Below, piece by piece: positions 1 through 44,150 of a DNA stretch of 44,150 bases (positions within the stretch are counted from its first letter, which is position 1; each line of letters opens with the position of its first letter). Below the pieces are notes generated by a model. That model was not told the origin of the DNA. It ran no database searches and saw only the letters and a program-made list of their open reading frames with translations. A program made the position numbers and the translations under genes. Source of the stretch: Candidatus Thorarchaeota archaeon (GTDB lineage: Archaea > Asgardarchaeota > Thorarchaeia > Thorarchaeales > Thorarchaeaceae); the NCBI GenBank assembly GCA_048882325.1, contig JBHLRS010000026.1, positions 1-44,150 of the forward strand, read 5' to 3'.

Positions 1-75
1 TTCTAGTTAATATGTTTCCTACAAGACCATTTCTAGGCAAACCATATCAGGAGAGATGGACTCACAGAATCGGGA

Positions 76-1446
76 GTGCTGAACAGAATGCCAGTGAGTC
101 CAATTGACTTTGGTAGATATGGTCATCAAGAGATGATATCGATCTTTGAGGAGGAGTACAGACACTCACTCTGGCTACAGGTTGAAACAGCGGTCGCAAA
201 AGCTCAGGCTGAGTTTGGGCTAATTCCAGAAGATGCAGCTAAAGACATTGAACGAACAGCAACTCCAGAGAAGGTTTCATTGGCACGTACAATGGAGATA
301 GAAAGCAAGACAAGGCATGATGTTGTGGCACTCTTTGAAGCAATCGCAGAGCAGTGCAAAGGCCCTGGTGCAAGATGGGTCCACTTCGGTCTTACTAGCA
401 ACGACATCAAGGACACAGCACTGGGACTTCAGCTAAAGAGTGCTTTCGAAGTCCTCCTGCTACAACTTGACAGACTTGGAGAGACATTGACCCAAAGAGC
501 CAGGGAATCTGAAGAGTTGGTGGCAGTTGGACGGTCACACGGTCAACATGCAGTACCGATAACGTATGGCCTCAGGTTCGCTGTCTGGCTTGACGAGATA
601 CGTCGCCATAAGGTGAGATTGCTTGAAGCACGGTCCAGGTCGGTTGTTGGAAAGATAGCAGGTGCGACTGGGAGTCATGCAGCTCTAGGACCAAAAGGAA
701 TTGAGATTCAGAAGAAAGTACTGAGTGGACTTGGACTGGAGGTTCCTCTTGCTACGACGCAGATAGTCCAACGGGACAGATTGGCTGAAACCATCACTGC
801 TCTTGCAAATCTGGCATCCAGTATTGACAAGATTGCCGTAGACCTTAGACACCTCCAACGTACAGAAATAGCAGAAACATTCGAGCCATTTGCGAAAGGA
901 CAACAGGTTGGATCCTCTGCCATGCCGCATAAGCGGAATCCTGTGATCTGTGAGAAGGTGTCTGGACTCGCGCGTATCGTGAGATCCCTAGTGCAACCAG
1001 CACTTGAGAATGTTGTCAGCTGGGAGGAACGAGACATCTCGCACTCCTCCGCAGAGAGGTTTGTTGTTCCGCAGGCATTCATTCTGACGGATTACATTGT
1101 ACGAGAGATTTCACGAGTCTTGGAAGGTCTCACCATAGATAAACAGGCGGTAGAGAGGAATCTCAATCTAACGAAAGAGTCAATCCTGAGCGAACTTGTA
1201 GTGACATATCTGACAAAAGCAGGATTCGAACGACCAAAAGCGCATGAGAAACTGAGAGCACATAGTCAGGTCGCACAGCAGAATAAGAGAGGACTTCTCG
1301 AGGTTGTGAGAAATGATCCAGACCTTGCGGACATTTTGAAGGAAGGTAATCTCGATCTTGAGAGCTATTACAACAGCATAAGAGAGGTTTCGAAGAGGAT
1401 TGTTAGTGATGTCATAACCGAGTTCAAGCGAACAATTCCGAAGTAG
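76..1446 (+). CDS. purB: Adenylosuccinate lyase
   Basis: Fumarase/ASL signature GSSAMPHKRNP, plus HDVVA, VHFGLTSND and GRSHGQHA. The start may be ATG at 88 (MPVSPID). Confidence 0.93.
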   Translation: MLNRMPVSPIDFGRYGHQEMISIFEEEYRHSLWLQVETAVAKAQAEFGLIPEDAAKDIERTATPEKVSLARTMEIESKTRHDVVALFEAIAEQCKGPGARWVHFGLTSNDIKDTALGLQLKSAFEVLLLQLDRLGETLTQRARESEELVAVGRSHGQHAVPITYGLRFAVWLDEIRRHKVRLLEARSRSVVGKIAGATGSHAALGPKGIEIQKKVLSGLGLEVPLATTQIVQRDRLAETITALANLASSIDKIAVDLRHLQRTEIAETFEPFAKGQQVGSSAMPHKRNPVICEKVSGLARIVRSLVQPALENVVSWEERDISHSSAERFVVPQAFILTDYIVREISRVLEGLTIDKQAVERNLNLTKESILSELVVTYLTKAGFERPKAHEKLRAHSQVAQQNKRGLLEVVRNDPDLADILKEGNLDLESYYNSIREVSKRIVSDVITEFKRTIPK

Positions 1447-1492
1447 ACAAGATGATATGACTGAATGAAAGGAAAAGGAGTAGTGAAACACT

Positions 1493-2260
1493 GTGAAGAA
1501 ACTGCTTGTCACCTTAACGGTAGCGGAGAGCAAGAGGCTGATTGCCAAGGGTCTACTGGCCACAGATGCTGTTCAGAATGCTCTGAAGAATGGCTATCTC
1601 TGCATAACAATGGGTACAACGTCTAGCTATCTGGCAGAGGAGCTTCTTGGAGAGTATGACAAAACTCGCCACATTGCAGGAATCACTGTCCCAAAGGGCC
1701 TCTCTGTTACAGAAGCGAAAAAACGTGCATTTGATGCCATCTTTCACAAGGGTGAGCACATTGACAACAAGAAAGTGATTGATGTTGTAAATCAGATGGA
1801 CTCTGATGATGTCATCATCAAGTCTGCTAATGCTCTCGATGAGAATTACATTCCTATCGTTCTATTGGCTGATGATACAGGCGGAACAATTGGTACTTTC
1901 ATTGGACCTGCAGCAACCAAGAACATTAAGGTCATCTCACCTATTGGGCTTGAGAAGTCAATCCCTGTATCTTACGATGAGTTCTGTGGAAGGTTTGGAA
2001 GGGATGACTGGGACTATGCAATCGGAACTCCTGTGGGAGCTATTGCTCTTACTCAAGCGATTGCATTTACAGAGATTGATGCTATTGAGGCACTCTTTGA
2101 CGCCACAGCCATCCCCATTGGTGCAGGGGGTGTCAATGGCGCAGAAGGTTCAATAAGCCTCTTCATTGAGGGTGAGGATGAGGAAATATTCCGTGCGCAT
2201 GAGTTCTTCACCAACCTGAAGGGTGAGCCACCCTTCCCTCATGTAGACCATGTGAAGTGA
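1493..2260 (+). CDS. Conserved hypothetical protein, possibly NagB/RpiA/CoA-transferase-like alpha/beta fold
   Basis: 255-aa ORF with an upstream GGAG SD. Motifs TLTVAESKRLIAKG, GTT, IKSANALD, PIGLEK and GAGGVNGAEG look conserved. The fold is inference. Confidence 0.6.
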   Translation: MKKLLVTLTVAESKRLIAKGLLATDAVQNALKNGYLCITMGTTSSYLAEELLGEYDKTRHIAGITVPKGLSVTEAKKRAFDAIFHKGEHIDNKKVIDVVNQMDSDDVIIKSANALDENYIPIVLLADDTGGTIGTFIGPAATKNIKVISPIGLEKSIPVSYDEFCGRFGRDDWDYAIGTPVGAIALTQAIAFTEIDAIEALFDATAIPIGAGGVNGAEGSISLFIEGEDEEIFRAHEFFTNLKGEPPFPHVDHVK

Positions 2261-3045
2261 AGTTGGAGCCTCTGATAATGCAACAAGAAGTCGTAATCAC
2301 AACTGAAAATCTCACGAAGATTTTCGAACGAGGAAAGAAGCACGAGGTGACTGCACTAAACAAGGTGAGTCTAGATATTCGCCGAGGTGAGGTCTTTGGA
2401 CTTTTAGGACCCAATGGTGCAGGAAAAACAACGCTGATTCGTATTCTCGTAGGTCTTCTTACCCCCACAGAGGGTACTGCGAAGGTCTTGAACGTAGATG
2501 TCGTTGAAGATGTTGACTACATCAGAGAGAAGGTTGCACTACTTCCACAGGAAGCAGGCATATACGAACGGTTGACAGCAAGAGAGAACCTCGTCTTCTA
2601 TGGAGGGCTCTATGGAATTCCAGAGGATGTCCTGAATGAACGAGCTGATAATTTACTTGATATCGTTGGTCTGAGAGAGAAGGAAGACTATCAGGTCAAG
2701 GGATTCAGTGGAGGAATGAAGCGAAAAGTCCTCGTCGCAAGGTCGCTCATCATCGAACCAGAGATCATTTTCATGGATGAACCTACAACAGGTGTAGATA
2801 CAATAGGTGCACGCATTGTGCGCAATCTACTCAAGAAGCTGAGTTCGGAGAGAGACCAGACTATCATTCTCACTACGCATGATCTTAACGAGGTGAAAGA
2901 ACTCTGTCATCGAGTTGGGATACTCTATCAAGGAGAGCTTGTGGCCATAGGGAAACCATCCGAGCTCGAGGAGAAGTACAAGGCAGCGAATCTCGAGGAA
3001 GTTTTCACAGGTTTGGTGACAGGAGAGGGGGTGTATAACGAGTGA
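2257..3045 (+). CDS. ABC-2 type exporter ATP-binding subunit
   Basis: Walker A GPNGAGKT, signature FSGGMKRK, Walker B IIFMDEP, H-loop TTH. The start may be ATG at 2278. Confidence 0.93.
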   Translation: MKLEPLIMQQEVVITTENLTKIFERGKKHEVTALNKVSLDIRRGEVFGLLGPNGAGKTTLIRILVGLLTPTEGTAKVLNVDVVEDVDYIREKVALLPQEAGIYERLTARENLVFYGGLYGIPEDVLNERADNLLDIVGLREKEDYQVKGFSGGMKRKVLVARSLIIEPEIIFMDEPTTGVDTIGARIVRNLLKKLSSERDQTIILTTHDLNEVKELCHRVGILYQGELVAIGKPSELEEKYKAANLEEVFTGLVTGEGVYNE

Positions 3046-4262
3046 AGAGTAAGAAGAAGTCACCCAATAACGGCTACAAGACCAAGTGGCTTCTCAAGAA
3101 GGAAGTGAAGAGTGTTCTTCGATCTCGCTGGTTACTTTTTGGATTCATGATAAGCCCACTTTTTGCATGGCTTTTCCAAGGTGTCTTTCTGAATTTCCTG
3201 TTTGCTACAGCTGTGGAACCAGAAACCGTTTACATCACCGTTGAGGATGAGGGAACTTGGGGGCAATATCTCTATGACAACTTCAATACTCTGTATTTGG
3301 GTGAAAAAAACAAATCTGTTGATGACCAGTATCTGAAGTTTGTAGACTTCATCAACATAACGAGAAACGATGGGCTAGCGTTATGGGAAAACAGAACAGC
3401 AAAGGTGTGGATATACATTCCTGGTAACTTCTCGTCAATATTTGAACAGTGGAATGTAACCACAGTGACAATCTATGTGAATTCTGGCAGTTTCAGGGCA
3501 CAATCAGCATTCGAGCGGATAAGGTTCTATGCACAGTACTGGATGAGAGCCACAGATCTGCAGATACAAAAGATCACTCCACCCAGAGCTGAAGCAAGCT
3601 ATGGGCACCAGTTAGCGATATTTTTGGTCATGATAACATCGGTCATGGCACCGAGTCCATATATCAGTAAATCATTTGCTGGGGAACGGGAACAACACAC
3701 GCTAGAGGCACTACTAGTGGTTCCGATAAGTAGGTTGAGGATCTTGGGTGCCAAGCTGGTTGCCGGGCTTTTATTGACCATGTTCTACTCTACATTCACA
3801 GTTGTGGGTATCCTTGCATACAACTTGCTCGTGACGATTAGGGGTGCTGGTAGTATTGGAAGTCAGGTGGAGTACTATAGTGTTGAAGTGTCGTCCATTC
3901 CCCTGATATTCTTCTGTCAGTTCCTAATCCTACTGTGCGCTATTGGGATTGGTGTAGTAATCTCAACAATGGCAAAGGACCAAGCAACTGCTGAGTCTAT
4001 CAATAACCTTGTGCTGTTAGTTCCGACGATGGTCATCGGAATTTTGGGCTTTGCTGGAAGTCTCAGCCACCTGAGTGGTGCGTTTGCATTCGTTGTGATG
4101 CTGATTCCGTTCAGTCATGCGATAATGTTCCTGAATGGGGTCCTGTCACCAGCTCCAGACCCAATTAGTCTGGTCATCAATGTGGTTTACATGTTGAGCT
4201 TTACTCTAGTATTCCTTATACTGGGTGCTAAGGCATTTGAACGAGAAGCAATCATTGCTTAG
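3042..4262 (+). CDS. ABC-2 type exporter permease (NatB-like)
   Basis: N-terminal TM, extracellular loop with several N-x-S/T sequons, then multiple TMs. Motif GEREQHTLEALLVVP. Overlaps the ATPase stop by 4 nt. Confidence 0.88.
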   Translation: MKSKKKSPNNGYKTKWLLKKEVKSVLRSRWLLFGFMISPLFAWLFQGVFLNFLFATAVEPETVYITVEDEGTWGQYLYDNFNTLYLGEKNKSVDDQYLKFVDFINITRNDGLALWENRTAKVWIYIPGNFSSIFEQWNVTTVTIYVNSGSFRAQSAFERIRFYAQYWMRATDLQIQKITPPRAEASYGHQLAIFLVMITSVMAPSPYISKSFAGEREQHTLEALLVVPISRLRILGAKLVAGLLLTMFYSTFTVVGILAYNLLVTIRGAGSIGSQVEYYSVEVSSIPLIFFCQFLILLCAIGIGVVISTMAKDQATAESINNLVLLVPTMVIGILGFAGSLSHLSGAFAFVVMLIPFSHAIMFLNGVLSPAPDPISLVINVVYMLSFTLVFLILGAKAFEREAIIA

Positions 4263-5653
4263 CGAGTTGGCCACTTAGGGAGATTGTCTATCCCAGCACG
4301 CGCCATTAGTTCAGCACTATGCTTTCGGGCTTTGCTCATTACTTCAGCCTCGTCAAGGGTGAGAAGACGTTTCTCTTGCATGAGTATCCGGCCATTAACG
4401 ATCACTGTGTCGACATACTCACCACTTCCCGAATAGACCAGATTGGATACTGGATTCGTGTGAGGAGTTAGACCCAGCTCATGAAGATTGATGAGAATTA
4501 AATCTGCTAATTTTCCAGGTTCAAGAGACCCCACCTTGTCATCAATGCCCATGGCGATGGCACCTCCAAGTGTTGCCATCTCGATTGCTTCCTCTGCAGT
4601 CACAACAAGGGGATCAGCAACATACGATTTGTGAATTAGTGCCGCTATGCGCATCTCACGCATCAAGTCATAAGTATTGTTTGAAGGACCGCCATCACAA
4701 CCTAGAGAAACTGATACTCCAGCCTTTAGCATCTGAGGGATCTTGGCAAATCCTGATGCGAGTTTCATGTTACTTGCTGGACAGTGACTGATGTTGGACT
4801 TGGTATCAGCGAGGACTTTGAGCTCAGAGTCCTCAAAATGTATTCCATGAGCAAACACCATGTCTGGGCCTAGGAGGTCATGATCACGAGCAAAAGTGGT
4901 GAGATTAGTACCAAAATTCTCATTGACATAACGAACATCATCAACTACCTCTCCAAGATGCATTGTCATCCTCGTTTGCTTCTCACGAGTTCTCCGTGCC
5001 ACATCCTTGAACAGATCGGATGTGACAGCACCGAGTGAACGAAGACCATACCAAACTTGGATACGACCATCCGCTTTTCCGTGCCATTTTCGGTACATCT
5101 CCTCTGTTTCAGTCAGACATGCATCTGCATCTTCAACCATGCCAGGATACATGATATCTGGACTATCAGCATAACCAGTAGAGTCCATGATGATTTTCGA
5201 GAGTGCTCCTCTCATCCCAACTTCTTCAACTGCTTTTGCAATTCCATCAAACCCATATCGGGTGTGAATCATGCAATCGATGAAAGATGTCGTACCTGTA
5301 CGGACCATCTCAGCCATGCATAGCTCTGCTGAAACCTGACCATCGTCTTTAGTAAAGTTCCCCTGAAGAACCCAGACGTATTTCTTTAGCCAGTCCACGA
5401 GAGAAACGTCATCAGCACACCCACGGATGAGCGCTTGTGAAAGGTGGATATGGGTATCAATTAATCCAGGCATGACTATCTTATTCTTAGCATCAATCAC
5501 CAGCTCGGCATTGTGACCCTTAAGTTCTTCACTTTTCCCAATCTCTCTTATTGTATCATCCTCTACATAGATCGAACCATCAGTGATTATCTCACGTTTG
5601 GGATTCAGGGTGAGGATGTACCCGTTCTTTATGAGAATCGATTTTGGTGTCAA
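4259..5653 (-). CDS. Amidohydrolase superfamily deaminase (cog0402; MTA/SAH-, guanine-, SsnA-like)
   Basis: PGLIDTHIH (HxH), HLGE, AHG, HCPASNMKLASG, GCDG, GSLEPGKLAD. Likely TTG start at 5653 behind a GGAGG SD; the ORF track starts at 5698. Confidence 0.88.
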   Translation of the reverse strand: MTPKSILIKNGYILTLNPKREIITDGSIYVEDDTIREIGKSEELKGHNAELVIDAKNKIVMPGLIDTHIHLSQALIRGCADDVSLVDWLKKYVWVLQGNFTKDDGQVSAELCMAEMVRTGTTSFIDCMIHTRYGFDGIAKAVEEVGMRGALSKIIMDSTGYADSPDIMYPGMVEDADACLTETEEMYRKWHGKADGRIQVWYGLRSLGAVTSDLFKDVARRTREKQTRMTMHLGEVVDDVRYVNENFGTNLTTFARDHDLLGPDMVFAHGIHFEDSELKVLADTKSNISHCPASNMKLASGFAKIPQMLKAGVSVSLGCDGGPSNNTYDLMREMRIAALIHKSYVADPLVVTAEEAIEMATLGGAIAMGIDDKVGSLEPGKLADLILINLHELGLTPHTNPVSNLVYSGSGEYVDTVIVNGRILMQEKRLLTLDEAEVMSKARKHSAELMARAGIDNLPKWPTR

Positions 5654-5722
5654 GAGAGATTCCTCCACGTAGACTGGGTAACATCTCTTGCGTGACATAA
5701 CACTTGCGGTGAACTCAAACCA

Positions 5723-7519
5723 TCACACAATCTGGAACTCTATCTCAATTTCAAGTCCCTGGTCTTGCTTCCCTTTCACTCGATCACGGACAATAGGTTT
5801 GTCACCATACTTCTCCGCCAATCGGCGAACCAAATGTAGACCCACTCCACCGAATCGACGAGTGGGTTCGAATAAGTCCGGTTTTTTGTCATCACCCAGT
5901 CCTGGACCGTTGTCTGAGATACTAAGAACAAACTTCTTCCCGGAAACTTTCCCGTTGACCCATACTTTCTTCTTCGCGTCATCAATTGGATTGTGAACGA
6001 CAGCGTTTTCCATGAGGTTCCAAATCAGTTGGCTAAGGGCTTGATCTGCAAGGACCATAATCTTAGGAGGCATTTTGCCAATTTCCACACGAACTCCACG
6101 CTGCTTGAACAGTAACTCGGACTCAGCTTTGATTGCACGAACAATGTCCACTGGACCTAATGGTTCGGTCTTAGCCTCCTCAGCTTTTCTGACCTTCTGG
6201 ATGAGCTCTAAGCACCGAAGGGCACCATCCATAACATATCTCTTTGATCGCATGATTTGGTCCGGGGTAGCGTCCTTCTCAAGGAAGTCACCACCAGCTA
6301 GGATTAGTTGTAACTGATTGCCTATGTCGTGAAGCAACAGGTCTAGTAGGAAATACACCTCAGCCTCAGCCTTCTTCAAATCGGAGATGTCTGTGAAGAT
6401 TGCTATGCTGCCTAAGAATTCACCATCAGGACCTTTCAAGGGAGATGCAGACACCATTACTGGCACAGTTCCCCCAGACCTGTGCTTTAGCAATGCTTCA
6501 TAATGTTCAATCTTGCCTTCTTTTCGCTCCTCCATCTTTTCATGGACCTTATTCTCAGTCCACCCATACAAGATGTCTGTGATGGGAATTCCAATCAACG
6601 TTTCGGGGTCATCACAACCCATCATCCTGCATAATGCGTCATTTGCAAGTACCATCATACCTTCAGCGTTGTCCACACCAAGACCAGAGTCCATGGTTTC
6701 AATGAGTGACCGGTAGCGACGCTCACTCTCCTGTAGGGCGTAGGCGCTTCGTTTCTCATCTGTAATGTCTATTAGTTGAGCTACAGTCTTGAGTTTCCCA
6801 TCATGACCCCTAATCGTTCCAACATTCAAACGGATATCGACAACTTCGCCGCCTTTCCGAATGACTTGGAACTCATAGACTGATGGTACAGTTTCTCCTT
6901 TCTGTCTTCTTCGATATCGGTCAGATACTAAATCTGCACTGTCAGGATGCAGGAATTCTCTGAAGTCATGACCTAGAAGTTCACTACGACGACGACCTAC
7001 GATATCACACATCTTGTCATTGACATATTCAAACTTGTACTGGTCATCGACTATGATGATACCACTGAAACTGTAGTAGTCCACCATGAACTCCAGAATT
7101 TCCTTCCTGTCATCAATCTTCTCTTCCGCAGCCACCCTTCTGCTTAGGTCGATGATGTAGACAACAAAGCCCACCGTCTTACCATTCTTGACTATTTTGT
7201 CAGTGTACACTTGAGTAGGAACCATTACATTATCCCCACGGACTATTCTCAATGAGATTGGAGTGGGGGCTTCTCCATTTCGAAGTAATTTGAGTCCTTG
7301 TTCCACTAAATCTAGTTGTTCTGGAGCTACAAGGTCATGAACTGGAACACCTGCATTGATGACTGACTTGTCAAGGTTGAAAAGTTCCAATGCTGGAGCA
7401 TTAGCATAACATAGGATGGAGTCTTCATCAAGTTCAATGACTGGAATATGCATGGTGTCAGCTACTTGTCGAAATGGTTTCCTATTGGGGGACGGCTTTC
7501 GCTCATAAGACTCTCTCAT
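5723..7519 (-). CDS. Cytoplasmic triple-PAS sensor histidine kinase
   Basis: Three PAS/PAC repeats (YANAPA, YVNDKMC, LANDALC), H-box LLHDIGNQLQ, N-box NLMENA, G1 DNGPG, G2 GVGL. Confidence 0.88.
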   Translation of the reverse strand: MRESYERKPSPNRKPFRQVADTMHIPVIELDEDSILCYANAPALELFNLDKSVINAGVPVHDLVAPEQLDLVEQGLKLLRNGEAPTPISLRIVRGDNVMVPTQVYTDKIVKNGKTVGFVVYIIDLSRRVAAEEKIDDRKEILEFMVDYYSFSGIIIVDDQYKFEYVNDKMCDIVGRRRSELLGHDFREFLHPDSADLVSDRYRRRQKGETVPSVYEFQVIRKGGEVVDIRLNVGTIRGHDGKLKTVAQLIDITDEKRSAYALQESERRYRSLIETMDSGLGVDNAEGMMVLANDALCRMMGCDDPETLIGIPITDILYGWTENKVHEKMEERKEGKIEHYEALLKHRSGGTVPVMVSASPLKGPDGEFLGSIAIFTDISDLKKAEAEVYFLLDLLLHDIGNQLQLILAGGDFLEKDATPDQIMRSKRYVMDGALRCLELIQKVRKAEEAKTEPLGPVDIVRAIKAESELLFKQRGVRVEIGKMPPKIMVLADQALSQLIWNLMENAVVHNPIDDAKKKVWVNGKVSGKKFVLSISDNGPGLGDDKKPDLFEPTRRFGGVGLHLVRRLAEKYGDKPIVRDRVKGKQDQGLEIEIEFQIV

Positions 7520-7697
7520 GGTCCCACATCAGTATCCAGTGCTAACTCCAAACCAGCGCATAAGATGAAATTGGACGAGTGGTCCGTCACGAATCCTCTT
7601 CATATACTTTAGTAAGATGTATTCCTCAATGGGCAACAACTTAAAGTGCTGAACGCAAGGTGGAGCAGGCTGAACAATCAACTGGAGAGAAGAACTG

Positions 7698-8189
7698 TTG
7701 AAGAGTTTCCTGGCGATTGATCTCAAGAAATGCACAGGTTGCAGAAACTGTGAGTTGGGCTGTTCTGCAGAACGAACAAAATCGTTCAATCCAAGAAGGT
7801 CCAGAATTCAGATTCTGAAGGATGAGATTCGAAACCTTGTGGTTCCAATGGTCTGCCTTCAGTGTGAGGCGCCATTGTGCGAGCAAGCTTGTCCAACTGG
7901 TGCAATCTCATACAATGAAAAGGGAACTCTCATAGTCAACAGTAATGTATGCATAGGGTGTGAGAATTGCGTTACTGCATGTACTTATGGTGGGATTGAG
8001 ATAGACCCCCGAACTCTGAAGGCAGTGAAATGCGATCTCTGTTGGGGAGACCCGGCTTGCGTGAAAGCTTGTGACTATGGCGCAATCACACTCGTTGATG
8101 CGAAGGAAGAGGGATTCAGGGCAAGGAGAGAGGGCTTAGGCTTTGCATATGAAACAGCAGGAATGAATCTAGGGGAGGTAACTGAATGA
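7698..8189 (+). CDS. 4x[4Fe-4S] DmsB/HydN-type electron-transfer subunit of AOR
   Basis: Four Cys clusters: CTGCRNCELGC, CLQCEAPLCEQACP, CIGCENCVTAC, CDLCWGDPACVKAC. Overlaps the AOR start. Confidence 0.9.
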   Translation: MKSFLAIDLKKCTGCRNCELGCSAERTKSFNPRRSRIQILKDEIRNLVVPMVCLQCEAPLCEQACPTGAISYNEKGTLIVNSNVCIGCENCVTACTYGGIEIDPRTLKAVKCDLCWGDPACVKACDYGAITLVDAKEEGFRARREGLGFAYETAGMNLGEVTE

Positions 8190-10117
8190 CAGACTTTCCG
8201 TACAAAGGCTACGCAGGGTATTACTTGGATATTGACCTGACAAAGGGTAAAATTCACAAGAAAGTGCTTGAGAAGGACTGGACAAGACTCTATTTGGGCG
8301 GAAGCGGCGTCGCAGCCAGAATTCTATGGGACAGAACTGGACCTGATACGAATCCTCTAGGTCCTGAGAATGTCTTGATTGTAGGAACTGGTCCACTCAC
8401 TGGAGCAATGTTCTCTCCATCAGGAAGAATGATGTTTGCAACGAAGAGCCCACTCACTGGCGTATGGGGAGAAAGTCATGTCGGGGGATTCCTAGGTGCT
8501 GAGATCAAGTATGCAGGTTTCGATTTTGTGATCTTTAACGGACGTTCTGAGAAGCCAGTCTATCTATCACTTCGTGATGGGAATGCCGAGCTTCTTGATG
8601 CATCCCATCTCTGGGGCAAGGAAACCAATGTCACAACCGAGATGATTCGCGAAGATCACAAAGACCCTACGATTAAGACCGGTGTGATAGGCCCAGCAGG
8701 TGAGAATGGAGTTCTTTATGGTTCAATCATAGTTGACTTCTACAGAGCTGCTGGAAGAACTGGGTTAGGAACAGTCCTTGGGTCTAAGAATGTCAAGGGA
8801 GTAGCAGCAAGTGGAGCTCAGGGAATTGAGGTCTATGATATGGATAAGTACCATGAAGCCAACGAAGTAGAGATGGAGAGGATCAAAGACCCACTCTGGA
8901 CTGAGTCTCTGGCATCTCTGAGAAAGTATGGCACGACGGACTTAGTCGCAATAATCAATGAGATTGGTAGACTCCCGACAAAGAATCACTGGACTGGATA
9001 CTTTGAGAAAGCTGATGATATTGGTCCAGAACTCATCGCTGAAAGGTATAGAATTGCCCAAGAAGCCTGTCATGGGTGTGCGGTTGGCTGCAAATATATC
9101 ATTAGAGTCAGTGGAGGCAAATACCCAACCGGACCTATTGGAGGCCCAGAGTATGAAACAATCATGGCATTTGGTTCAAACTGCATGAATAGCGATATTG
9201 AGTCAGTGTTTCATCTAGGTAAGAGATGCGATTTGCTTGGTATGGATACGATAAGCTGTGGAAAGTCCATCAGCTTTGCCATGGAACTCTTTGAGAAGGG
9301 AATAATAACAAAAAAGGATGCAGATGGTCTTGACTTAAGTTGGGGAAATGGCGAAACTCAGGCCGCGCTTGTGGAAAAGATTGCAAAGCGGGAGGGTTTT
9401 GGAAACATCCTTGCTGATGGCGTAAGAAAGGCTGCTGAGAGAATTGGTGGTGATGCTTGGAAGTATGCGATTCATGTAAAAGGCCTTGAGGCATCAGGAC
9501 AGGACCCGCGAGCTCACCAGAGTATTGGACTTACCTACGCGACCAATGTTAGGGGTGCTGATCATCTAAGAAGCATATCCTGCGTTGAGGAACTAGGCTA
9601 TCCTGAGATTGCAGCCGCTAGATTTGGAGAGGAGAAAGCTGAGGCAATCCTAGAGATTATGTCTCCAAAGTATAAGGGAGAGTTGATATGGGACATGGAA
9701 GACCTCTATGCGCTTGTGGACTCTGGGGTTATCTGCAAATACGGGACCATGTGGCCACCAGTCTATTATTTCGACACCTTTGTTAATGTGATACCCCCGT
9801 TGACGGGGATGACTGAGTGGGGAGACCCCAAGTTTGTTAGACAAGCTGCTGAGAGGATAAGTCATCTCAGGAGAGCCTACAACCACAGACTTGGTGTGAC
9901 TCGCAAGGATGAAAACCTTCCACACAGGTTATTGAAGGAACCCATGCCAACTGGACCATCGAAAGGTGGACTTCCTGACCTTGATGAAATGCTAGATGAG
10001 TACTACAAATATCGTGGGTGTGACCGTGAAACAGGGTATCCCAAGGAATCAAAGTTGAAGGAGCTAGGTCTTGATTTTGTGATTGACGACCTGAAACCTC
10101 GCGGCATGACTAGGTAA
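8186..10117 (+). CDS. Tungsten aldehyde:ferredoxin oxidoreductase (AOR/WOR) family protein 1
   Basis: KSPLTG, GPAGEN, AAGRTGLGTVLGSKNVK, CHGCAVGC, GPEYE, DLLGMDTIS, RGADHL, ICKY. Confidence 0.93.
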   Translation: MTDFPYKGYAGYYLDIDLTKGKIHKKVLEKDWTRLYLGGSGVAARILWDRTGPDTNPLGPENVLIVGTGPLTGAMFSPSGRMMFATKSPLTGVWGESHVGGFLGAEIKYAGFDFVIFNGRSEKPVYLSLRDGNAELLDASHLWGKETNVTTEMIREDHKDPTIKTGVIGPAGENGVLYGSIIVDFYRAAGRTGLGTVLGSKNVKGVAASGAQGIEVYDMDKYHEANEVEMERIKDPLWTESLASLRKYGTTDLVAIINEIGRLPTKNHWTGYFEKADDIGPELIAERYRIAQEACHGCAVGCKYIIRVSGGKYPTGPIGGPEYETIMAFGSNCMNSDIESVFHLGKRCDLLGMDTISCGKSISFAMELFEKGIITKKDADGLDLSWGNGETQAALVEKIAKREGFGNILADGVRKAAERIGGDAWKYAIHVKGLEASGQDPRAHQSIGLTYATNVRGADHLRSISCVEELGYPEIAAARFGEEKAEAILEIMSPKYKGELIWDMEDLYALVDSGVICKYGTMWPPVYYFDTFVNVIPPLTGMTEWGDPKFVRQAAERISHLRRAYNHRLGVTRKDENLPHRLLKEPMPTGPSKGGLPDLDEMLDEYYKYRGCDRETGYPKESKLKELGLDFVIDDLKPRGMTR

Positions 10118-10192
10118 CACAGTCATTGATGATTTGATGGGATTACCTTTAAGTAACGTTCAATATCTGGTGAATGACCAACAGATTGTTTG

Positions 10193-10199
10193 TTTTAAT
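10193..10199 (+). promoter_or_regulatory. Putative archaeal TATA box (TTTTAAT) for a leaderless CLC transcript
   Basis: TTTTAAT ends about 23 nt before ATG 10222. The same heptamer lies upstream of genes at 15424, 35349 and 41227. Confidence 0.45.
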
Positions 10200-10221
10200 T
10201 CATTGAAGGCGATTAGTAGTT

Positions 10222-12027
10222 ATGATGGAACAACCCAATATGAAAAGACAAGTACGTCTCTACACATTAGGAGCACTCATTGGCGTTGTTTCAGGAATCA
10301 CAGCAGTGGCATTCAGACTGTTGATTCTTGGTATAAGTCTGCTATTTACAATCATTCCGGAAGCACTAGGTCCTATTGGGTGGATAGTTCTTCCAATCAT
10401 AGGTGGCTTGATTGTTGGATTTATTGTTGTCAGATACGCACCTGAAGCGAAGGGTCATGGCGTTCCAGAAGTAATAGAAGCCTATGCCCTACATGAAGGC
10501 GAGATTCGATTTCGTGTACCTCTACTCAAGAGTTTAGCATCTGCAATCTCTATAGGATCAGGAGGGTCATGCGGTCGTGAGGGTCCTATTGCACAAATAG
10601 GAGCTGGAGCCGGTTCTGCTGTTGCAACATTCTTTAATCTTGATAAAAGGGAAAGAAAGACACTTCTCGTGTGTGGCCTTTCAGCAGGAATAGCATCAAC
10701 CTTCAATGCTCCACTGGGTGGTGCTCTTTTTGGAATTGAAGTCTTGGCTGGAGGCATTATTGGATTCTCAATTCTGCCAGTCATTCTTGCATCAGTTGTT
10801 GCTGTTGCATTAGCCGACTCGATACTTGGAACAGCTGTTTCATTTCAGGCACCCCTTTTTTCATTGGGGCATCCACTTCAGCTTGTGTTTTACCTAATTC
10901 TGGGAATCACAATTGGTTTAGTTAGTGTCATCTGGATGAGAGGTTTCTACTTTATAGAGGATGTTCTTGAAAAAATTCGAGTTTCAAAATATATTCTTCC
11001 TGCAATCGGAGGCCTACTTACAGGACTTCTTGCGATAGGAACCATCTACTTTGAGAATGTATTTGCATATTCAGGAAAGTTCGCCATCAATGAACCATAT
11101 TATCCAGCGATTATGGGAGTTGGCTATGCATTTATCGACGCGACGCTTGTTGGCGAAGTAATGCTTGGGGCTCTTTTCATCTTCGGTCTTCTAAAGCTTC
11201 TTGCCACAGGGTTTACTCTAGGTTCGGGAGGTTCTGGTGGTGTTTTTGCGCCATCCCTTTTCATTGGAGCGTCTGTTGGTGGATCACTTGGGTTGATTTT
11301 CGAGACGCTGATACCATGGGCTGACTCAGAACCTATGGCGTTTGCACTGGTTGGCATGGCTGCACTTTTTGCAGGAGCCGGACGTGCGCCAATCACCTGC
11401 ATTGTAATGCTAATGGAGATGACAGCTGACTATTCACTAATCCTGCCTTTGATGATAGCAGTGTCCGCATCATTCTTGGTTTCTTCACTCATTGAGCCCG
11501 AAAGCATCTACACAATGAAATTGTCGAGGAGAGGAGTGAAGATTCAGAGTGGGATTCATATCTCAGCACTCAGAACGATACACGCAAGTGAAGTGATGAC
11601 GAAAGATCCAACGATCCTGAGTCCAAATATGACCACAACTGAAGTGTTTGAGATCATCGATAAGACTCATCATACAAAGTTCCCAGTCATAGATGACTTT
11701 GGTAATGTCATAGGAATAATGATTGCCGAGGACCTTTTCCATGAGCCAAAGGAGGATGGGACTGAGTACAGAGTCAGAGAGCTCATGAATCCAGACTTCC
11801 TTCATCTTGCACCTGGATGTACAATGGATAGTGCGCTTCAGGCTATGATCAAACGAGATGAAGGACATGCAGTAATTGTTGATTCTGACAATCCCCACAG
11901 TATGATTGGGTACATAACAAAAGCTGATGTACTCAAGGCCTACGAGATTGCAATCTTCAGGCTTCAAAAGTCAGGTGTGGATGTTGAAGATATCAGTCCT
12001 GCAGAAATCATTGACATTGGTGATTAG
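10222..12027 (+). CDS. CLC family chloride channel/transporter with C-terminal CBS pair
   Basis: GHGVPE, GREGP, FNAPLGG, GGVFAPSL and SIY motifs, plus two CBS-like domains. Confidence 0.92.
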   Translation: MMEQPNMKRQVRLYTLGALIGVVSGITAVAFRLLILGISLLFTIIPEALGPIGWIVLPIIGGLIVGFIVVRYAPEAKGHGVPEVIEAYALHEGEIRFRVPLLKSLASAISIGSGGSCGREGPIAQIGAGAGSAVATFFNLDKRERKTLLVCGLSAGIASTFNAPLGGALFGIEVLAGGIIGFSILPVILASVVAVALADSILGTAVSFQAPLFSLGHPLQLVFYLILGITIGLVSVIWMRGFYFIEDVLEKIRVSKYILPAIGGLLTGLLAIGTIYFENVFAYSGKFAINEPYYPAIMGVGYAFIDATLVGEVMLGALFIFGLLKLLATGFTLGSGGSGGVFAPSLFIGASVGGSLGLIFETLIPWADSEPMAFALVGMAALFAGAGRAPITCIVMLMEMTADYSLILPLMIAVSASFLVSSLIEPESIYTMKLSRRGVKIQSGIHISALRTIHASEVMTKDPTILSPNMTTTEVFEIIDKTHHTKFPVIDDFGNVIGIMIAEDLFHEPKEDGTEYRVRELMNPDFLHLAPGCTMDSALQAMIKRDEGHAVIVDSDNPHSMIGYITKADVLKAYEIAIFRLQKSGVDVEDISPAEIIDIGD

Positions 12028-12083
12028 ATACCATAATTGCGATTGGTAGAATTCTTTATGTTGAATGCATCTTAGGTTGCAGT

Positions 12084-13178
12084 ATGGTCGACATCAGCGT
12101 CAAGTTTGCAGGACTGAAACTCAAGAACCCAGTCATGACTGCAGCAGGTCCAACCTCAAGAGACGGAATGACCCTACTGAATGCTGCAGCAGGAGGTGTA
12201 GGTGGTCTTGTTGCCAAGACCGTCAGCACCAGACCTGCAGAGGTTCCAAGACCCAATATGGCCGCTCTCAAAGAAGGGAGAGTCGGCTCTCGAAGAGGAA
12301 TATTGAATACAGAACTCTGGAGTGAACTACCTGTCGAACAGTGGCTTGAGAAAGAGTATGCAATTGCCCTAAGTTCTGGTCTACCACTGATTGCTAGTGT
12401 GGGATATACTCCGGAAGAAGTTTCCGAACTTGGTCCGAAACTTGAGGCAGCTGGGGTCCATGCAATCGAATTCAGCACTCATTACGTTGGAGGGCACACA
12501 GACATTGCAAAGGCACTCAAAGAAGTAGTCGAGATACCAATCTTTGCAAAGATCAGCCCTAAGGTGGATGTTGCAGAGGTTGCCAAACAGCTTGAGCCTC
12601 ATGTCGATGGGATAGTGGGGATTAACACCTTTGGTCCGTGCTTGAGAATAGATATCGAAACTGGCAAACCTATGCTAGGCAGTAGTGACGGATTTGGATG
12701 GATGAGTGGCATGGCATTAAAGCCAATTGCTCTCAGGTGCATTGCGGACATTGCTAGAGCAGTCAAGATACCTGTCATTGGGGTTGGGGGTGTGTCTGGA
12801 GGAGAAGATGTTATTGAGTTCACCATGGTGGGAGCCTCAGCAGTTGAAGTCTGTACTGCTTCAATCTTGGAAGGGCATAGTGTGTATGGGAAGATTGCCG
12901 TAGAAACTGCAGACTGGTTGAAAGATCATGGGTACGACGCACTTGAGGACGTCAGAGGTATCGCACTACGTCACATGGATGGTAGTGCCACACTGACACC
13001 GCCGCCTGCTGTAGATATGGAGAAATGTACTCTATGTGGCCTGTGTCCCAAGTCTTGCGTGTATGGAGCGATCACTGTAGACAAGAAGAGAGACCTCTTT
13101 GAGATTGACAAGAGGTTGTGTGAGGCTTGTGGCATGTGTATCTCAGTCTGTCCCTATCATGCATTGAGTGCAGATTAG
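12084..13178 (+). CDS. Dihydroorotate/dihydropyrimidine dehydrogenase (PreA-like) FMN barrel with C-terminal 2x[4Fe-4S] ferredoxin
   Basis: LKNPVMTAAGP, AKT, GINT, GWMSG, PVIGVGGV, GASAVEVCT, then CTLCGLCPKSC and CEACGMCISVCP. The canonical NxSCP loop is absent. Confidence 0.82.
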   Translation: MVDISVKFAGLKLKNPVMTAAGPTSRDGMTLLNAAAGGVGGLVAKTVSTRPAEVPRPNMAALKEGRVGSRRGILNTELWSELPVEQWLEKEYAIALSSGLPLIASVGYTPEEVSELGPKLEAAGVHAIEFSTHYVGGHTDIAKALKEVVEIPIFAKISPKVDVAEVAKQLEPHVDGIVGINTFGPCLRIDIETGKPMLGSSDGFGWMSGMALKPIALRCIADIARAVKIPVIGVGGVSGGEDVIEFTMVGASAVEVCTASILEGHSVYGKIAVETADWLKDHGYDALEDVRGIALRHMDGSATLTPPPAVDMEKCTLCGLCPKSCVYGAITVDKKRDLFEIDKRLCEACGMCISVCPYHALSAD

Positions 13179-14380
13179 ACCCAGAGCATTGTGTCTAGGT
13201 TCTTGGTCAGGAGGTCAGCCTTTCCCTTTGTGACTGCATAGTCATTCTCTATCCTGACACCACCAATATCCTTGAGATACACCCCCGGTTCGATCGCCAT
13301 GATGTGTCCGACTGCAAAGTTGTCTTCGCGTTTGTACATACTTGGTTGTTCATGCACCTCAAGCCCTATTCCATGTCCCAGACCATGGGTCATTCCATCT
13401 ATTGCATCAGGATTTAACCGCCGGGAGTCGAAACCATGCTTTTTCAGCGTGTTGAAGCACGCAAGGTTCACATCATCAATTATTGCACAATCTGTGAGCG
13501 CTTCCACAGCGGCATCAGCTGCTGCTTGAACTGCCTCAAACATCTCTTTCACTTTTTGAGAGGGGGCTCCTTTCACAATTGTTCTGGTGACATCAGCGAC
13601 GTATCGTTCCTGCTTCAGTCGTGGATACACATCCAAGATGATTGGAGTATCAGACTTTAATTCGTCCTCAGCATTCCCAAGATAATGCCAGTCAAACGCC
13701 TTCTCGCCAACTGCAAGGATTGTGTCCTCTGCTGATTCTGCGTTCTTGTCCAGAAGAAAGTGTTCGAGAGCGAGCTTAACGAAACCCACTGTAAGGGGTT
13801 TGCCTTGGTACATGAGTGTCTTGTTAGCACCAATATCTGAGTTCTTGATCATTTCAATGACTCTCTTGATGGCTCCAACTGTGGCATCACCTGCCTTCTT
13901 AATTATCTTGATCTCATCAGAACTCTTCGTCGCCCTTGCATCGGGAATTAGGTCTTCAACAACCTTGACATCATACTTTAGTTTCTGTAAGATAACCAAC
14001 ACACTTGCAGGTATCTCATCTGGAACACCGAGAACCTTCCCGGTGAAGTTGTCACTAAGCATGGGACCAATGAGTGTATCTCTATGGTCCATGATTCGCT
14101 TATTTTCTTTCAGAAGTTGGACAATGAGATCACTCAAATCGTATGTATTCTTCAAAAAACTCTCTTTCTTCACGCGATCTAACGTGTTGAAGGGAGCACC
14201 GATGATACCTTGTTCACCCTTATTCCGAAGATAATAGATATTGTCACCGGACCGGAATCCAGTCAACCATAGAAGATTAGGAGAGTCAAACGGACTACCA
14301 TAGGAAAATAGTCCATCAATCTCATACTTTTCCATGAGGGCATCCATATCGTTTCGCATGACATTCGCCTTACTAGACAT
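13175..14380 (-). CDS. M24 family Xaa-Pro peptidase
   Basis: Metal ligands intact: LDV, ADVTRT, HGLGHGIGLEVHE, IEPG, GVRIEND. Confidence 0.9.
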   Translation of the reverse strand: MSSKANVMRNDMDALMEKYEIDGLFSYGSPFDSPNLLWLTGFRSGDNIYYLRNKGEQGIIGAPFNTLDRVKKESFLKNTYDLSDLIVQLLKENKRIMDHRDTLIGPMLSDNFTGKVLGVPDEIPASVLVILQKLKYDVKVVEDLIPDARATKSSDEIKIIKKAGDATVGAIKRVIEMIKNSDIGANKTLMYQGKPLTVGFVKLALEHFLLDKNAESAEDTILAVGEKAFDWHYLGNAEDELKSDTPIILDVYPRLKQERYVADVTRTIVKGAPSQKVKEMFEAVQAAADAAVEALTDCAIIDDVNLACFNTLKKHGFDSRRLNPDAIDGMTHGLGHGIGLEVHEQPSMYKREDNFAVGHIMAIEPGVYLKDIGGVRIENDYAVTKGKADLLTKNLDTMLWV

Positions 14381-14413
14381 CGGAGGAAAGATTGTTTGTT
14401 AAAAAGCTTCTAT

Positions 14414-15310
14414 TCATGCCTGAAGATAGGAATGCATCCGAGTTTCAATCATAATTCGATCAGGCAGGTTGTAAGGACCAAAAGACTCCACATTGAAGGA
14501 GGAGCATGTTGCCGCAAACAGTCCAGCTCGCGTGACATTCGCAGTTCGCATGTACTCGAGCAGAAACCCTATGGCGTACGTGTCTCCACAACCGGTTGAG
14601 TCTACTTGGGACTCTGCTAAGACAAGTGGTATGTCTACCTGTGCATCACGTGTGTAGATGGTGGATCCTCTATAGTCACGGGTAACTATCACAATCCTAG
14701 GTCCAAGGTCCAAGATATGTGAGACTGTTGATAGTTCAGACTCATATCCTCTAATAATCTGCAGTTCAGAGTCATGAAGTTTGACCACATCCACGAGTCT
14801 GAGTATCTCCTCACTCAGCTCCCACTTCTTAGTCTTCACAAGATTGTTTCTGGAAATTGACCTCAGATATCCCTGCACATCCAGTGAAACCAATGCACCT
14901 TCCTCGCGTGCAGCATGATAACATGCCCTGTCAATCTCATTGTCTGTCAACGGCGAAAAGTGAATGATGTTTGACTCAAAATGAGTGCCTGTGAAGTCAG
15001 ACTCCTTGATCTGTGGTGCGATTGCTTCTACCCTTTGCGTGCGCTCGCCCTCTGCATTATACTCATTGACAAAACGTGTTGTGTGGTCACCCTGATAGTG
15101 AAGTCCTGAGAGATTAAGACCAGAACTTATCAAGTCAATTTTGTATGATTCATCAAAGTCAGAGCCAACCTTAGAAACGACCCCCGCCCCAAAGGCACCG
15201 ATTGCAGGAGCCAACATCGCGTAAGCTGGGGCACCCCCAAGTGTTTCCCTTCTGGCTTCAGGCGTGACTATCAGGTCTCTACTGAGGTGTCCAACCACTA
15301 CGAGCTCCAT
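14414..15310 (-). CDS. PfkB/ribokinase family kinase
   Basis: LGGAPAY, VGSDF, SLDVQG and anion-hole DSTGCGD. Start placed at ATG 15310 (MELVVVG). Confidence 0.88.
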   Translation of the reverse strand: MELVVVGHLSRDLIVTPEARRETLGGAPAYAMLAPAIGAFGAGVVSKVGSDFDESYKIDLISSGLNLSGLHYQGDHTTRFVNEYNAEGERTQRVEAIAPQIKESDFTGTHFESNIIHFSPLTDNEIDRACYHAAREEGALVSLDVQGYLRSISRNNLVKTKKWELSEEILRLVDVVKLHDSELQIIRGYESELSTVSHILDLGPRIVIVTRDYRGSTIYTRDAQVDIPLVLAESQVDSTGCGDTYAIGFLLEYMRTANVTRAGLFAATCSSFNVESFGPYNLPDRIMIETRMHSYLQA

Positions 15311-15375
15311 TCTGCATCTGTTGACACACACACCTGCTCAGTCCTATAACTCCTGTGTTTTAGAAGGACAGAAGG

Positions 15376-15391
15376 CAACGGTTTTAATCTC
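15376..15391 (+). promoter_or_regulatory. Putative BRE/TATA promoter of the moaD-amidohydrolase-AOR operon
   Basis: CAACGGTTTTAATCTC, 15/16 identical to 35287-35302. Confidence 0.5.
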
Positions 15392-15423
15392 ACAATCTAT
15401 CTCGGTATATTGGATGTGATATC

Positions 15424-15705
15424 TTGGCACAGGTCTTAGTGAAGTTCTTTGCTACTGTGAGAGAGGTTACAGGAGTCAAGAGTATAGAACTACAAGCAGA
15501 AAACATCAGAGAACTTCTTGACATATTGGTACAGACATACGGAGCCAAGTTCAAAGACACTGTACTCGACAATGATACTGGACAACTCAAGCAGTTCTTC
15601 TCGTGCATGATCAATGGCAAACGTATCGAACTACTCGATGGATATGAAACCGTACTGAAAGACAATGACGCAATAGCTCTATTCCCGCCTGTCGGAGGGG
15701 GATGA
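15424..15705 (+). CDS. MoaD/SAMP1-like ubiquitin-like sulfur carrier
   Basis: VKFFATVRE start, INGK, C-terminal FPPVGGG. Confidence 0.92.
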   Translation: MAQVLVKFFATVREVTGVKSIELQAENIRELLDILVQTYGAKFKDTVLDNDTGQLKQFFSCMINGKRIELLDGYETVLKDNDAIALFPPVGGG

Positions 15706-17112
15706 ATGAGCAGTACCCTCACGTCAACCTTCAGGAAACAGACGAGAGGGCCTGTTGACCTAGTTGTCAAAAACGCCAAGTTACTTCTAGAGTCTGGAAT
15801 TATTCGAGGCGGGATCGGTGTTGTGGACGGGAAGATCGTTGTAATCGCCAGCGATGAACACCTTCCTGAGGCTGGTACTGTGATTGATGCAGAGGGCAAT
15901 ATCATGATGCCCGGACTGATTGATGCGCATGCTCACATTCACGATCCCACCATGCAGGAACATGAAACCTTCATCACAGGGTCAAAAGCAGCCGTAGCTG
16001 GAGGGGTGACTACTTTTGTAGACATGCCACTCATGAGTCAGGTTGATACAGTGAAGGTGGTAGAGGAGAAAATCGCACAGGGAGAAGAGATGAGTGTTGC
16101 AGATTTCACATTCTATGCTGGAATGATGAACTCAGAAAATTACGTAGCAGTGCCACTTCTGGTTGAAAAAGGTGTGGCAGCTTTTAAAGCATTCACCTGT
16201 GAACCATATCAGACCAGTAATGGCGTCCTATTAAGGTGCCTGAGTGCGATATCTGAATATGGAGGTCATCTCACAGTTCATGCTGAAGACCAGGGAGTCC
16301 TAGATGAGTTTTCAAATGAGATGGCAGATGACTGGGATGCGCCTATCAGTCACTCTCTCGCAAGACCTAATGTTGCTGAGCAATTAGCAATACAACAGAG
16401 CATCAACATTGCAAAAGAAACCGGGGGACATCTCCACATTGCTCATGTCACTACCAGAGAAGGAGTACGTGAAGTGGAGAGAGGCAGACTACGAGGCGTG
16501 ATGGTCACTACGGAGGTGTGCCCGCATCATCTTATGTTCTATCGAGATGAGATGAATCGTCTAGGCACTAAGAGCAAGATGAACCCACCTCTCAGAGCAA
16601 GAGAGGACCGAGCTGCACTTTGGTCTGCATTACTCCGTGGAGCAATTGATGTTGTTGTGAGTGATCATGCTCCATGTCCAATAGAGATGAAAGAAGAAGG
16701 TGCTGATGATATCCGTAATGCGTGGTCAGGAGTTGATGGGATTCAGATAATTCTCAGAGTGCTTCTTTCTGAGGGTATCAACAAAGCTCGCCTATCATAT
16801 GCGAAACTCCTTCGTGTGTGTTCTCGAAATCCTGCAAGAATATTTGGCCTTTATCCCAAGAAGGGTGTCCTAGCCATCGGAGCAGACGCAGACTTTGTAA
16901 TAATTGATCCAAACAAGGAAGAAAAGATTACAGCGGACCTGATGGAGTCAAAGTGCGGATGGACACTCTATGAGGGAATTACCATGAAAGGAACGCCTGT
17001 AAAGACCTTTATCAGGGGCATAGAAGCGTACAATGAGGGCAACGTGACTCTAAAACCGGGCCATGGAATGTTCCAAGCTATGGGTAGTGGAGATAGACCG
17101 ATAGGAGATTGA
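15706..17112 (+). CDS. Cyclic amidohydrolase (allantoinase/dihydropyrimidinase/dihydroorotase family)
   Basis: PGLIDAHAH, AVAGGVTT, carbamylated-Lys site AFKAF, VHAED, HIAHV, EVCPHHL, KMNPPLR, SDHAP. Confidence 0.88.
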   Translation: MSSTLTSTFRKQTRGPVDLVVKNAKLLLESGIIRGGIGVVDGKIVVIASDEHLPEAGTVIDAEGNIMMPGLIDAHAHIHDPTMQEHETFITGSKAAVAGGVTTFVDMPLMSQVDTVKVVEEKIAQGEEMSVADFTFYAGMMNSENYVAVPLLVEKGVAAFKAFTCEPYQTSNGVLLRCLSAISEYGGHLTVHAEDQGVLDEFSNEMADDWDAPISHSLARPNVAEQLAIQQSINIAKETGGHLHIAHVTTREGVREVERGRLRGVMVTTEVCPHHLMFYRDEMNRLGTKSKMNPPLRAREDRAALWSALLRGAIDVVVSDHAPCPIEMKEEGADDIRNAWSGVDGIQIILRVLLSEGINKARLSYAKLLRVCSRNPARIFGLYPKKGVLAIGADADFVIIDPNKEEKITADLMESKCGWTLYEGITMKGTPVKTFIRGIEAYNEGNVTLKPGHGMFQAMGSGDRPIGD

Positions 17113-17115
17113 CCC

Positions 17116-17610
17116 TTGACCGAACTCAAATTTGTATTTGGTGACCCACGAGTTTGCTCGGGGTGTATGACCTGCACGAACACTTGTAGTATGTTCTATT
17201 ACAAAGTGATCAGCCCTGCTCGTGCAAGAAACCGAGTTGTAAGAATTGAACCTGCACTAGATTTTCCTCTCTTTTGTAGAAATTGTGAAGATGCTCCATG
17301 CATGACATCCTGTCCGGAACAGGCCCTATCACGAACATCAAAGGGAGTAGTGATTGTTAACAACAAGAAGTGTGTGAGTCACGGAGAATGTGTTAAGGCA
17401 TGTCCTTACTATGCAATCAGAATTCATCCAGACACTGGGAAGGCGTTCAAGTGTATACAGTGCGGCCAATGCGTGAAACGATGTCCTGCGGATGCCATAT
17501 TCCTGACGACTGAAGCAGAGCTGGAGAATAGGGACAAAGACGGTAGTATGAGAGCGTTTTACGAGCAATACAAGGAAGAGATCTATGATAAGAAGGAGGA
17601 ATCACTATGA
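17116..17610 (+). CDS. Polyferredoxin (DmsB/HydN-type) subunit of AOR
   Basis: CSGCMTCTNTC, CRNCEDAPCMTSCP, CVSHGECVKACP (His replaces one Cys), CIQCGQCVKRCP. Confidence 0.88.
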   Translation: MTELKFVFGDPRVCSGCMTCTNTCSMFYYKVISPARARNRVVRIEPALDFPLFCRNCEDAPCMTSCPEQALSRTSKGVVIVNNKKCVSHGECVKACPYYAIRIHPDTGKAFKCIQCGQCVKRCPADAIFLTTEAELENRDKDGSMRAFYEQYKEEIYDKKEESL

Positions 17611-19499
17611 TCTTCGGAGTAGGTGGACATATCCTCAGGGTTGACCTGACAAAGGGATTGGTTGAGAAACGACCTCTGGACGAAGAGATGATTAAAAACT
17701 ACCTACTCGGAGCAGGTTATCTTTCTCGGATCTTATTCGACAACATCCCAGTAGGAATCGATCCTCTCAGCGATAAGAACGTCCTAGGAATTGCCACCGG
17801 TCTGCTTACAGGTTCTATGTTTCCCCAAGCTTCAAGACACGTCGTTGCAGGCCTCTCACCTCTAACAGACATATGGGGAGAGAGTCATGCTGCAGGTTTC
17901 TTTGGTGCAGAGCTGAAATTTGCTGGATATGATGCCATAATATTCACTGGAGCATCTTCAGAGCCAGTATATCTAGACATAAAGGACAAGGAAGTGAATC
18001 TCCTAGATGCTGAGGCTGCAGGAATCTGGGGGAAGGATGTCTTTGAAACAGATGACATCCTGAAGGAAAAACATGGCAAACGAATCAGGACCCTGTCTAT
18101 TGGGCAAGCAGGAGAGAACCTGGTGAGATTTGCAGCAGTGATGAATGACCGAGACCGAGCCTCAGCCCGATCGGGGCTAGGAGCTGTCATGGGATCGAAG
18201 AAGTTGAAGGGTGTTTGTGTACGAGGCACTGGAAAGCTCGAAGTTGCTGATCCGAAGAACTACTTGAAGGAGATTGATGTACTACACAAACGTATGATGG
18301 CAAATCCATTTACACCAGGTCGAATCAAGTATGGGACCACCAGTCTTGTGGAACTGATGCAGCACATTGGACGATTACCCAGCTATAACATGAAACAGGG
18401 TGTCTTTGATGGATTCGAGAAGATAAGTGGCGATGCCATCAATCAACAGTATCTCGTGAAGGCGAGAGCAGACTTTGCATGCTTACAACGATGTGGACGC
18501 TATACTGCTGTAAGAACAGGGCCATATGCCTATGAAGGTGGAGCCCCTGAATTTGAAACCCAATCATCCATGGGCTCAAGATGCGGAAATGATAATCTTG
18601 AGTCAGTCCTGTTTGGCCATCATCTTGCCAACCAATATGGAATGGACACCATCTCGCTTGGAGCTACAATCTCGTGGGCAATGGAAGCCTGGGATGAGAA
18701 ACTCCTGACTGCCGAGGACACAGGTGGAATTGATCTCAGCTGGGGCAACCATGAAACTGTGGTGAACCTAACTCGAATGATTGCTTTTCGAGAGGGTTTT
18801 GGAGATATTCTTGCTGAAGGTAGCGCGAGAGCGGCAGAAAGGATTGGAAGAGGTACTGAGAAGTTTGTGATGGCTGTGAAGAAGCAAGAGATAGCTGGAC
18901 AAGAGCCTCGGGCTCAGAAGTCAATGGGGCTTGCAGCAGTCACAGCAGCACGTGGTGCCGACCATCTCTACTCATTCCCTGTCCTTGATGAAGCAGGATT
19001 TGATGAGGAGATAAGAGAACGGTTCGGTGAGGAATACCTCCCTGAGATGGCGGAACGGTTGAATCCAAAGTACAAGGGCATAATGGTCAAGGAGTGTGAG
19101 GACTTTATGGTAATGGTGGAGAGTGTGGGACTCTGCAAATATGGGACTCAGATACCTCCAGAGTTCTTCTATGATGACATAGCTCTTGCTTTGAGAATTC
19201 ATAACGGAATTGATGTTAATCGAGAGGACCTGCAGAAGATAGGAGAGCGCATCGTCAATCTCAATCGGTTGTTCAATGCACGACTTGGGATTACAAGAAA
19301 GGACGACTGCCTTCCAGAAAGACTCACGAAGGAGAAGGCACCTCTCGGACCCTCAGCTGGTGAAGTTGTCGAGATTGATATGATGCTTAATGAATACTAT
19401 CAAGAGCGTGGATGGGATCAGAATACCGGATTACCAACTAAAGAGACCCTCATGAAACTGGGGTTGCTTGAGGATGGTAGGAGTGCTGGTGTGCTGTAG
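17607..19499 (+). CDS. Tungsten aldehyde:ferredoxin oxidoreductase (AOR/WOR) family protein 2
   Basis: SPLT, GQAGEN, GLGAVMGSKKLK, PEFE, GMDTIS, RGADHL, LCKY. Cluster motif DFACLQRC. Confidence 0.93.
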   Translation: MIFGVGGHILRVDLTKGLVEKRPLDEEMIKNYLLGAGYLSRILFDNIPVGIDPLSDKNVLGIATGLLTGSMFPQASRHVVAGLSPLTDIWGESHAAGFFGAELKFAGYDAIIFTGASSEPVYLDIKDKEVNLLDAEAAGIWGKDVFETDDILKEKHGKRIRTLSIGQAGENLVRFAAVMNDRDRASARSGLGAVMGSKKLKGVCVRGTGKLEVADPKNYLKEIDVLHKRMMANPFTPGRIKYGTTSLVELMQHIGRLPSYNMKQGVFDGFEKISGDAINQQYLVKARADFACLQRCGRYTAVRTGPYAYEGGAPEFETQSSMGSRCGNDNLESVLFGHHLANQYGMDTISLGATISWAMEAWDEKLLTAEDTGGIDLSWGNHETVVNLTRMIAFREGFGDILAEGSARAAERIGRGTEKFVMAVKKQEIAGQEPRAQKSMGLAAVTAARGADHLYSFPVLDEAGFDEEIRERFGEEYLPEMAERLNPKYKGIMVKECEDFMVMVESVGLCKYGTQIPPEFFYDDIALALRIHNGIDVNREDLQKIGERIVNLNRLFNARLGITRKDDCLPERLTKEKAPLGPSAGEVVEIDMMLNEYYQERGWDQNTGLPTKETLMKLGLLEDGRSAGVL

Positions 19500-20009
19500 G
19501 TGAAAGAGATGGTCACACACAAATTTCAAACCAAGATAGAGATGACTGTAGAAGAGTTTCATACCGCTAGGCATAAGAAACTAGTTTCACTCATCCGAGA
19601 ACTGGAGAGGGTCCTGGGGAGAGATGAAGCTCATAAGTTAGTTTCAAACTGGGCGGAGCGTACTGCAGTCAATGACATCAAGTCTGTCATTGCCTCACAA
19701 GAAAAACCACCAGAAACCTTTGAAGACATCAAGGTTTTGTTACGAGGATGGGTTGACGACCTAAATTCGAACAACATGGAAACTGTATCTATTACTGAGG
19801 AAACCAATTCCAAGTCGATTTGCATGGTTGATGAGTGTATCTATGCTTCGATCTTCAACAAGCTTGATGCAGCAGATATTGGTTATCTACTTTATTGCAA
19901 ACATGACTTTACAACAACTCCTGAGATTCATCCTAACTTAGGCTTGAAAAGAGAGAAGACAGTCATGCAGAGAAATGACTGCTGCGACTTTGAATATTAC
20001 TGGAAATGA
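19500..20009 (+). CDS. L-2-amino-thiazoline-4-carboxylic acid hydrolase family (V4R-like) protein
   Basis: Pattern ECIYA...GYLLYCKHD...HPNLGLKREKTVMQ...CDFEY. Confidence 0.65.
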   Translation: MKEMVTHKFQTKIEMTVEEFHTARHKKLVSLIRELERVLGRDEAHKLVSNWAERTAVNDIKSVIASQEKPPETFEDIKVLLRGWVDDLNSNNMETVSITEETNSKSICMVDECIYASIFNKLDAADIGYLLYCKHDFTTTPEIHPNLGLKREKTVMQRNDCCDFEYYWK

Positions 20010-20027
20010 CCACTCGCATACAGTCTA

Positions 20028-20264
20028 CTATTCACATGTTGCGCAAACATTAGTTATCGTGTCTTTGACACCGTCAACTTTGCGGAGGTCATTGACCACA
20101 AAAGAACTCAACGCCTCTGGAGTCTTGAAGACACACTTGATTAGAAGGTCATACGCCCCATAGATCAGGTACGCTTCCTCGACTTGGTCCAGATTACGAA
20201 CCTCATCCAGTATTGCTCGTGACTTTGTCGACTCGACCTTGGCCATGATGAAGGCGATAATCAC
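20028..20264 (-). CDS. Stand-alone Lrp/AsnC ligand-binding (RAM) domain protein
   Basis: 78 aa, VEEAYLIYGAYDLLIK...LRKVDGVKDTIT, no HTH. Confidence 0.88.
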   Translation of the reverse strand: MIIAFIMAKVESTKSRAILDEVRNLDQVEEAYLIYGAYDLLIKCVFKTPEALSSFVVNDLRKVDGVKDTITNVCATCE

Positions 20265-20537
20265 TTCTGGTCCACCACCGAATTCAATCTCCTTGCTCTA
20301 GTTACGTCACCCACCATAAAACTGTTGCTAGAAATTTAATTTCTGACTTTACTCCCAAATCATCTAGCATTCGGAAAAGAAAGGCAGGTCTTGCAGAGAA
20401 AAGTGGGTTGCAGTCAGCAGTTCCATATTACCCTTGTTTCATTTTTCCTTGTTGAGTATGCATTATCCTATCCCTCGAGGATGAAGAAAATGTCAATCAA
20501 GAACATAGGGTGAAGGACTAGTGCTGGACAACCACTA

Positions 20538-21833
20538 TCATTGTGGTCCATTGAACTTGAGTCTGTATGTAGTCCCAGGCACACTGATATCTTCAACATT
20601 ATCAGACACATAGAGGGAGATTCCACATAGCGTTGCGATTCCTCTAACAAGTAGGACACCAAGTCCAACAAGTGGACTGCCTTCCTGCGAAATCGCATCT
20701 GATGAATTCAGGAATGCCTTAATCTTCTCAGGTAGTCCTTTGCCTCTGTCACTTATTATGAGCTCTGCACCATTTGAATCAGAGTTCGTTCCATGAACTG
20801 AAAGAGAGGAACTACCATGCTTGAACGCATTATCAAATATATTCCAAAGCATTTCATAGATTAAACGGGAGTTTTCAATCATAACATCCTCCTGAACCTG
20901 AATTTGGATCTGGTCTTCCGTGAGTTTGTATTCTTTGATCACACGTTCCTTGGTCTTGTCTACGATGTCAGCTAGTGCGACCTTATCAGAGGGGGCTTTC
21001 ACTTGATTGATAGACACTGAGATGTCCCGCATTTCATCCACAAAGTGGCCAGCATCTATGAGAACTTCTGTCGCAATGTTAATCCAATGATTTTCTACGA
21101 CGTCTTCACTCTCTGTGAGCTCGAGTGCATGACGAGCTGTTTGTATGTAGTTTCTTATGTCATGTTGGACTAGACCTGAGATGATCTGAGAGATTTGATA
21201 TTGCACTTCAAGATCCTTTGTGACTGTTTTGGTGAACATCGTGAGCATTGCTGAACCTGTTATGATGACGCCCACAGCTTGGAAGATGATAAAGAACTGG
21301 AAGATGTCAAACAGGAATATTGTGAGTGGGAATATTGACCAGGAGAGGGCCATTATGGACATGCCTCCAATGAACCACCACTTAGAAGAGTCCCCAATGC
21401 TCTCAAAACCAGAAACGGTCTGAGACGCACGAATACAGACGAAGATAATGTGGAGCCCAAGGGGGATGAAGACATACTGAAAACCGAGGCCAAAGATTAG
21501 TCCAGCTATCACAATTGATGTAAACAGAATTATTCCGATTCCGTAAAGCTGGATACGTTTTCTGGTCAGTTCAGCAGTTCGTGTGCCATCCAGGATAAGC
21601 GTTGCTCCAACATACATCGCATTCATCGCAATCACATCTAGAGGGCTGAGTCCAGACGCGGAAGAGGCAAAACCACCTTGTAAGGCACCTATAGTGTAAA
21701 CTATCCACCCAATAGCCCAGAGCCTGTATCCTTGTCTCTTCGAATATCGGATCAGGCCCCATGCAATGGTCCCATAGAAGGTAATGAACGTAAAGAGAAG
21801 AACAAAATCAAGTACGATATCAGTCGCCTGCAT
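20538..21833 (-). CDS. Membrane (about 7 TM) sensor histidine kinase
   Basis: Hydrophobic N-terminal half, H-box QHDIRN, N-box NIFDNAFKHG, G1 DRGKG, G2 GLG. Confidence 0.8.
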   Translation of the reverse strand: MQATDIVLDFVLLFTFITFYGTIAWGLIRYSKRQGYRLWAIGWIVYTIGALQGGFASSASGLSPLDVIAMNAMYVGATLILDGTRTAELTRKRIQLYGIGIILFTSIVIAGLIFGLGFQYVFIPLGLHIIFVCIRASQTVSGFESIGDSSKWWFIGGMSIMALSWSIFPLTIFLFDIFQFFIIFQAVGVIITGSAMLTMFTKTVTKDLEVQYQISQIISGLVQHDIRNYIQTARHALELTESEDVVENHWINIATEVLIDAGHFVDEMRDISVSINQVKAPSDKVALADIVDKTKERVIKEYKLTEDQIQIQVQEDVMIENSRLIYEMLWNIFDNAFKHGSSSLSVHGTNSDSNGAELIISDRGKGLPEKIKAFLNSSDAISQEGSPLVGLGVLLVRGIATLCGISLYVSDNVEDISVPGTTYRLKFNGPQ

Positions 21834-22029
21834 CCGAAAGAGTCTCCACTAGTTGTAATGTATCAAACACGGTCTTGATACTTTGAGTTTAGAGTGCCAA
21901 ATATACGTAGCTATGACATATTCTGACTGTTTCTGTTGCGAATTCTACAAAATCAGTAATCAACATGAACAGGAAGAATCCGATAGAACTATCTCATGGT
22001 TTCTTGTTCTGTGGGATCGAGATGGTAAG

Positions 22030-22677
22030 ATGAATCTGAAGGAACTAGTCGATGAGAAACACTTTCCAATATGGGGTTTGGTTGCGTCATTGGTAGGTCT
22101 TGTCTTCATCCTGACTCCGCAGCTATTCTATACAGGAACCGAGGGTGAAGCCTTTTCCATGTTCAATCATGCGGTATCAGAGCTCGGTGAGCTTGGAGTT
22201 TCGGAACTTGCGTGGATGTTCAACATTGGACTATTTCTTGCAGGAATAGTCTTCATTCCATTCATGGTTGGCCTCGGACTTTACATTAACAATATCACAA
22301 GTAAGATTGCTGCAGCAGGAGGTGTCTTTTCATCCATTTCAGTAGCTCTCGTTGGTGTGTATCCCATGAACTACATGTACGAGCATACGGTGACTGCGCT
22401 CTCTTTCTTCCTGAGCGGCATGGTCATGACTCTCCTCTGGGCCATAGCGATTCTCGTGCAAAAGGAGGTCAAGGTTCACAAAGGGCTATCACTAGGCGGG
22501 TTCATCAACATGACGATATTTGCGCTTTTCCTCTATGGCCCGTGGGGGAGTTGGGGTGGACCAAGACCCGAGTTCTCAATAAGGATTACTCTAGAGTGGG
22601 CAATATATTGGGCGATTGTTGGATATCTACTGATTCTCTCACTCTATGTGTGGAGGAAAGAAAGGGGAAACTCCTAG
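22030..22677 (+). CDS. DUF998-like membrane protein
   Basis: AVSELGE motif, LVGVYP, about 6 TMs. Start placed at ATG 22030 (MNLKEL). Confidence 0.7.
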   Translation: MNLKELVDEKHFPIWGLVASLVGLVFILTPQLFYTGTEGEAFSMFNHAVSELGELGVSELAWMFNIGLFLAGIVFIPFMVGLGLYINNITSKIAAAGGVFSSISVALVGVYPMNYMYEHTVTALSFFLSGMVMTLLWAIAILVQKEVKVHKGLSLGGFINMTIFALFLYGPWGSWGGPRPEFSIRITLEWAIYWAIVGYLLILSLYVWRKERGNS

Positions 22678-22688
22678 ACAAAACTCTG

Positions 22689-25589
22689 TCATTCTAAGAA
22701 CAGAGATACTCTGCCAGGTAAGGCAAACCGTGCCCTGTTCTTGGGATCATAGTCTGGCGTTTCAGAACTATGTATGACAATATCCAGATTCAATTCTGAG
22801 CTCATGAATGCGGCTGAGTCATTCAAAGCGGTCAATTCGTCTTTTGCGCTAGAAGAGTGGTCCCACAGTCCATTTTCCTTTGCAATACGATCTACAATGT
22901 TCTTTACGTGCTTCCCATGTATCCGGAACTCTTCCATTGACATCAGATGCTTCATTATGTCACCAACAATGATAGCCAAGTTTTCCTCTCGTATACTGTT
23001 CATTGCTTTGAACATCCATTCAGGAGCCACATAGATATGAACTATGGATGCTTTCTTTCCCTTTAGCAGCTTCACAATCTCTCTAATGTCTCTGATAGTA
23101 GATTCAACTACTTCATGTGCCATCTCAACTGATGAATTGATTAGCTTCTTGTCGGGTTTGGGCCATTCAGCCAATGAAACATAACCATCACTATTCATCA
23201 TTGACCAGAACTCTTCACTAGCATGGGGAATCATTGGTGCAATCAACCTCACCCATGTGTTACAGACATAACCCATTGTTGCTTCGCGTTCTTCTTTGGG
23301 GACATTTCGTTTCAGGTATATGTTAATTGAACGAATCATCTCAGACATGACAGTGATAGCGTAGTCACGAAGCTTGAAGTTTTCTAGATAATCTGTACAC
23401 TCTTGTATAATGGAATTCACCCGGGACAGTATCCATCTTGTAATTGTAGTTGGGTTGTCCTTCTTGGTATATACTCTAGGAGTCTTCTTGGAGTATTTCT
23501 TCATGATTTCACTATACTGACGAATGCGGTTCCGTACAGCAGGGACATCTTGTTCTCGCCAGTCCATAAGTGTTGCAGGTTCTGCAGCTGAGAGAACATA
23601 AGTTCTGAAGAGGTCAGCTCCATACTTCTTTGGTATCTCTCCCAGCGGTATGGTGTTTCCCTTACTTTTTGACATCTTTCGACCTTCCATGTTCATATGC
23701 TCATTCAAACTGATACATTGTAGCCAGTGTTTCTTGGGAAATATTGCAGCATGATGGAAGATTGCAAAGCTTAGATGATTTGAGATATGCGAAGGGGCTG
23801 TGTGTCGTTGGTCATTAGGATACCAGTATAGAAACTCATCACGCATTGACTTCAGAAGAGTCGACTGAACTCCGGTTTCTTTCTCAACCTTCTCGACTTT
23901 CCCTTTACCCAGAAAGACATGATCGAAGAAACCTATTGTGAGTTGCTCAGGCTTCAATTTATGTTGAGTGATTTTATGAACAATGGTGTAGAAGGCCATG
24001 TAGATCGTAGAGTCAGATAATGCCTCAATTATCCAATCTGGATCAAAAGGTAGTGGGGTTCCAATCCCACGCTTCCGAGCACATGGTCTCTGAGCTAACC
24101 AGTCAAATGTTGACTCGAATAAGATACGAAAGTTGTTGGGAATGATTTCCATGGAATTCAGAGCTTCCCAGGCCTTGTCTTTCCACCCTGGACTCTCGTA
24201 GTCTAGGAACCATTGACCTTCCAAGACTGCAATCTGCACATCAGTTCCACACTTACAGATGACCGGTCGTTCATCTGGTTCGAAGAACACATCACCACGG
24301 TTCTGTTCCTTTAACCACTCAACAACATCATCCTTTACATCGCGAACTTTGCGTCCTGCAAAAGGACCACAGTTATCCATCATTACTCCTTCATAGTACT
24401 CAGCCTTGTAGACCTCTTGTGTTGCTTCTTCTAATTTCACTGCATCATTTTGCGACGCCACACCTATTCTCTCTACTACGTCTTTTGTCAGGAATGCGCT
24501 TTCGCCCTCAATAGTAATCATCATGATAATCCCGATATCACGAACATCCTCAGGGGGAATACCATATTCTTCCAAGGAGGATGGGTCTTCCCACAAGTCC
24601 CTTAGCGCAATATAGTCAAATGGAGCATGTCCTGGAACCGAGTATACAACCCCGGTTGCATTTGTAACATCGACAAAGTCTGCAGGTAGAATCAGCTTGT
24701 CACTATTGTCATGGATGGTCTTGAATGTCTTTCCGACTAACGCTGCACCAGAAAAGGTTTCCAAAATCTCAACCTCTTTCGCCTGTAGTTGTAGCTTCTC
24801 CGCTGCCTCCGCTGATACAATCCATTTCTCACCGTTTACCTTTGCTTTGACATATTGTTTCGATGGATTGATCCACAGGTTGGTGATGCCAAAGGTGGTT
24901 TCTGGTCTCAGAGTCGCTGCAATGAGAAAACCATCCTCGAAGGGGTACTTGATTGTTGTAAATTCCTTTACCTTGGCTGTTGTACCCTCCAGTAGGTCAT
25001 CCTCACCGACAGGGTTTCCGCAGTTGGGACAGTAAAGTAAAGGGTAAGATCCTTTCCTGATGTACTCTAGGTCCATAAATTTCTGATATTGCCAAGTGAT
25101 GAATTGATTATAGATGTCATCACCTGTTGTGAAGTTGCGACGCCAGTCTATGCTATATCCAAGAGCCTTGAAATCTTTTGAGATCACCTCTGAGAAAAAT
25201 TTGACAGTTACCCAAGGGTCCACGAACTTCTTGAGTTGAGCGTCAATCTTATCCTCGTCATCCAGATACACCCGCAAGTCCCGCTTGTATTGCTCAATTG
25301 CAACTGAATCACCGTTTTTGAGTCGGTCTACCATTCCCAAGATGGGTGTACCTGTGATGTGATTCGCCATAGGATAGAGAACATTGTAGCCTTGCATTCG
25401 CTTGTAACGAGCGATTAGGTCTCCTAAGGTATAGGTCCTCCCATGCCCCATGTGCAAAGCACCATTTGGGTATGGATAGGGAACAGTGAGAAAGAACTTC
25501 TTTCTTTTAGAGTCGGGATCAACCTCAAAGATTCTGTCTTTACTCCAACGTTTTTGCCACTTCTGCTCGATTTTAGCGAATTCACTCAT
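22689..25589 (-). CDS. leuS: Leucine--tRNA ligase (archaeal/eukaryotic type)
   Basis: [20 protein letters not shown], editing-domain [24 protein letters not shown]-terminal [11 protein letters not shown]. Confidence 0.96.
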
Positions 25590-25750
25590 TGTGAATAACC
25601 TCTCTTAATACTGAAGGATTGAAACATTCCAAGATGGTGTCCTCTGGACAAAAGGAACGAATGTTAGTTATCGAGAACGCAATCCATCCTGGTTCACTCT
25701 ATCCAACCCTGCAGTAGGGGCTCCCTTATTAGAGCTATGGTTAGCTATAG

Positions 25751-26410
25751 TTGACTAAGACTAGTGAGAAACGACGGAGATGGCAAATGGATCAACTGGG
25801 TGAATACATGGACATTCACAAGAAACTCCTACCTCACGCTGTGGTCCATCTCTTCTTCAGAGGGCTTGAGCAGAAAGGAGATGTGAAATCTTACTGTAAT
25901 GGAGCGAATGAATCAGGAAGATGGATTTTCCAAATCTTCAACAGAGAGTTTGTGGATGAGCTTGCCCAAACAATTAGCAGAATCTTGGTGTGGAGAAAAA
26001 GGCGTCCTGTTCTCGAAGTAATGAGTGGTGATGGCCGGCTTACTGAGTACATTCGTCCGTTGATAAAAAGACGGTGTATTGCAACTGACAGCAAAGATGG
26101 CAGGTATAACATTGGATATCCTAAATGGGTGGAAACACTCGAAGCAATGGAAGCTGTTTCAAAGTACAAACCTTCAATAGTTATCATATGCTGGGAGCCA
26201 TATCTTTCGACAGTTGGGATAGACATAGTAAAGACAGGAGTTCCAACAGCATGGATAGGAAACCCAGCGATGTGCGGTCACACAGACATCTTCGACCAAC
26301 CGCACATTCCTCTTGAGAGTCGATATGCCCTCAGTAGACATGACTATTTCACTGCACGCGATTTTAAGACTGATGTTTTTTTCTTCAACTGTAAGCCTGA
26401 GTGGGTCTAG
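25751..26410 (+). CDS. Class I SAM-dependent methyltransferase-like protein
   Basis: Motif I-like VLEVMSGDGRL, IATD, IICWEP. Confidence 0.55.
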   Translation: MTKTSEKRRRWQMDQLGEYMDIHKKLLPHAVVHLFFRGLEQKGDVKSYCNGANESGRWIFQIFNREFVDELAQTISRILVWRKRRPVLEVMSGDGRLTEYIRPLIKRRCIATDSKDGRYNIGYPKWVETLEAMEAVSKYKPSIVIICWEPYLSTVGIDIVKTGVPTAWIGNPAMCGHTDIFDQPHIPLESRYALSRHDYFTARDFKTDVFFFNCKPEWV

Positions 26411-26474
26411 GTCTTACACTGCTTCTTATCTTCAGAACACTTGTTTAAATCAGCAGTTGAAAGAAGGTCTCGTC

Positions 26475-27416
26475 ATGGTCAAGGCGGTTGTTGATGCAGT
26501 GGATATCGATCCAAAGACTGGAACTACCCTCGGATATTACACGTTTGGTGAAGAGCGTCCAAATGTGTTCATCCTAGGAGCCATGAATGGTCGCTCAGCC
26601 ACTGATGTCTATGCAAGCTATCTCATCATGAAACACCTTGAAGGTCTAGACCGTATTGATGGTTCTATTACATTCCTACCAGTTGCAAGTCCCCTTGCAT
26701 TTCGCCTGGGTGTGAAGATATCACCTCTAGACTCCATGGACCTTGACACGGTGTTTCCAGGAAATGAATATGGTTCTGTCACAGAGAGAACGGCATGGGA
26801 GATTTGGCGGAGAGCTTCACAAGCGGATTATATTATTCAACTTCACACTGGTTGGCAAAACTGCACAAGCCATATCGTAGCCCTGCATAGAGATTACATC
26901 CATGTGAGAAATCTGGCTTCTCAGATTGGCCTACCTCACGTTGTTCAATCAACCGGTTCAAGGGGTGCACTCACAACCGAGGCCGCTCACGAAGGAATTG
27001 CTGCAGTTACAATTGAAATGAGGGGTGACACCGACCAAGTCGACTCTCAGGCTGCTGTTGAGGTGAGAGAAGCACTCCTCAACTTCCTTCGTACAAAAGA
27101 CATGATTATTGGAGAAAAGATTGAAGCATCAAATACTCTCATGGGAAGATTACAACACGTGAACGTGGACACCGAGGGCTTTTTTGTCCCCACAGTGAAT
27201 CTTGGTGAAACATTGAAGAACGGGGATGTTTTGGGAAATGTACAGGATAAGACTGAGATAGTCACACCCTTTGATGGTGCTGTCATATCCATTAGCAGAA
27301 CCAACTATGTCTTCGAAGGTGATATGATCGCTCGCATCGCAGCTCCATTAGGAGACCAATGGACGTCTATGGACACTGAACAAGAGGAACATGCGCCAAA
27401 AAGAAGGAAATGGTGA
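26475..27416 (+). CDS. Succinylglutamate desuccinylase/aspartoacylase (M14) family protein with degenerate Zn site
   Basis: Fold motifs GSITFLPVASP, DLDTVFPG, LHTG, TIEM and a C-terminal biotinyl-like hairpin. Start placed at ATG 26475. Confidence 0.75.
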   Translation: MVKAVVDAVDIDPKTGTTLGYYTFGEERPNVFILGAMNGRSATDVYASYLIMKHLEGLDRIDGSITFLPVASPLAFRLGVKISPLDSMDLDTVFPGNEYGSVTERTAWEIWRRASQADYIIQLHTGWQNCTSHIVALHRDYIHVRNLASQIGLPHVVQSTGSRGALTTEAAHEGIAAVTIEMRGDTDQVDSQAAVEVREALLNFLRTKDMIIGEKIEASNTLMGRLQHVNVDTEGFFVPTVNLGETLKNGDVLGNVQDKTEIVTPFDGAVISISRTNYVFEGDMIARIAAPLGDQWTSMDTEQEEHAPKRRKW

Positions 27417-27859
27417 CAGTGAGTAACGATTGTGCGGACGTACAATACTTGATGCGCACCAATGTGGGTGATAAGCGACTCAGAAGAACCCAGAATCTTC
27501 TTCTGGTCGGTAGCTGCGTAGACCGATTTCCAGAGTTCGTTAATGAGGTGTGTGAGAGGGAAGGACAGCAGACTGTCTTGCATGTCTGTCTTGAGGAAAC
27601 CCACATGAATCAAGCAGGATTCAAGATTGGTTCAATTGTCAAATATTCGGACATCAAGAAACTCACAACACTTACTATCGATGGTAGCCCTCACTGTGTT
27701 CAACTGCACTATGTTGTGGAGGACATCAAAAGACATTTCGCACAAGACATTGAAACTTCACACTATGTGATAGAGAAGGGCAATCTGTTTGAGATCTCGG
27801 CTGAGTCAGTGAAACGCTCCAGACACCTTTCAAAGATTCAAAAGATGATAGGTGACTAG
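27410..27859 (+). CDS. Putative Fe-S/metal-binding protein resembling the C-terminal domain of a 4Fe-4S ferredoxin family
   Basis: LLLVGSC, VCLEE and IDGSPHC spacing of Cys residues. Overlaps the upstream stop. Confidence 0.55.
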   Translation: MVTVSNDCADVQYLMRTNVGDKRLRRTQNLLLVGSCVDRFPEFVNEVCEREGQQTVLHVCLEETHMNQAGFKIGSIVKYSDIKKLTTLTIDGSPHCVQLHYVVEDIKRHFAQDIETSHYVIEKGNLFEISAESVKRSRHLSKIQKMIGD

Positions 27860-28437
27860 CGCAATTTCGGAAGAATAAATCCTGTTTTCTTTTTGTATTC
27901 TAGATATTCATCGCCATAGTATTTGATGAGCTTCTTTTCTTCTAAATAAGCTCCAATAATCGTGTAGCTAATCATTGATAGAGAAAAGACAATTACCACT
28001 GGAAACGGATAGATTAGGGCCAATGCTCCAAATAACAAGAAGACTGCTAAATACAAAGGGTGTCGTATTCGTGAATACAGTCCACTTGTTATCAGCTCAG
28101 CTTTCCTATCCGGTTGCATGTCAGCGACAGTGCTGACAGAAATGACTCGTGATGCCATCACAGCTAGAACTGCGCCAAGCACTCCAGAGATGACGCCAAA
28201 CATCAATAAAGCAAGATTGATCGTGGCTGGTGCCAAAATGAAGTAGAACCAGTTTCTAAAATTCATTGATAGAAAGGCTATGAGTAGAGTGAAAATACTC
28301 GTAATTGTGAATATTCGTGCATACCCGGTTTTTCCCCATCGTTTGATTATTCCTGTCTTGATTCGCCAAGCTGAGAGTCCACTGTGTTGTAATCCAAAGA
28401 GCGAACATGCCAGTACGACAATGATGTATTCAATCAT
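27856..28437 (-). CDS. ICMT/nurim/MddA-like membrane methyltransferase
   Basis: FGLQHS, LITSGLYSRIRHPLY, GAYLEEKKL, YGDEYLEYK. Start placed at ATG 28437. Confidence 0.78.
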   Translation of the reverse strand: MIEYIIVVLACSLFGLQHSGLSAWRIKTGIIKRWGKTGYARIFTITSIFTLLIAFLSMNFRNWFYFILAPATINLALLMFGVISGVLGAVLAVMASRVISVSTVADMQPDRKAELITSGLYSRIRHPLYLAVFLLFGALALIYPFPVVIVFSLSMISYTIIGAYLEEKKLIKYYGDEYLEYKKKTGFILPKLR

Positions 28438-28543
28438 ATGATCAAACCCTTTCCTGTTGTCCCATCTCTTATTCACTATCTTTATAAGTTAACGATTGTG
28501 TATTTAACAATAGTTAATAAGTTCACACCTAGGTGAATAATAG

Positions 28544-29116
28544 ATGATTGAAGAAGCAATAAATCCCTTTGCCCCGATGGAGATGTGGGATGACACAATG
28601 GTCAGCGTGGGTGAAGGTGAAGAGAAAAAGAAAGTGGATGCAAAGAGATACACAATCCGCTATCTTGTTGGAGAGAGTGAAGACAAGAGATTTGTCGATG
28701 GTGGTAGTGATGACATAGCTGAACTCACTGAGAAAACATTGTTTCTCTCACCATCTGTACACCGTCTAATTGGTGACCCATTCCATTATGATCACTCCAG
28801 AGTTGAGAGTATCAGTGGAAAAACAAGAATTACAGAAAGGACCAAGGAGCTACATCGTCATCCAGCTTGCGACGATCACAAGACAATCGAGGTCATCTTC
28901 GAGAGTCCAGGAGTCGAGTGCTGTGCTATGTCCAAGGAGCAGGCTGACAAGATGCGAGTGCCGCTCCAGTACGTTGCGGGATACATGCTTGGCAAGGATG
29001 AGGGAATGCTAAAACTGGCTCTATCAAAGACAGTTGTCGACGACGACACCGAATACTATGACCACATCCACATCATACCGGAGTCAGCGATCAAACAGAT
29101 GTCATGTCTGGAGTAG
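28544..29116 (+). CDS. Hypothetical protein; C-terminal half possibly a small beta-barrel (Sm/SH3-like)
   Basis: 190-aa ORF with AGGTGA SD. The fold guess comes from strand pattern only. Confidence 0.55.
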   Translation: MIEEAINPFAPMEMWDDTMVSVGEGEEKKKVDAKRYTIRYLVGESEDKRFVDGGSDDIAELTEKTLFLSPSVHRLIGDPFHYDHSRVESISGKTRITERTKELHRHPACDDHKTIEVIFESPGVECCAMSKEQADKMRVPLQYVAGYMLGKDEGMLKLALSKTVVDDDTEYYDHIHIIPESAIKQMSCLE

Positions 29117-29193
29117 GTCGCTACCAAGAGGTTGAACGTCCGATCATCTCCTTGATCTGGCTGCCCCCACACAGCTAGACTTCCTTTCGCTTC

Positions 29194-29222
29194 GGGCGTT
29201 CACCTCGCCCTGTTTTTTTTTT
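29194..29222 (+). terminator. Hairpin plus T10 terminator-like element
   Basis: GGGCG-TTCACCT-CGCCC followed by TG and ten T (29213-29222). Confidence 0.55.
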
Positions 29223-29468
29223 CCGATACTCTTTCCTATGAGTTGACAGAATTGACTGTCATTATCCATATGTATGTATGAGGATAGTATGTTTTTCTGT
29301 GAAAAAACATGAAAAACAGTGGTGCAATAGCTCATGCATGCTTAGACTTATATACGCAAATAATAGCGCTTGGGGAAGCATCCTCCTTGGGCTGTGATTT
29401 TGCATATCCTTTCGCCAAGTATGCACGCGGCCATATCTCAAGGGGATGTAAAAAGGTGATTCAAAAAA

Positions 29469-30407
29469 ATGGCAAGACCGGCACGGACCACAGTGAACAA
29501 ACGCATGGCAGTCTGTTCTGTATGTGGTGGTAGTGATTTTTACCAAGACTTGACACGTGGTGAACACATCTGCACTTCATGCGGTTGTGTGGTGAACGAG
29601 AGAATCTTAGATACTGGACCTGAGTGGCGTGCATTCACTGCTGAAGAGAGGAATGCTAGAGCAAGAACAGGTTCACCGATGACATTGACAATGGCAGACA
29701 AGGGGCTTGCTACGACAATCGGCTGGAGCGACAGGGATGCTAATGGACGCGCAATTGCCGCTAGCAGTCGGGCTGCAATCTACCGAATGCGGAAGTGGCA
29801 GATTAGGACACTGGTTCATAGCTCTCAGCATAGGAACCTTAGCATTGCGATGAGTGAGATGGACAGATTAACCTCACAGCTTGGGGTTCCCAGCGAAACC
29901 AAAGAAACCTCTGCACTAATCTACAGAAAAGCACTTAGCAAACGTCTCGTCAGAGGAAGAAGCATAGAAGGCATGGTCGCTGCAACAATCTATCTCTCTT
30001 GCAGGATTCACAAGATTCCAAGACAGCTTGATGAGATTGTCACTGAAGCGCGAGTCAATAGAAAGGAGCTTGGTCAATGTGTTCGTCTGATCCTGAGAAA
30101 CGTTGACGTGAAGGTTCCAATCCCATCTGCTAACGATCTGATGCCAAGAATCTCCGCAGACCTCGGCCTTGATGGCAAGACTGTCCAGACAGCAATGAAC
30201 ATCATCAATGACGCTCGTGAGAGAGGTATCACTGCAGGAAAGGACCCAGGTGGTCTTGCGGCTGCGGCACTCTACATCGCAGGCATCATTGAAGATGATC
30301 GACGAACCCAGAGAGAGATTGCTGAGGCGTCTAATGTTACTGAAGTGACTGTTCGGAATAGGTACAAGGACCTTGCCAACAGCCTTCAAATTACAATCAA
30401 ACCATAG
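29469..30407 (+). CDS. tfb: Transcription initiation factor IIB (TFB)
   Basis: Zn ribbon CSVC...CTSC, B-reader DTGPEWRAF, two cyclin repeats (LVRGRS, GKDPGGLAAAALY, TEVTVRNRY). Confidence 0.97.
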   Translation: MARPARTTVNKRMAVCSVCGGSDFYQDLTRGEHICTSCGCVVNERILDTGPEWRAFTAEERNARARTGSPMTLTMADKGLATTIGWSDRDANGRAIAASSRAAIYRMRKWQIRTLVHSSQHRNLSIAMSEMDRLTSQLGVPSETKETSALIYRKALSKRLVRGRSIEGMVAATIYLSCRIHKIPRQLDEIVTEARVNRKELGQCVRLILRNVDVKVPIPSANDLMPRISADLGLDGKTVQTAMNIINDARERGITAGKDPGGLAAAALYIAGIIEDDRRTQREIAEASNVTEVTVRNRYKDLANSLQITIKP

Positions 30408-30446
30408 TGGTTGGGATTATTCCCAACTACTCTCTTCCTATTTTTC
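30406..30446 (+). terminator. Stem-loop plus pyrimidine tract after tfb
   Basis: AGTGGTTGGGA-TTAT-TCCCAACTACT (11 bp, one GU) followed by CTCTTCCTATTTTTC. Confidence 0.5.
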
Positions 30447-30491
30447 CATTACATTCATTTGTTTGAGGGGTAAGACCGTTTCTGCATCAAA

Positions 30492-31241
30492 ATGACACAG
30501 TTCATTCTCGCGCTTTGTGGTCTTCCAGCGTCTGGCAAGTCTGCTCTAGCAGATGCTATTAAGAAGACACTGGACTTCAACGTAGAGATAGTAAGAACAG
30601 ATGACTGGCGGAACGATGAATATTATACTGATTGGGTACCGGAGAAAGAAAAGCCAGTTCGTGAAGCAGCACTGAAAAGTGTAGAGAAACTCATCGCACA
30701 AGGAAAGAGCGTTATTCATGATGACACGAATTACTATACTAGCATGCGACATGAGTTGTTCAAATTAGCCCTGAAGAATAAGTGTGGATTCACCATTATC
30801 CATGTCACTACAGCAGTAACCACTGCCCTGCAATGGAATCGAGAAAGAGTTGAAACTAAGATTCCTGATAGTGTGATTGAAGATATTAGTGAGCGGTTTG
30901 ATAATCCAGGAAGACGTTATCTCTGGGACAATTCAGATTTTGAAGTCGATATGGAAATGCAAACCTTGAGCGAAGTTGTTCCCGAAATCATTGAGATTCT
31001 TGAGAATCTTGAGCCTGCAATAAAACCGAAACCAAGACTGATTAGGCAGACAGTGTTTGAGAAATTGGATATTGAAACAAGGCAGGTTGTTTCAGAGTTC
31101 CTCAAAGAAAATCCACGTTTTAGAGGACGGAGAGAGATTTCGATAATCCGAAGAAATTTCCTGCAAAAAGTCAGTGAGAAGGAAATTCCAGCAAAGGATG
31201 TTCGCAAGTTATTGTGGTCAGAACTTTCGGAATTGAAGTAA
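30492..31241 (+). CDS. pstK: O-phosphoseryl-tRNA(Sec) kinase
   Basis: P-loop GLPASGKS, DDTNYYTSMR, WNRER, RFDNPGRRYLWD. Adjacent to tRNA-Sec. Confidence 0.9.
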   Translation: MTQFILALCGLPASGKSALADAIKKTLDFNVEIVRTDDWRNDEYYTDWVPEKEKPVREAALKSVEKLIAQGKSVIHDDTNYYTSMRHELFKLALKNKCGFTIIHVTTAVTTALQWNRERVETKIPDSVIEDISERFDNPGRRYLWDNSDFEVDMEMQTLSEVVPEIIEILENLEPAIKPKPRLIRQTVFEKLDIETRQVVSEFLKENPRFRGRREISIIRRNFLQKVSEKEIPAKDVRKLLWSELSELK

Positions 31242-31332
31242 TGGCGGCCCCCTAAGAGAATCGAACTCTCAACGCTTGCACGTTCATGGGTTTGAAGCCC
31301 ACGGAACCAGACCACCGGTCCTGTAGAGGGCC
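31242..31332 (-). tRNA. selC: tRNA-Sec (anticodon UCA), archaeal/eukaryotic 9/4 fold, CCA encoded
   Basis: The minus strand GGCCCTCTA-CA-GGACCGG-TGGT-CTGGTTC-CGTGGG-CTTCAAA-CCCATG-AACGT-GCAA-GCGTT-G-AGAG-TTCGATT-CTCT-TAGGGGGCC-G-CCA folds into a 9-bp acceptor stem, 7-bp D stem with 4-nt loop, 6-bp anticodon stem with TCA, long variable arm, 4-bp T stem and G73. Confidence 0.97.
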
Positions 31333-31361
31333 ATAATAGTAGCGAAAATCGGATTCTGAAT

Positions 31362-32027
31362 CTAAATGTAACGGCTAATGATGTCCTGTGTTTCTCGTTT
31401 CCACTCGATGCTCTTTTTAGCGAGTTCAGCAGCGAAATTTCCAGGCATTGTTTCTTCTCGCGGCAGAGATTCAATCTTTGATAGCCATGCTGAAGTGGTA
31501 AGAGTGAGAGGTGGAACTCCTTCATCACCTTCTGTCGCTTTGATCACCATCTCCCTGCCGTGTGCCACCTGAATATAGACATCACTTGCTGGCGCTTTGG
31601 AGAGTATCTCTTTAACCACCTTGTCCCAGCAGGTCTTAGCTACTAAAGCCCTTCTGAGTTTGGACTTGTCCTCATCAAGAAGCGATTCATACTTTGTTAT
31701 AGATTCATTCATGGCTCGGATATGGTCATCAATGTAAACTGAGAGAGCAACTTCATCATGCCCTTCAGCCACTAATTCCACAGCTGATGTAGATTCGGTC
31801 ACATGGAAGGTCACGAAAGCGCTTTCACCACCGATTTTTAGTGAGAATTTTGCGGAGCCTTGGAAATCTTGACTCTCAGCCTCACTATGCTCAATCAATA
31901 TCAGATTTGGTTTTGAAGCGACTACATACCAGACAAGTCTGAAAACAACATCTGGTTCGCTGCTGCTGATTTTTTCTTCCCTGGAGACCCGCACCAAATC
32001 GCCATTCACGTATCTTGCCTCCCTCAA
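31362..32027 (-). CDS. Hypothetical protein inside the selB-sepsecS-tRNA(Sec) run
   Basis: 221-aa ORF filling the gap between SepSecS and tRNA-Sec. No recognisable catalytic motif; the start codon is uncertain. Confidence 0.7.
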   Translation of the reverse strand: MREARYVNGDLVRVSREEKISSSEPDVVFRLVWYVVASKPNLILIEHSEAESQDFQGSAKFSLKIGGESAFVTFHVTESTSAVELVAEGHDEVALSVYIDDHIRAMNESITKYESLLDEDKSKLRRALVAKTCWDKVVKEILSKAPASDVYIQVAHGREMVIKATEGDEGVPPLTLTTSAWLSKIESLPREETMPGNFAAELAKKSIEWKRETQDIISRYI

Positions 32028-32039
32028 GGGTGTTTTAGT

Positions 32040-33359
32040 CTATTTACTGGCCTCCTTATAGAGTTTGGTTGTTGCTGCTACTATGTCGCTACTAGAGGCG
32101 CCAATAGCGGCATTCATCACTATATAGCTATAGGGATAATTATCACTTGAAGACCCAAACTCACCTTTCCCAACTGCCCGGGGACCAGTCACTCGTGCAT
32201 TGTACAATCGCCCCCCGATGTCCTTGACATCCAGACCATCCATGGTAATCGCACATGCTACAGGATTCCAGACTGAGAGTATCCTTTGCTTGAGTTTGTC
32301 AGCGATTTCGGTCATCTCTTTCTGGAGGAGCTGCAGATTCTCAATCTGTTGTCGTTGCAAGTCCTTGTAGTTCTCCAATCCAATAGCCAATAGGGCTGCT
32401 AGTGTCTGAACAACTGGAGCTGCGGTGGCACGTCCAGCATAGGTGTCAGTTACCTGTTTGATGAAGTCTTGAGTTGGAGAAACTATGATTGATGCACCGA
32501 CCGGTGCAAGAAAGTTTTTGTCACTGCTTTGGACTACAGCATCAACTCGACCTGCATCAACTGCAGATCTTATCTCACTCATTATGCGCTCCGACTGAAT
32601 GCCATATGCGTTGTTTATCACTAATGGAAGATCATTATCAGCACAGACCTTAGCAATCTTTTTCACAGGATCAGATTCTCTCGGCGGAAAGAAAGTTGTC
32701 GTTGCAAGAACTGCAATGGGGCCTCCCATCTTGATTCGCTTCTCTAGCTCATCAATATCAGCTTGTACTGCGTCTCCTTCGATAACATTGGGGATCATGA
32801 CATTCTCGAGTCCAGCGAACGAGATTGCACGGATAGGTGATGTGTGATCAATTCGGGGAAAGAGAACCTGTTTGATTCCATTCTCTCGTCGAAGAGCGCT
32901 AAGTACTAGAGCTATACTCATTCCTGTCGAGAGTGGAGCTACGATACCGGATTTCATATTGCTAAGACCAAGCTTTCGTACTGCATCCAGTGCCACATTG
33001 TTAGCAACCTGTTGCATCAGGGATGCTCCCGGTGCTTTGGGTTGCGGCGCCACTAGTTGACCACTTCTCCCGATTCCATGATTGAAACCTGCTGAAAGAC
33101 GACCAATGAACGGAGACGCAATTCTACCCTCGCGTTCTCCTACTCTGGCGGCTTCTGGGTCTTTGTCCGTATCAAGTGATGAGAGGAACTGAAGCATCAT
33201 CTCTATTTGATGTTCAGTAAATGCACTGTCTGGAAACTGTCTTCTGTTCAGAACATCCCGCACGGGACCTAAAAGTGAATCTATCGTGATTCTTCCCCGC
33301 TGAAGCATGCTTTTGGGGATGTTCTTCTCGAGGATACGCTCAATCTCATCATTGTCCAA
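32040..33359 (-). CDS. spcS: O-phosphoseryl-tRNA(Sec) selenium transferase (SepSecS)
   Basis: VGEREGRI, HGIGRSG, QPKAPG, STGMS, RIDH, NNAYG, PLP-Lys QSSDKNF, YAGRA. Confidence 0.95.
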   Translation of the reverse strand: MDNDEIERILEKNIPKSMLQRGRITIDSLLGPVRDVLNRRQFPDSAFTEHQIEMMLQFLSSLDTDKDPEAARVGEREGRIASPFIGRLSAGFNHGIGRSGQLVAPQPKAPGASLMQQVANNVALDAVRKLGLSNMKSGIVAPLSTGMSIALVLSALRRENGIKQVLFPRIDHTSPIRAISFAGLENVMIPNVIEGDAVQADIDELEKRIKMGGPIAVLATTTFFPPRESDPVKKIAKVCADNDLPLVINNAYGIQSERIMSEIRSAVDAGRVDAVVQSSDKNFLAPVGASIIVSPTQDFIKQVTDTYAGRATAAPVVQTLAALLAIGLENYKDLQRQQIENLQLLQKEMTEIADKLKQRILSVWNPVACAITMDGLDVKDIGGRLYNARVTGPRAVGKGEFGSSSDNYPYSYIVMNAAIGASSSDIVAATTKLYKEASK

Positions 33360-34743
33360 ACCTGTACTCCTCCTCTGCCAAGCGTTGATAACTCACCAGC
33401 TCTGAATCTTTGACTGGATGGTCAAACTCAACTGATACAACACCACGAGTACCAAAGGACTGCCTAATAACACCAACCACACCGCTATCAGCGTGGACCT
33501 TGGAGCCAACCAACCTCTCAGCAATCTCCTTACTTGATGCGAGCCCCTCCACAAGCACATCACCTTTACGAATCCTATGAACTTTGCCAAATCTGGTTCT
33601 AGGTCTTGAGAGAATTATCTTTTCAGGAGTCTCGGTGACTTCTCCTGACCCTATGATTCGCATCTGTGTTGGGGGTAGATCAGTCCGAAGCAAAAGAACT
33701 TTGGCTCCTTTTGTGAGTGCGATTGGTTTCTGTAGCAATAGAGCTGCGTTGAACTCTGTGGTTTCTGTTTCATCCAGAACAATACTGGCGTCATTAGAGA
33801 TTTTGTATGGTAGGACCTGTCCTGTGACTGCAGGCATACCAGCGGAGATACTCACTGTCATTTTCTTCGTTATTCTACCGCGGTATAACGGATTCACTGT
33901 CAGCTGGGCAATGAAACCCTTTGTCCGGACCATACTCTTAGGTGTACAAAGATAATCACCACGAGTTATCTCTGTATCATCAAACTCTGGCACATTCACA
34001 CCCACTCTATCTCCCGCTTGCGCCTGGTTTCGTTGTGTGCCGAATGTCTGGATTGATCGGATTCTACTAGTTTTTCCAAGTGGAGCGAGTTCCAATTTGT
34101 CTCCGAGCTTGATACTTCCCCTCTGAATGGTGCCAGTGACTACAGTCCCATGTCCTTTGATAGGAAATGCATGATCTATTGGAATGGACACTGGACCTTC
34201 ATACATCCTCTCTCGGGGTGTGAGTATCTTCAGAAGTGATGTTCTGAGTTCGTCAAGACCTTCACCCTTCATGGCAGAAACATGAACAATAGCAGCAGTC
34301 GAATACGGGGTGCCTTTCAGGATTGTTCTAATCTGATCATCAAGATGTCCAAACTTATCTGATGAAAAGAGGTCAGCCTTTGTCACAGCGACAAGAATTC
34401 TTTCCACACCCATAGACTGGAGGACAACAAGATGCTCTCCAGTCTGTATCATCGGACCTTCATCAGCAGCAACAACCAAAATTGCGGCATCTATGATATT
34501 TGAACCAGCAACGACACTACGAATCAGGTCAGCGTGACCGGGAGAATCAACAAGTGTAACCAGATACTCATCCAGCACAAACATGGTAAAGCCTAGATCA
34601 ATGGTGATACCTCGTTGCTGAGCCTGAGGATGCTTGTCAAGTCCAGCTGTGGAAACTTTCTCACTTAGGACATTAGCCAGTGCGGTCTTTCCATGGTCAA
34701 TGTGACCCATCAGCCCCACATGAACAGGGACAAGGTTGTCCAT
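33349..34743 (-). CDS. selB: Selenocysteine-specific elongation factor (archaeal SelB)
   Basis: GHIDHGKT, STAGLDKHPQ..RGITIDLGF, DSPGH, IDHAFPIKGHGTVVTGT, LRTDLPPTQMRI, short archaeal-type domain IV. Confidence 0.95.
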   Translation of the reverse strand: MDNLVPVHVGLMGHIDHGKTALANVLSEKVSTAGLDKHPQAQQRGITIDLGFTMFVLDEYLVTLVDSPGHADLIRSVVAGSNIIDAAILVVAADEGPMIQTGEHLVVLQSMGVERILVAVTKADLFSSDKFGHLDDQIRTILKGTPYSTAAIVHVSAMKGEGLDELRTSLLKILTPRERMYEGPVSIPIDHAFPIKGHGTVVTGTIQRGSIKLGDKLELAPLGKTSRIRSIQTFGTQRNQAQAGDRVGVNVPEFDDTEITRGDYLCTPKSMVRTKGFIAQLTVNPLYRGRITKKMTVSISAGMPAVTGQVLPYKISNDASIVLDETETTEFNAALLLQKPIALTKGAKVLLLRTDLPPTQMRIIGSGEVTETPEKIILSRPRTRFGKVHRIRKGDVLVEGLASSKEIAERLVGSKVHADSGVVGVIRQSFGTRGVVSVEFDHPVKDSELVSYQRLAEEEYRFGQ

Positions 34744-34834
34744 ATCATTGCCTCAGGTCATTGAGAATACTTCACGCATAAAACCTTAGTGAGATACAGA
34801 GCAGTTTATTGGGACCGTTGTCTGACAATGATAC

Positions 34835-35260
34835 ATGGTTTCACGGTCTCTTGAGAAGATGATGCTCATAGCAATTGGACTCACAACTGTGGTCATTGTT
34901 GGTGTTCCAGTATTGATGTATGCGATTGATACTATCAATACAACCTCACAACTTCAAGAGGTGCAATATGCTGCGTCGCAAATGCACAATGCGACAAGAG
35001 ATGTAGACACAGGTGTTTCCAACTCAACCTCGATCACGGTTTGGATACATCCGGGCGTTACACTGACCGCCGTGGGACATACACTGACCGTGTCATATAG
35101 TGATAACGGAGCTACACCGAGAGCATGGCCATCGACGTATAATCACGACATCACAATCGACCAGCTCTTTCAGTCACATAATGATAGTACTCTTTACACC
35201 ATGGAAGTGGTGCTAGTTGATAATGTGATTCACATCTCATTTTTCGCGGTTCCGATATGA
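34835..35260 (+). CDS. Membrane-anchored hypothetical protein, possibly pilin-like
   Basis: N-terminal SLE followed by a hydrophobic helix, then a Thr/Ser-rich beta region with N-x-S/T sequons. Confidence 0.5.
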   Translation: MVSRSLEKMMLIAIGLTTVVIVGVPVLMYAIDTINTTSQLQEVQYAASQMHNATRDVDTGVSNSTSITVWIHPGVTLTAVGHTLTVSYSDNGATPRAWPSTYNHDITIDQLFQSHNDSTLYTMEVVLVDNVIHISFFAVPI

Positions 35261-35286
35261 TACAGGAAGGTGGATGAATTAGAACA

Positions 35287-35302
35287 CAACGTTTTTAATC
35301 TC
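35287..35302 (+). promoter_or_regulatory. Putative BRE/TATA promoter
   Basis: CAACGTTTTTAATCTC, 15/16 identical to 15376-15391. Confidence 0.5.
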
Positions 35303-35348
35303 GGCTCAGATTCACGCCGCCAACACCCTTTGGCGAGGACTGAATGCA

Positions 35349-36407
35349 ATGGCAGAGGATGTCGATAGAGTCGACGAAACAGGATCTGATGAAGAAGAGT
35401 CCGAGCTGGAGGAAGAGCCCCAGGAGTCAGAGCTGGGAGAGAAGGCGGAGAAAGAGAAGAGAAAGATCACCTTCAAGAATCCTCTTGGACTCATTTTCAA
35501 TATCAGAATGCTCCGTCGGATCTTTCAGATTCTTGCATTTATCGGAGTCAATGGATATATCCTCTTATCATGGTTCGGGATGCCCAACGTTCAGGCGTTT
35601 TGGCTATCAATCTGGCAGAACCTACCATCATTGCCAATCTTAGCCCCACTGGAGGCACCATTTGCAGTCATATCTGGGTCCTTTGACACCATGATTCGTG
35701 AGTTCTCGACTGGCATCTTTCCATTCTTCACAATTGGAGCCATGTTGATAATCACTGTAATTTTTGGTAGAGCTGCATGTGGCTGGATATGTCCAATTGG
35801 CACTATCCAAGACTTCGTTACCTTGCCAAAACGTACAAAGACTCGCCCGTCCCCAGGGACTGAGAAAGAGCTCAGAAGAGTCAAGGCGTATATCTTCGTC
35901 ATTACTGCATTCTTTGCAGTTTGGGTGGGCTTTTCACGTCTTACAGGAACTGCAGAAGTTCTTGTAACCGCTCTAGGAGACTTTGCTAACGATGTGTTTG
36001 GGCCCTTGAATCCAGCACGTATTCTGTTTGTTATACTACCGAAACAGGATTGGCCAATTAGTCTTCAAACCCTATGGTACTTCTCACGGTGGGAGTGGGC
36101 ATTCATACAGATGGTGTTTGTAATATCCATCTTTCTCATTTCAGTTTGGGTGCCAAGATGGTTCTGTCGATGGCTTTGTCCAGCAGGATGGTTCTACAGT
36201 ATCTTCTCACGTGACGCACTGATCGGGATTGGTAGAAATCCAGCACGATGCACACCAGACACCTGTAATGTCTGTGAAGTGGTCTGTCCAATGAACATTC
36301 GAATCCGTAGGTTCCCGTACAAACATATGCATAGTCCAGACTGTATAATGTGTCTAGAGTGTAAAAGTCACTGTCCAAACAATGCAATAGTCATCAGGTT
36401 CTCATAG
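35349..36407 (+). CDS. NapH/MauN/RdxA-like membrane polyferredoxin
   Basis: FGRAACGWICPIG, RWFCRWLCPAG, C-terminal CNVCEVVCP and CIMCLECKSHCP, several TMs, acidic N-tail. Confidence 0.85.
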   Translation: MAEDVDRVDETGSDEEESELEEEPQESELGEKAEKEKRKITFKNPLGLIFNIRMLRRIFQILAFIGVNGYILLSWFGMPNVQAFWLSIWQNLPSLPILAPLEAPFAVISGSFDTMIREFSTGIFPFFTIGAMLIITVIFGRAACGWICPIGTIQDFVTLPKRTKTRPSPGTEKELRRVKAYIFVITAFFAVWVGFSRLTGTAEVLVTALGDFANDVFGPLNPARILFVILPKQDWPISLQTLWYFSRWEWAFIQMVFVISIFLISVWVPRWFCRWLCPAGWFYSIFSRDALIGIGRNPARCTPDTCNVCEVVCPMNIRIRRFPYKHMHSPDCIMCLECKSHCPNNAIVIRFS

Positions 36408-36743
36408 ATTGAGATGACTTGAGGCCGCAAGCACTTTGTCGAATGCATCGTTAATCCTAGCATACATTTCCATAAGCTTGAGACCATCATCTGTAACTCT
36501 AGCACCACCGCCGCCTTCCGTACCGCCCTTGAAGGTTTCTACAAGGATTACACCTAGTTTCTTCTCAATCTTCTTGATGACTCCCCAAGCATAGCGATAG
36601 GACATCTTGAGTTTCTTAGCACCTTGAGTAATAGTACCCTCCTCATGAACGGACTTGAGAATGGCATATGCTCCTGGTCCAAAGATGTACTCTCCATTGC
36701 TTTCAAACCAGAGTTTGTAGTCTGGAACTAGCTTAGGACACAT
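36402..36743 (-). CDS. ModE-family winged-helix regulator (N-terminal domain only)
   Basis: KLW...FGPG...GTITQGAKKLKMSYRYAW...GGTEGGGARVT. No TOBE/Mop domain. Confidence 0.85.
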   Translation of the reverse strand: MCPKLVPDYKLWFESNGEYIFGPGAYAILKSVHEEGTITQGAKKLKMSYRYAWGVIKKIEKKLGVILVETFKGGTEGGGGARVTDDGLKLMEMYARINDAFDKVLAASSHLNL

Positions 36744-36801
36744 GTGAGGCCACTCCTTTCACAAGGTCTCAGGACCAGGCTTGTGATTTGCGGTGTTAGA
36801 A

Positions 36802-37029
36802 CTAATGACCCCATCTAAGGCGTTCTGGTTTTGTTGTGTCTTTCTTGTAGACCTTCTTCACTGTCTTCCAATGGTCAGAACAGAGATAGATCTTTCTGGA
36901 CCGTGCGTCCTTTACTTTTAGATTGGATTTTGCTACGCTCTCAGCGATTCGGTCTCTCTTCATAGACCTCTTTGAAGGTTTTCGGCAACCAACTATACTG
37001 CAAATCTTTTCTTCTGGCACTTGGGACAC
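36802..37029 (-). CDS. Small basic Zn-binding protein (Cx4C...CxxH)
   Basis: 75 aa, K/R rich, CSIVGC...YLCSDHWK. Confidence 0.7.
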   Translation of the reverse strand: MSQVPEEKICSIVGCRKPSKRSMKRDRIAESVAKSNLKVKDARSRKIYLCSDHWKTVKKVYKKDTTKPERLRWGH

Positions 37030-37078
37030 TTCAAGAGCATTGTCTAGTGTAAGGCATTATAACTATAGCGCATAGATA

Positions 37079-38077
37079 TCAAGTGTTCATATTCTTGGGT
37101 GTAAAGACACCACCCTCAGTGAAGTCAAAGAACACACATTCAGCACCCCCAAGCTCGAGCTTGACTGATTTTGAGTCATCTGTATAACCTATGACTGTTG
37201 CTGTGAGTCCATGACCTTCAGCTATACGTTTGACTGCTGGAAGATTGTGTTGTGTGGTTGCTACGAGAAAGCCCAATGAGATAAACATGCGAATCCAATC
37301 ATCCAATGAAATATCCACAGGTCGAGACGAGTCTAGAGCATCTAGACTCAACAATCCACCACAACCTGAATACTCCAACATCATTCCAGCTGTGCCAATA
37401 ACTCCAGCAACGGAAACATCTTTTGCAGCAGTCAGCAGTTGCTCACTCGCGAGTTCGTTCATCACAGAGAGTCTTTCGACAACTTCATCAGAGGACCGAC
37501 CAGTAACCGAGTCCCACCCGAGTTTATAGCTCTCACCACGCCGTCCAACCTCATCAAACAGCAACACCAGAACATTACCTGATTCAGCCCCACCAGCAGT
37601 GAGAAGGTTGTGTTTCCTAACCGTGCCTGTGGCTGAACCTACAACGTAGGTGGAGCTTGAATGTGGATTTGTATGGCCTCGGACAATTGGGACCCGGAAG
37701 GTTTGAGACCCAGTGATGAGACCATCAAGCAATTCCTCTCCAATTTCCGGATCAGAATACGACAAAGCCACTGCAAAGGAAGTTGGAGTACCACCAGCTG
37801 CATAAATGTCCATCATATTGGCAAGGACTGCATTGAATCCCGCTGCACGAGGATAGTTCAGACAAAGGTCTTCGACAATCCCATCTGTTGTCAGAAGCAC
37901 ATAATCGTCGGATTCTGTCACAATGGCTGCTGAATCCTCACCAAGACTGTGTGGTGTATTGCCGTTAAAGGATTCTAGACGAAGTTTATCAATTATAGAA
38001 GGAAGTACGAATTTCCTTGAGATTCCATCAAAGCTTAGGAGGAGATTCAAGATCTCATCTAGACGGCTCAAGTCCAA
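37079..38077 (-). CDS. AIR synthase-related protein (PurM/SelD/ThiL superfamily; methanogenesis-marker-2-like)
   Basis: LGEDSAAI, TTDGI, NMMDIYAAGGTP, VRGHT, AKDVSVAGVIGT. Confidence 0.8.
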   Translation of the reverse strand: MDLSRLDEILNLLLSFDGISRKFVLPSIIDKLRLESFNGNTPHSLGEDSAAIVTESDDYVLLTTDGIVEDLCLNYPRAAGFNAVLANMMDIYAAGGTPTSFAVALSYSDPEIGEELLDGLITGSQTFRVPIVRGHTNPHSSSTYVVGSATGTVRKHNLLTAGGAESGNVLVLLFDEVGRRGESYKLGWDSVTGRSSDEVVERLSVMNELASEQLLTAAKDVSVAGVIGTAGMMLEYSGCGGLLSLDALDSSRPVDISLDDWIRMFISLGFLVATTQHNLPAVKRIAEGHGLTATVIGYTDDSKSVKLELGGAECVFFDFTEGGVFTPKNMNT

Positions 38078-38086
38078 TCACTCTGT

Positions 38087-38227
38087 CTAGGGAGTAGGTG
38101 CTGATGGACCAGGAAGTAAGCCAACTGCAAAAGCGGCTTGAGCGAGTAGAATACCTATTCCAAGAAGCGATATTCCAACCATGAGGTAGATGAGTGCCCG
38201 CATTTCTGGGCGAATTTCCTCGAACAC
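38087..38227 (-). CDS. Small single-TM membrane protein (46 aa), not in ORF track
   Basis: GTG start behind an AGGTGA SD; MFEEIRPEMRALIYLMVGISLLGIGILLAQAAFAVGLLPGPSAPTP*. Fills the intergenic gap in the same orientation as its neighbours. Confidence 0.6.
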   Translation of the reverse strand: MFEEIRPEMRALIYLMVGISLLGIGILLAQAAFAVGLLPGPSAPTP

Positions 38228-38308
38228 TTCAGTTCACCTTCGATGAACTGCGAACTAGGTGTTGCTTATAGACATTTTGCCATAGGAGTCTGCAAAGTTC
38301 CTGTGGTT

Positions 38309-38614
38309 TCATCGTTGTCTGAATCTCTTTGCAATGTCTTTGGGCATCGCATCGGGATATGGCTCATCATTCCTAATTCGAACTTCTGTTTGAACAGAGG
38401 CGATTACTTGAGCTCGTTGGCACTTGCCATCCTGAGATAACTTTCGAATTGCACATTTTGAGTGAACGCACCAACCCTGGTCACACTCTTCATCGATCCA
38501 AGTGCACCAGACGATCTTCCTACCACTCTGTTTTCTCATCCTGAGAGCAGGGGGTTTTCGTTCACAAATGAATCGCTCACACCTAGCTGTACACTCCAAA
38601 TTGTCGCTGACCAT
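38309..38614 (-). CDS. Cys-rich hypothetical (putative Zn-binding) protein
   Basis: CTARCERFIC...WCTWIDEECDQGWCVHSKC...DGKC (8 Cys). Start placed at ATG 38614. Confidence 0.7.
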   Translation of the reverse strand: MVSDNLECTARCERFICERKPPALRMRKQSGRKIVWCTWIDEECDQGWCVHSKCAIRKLSQDGKCQRAQVIASVQTEVRIRNDEPYPDAMPKDIAKRFRQR

Positions 38615-38642
38615 TATTGACCGCTCCAGAGTTTTTCCATAT

Positions 38643-39443
38643 TCACCGCTTCTCAGCAATCCTGAGTAACGATTCGAGTCGCTTCTGACCTCCTTCAACT
38701 ATCCTGATGTTTCTTTCAAGTCTAGACTTTGACGAATCATAGGAATCTCTGTTAATATCGCCAATCTTGAATTTGGCTTCGACCCTGCTGATTTCCTTGT
38801 CAAGATTCTTGAGGGTCTTCTTGATCCCCTTTAACCACTTCTTCGCGGTCTTGATGGCGTTCTTCAAATTATCACGAAGCTCTTTGATGGAGTGATGGAT
38901 TTCGGTTCGTTGTTCTTTGTATACATCCTTGTCAAGTGTATCAGAAATGCCCTCAAGTTTCTCAAGCCGTTTCTCATCTTTGTCTAGAGCCTCTAAAAGT
39001 CGTTCAAGAACCAACGGGGACGAAACCGCAGCTAGTTCCCTTCGCCGACTTTTGGTCTTCTCAAACTCAGAACGAAGATCTTCGGCTCTACCAGTAAGCA
39101 CTTGTTTATCCGCCTGTTGAAGTTGAAGTGCTTGGCGAGTAGCTTTTGTCCTTTCAATGATACTATCGAGTTCTTGGTCTACGACCTCAAGCTCTGACCT
39201 CGACAAAAGTACGACTGCTGCATGATTATCCATATCCTCAATTGTGATATCAAAATGAGGGGGTTCCACCCTTTCTGGTTGTGAATCCAAAGAAGCTGGT
39301 TCGGGCTGCTCCTCAAACTGCGGTTCAACCTCAGGAGGACTAAGGACAATCTCTGTGTCGAGTGGCTTTCCGCAAATCTTGCAGAAACGTCCCTCAGGGA
39401 CTTCCAAACCACAGAAGGGACATGTAACAAGCGGGTCGGACAT
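38643..39443 (-). CDS. Zinc-ribbon plus long coiled-coil protein (CdvA-like C-terminus)
   Basis: CPFC..FCKICG, Pro/Glu-rich linker, heptad coiled coil ending EAKFKIGDINRDSY. Confidence 0.6.
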   Translation of the reverse strand: MSDPLVTCPFCGLEVPEGRFCKICGKPLDTEIVLSPPEVEPQFEEQPEPASLDSQPERVEPPHFDITIEDMDNHAAVVLLSRSELEVVDQELDSIIERTKATRQALQLQQADKQVLTGRAEDLRSEFEKTKSRRRELAAVSSPLVLERLLEALDKDEKRLEKLEGISDTLDKDVYKEQRTEIHHSIKELRDNLKNAIKTAKKWLKGIKKTLKNLDKEISRVEAKFKIGDINRDSYDSSKSRLERNIRIVEGGQKRLESLLRIAEKR

Positions 39444-39508
39444 GGCATTGCTCCATCCATGATAAAGTTCTTCATCGGACTAATGTCCGATACTGGTGTG
39501 ATTTCTTC

Positions 39509-39826
39509 TCATGTAAGCGTGCCCAGTCGACTACTCACTTCATCTAGCTGGGCCTTGGTCGTGACTATTGTGTTTGCACCATAAGTTGGCAGAACCTTCA
39601 ATTCCTCTACTAGAAGAGCAATGGCCTTAGTAGAGTCAATTTCCTTCTTATCAAGAGAACCATCTGGAAAAGTCAGGGATGCCTCAATCCATTGCGTCTT
39701 TGTGTCGTCAGACGGAAAAAGACAGTAGATATAGTCGTCATTGCTGCAGATAAATGAAGGAGTATTCTCCCAGGCTTGTGCCAACAGCATACCAAAAGCC
39801 TTCGCGTTTTCAGCCTTATCAGCCAT
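39509..39826 (-). CDS. Hypothetical protein
   Basis: 105-aa ORF with GAGG SD; no recognised motif. Confidence 0.6.
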   Translation of the reverse strand: MADKAENAKAFGMLLAQAWENTPSFICSNDDYIYCLFPSDDTKTQWIEASLTFPDGSLDKKEIDSTKAIALLVEELKVLPTYGANTIVTTKAQLDEVSSRLGTLT

Positions 39827-39900
39827 CAGGATAACCTCTGGGGCCAGATGTTATAACGGACAACGTAATTGCGAAAATAAAACTTTCTCAGTCAGGCTCA

Positions 39901-40464
39901 CTACGGTCTATGCCAGACAAAAGAGTAGTATGCAATCTCACCCGTTTCCTTGACTGTCGCTATGATGAATTTCTTCCTGACACTAGTTGCTAACCTTCCA
40001 GCCCTAACAATGTCAAGCGGAACAACGCCTTTCCGTTGGGGAATTACATGCACCAAAAAGGGGGCATGATCTTTTCCAGGTCCACGTTCATACACAGCAA
40101 AGTCAGTGCCAAATTTCAGACCGGGTCGAACAACATATCCTCGTTCCCGAAGTTGCGAGTACACAATGTATCGGTCTCTGAACTCATCTGACCATTCGGA
40201 CCCAAGCTGAAGAAGTTCCTCAACACTCAATACTTCGTCACTATCATGACGACGCACATGCAAACGGTTCTGTTGAGTCAGGTAGACACACTCGATCAAT
40301 GACAGTTCAAGTGGTTTGTCAAATACAGAAGACTTGGGCTTTCTAATTCCAACCGGTTGCCCGAAATAGCCTTCGTCATATAATCGCATGCCATGATTGG
40401 TGTTCCATACAATACCTCTATCGCCAACCAGTCGTGCATCTGCGATAGTAGGTGTTTCGTTCAA
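39901..40464 (-). CDS. endA: tRNA-splicing endonuclease, catalytic (alpha) subunit
   Basis: LELSLIECVYL, RGYVVRPGLKFGTDFAVY (Tyr), GKDHAP (His), GRLATSVRKK (Lys). Confidence 0.93.
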   Translation of the reverse strand: MNETPTIADARLVGDRGIVWNTNHGMRLYDEGYFGQPVGIRKPKSSVFDKPLELSLIECVYLTQQNRLHVRRHDSDEVLSVEELLQLGSEWSDEFRDRYIVYSQLRERGYVVRPGLKFGTDFAVYERGPGKDHAPFLVHVIPQRKGVVPLDIVRAGRLATSVRKKFIIATVKETGEIAYYSFVWHRP

Positions 40465-40480
40465 TCATAACACCAGCTAA

Positions 40481-41152
40481 TCATGTGTTCAGTGTCAGTG
40501 AGAGTGTCCGAATAACCAGTGCAGCGTCTTCGCTGAAGTTAGCCATATCTTCTAGCATTTTGATAAAGTCACGGAATCTGAGCATCACATCAGTTGGGAT
40601 ATCTAAGGGATATAGCAGTGTAACAATCTCTCTTTGCACTATATCAATCTCTTTCTCAATCTTGCATATCTGGTCTGCACGTTTCTTGGACTCTTCCATA
40701 TTGATTGATAGGAATCGTACTGCTTCACGCTGTTCTGTTGTTTGAGAACTCATCAGTTTTCCAAGTTGAGCAATACTGTCCTTTAGTTCACCTTCTGGAG
40801 TCCATTGGCCAACAACAGCAGCCAAATCATAGCATGCAATTTCAGCACCATCAATTAGCTTGTCATTGTAATGCACTAGCTTGAGAAGGTCTTCGCGATG
40901 CATCAGGGTGCTTGCGTTAGCTAGTTCATTCAGAATTGAGCGCTTCAGAGCATCAGCCTTCTCCTCCAATTCAGTAATCTTGCCCAGCTCTTCAGTTTCA
41001 ATCAACTTCTTGCCCTCAAGCCAATCAGAAATGGCATTGACAACTATCTTGTTAGCATTAACAGCTACACGGAAATGTTCATCCAACATTTGTGTGATGT
41101 TACCAAGCTCTGAACTCATGTACCTATCATTATCAAGAACCATAATGTGCAC
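40481..41152 (-). CDS. DUF47 / PhoU-like phosphate transport regulator family protein
   Basis: Two repeats LEEKADALKR...REDLL and IEKEIDIV...LEDMANFSED. The start may be a downstream Met. Confidence 0.78.
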   Translation of the reverse strand: MHIMVLDNDRYMSSELGNITQMLDEHFRVAVNANKIVVNAISDWLEGKKLIETEELGKITELEEKADALKRSILNELANASTLMHREDLLKLVHYNDKLIDGAEIACYDLAAVVGQWTPEGELKDSIAQLGKLMSSQTTEQREAVRFLSINMEESKKRADQICKIEKEIDIVQREIVTLLYPLDIPTDVMLRFRDFIKMLEDMANFSEDAALVIRTLSLTLNT

Positions 41153-41226
41153 CCTAATTTAGCTGCAGTCGATTAGAGTAGCTTTTTAATTCTTCTGGAC
41201 TACGAGGCCACTAGGTGTGAATAATA

Positions 41227-42027
41227 GTGGAGCTATGGCAAATCATCGTAGCAATCATTCAAGGACTAGTTGAATGGCTCCCAATAAGCAGTGAGGGGCA
41301 GGTAGTCTTCTTTTTGTTCAACTTCACACCAGTCAGCCAGAATGATATCCTCTCCCTTGTGGTGTGGCTTCATCTTGGCACAGCTTTGGCTGTTGTTGCT
41401 CGATATCCGCGAGTCATACTTGACATTCTCAGTCTCAAGGATAAGAAACTCTTCAGATTACTCCTGGTTGCCACACTATGTACAGCTATCACAGGTGTTC
41501 CACTCTATTTCTTCCTTGAGGGTGTCATAACACCTGAACATGGCGAACTTCTGAATTTTGTTGTTGGTGTTTTGCTTTTGGTGACCGCAATAGTCCTTTA
41601 TCTTCCAACTAGGAATGGGGAAAGTGATTTACAGGATACTGAGGGGGAAGTAGAGAATCAAGAGGCGGCTGCTACTGGCCTTGTACAGGGATTAGCAGTG
41701 CTACCAGGTTTGAGTAGATCTGGAGTCACTATCTCTGCACTACTGATGCAGAAGATAGACAAAGAAACTGCAATGAAGTTCAGCTTCTTGATGAGTGTTC
41801 CTGCAGTCTTAGCCATTCTACTTCTGGACATTCTGACAGGAAGTACTCTTCCAGCAAATACTGCACCATTTGACCTGTTTATCATTGAGGCTGTAGTCTT
41901 CATTACTGGTTTGGTATCAATGGAGTTTTTGGTAAGACTGGCAAAGAGGGTCAGTTTCTGGAAGCTATGTCTAGTGCTCGCTGTAATAGCAATTCTATTC
42001 GGTATTCCAGTGTTGCTACAATTGTAG
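41227..42027 (+). CDS. uppP: Undecaprenyl/polyprenyl-diphosphate phosphatase (BacA/UppP family)
   Basis: QGLVEWLPISS, LHLGT, QGLAVLPGLSRSGVT, FSFLMSVP. Confidence 0.88.
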   Translation: MELWQIIVAIIQGLVEWLPISSEGQVVFFLFNFTPVSQNDILSLVVWLHLGTALAVVARYPRVILDILSLKDKKLFRLLLVATLCTAITGVPLYFFLEGVITPEHGELLNFVVGVLLLVTAIVLYLPTRNGESDLQDTEGEVENQEAAATGLVQGLAVLPGLSRSGVTISALLMQKIDKETAMKFSFLMSVPAVLAILLLDILTGSTLPANTAPFDLFIIEAVVFITGLVSMEFLVRLAKRVSFWKLCLVLAVIAILFGIPVLLQL

Positions 42028-42028
42028 A

Positions 42029-42748
42029 TTATTCGGTGCGTTTCTGGAACATAATTGCAATGGGAGCGTTAGCTTTTCGCCATTCCGCAAGTTTGCCCTC
42101 ATAGTCAAGTGGTATCGGATGTCTACCATGATTTCCTACCACAATGAAAAGTGTACCAACCCGAGCCTGTCTGAGAAGCACTTTGATCCAGTTATCCGTG
42201 CGTCTGACAATCTTCTCTAGAAGGGTTTCAGGTGGTGTCCTGTGACCATACTGAGCATATAGACTCTCAAAGTCCAAGAAGTGAAGATATAGGAGTTCTG
42301 ACTTGAAGATGTGTTTGGTTGCCTCAATGTAGGTAGCCATGTCGTCCCGTGGTCGAATTGTGTATGCTGGATCGAACTCGCAGTGCGCCATGTCTTCCTC
42401 ACGACATATGACTTTAGTTGTTTTGCCAAAGTTCTTGGCATGTTTGAGAAGATGAAAGTCAGGTCTATGTCCTTTCAGAAGTCGTCTGATCAAAGGCAGA
42501 GCATATGGATCGTTAGTATCAAGAAGTGCTAGGGCTTCCATGTTCTTGATAAGAGCCTCAGGTTTATACACAACCGCTTCAAACAGCCCGAAATTATCAA
42601 TCATGATAATAACAACGGAGGACGGGTTGAACTTCTCAAGTAGCTCCTTGTTTGGTGGAAACAGTCCTTCGGGAACCTCTATGCCGAGAAGTGCTAAGAC
42701 AGTTGCAGGAAACTCCAATGCAGTAGTTCGGACCTGTGGAAACGACAT
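42029..42748 (-). CDS. Compact alkaline-phosphatase-superfamily-like protein with degenerate metal site
   Basis: PATVLALLG, VVIIMIDNFG, LYLHFLD, IVVGNHG, NAPIAI follow the AlkP core order. Confidence 0.55.
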   Translation of the reverse strand: MSFPQVRTTALEFPATVLALLGIEVPEGLFPPNKELLEKFNPSSVVIIMIDNFGLFEAVVYKPEALIKNMEALALLDTNDPYALPLIRRLLKGHRPDFHLLKHAKNFGKTTKVICREEDMAHCEFDPAYTIRPRDDMATYIEATKHIFKSELLYLHFLDFESLYAQYGHRTPPETLLEKIVRRTDNWIKVLLRQARVGTLFIVVGNHGRHPIPLDYEGKLAEWRKANAPIAIMFQKRTE

Positions 42749-42922
42749 TCAACTTTCCTCGGTGGTATTCCTGTGATTAATCATGCTTGCCCTCAAGAAG
42801 CTTGCGTAAGCGTGCGGATTGATTTGGCTCACTTCTCGATTTATTCTGCAATCTTCTTTAACCTATGGCTTATGGAAGGGTTAAATAACTCGACGGAAGG
42901 TCAGGGCAATAGAGGTAGGTCA

Positions 42923-43885
42923 ATGACCTTACGGGACATTATATACAAGGACACAGTCAAGTTCATCCTCTCAGGTGGAAAGGGAGGGGTTGGAAAGACT
43001 AGTAGCGCAGGAGCTATGGCAGTGTTGTCCGCACGACACGGCTTTCGAACTCTTGTCCTCTCAACTGACCCAGCGCATAGTCTAAGTGACAGTTTTGACC
43101 AAGATCTGTCAGGCGGAGATATTGTACTAATTGAGGGATTTGACAACCTTTGGGGTATGGAGATAAACACCGAGAAAGGGATGGAAGAGTTCCAGCAGGT
43201 CATGGGTGAAGGGTCTGTGGGTCCTGAAGCTCAAATGGCTGCAGGTCTAATGGGAGATATGACAGGTATGGCCCCACCAGGTTCAGATGAGGCAATGGCT
43301 TTTGGTAAAATCCTTGAGTACCTAGAGGATTCATCATATGACCGTGTAATCTTCGATACCGCACCAACCGGACACACCCTGAAACTCCTCGAACTACCTG
43401 ACCTTTTAGATAGCTGGCTTGGGAAAATACTCACCCTGAGGCAGCGGTTGAGTTCTATGATGGGAGCTCTCAGAGGCATGCTTGGTGGCGGTGACCAAGA
43501 AGAGAATTCTTGGCAGATGATTCAGCAGACAAAGGACAAAATTAGAGCTGCAAGAATTGAACTCTCTGACCCGGACACCACGCAGTTCGTTGTTGTGATG
43601 ATTCCAGAGGCAATGGCTGTGTTTGAAACCCAAAGACTTCTCGCGAGCCTGAACTCTTGGCACATACCAGCGCATCATGTAATCATCAATCAACTCGTAC
43701 CTCCAAATCCAACTTGCTCCTTCTGCTCAAAGAGGCATGAGATGCAACAGTCCAACCTCAAAGATATTCGAGACCTATACTCAGACATGGACCTCACCGA
43801 AGTACCACTCTTTGATGGTGAGATAAGAGGTATTGAAGGTCTTGAGAAACTAGGGAAGATTCTGATAGGAGAAGAGGTGGAGTAA
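42923..43885 (+). CDS. Get3/TRC40-type (ArsA family) ATPase
   Basis: GGKGGVGKT, STDPAHSLSD, PGSDEAMAF, DTAPTGHT, C-terminal CSFC, Met-rich helical subdomain, single ATPase domain. Start placed at ATG 42923. Confidence 0.9.
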   Translation: MTLRDIIYKDTVKFILSGGKGGVGKTSSAGAMAVLSARHGFRTLVLSTDPAHSLSDSFDQDLSGGDIVLIEGFDNLWGMEINTEKGMEEFQQVMGEGSVGPEAQMAAGLMGDMTGMAPPGSDEAMAFGKILEYLEDSSYDRVIFDTAPTGHTLKLLELPDLLDSWLGKILTLRQRLSSMMGALRGMLGGGDQEENSWQMIQQTKDKIRAARIELSDPDTTQFVVVMIPEAMAVFETQRLLASLNSWHIPAHHVIINQLVPPNPTCSFCSKRHEMQQSNLKDIRDLYSDMDLTEVPLFDGEIRGIEGLEKLGKILIGEEVE

Positions 43886-43887
43886 CT

Positions 43888-43992
43888 GTGAGAAGATCTC
43901 TCAAGATCAAGATTCTCTCAGCATGCATGATTCTTCTGTTCATGGTATCCTTTGCAATTGCAATCTATCTCATAAATAGACCACCGGGATAA
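43888..43992 (+). CDS. Small single-TM peptide (34 aa), not in ORF track
   Basis: GTG 2 nt after the Get3 stop with a GAGGTG SD; MRRSLKIKILSACMILLFMVSFAIAIYLINRPPG*. Confidence 0.5.
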   Translation: MRRSLKIKILSACMILLFMVSFAIAIYLINRPPG

Positions 43993-44000
43993 GAAGAGAA

Positions 44001-44144
44001 CTAGACACCCTTGACGCGCTTCACGACTGGTGGACGGATCTTGTACAGAATTCTACCTCCACAGTATGGACACTTGACACCCGGGAGAGTCTTTAGACCT
44101 TCGGGAGTAACTTCCTTGTGGCATTTATGACAAACGTAGACCAT
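44001..44144 (-). CDS. rpo12: DNA-directed RNA polymerase subunit Rpo12 (RpoP), not in ORF track
   Basis: MVYVCHKCHKEVTPEGLKTLPGVKCPYCGGRILYKIRPPVVKRVKGV*: Zn ribbon plus RILYKxRP motif. Confidence 0.93.
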   Translation of the reverse strand: MVYVCHKCHKEVTPEGLKTLPGVKCPYCGGRILYKIRPPVVKRVKGV

Positions 44145-44150
44145 TCCAGT

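Follow-up and report, generated by a model that had tools for sequence, protein, structure and literature searches.

Which conversion is carried out by two tungstopterin AOR-family enzymes that are encoded among nucleobase-type genes of an Asgard archaeon? The question is raised by a stretch of 44,150 nucleotides, hereafter the window, from Candidatus Thorarchaeota archaeon (GCA_048882325.1, contig JBHLRS010000026.1, positions 1-44,150, forward strand; GTDB lineage Archaea; Asgardarchaeota; Thorarchaeia; Thorarchaeales; Thorarchaeaceae), the genome of which is 93% complete. The island at positions 4259-20009 had originally been predicted to share the functional grammar of bacterial anaerobic purine catabolism, and this kinship turned out to be real and closer than first noticed. 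The island is tentatively read here as the front half of a reductive, O2-free degradation of purine-type rings, in which the AORs would perform the step of bacterial XdhD/DOPDH; judged from gene context and homology, this is quite possible, if still short of probable.

Gene content of the island

Families were assigned by means of Pfam, NCBIfam (with model-specific cut-offs) and PDB matches, which resulted in the following features:

4259..5698, minus strand: cog0402 (TRZ/ATZ) amidohydrolase, deaminase-type (Pfam Amidohydro_1, 246 bits)
5723..7519, minus strand: PAS-domain sensor histidine kinase (PAS and HATPase_c domains)
7698..8189, plus strand: FeS1, AorA-like polyferredoxin, predicted small subunit of AOR1 (Fer4 families)
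8186..10117, plus strand: AOR1, tungstopterin AOR-family catalytic subunit (AFOR_N and AFOR_C)
10222..12027, plus strand: ClC channel with CBS domains (Voltage_CLC and CBS)
12084..13178, plus strand: UacX-family FMN/2x[4Fe-4S] flavoprotein (DHO_dh and Fer4)
13175..14380, minus strand: divergent M24 metallohydrolase of prolidase/creatinase fold (Peptidase_M24, 131 bits)
14414..15331, minus strand: PfkB-family kinase (PfkB, 78 bits)
15424..15705, plus strand: MoaD/ThiS-fold sulfur carrier (TIGR01687 moaD_arch, 74 bits, cut-off 49.5)
15706..17112, plus strand: hydantoinase/allantoinase-like cyclic amidohydrolase, CycAH (TIGR03178, 361.5, cut-off 357.85)
17116..17610, plus strand: FeS2, polyferredoxin, predicted small subunit of AOR2 (Fer4 families)
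17607..19499, plus strand: AOR2, second Gln427-clade AOR (AFOR_N and AFOR_C)
19500..20009, plus strand: ATC_hydrolase-family gene (PF14196, 60.6 bits)

A comparison of the lists of open reading frames and domains places all predicted genes as claimed, with junctions of 0-4 nt: FeS1 and AOR1 as well as FeS2 and AOR2 overlap by 4 nt, CycAH is followed by FeS2 after 3 nt, and the gaps from MoaD to CycAH and from AOR2 to the ATC_hydrolase gene are 0 nt. The PAS histidine kinase and the ClC channel also lie within the span and were missing from the genes listed originally.

A flavoprotein of the UacX family

The oxygen-free route of purine ring breakdown in gut bacteria was solved in 2025; the E. 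coli cluster comprises XdhD-YgfM, YgfK, SsnA, HyuA, YgeW, YqeA, YgeY and YgeX, and the C. difficile variant features UacX and UacY (PMC12507026; bioRxiv 10.1101/2025.04.24.650524). Together with SsnA, C. difficile UacX reduces and cleaves 2,8-dioxopurine; UacX-type proteins, which have no FAD/NAD(P)H module, depend on a donor of low potential, and four electrons are consumed by the reductive route (PMC12507026). Tungsten, AOR and archaea are not mentioned in either report (PMC12507026; bioRxiv 10.1101/2025.04.24.650524).

The gene originally described as PreA-like is indeed of this kind and can be assigned more precisely to the UacX family. Its product is 46-49% identical to PF01180 proteins encoded directly after genuine SsnA in Clostridia (L141, L142 and L145; TIGR03314 550-626 bits, cut-off 455.5), and the clusters L141 and L142 additionally contain homologues of XdhD, YgeY, YgeW, YgeX and carbamate kinase. 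Identity to the genome's own canonical PreA is only 33%. The protein is a PydA/PreA homologue that has neither the catalytic Cys loop nor an FAD/NAD(P)H module and features 'IEFSTH--YVGG' versus 'NVSCPHG...' in the canonical PreA, and this shortened, Cys-less loop is common to the SsnA-adjacent clostridial proteins and the window flavoprotein ('ELSTH--YVGTD' versus 'EFSTH--YVGGH'). A ring-reducing (dearomatising) function is predicted for it. Moreover, the likeness to the 2,8-dioxopurine (reductive urate) clusters extends beyond the UacX-family ferredoxin-type ring reductase to cog0402 and hydantoinase-type amidohydrolases and a metallopterin oxidoreductase, and, in loci related to the island, to a YgeY-family hydrolase, SsnA-like proteins, 8-oxoguanine deaminase and nucleoside transporters. 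Nevertheless, the island features tungsten AOR-family enzymes with polyferredoxins instead of Mo (Se) XdhD/DOPDH, its cog0402 protein is deaminase-like with an SsnA-like gene found on a different contig (C7), and AOR-linked loci occur in archaea (Asgard, Bathyarchaeia) and in bacterial lineages for which no AOR-linked cluster had been reported.

The Gln427 clade and its genomic linkage

AOR1 and AOR2 belong to one clade (SH-aLRT 98) that has Gln at the position of the otherwise conserved active-site Tyr427; this residue (Gln439 of AOR1) is invariant among 11 members of the clade. The two enzymes are 43% identical and their small subunits 36%, with both small subunits retaining 16 Cys, sufficient for four [4Fe-4S] clusters; in FeS1, these are invariant or near-invariant across an alignment of 9 homologues. 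AOR1 retains Thr243, Glu313, His448 and the four cluster Cys. Residue-level alignment to the reference PfAOR (1aor) revealed that AOR2 likewise keeps Thr243, Glu313 and His448, has Tyr427->Gln and further differs by Cys288->Asp, Tyr312->Phe and Tyr452->Phe; its first [4Fe-4S] Cys is an Asp, as in the orthologues of G035 and L046. The genome holds 12 AOR paralogues, including canonical Tyr427 AORs (C50, C49 and C65), and nucleobase-type neighbours occur only at AOR1 and AOR2.

Outside the genus, 11 of the 16 Gln427-clade loci feature a Cys-less PreA-like (UacX-like) flavoprotein and/or a nucleobase-type amidohydrolase (cog0402 or cyclic) at most 10 kb from the AOR, versus 1/72 other AOR loci (Fisher p 1.5e-9, relatedness of loci ignored). 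The linked loci originate from Asgard f12, Bathyarchaeia, Spirochaetales, Neomarinimicrobiota and five unassigned metagenome contigs; AOR, UacX-like protein and amidohydrolase recur in rearranged orders with often overlapping genes, and the AOR1 orthologues of G035, L042, L045 and L046 directly adjoin UacX-like genes. A phylogenetic placement and neighbourhood check, as originally suggested, thus reveals a conserved linkage of this clade to heterocycle amidohydrolases and PreA-like genes across phyla.

The retention of Thr243, Glu313 and His448 allows for ordinary aldehyde chemistry in both AORs. Accordingly, they could serve the same pathway as true aldehyde oxidoreductases, feeding low-potential electrons via the polyferredoxin to UacX and in effect replacing the PreT/FAD module of dihydropyrimidine dehydrogenase, with aldehydes stemming from nucleoside ribose, ring opening or general fermentation. 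Such a role would suit the low-potential donor and the four electrons needed (PMC12507026), the PfkB kinase in the window and the sugar-acid-type genes (DHDPS-family aldolase, ILVD/EDD dehydratase) interleaved with the module at L130. It is also in line with a Gln427 subgroup devoid of heterocycle genes, which counts against the purine reading: on contig C4 of the same genome and at L047, L048 and L050, the AOR has genes for a class IV aminotransferase and a Glu/Leu-type dehydrogenase as neighbours, as is typical where aldehydes arise from amino acids. Still, a shared ferredoxin pool would suffice for this purpose, which leaves a dedicated, altered AOR clade with overlapping genes in several phyla unexplained; moreover, the lost residue is the aldehyde-positioning Tyr, canonical AORs are already available in the genome and no aldehyde-producing enzyme is consistently linked. 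Mere electron supply is hence regarded as somewhat unlikely.

The MoaD gene, originally counted as part of the operon, is present and directly abuts CycAH, but it is not specific to the system, since MoaD-like genes accompany many ordinary, non-clade AORs (L056, L062, L067, L070, L084, L086, L088, L117 and L120). It is likely a generic AOR accessory for metallopterin cofactor supply; the aor operon of Aromatoleum aromaticum contains a MoaD-like gene as well.

Amidohydrolases and the substrate

The cog0402 protein had been proposed as a counterpart of SsnA, which does not hold: scores against SsnA models are 220-234 bits (cut-offs 444-455; TIGR03314, 220 vs 455.5). Its best NCBIfam model is 5'-deoxyadenosine deaminase (420 bits, cut-off 522), its best PDB match the MTA/SAH deaminase 4f0r, and HxH, HxxE, His and Asp are retained. 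By homology, it is closest to the 5'-deoxyadenosine/MTA/SAH and 8-oxoguanine deaminases. Orthologues adjoin the AOR1 modules of G035 (53%), L042 (50%) and L046 (69%). CycAH reaches 311 against the D-hydantoinase model (cut-off 393), passes the allantoinase model marginally and matches L-hydantoinase 1gkr and allantoinases best in the PDB. With its catalytic residues intact (HxH, carboxylated-Lys site, two His, Asp), it is predicted to open a five-membered ureide ring in a HyuA-like role. The order CycAH-FeS2-AOR2 is found in 17/19 other loci of the genus, the exceptions being G011 (without CycAH) and L028 (cut at the contig start), and at L040 an AOR is followed by a CycAH homologue of 36% identity. 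The concern that CycAH might be the only pyrC is dispelled by a true pyrC and a dihydropyrimidinase located elsewhere. As the genome additionally holds a separate, complete canonical PreA/dihydropyrimidinase/carbamoyl-amidase cluster, the island does not represent housekeeping pyrimidine metabolism.

In the related loci, purine-type genes recur. In Spirochaetales (L124), the gene for a YgeY-family hydrolase (434 bits, cut-off 321) is followed within one operon by SsnA-like, UacX-like and AOR genes; L125 features an 8-oxoguanine deaminase (594 bits, cut-off 532), G035 and L045 have SsnA-like proteins among the AOR neighbours, and L041, L042 and L130 contain Bmp-type nucleoside ABC transporters. 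Another N-heterocycle treated by the same logic of metallopterin redox, flavin ring reduction and amidohydrolase opening, e.g., a pyrimidine, a pterin or flavin fragment, allantoin/hydantoin or a modified nucleoside such as 5'-deoxyadenosine or MTA, appears distinctly unlikely. The deaminase affinity of the cog0402 protein and the allantoinase score of CycAH would agree with such a substrate, as would a cytosine-deaminase-like protein at L041, ECF-type vitamin-like transporter parts at L040 and L127, the more distant UacX-like proteins (L040, L051, L124 and L130), which have no STHY motif and are 30-40% identical to clostridial UacX, and the canonical urate cluster retained by the Spirochaete. 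Against this stand the identity and common loop with SsnA-linked UacX, the 8-oxoguanine deaminase, YgeY-family and SsnA-like neighbours, the purine-nucleoside-type Bmp transporters and the pyrimidine reduction cluster already present.

Peripheral genes

Several genes of the span do not belong to the conserved module. The M24 and PfkB genes, originally included in the system, are neighbours confined to Thorarchaeota and unlinked outside. The M24 protein scores 99.5 with the PepQ model (cut-off 630), with Pyrococcus prolidases as best PDB matches (97 bits); a ureido/amide-cleaving step is possible for this peripheral enzyme. PfkB, a peripheral single-copy gene, shows weak similarity to the nucleoside kinase MJ0406 (PDB matches 3kd6, MJ0406 and TM0415), and no NCBIfam model is near its cut-off. 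None of the 19 other genus loci examined has an ATC_hydrolase homologue following AOR2, nor do L046, G001, G002 and G013; the gene, originally listed within the operon, is thus a non-conserved, species-level add-on to it. Likewise, the ClC gene is missing between AOR1 and the flavoprotein, which are adjacent there, in the congener G001 (L037), G035 and L042, and is probably a variable insertion outside the system. The PAS kinase, syntenic in G001, G002, G013 and L046 and not seen in the non-Thorarchaeota loci examined, is a conserved Thorarchaeota neighbour and possibly a regulator. Across Thorarchaeota, gene order is conserved throughout the region, purB, an ABC exporter and the kinase included, so that within-family synteny adds little support. 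A chance assembly of ordinary AORs of a peptide-fermenting archaeon beside housekeeping nucleotide genes, which the many AOR paralogues, this regional synteny and the non-conserved M24, PfkB, ClC and ATC_hydrolase genes might suggest, is disfavoured as highly improbable by an association that recurs across phyla and is missing from 71/72 other AOR loci, and by the housekeeping pyrC and PreA elsewhere in the genome.

Relation to xanthine-dehydrogenase-type loci

The claim that AORs occur instead of a xanthine-oxidase-family gene is supported, as no PF02738 match was obtained in the window's genome. XdhD or YgfK was found in 0/13 AOR-linked loci and an AOR in 0/11 SsnA-anchored bacterial loci; thus, both types are mutually exclusive in the sample. 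Still, several canonical SsnA loci are also without XdhD within 10 kb, so its absence nearby says little by itself. The Spirochaetales genome with L124 additionally features a canonical SsnA and YgfK cluster, by which the AOR module is not a simple replacement at the same step and for the same substrate. Orthologues of YgeX, YgeY, YgeW and UacY were not found in the window's genome, and an SsnA-like gene is not present in the island itself, which weakens the purine reading.

Comparison with known enzymes and proposed pathway

Departures from aldehydes are known within the AOR family: WOR5/ASOR, with Tyr->His and an Asp-ligated cluster, acts on sulfonates, and BamB on an aromatic ring (PMC12096430). 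AorABC of Aromatoleum aromaticum, a broad-range aldehyde oxidoreductase, and related bacterial AORs share with the island a W subunit and a four-cluster polyferredoxin encoded just upstream (PDB 8c0z; PMC12096430, PMC6365974). AorB matches the window AORs with about 340-380 bits; nevertheless, the island has no gene for a FAD/NAD subunit (AorC), carries Tyr427->Gln and features heterocycle enzymes as operon partners. WOR5/ASOR of Pyrococcus furiosus (PDB 6x6u; PMC12096430) combines an AOR-family protein and a polyferredoxin with an altered second-shell Tyr and [4Fe-4S] ligation by 3 Cys and Asp, the latter being predicted for AOR2; with a primary substrate other than an aldehyde, it is a precedent for new chemistry within this family. 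However, the similarity is only about 200-235 bits over the N-terminal two thirds, Tyr is exchanged for His rather than Gln, the substrates are aliphatic sulfonates and heterocycle genes are not linked. The class II benzoyl-CoA reductase BamB (PDB 4z3w) likewise joins an AOR-family W subunit to a polyferredoxin and has an aromatic ring rather than an aldehyde as its substrate. It is distant (213-232 bits, N-terminal part only) with another active site, and works in a large bifurcating complex on a carbocyclic thioester.

In its logic, the proposed pathway resembles the internally redox-balanced nicotinate fermentation of Eubacterium barkeri, in which Mo/Se nicotinate hydroxylase, a metallopterin enzyme, hydroxylates the substrate, the ferredoxin-dependent 6-hydroxynicotinate reductase reduces the ring and enamidase opens it as an amidohydrolase. 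The first two steps there rely on other enzyme families, and the substrate is a pyridine.

Returning to the purine reading, the deaminase-type cog0402 enzyme would turn an amino-purine base or nucleoside into its oxo form, the ring of which would be reduced (dearomatised) by the UacX-family FMN/FeS flavoprotein. Subsequently, the rings would be opened by the SsnA-like hydrolase of contig C7 and by CycAH of the AOR2 operon. Both AOR-polyferredoxin pairs would accomplish the metallopterin redox step of bacterial XdhD/DOPDH, adding or removing oxygen at a ring carbon in a two-electron reaction formally equivalent to aldehyde/acid interconversion, with the iron-sulfur chains exchanging electrons, in one direction or the other, with UacX or ferredoxin. 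Three parts of this scheme are inferred: what the substrate is, which way the electrons flow and, above all, that the AORs act on a heterocycle. The pathway is proposed to be homologous to the bacterial 2,8-dioxopurine route in logic and partly in enzymes, and no published description of an AOR-linked purine module was found. If true, this would represent a new reaction type for the tungsten AOR family, replacing a Mo xanthine-dehydrogenase-type enzyme.

Gene Content and Setting of the Island

The contig belongs to a 3.6 Mb genome which is 93% complete, and the closest protein relatives of the window carry the label Candidatus Thorarchaeota. Open reading frame calling combined with Pfam and NCBIfam scans recovered each gene listed in the original prediction at its predicted position. 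The genes relevant to the following considerations are:

4259-5698, reverse strand: cog0402-type amidohydrolase
7698-8189: polyferredoxin small subunit FeS1
8186-10117: AOR1
12084-13178: PreA-like flavoprotein
15706-17112: cyclic amidohydrolase (15706 protein)
17116-17610: polyferredoxin small subunit FeS2
17607-19499: AOR2

FeS1 and AOR1 overlap by 4 nt. In a second tightly packed run, MoaD is followed by the cyclic amidohydrolase, FeS2, AOR2 and a gene of the ATC_hydrolase family, the successive junctions measuring 0, 3, -4, and 0 nt. FeS1 and FeS2 each retain 16 Cys residues, sufficient for four [4Fe-4S] clusters per protein, and the metal and catalytic residues are intact in both amidohydrolases. 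Among the 12 AOR paralogues of the genome, only the two in the window have heterocycle-type neighbors.

The initial gene list needs correction in several points. The ATC_hydrolase gene is absent from the 19 other loci of the genus, the synteny of the M24 peptidase and the PfkB kinase is confined to Thorarchaeota, and MoaD is no island-specific partner, as MoaD-like genes also accompany many ordinary AORs. In one congener (G011:C198, L018), MoaD is directly followed by FeS2-AOR2 without the cyclic amidohydrolase in between. A ClC gene inside the span represents a variable insertion. About 3 kb upstream of the island, purB (adenylosuccinate lyase, 76-1446; TIGR00928 461 bits, cut-off 326), a gene of purine biosynthesis and salvage, is found in a position that is syntenic in a locus of another Thorarchaeota genus (L046); its link to the island may be coincidental.

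An AOR Clade With an Altered Active Site

Both AORs match AFOR_N and AFOR_C over their full length (240 and 411 bits for AOR1, 235 and 418 bits for AOR2) and, judged by sequence, most closely resemble genuine AORs (PDB 9mqx, 1aor, and 8c0z; E 1e-101 to 1e-125). They were aligned residue by residue to the AOR of Pyrococcus furiosus (PfAOR), using the residue list of a 2025 review (PMC12096430). Thr243, Glu313, and His448 are retained, whereas Tyr427, proposed to hold the aldehyde oxygen (PMC12096430), is replaced by Gln. The active-site set of AOR sensu stricto is thus incomplete in AOR1, in AOR2 and in all 20 members of the Gln group in the tree, with Gln being invariant across 11 aligned relatives. 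AOR2 features further changes, namely Tyr312 to Phe, Tyr452 to Phe and the first cluster Cys to Asp. Accordingly, the positions of the predicted proximal [4Fe-4S] ligands (PfAOR Cys288, 291, and 295) hold three Cys in AOR1 and Asp, Cys, Cys in AOR2, and the fourth position (PfAOR Cys494) corresponds to the invariant C517 of AOR1. The Asp, residue 289 of AOR2, is shared with the orthologues in L046 and in G035, a genome of another Asgard family; every other aligned AOR has Cys. Cluster ligation by three Cys and Asp is known from WOR5/ASOR (PMC12096430).

In an IQ-TREE phylogeny with 62 sequences of the family, 19 of the 20 that carry Gln formed a single clade (SH-aLRT 98). A clade of 21 rows (support 96) additionally includes the remaining Gln row, a protein from Spirochaetales, and the sister of this protein, which has Gly. 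The same grouping was obtained with FastTree for 142 sequences. Canonical Tyr427 AORs are also present on other contigs of the same genome. Besides, several genomes of the genus (e.g., G024:C311, G001:C19, G009:C7, and G016:C5) feature AOR paralogues of other types whose reading frames extend over about 1040-1270 aa, which suggests fusions of AOR with another domain.

A third AOR of the Gln427 clade, again with a polyferredoxin, is located on contig C4 of the same genome (4897-11027, L043) and adjoins a class IV aminotransferase and a Glu/Leu/Phe/Val dehydrogenase. This arrangement is kept in three further loci (L047, L048, and L050) and calls for caution with any interpretation of the clade that departs from aldehydes.

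Linkage to Heterocycle Genes Across Lineages

The three nearest cluster representatives of AOR2, taken from a library of 1.8 billion proteins represented by 50%-identity clusters, all adjoin amidohydrolases, and two of them also a PreA-like gene. In a scan of GTDB species genomes covering 80 AOR loci, PreA-like or cog0402 neighbors were found at L045 (Bathyarchaeia), L046, which holds the full island, L053 (Neomarinimicrobiota), L124 (Spirochaetales), and L051, a Bathyarchaeia locus whose AOR has Gly at position 427; none of the remaining 75 loci of the scan showed such neighbors. When G035 and the surroundings of four further representatives are counted in, linkage to UacX-like and/or cog0402 or cyclic amidohydrolase genes within 10 kb is seen for 11 of 16 loci of the Gln clade beyond the genus vs. 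1 of 72 other AOR loci (Fisher p 1.5e-9, a value that ignores relatedness). The linked loci belong to at least six separate lineages. Of the five members without such linkage, one lies on a 4-kb contig, one is from Thermoplasmata, and the others belong to a subgroup of Thorarchaeota to which the C4 locus also belongs, where the AOR has a class IV aminotransferase and a Glu/Leu-type dehydrogenase as neighbors. The following loci illustrate the gene content in other genomes:

L124 (Spirochaetales), in this order: YgeY-family hydrolase (434 bits, cut-off 321), SsnA-like, PreA-like, AOR
G035: deaminase-like cog0402, MoaD, SsnA-like (382 bits), then FeS-AOR1-PreA-like-MoaD, with AOR2-FeS2 nearby
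L125: genuine 8-oxoguanine deaminase (594 bits, cut-off 532), the product of which is urate
L041: cytosine-deaminase-like gene
L041, L042, and L130: Bmp-type nucleoside ABC transporters

On a metagenome contig (L130:1-11744), genes for a DHDPS-family aldolase, an ILVD/EDD dehydratase and a KARI-like reductase are located between amidohydrolase-AOR-FeS and the UacX-like gene with the Bmp transporter, and may serve the handling of the nucleoside sugar part. The Spirochaetales genome of L124 (G305) harbors, on C81 (L138) and C84, both a canonical SsnA and YgfK cluster and the operon of YgeY, SsnA-like, UacX-like and AOR genes; therefore, the two modules are probably not redundant.

The Flavoprotein and the Predicted Reductive Step

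The flavoprotein of the window (364 aa) consists of DHO_dh (PF01180) and Fer4, with two C-terminal [4Fe-4S] clusters and without an FAD/NAD(P)H domain. A search for longer fused forms, e.g., AOR-UacX, found none, although such a search is weakly informative. The 12-residue catalytic Cys loop of PreA/DHOD is missing from all AOR-linked PreA-like proteins. For comparison, loci around genuine SsnA genes in Clostridia were considered. In three of them (L141, L142, and L145; SsnA with TIGR03314 550-626 bits), a PF01180 protein of 362-371 aa directly follows SsnA, where other clusters have YgfK, and two of these clusters (L141 and L142) also hold homologues of XdhD, YgeY, YgeW, YgeX, and carbamate kinase. 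These clostridial proteins share 46-49% identity with the window flavoprotein as well as the same shortened, Cys-less loop and an STHY motif, whereas the identity of the window flavoprotein to the canonical PreA of its own genome is 33%.

UacX was described as a ferredoxin-type enzyme that, in a coupled reaction with SsnA, brings about the reduction and opening of 2,8-dioxopurine (Li et al., PMC12507026). The SsnA-adjacent clostridial proteins match this UacX in position and architecture, and from their position we infer that they are orthologues of UacX of Clostridioides difficile. By family assignment, the window flavoprotein is accordingly regarded as UacX-type. A sample of 301 Asgard genomes included 88 with an orthologue of the window flavoprotein, concentrated in the family of the window (70/76) and one other Asgard family (14/19), with none in several other well-sampled families of this sample.

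Amidohydrolases and Housekeeping Paralogues

The cog0402 protein is not SsnA-type: it reached 220 and 234 bits against cut-offs of 455.5 and 444 (TIGR03314 and PRK07203), and its best model is 5'-deoxyadenosine deaminase (420 bits). For a paralogue on contig C7, SsnA is the best model (357 and 374 bits), still below the same cut-offs. This SsnA-like gene is preceded by two ORFs on the same strand (276 and 501 aa) that overlap each other, have no Pfam match and could be partners of the ring-opening step (whole stretch C7:75319-79037, L129:3319-7038); Pfam-recognizable pathway genes were not found around the SsnA-like gene.

The 15706 protein has HxH, the carboxy-Lys, two His, and Asp all in place, and its best PDB matches are an L-hydantoinase and allantoinases. 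It scored below the cut-off for D-hydantoinase (TIGR02033, 311 bits, cut-off 393.25), barely above that for allantoinase (TIGR03178, 361.5 bits, cut-off 357.85), and 313 bits with the pyrC_multi domain model (cut-off 279). The concern that it might be the only pyrC of the genome was dispelled by a better dihydroorotase on contig C42 (pyrC_multi 331.5). Furthermore, a complete canonical reductive pyrimidine cluster (C33:20133-25161; L044, L002) includes a PreA-like protein (404 aa, catalytic loop NVSCPHG), a nitrilase-family carbamoyl-amidase and a dihydropyrimidinase (497 bits, cut-off 393). Therefore, housekeeping pyrimidine synthesis and the standard reductive pyrimidine route are both encoded outside the island.

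Differences From the Bacterial Pathway

The genome gave no match to the Mo-binding domain of the xanthine oxidase family (PF02738) at 93% completeness, and no XdhD homologue is present in the window or in 12 other AOR-linked loci. XdhD or YgfK and AORs were never found together: none of 11 SsnA-anchored bacterial loci has an AOR, and none of the 13 AOR-linked loci has XdhD or YgfK. BLAST searches with clostridial XdhD, YgfK, YgeX, YgeY, and YgeW against the ORFs of the genome gave no convincing orthologue, the best matches of YgeX and YgeY being at 21-26% identity. OTC-like genes on contig C1 were rejected as YgeW, as they match N-acetylornithine/ornithine carbamoyltransferase models; neither do they represent twin carbamoyltransferases flanking a hydantoinase, since the two genes lie 10 kb apart and flank none. 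Likewise, an OTCase-like and a PALP gene in L042 were dismissed as YgeW and YgeX, with NCBIfam indicating ornithine/N-acetylornithine carbamoyltransferases and threonine synthase. The genome of the window thus differs from the bacterial reductive uric acid cluster in XdhD as well as in YgeX, YgeY, YgeW, and UacY, for which no orthologues were found. A YgeY-family gene is part of the related Spirochaetales operon L124.

Proposed Route and Role of the AORs

According to the best-supported reading, for which we see slightly less than an even chance, the genes of the island provide the upper part of a route for reductive degradation of the purine type, with the AOR pairs in the place of XdhD/DOPDH. 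The deaminase-like cog0402 enzyme would prepare the base, the UacX-type flavoprotein would reduce the ring, and the SsnA-like hydrolase on contig C7 together with the hydantoinase/allantoinase-like 15706 enzyme would open the rings. The Gln427 AOR/polyferredoxin pairs would stand in for XdhD/DOPDH by adding oxygen to a ring carbon or removing it, a two-electron change that is formally equal to the interconversion of aldehyde and acid. Xanthine-oxidase-family enzymes accept both types of substrate. Within the AOR family, departures from aldehydes are already known from WOR5/ASOR and BamB (PMC12096430).

A more far-reaching version is conceivable but less likely than not. Here, the AORs of the Gln427 clade would be tungsten-dependent hydroxylases or dehydroxylases of purine ring carbons replacing the Mo/Se enzymes XdhD/DOPDH, with polyferredoxins and UacX coupling oxygen insertion or removal to reductive dearomatization, and would allow a purine fermentation independent of Mo and NAD(P)H in Asgard archaea, Bathyarchaeia and some bacteria.

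Alternatively, the AORs might still oxidize aldehydes and pass low-potential electrons via polyferredoxin to UacX, in place of the PreT/FAD module of dihydropyrimidine dehydrogenase. Three observations point in this direction: Thr, Glu and His are retained, one subgroup of the clade has an amino-acid gene context, and a reductive pathway demands electrons. Besides, the spirochaete has a canonical SsnA and YgfK cluster in addition to its AOR operon. On balance, we consider this role somewhat unlikely. Salvage of radical-SAM by-products (5'-deoxyadenosine deaminase, a kinase and an aldehyde of the DHAP shunt) was rejected as the main reading because it leaves the UacX-like and cyclic amidohydrolase genes and the cross-phylum partners unaccounted for.

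Implications

Tungsten, AOR and archaea are not mentioned in the 2025 papers on the pathway (PMC12507026; bioRxiv 10.1101/2025.04.24.650524), and full-text literature searches combining tungsten or AOR with purine and amidohydrolase, or Thorarchaeota with AOR, purine and allantoinase, found no published description of the AOR-linked module. Should the AORs act on the ring, the tungsten AOR family, for which few non-aldehyde substrates have been characterized so far, would gain a new class of reaction, and xanthine-oxidase-family enzymes would have been replaced convergently. With either role of the AORs, a pathway which was elucidated only in 2025, in gut bacteria, would also be found in uncultured archaea of sediments (Thorarchaeota and Bathyarchaeia), and some of the many unexplained AOR paralogues of these archaea would gain a concrete role. 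Moreover, the widespread PreA-like, Cys-less flavoprotein, which is easily misannotated as dihydroorotate dehydrogenase, would be assigned a function. With regard to ecology, purines and nucleosides would become fermentation substrates of Asgard archaea.
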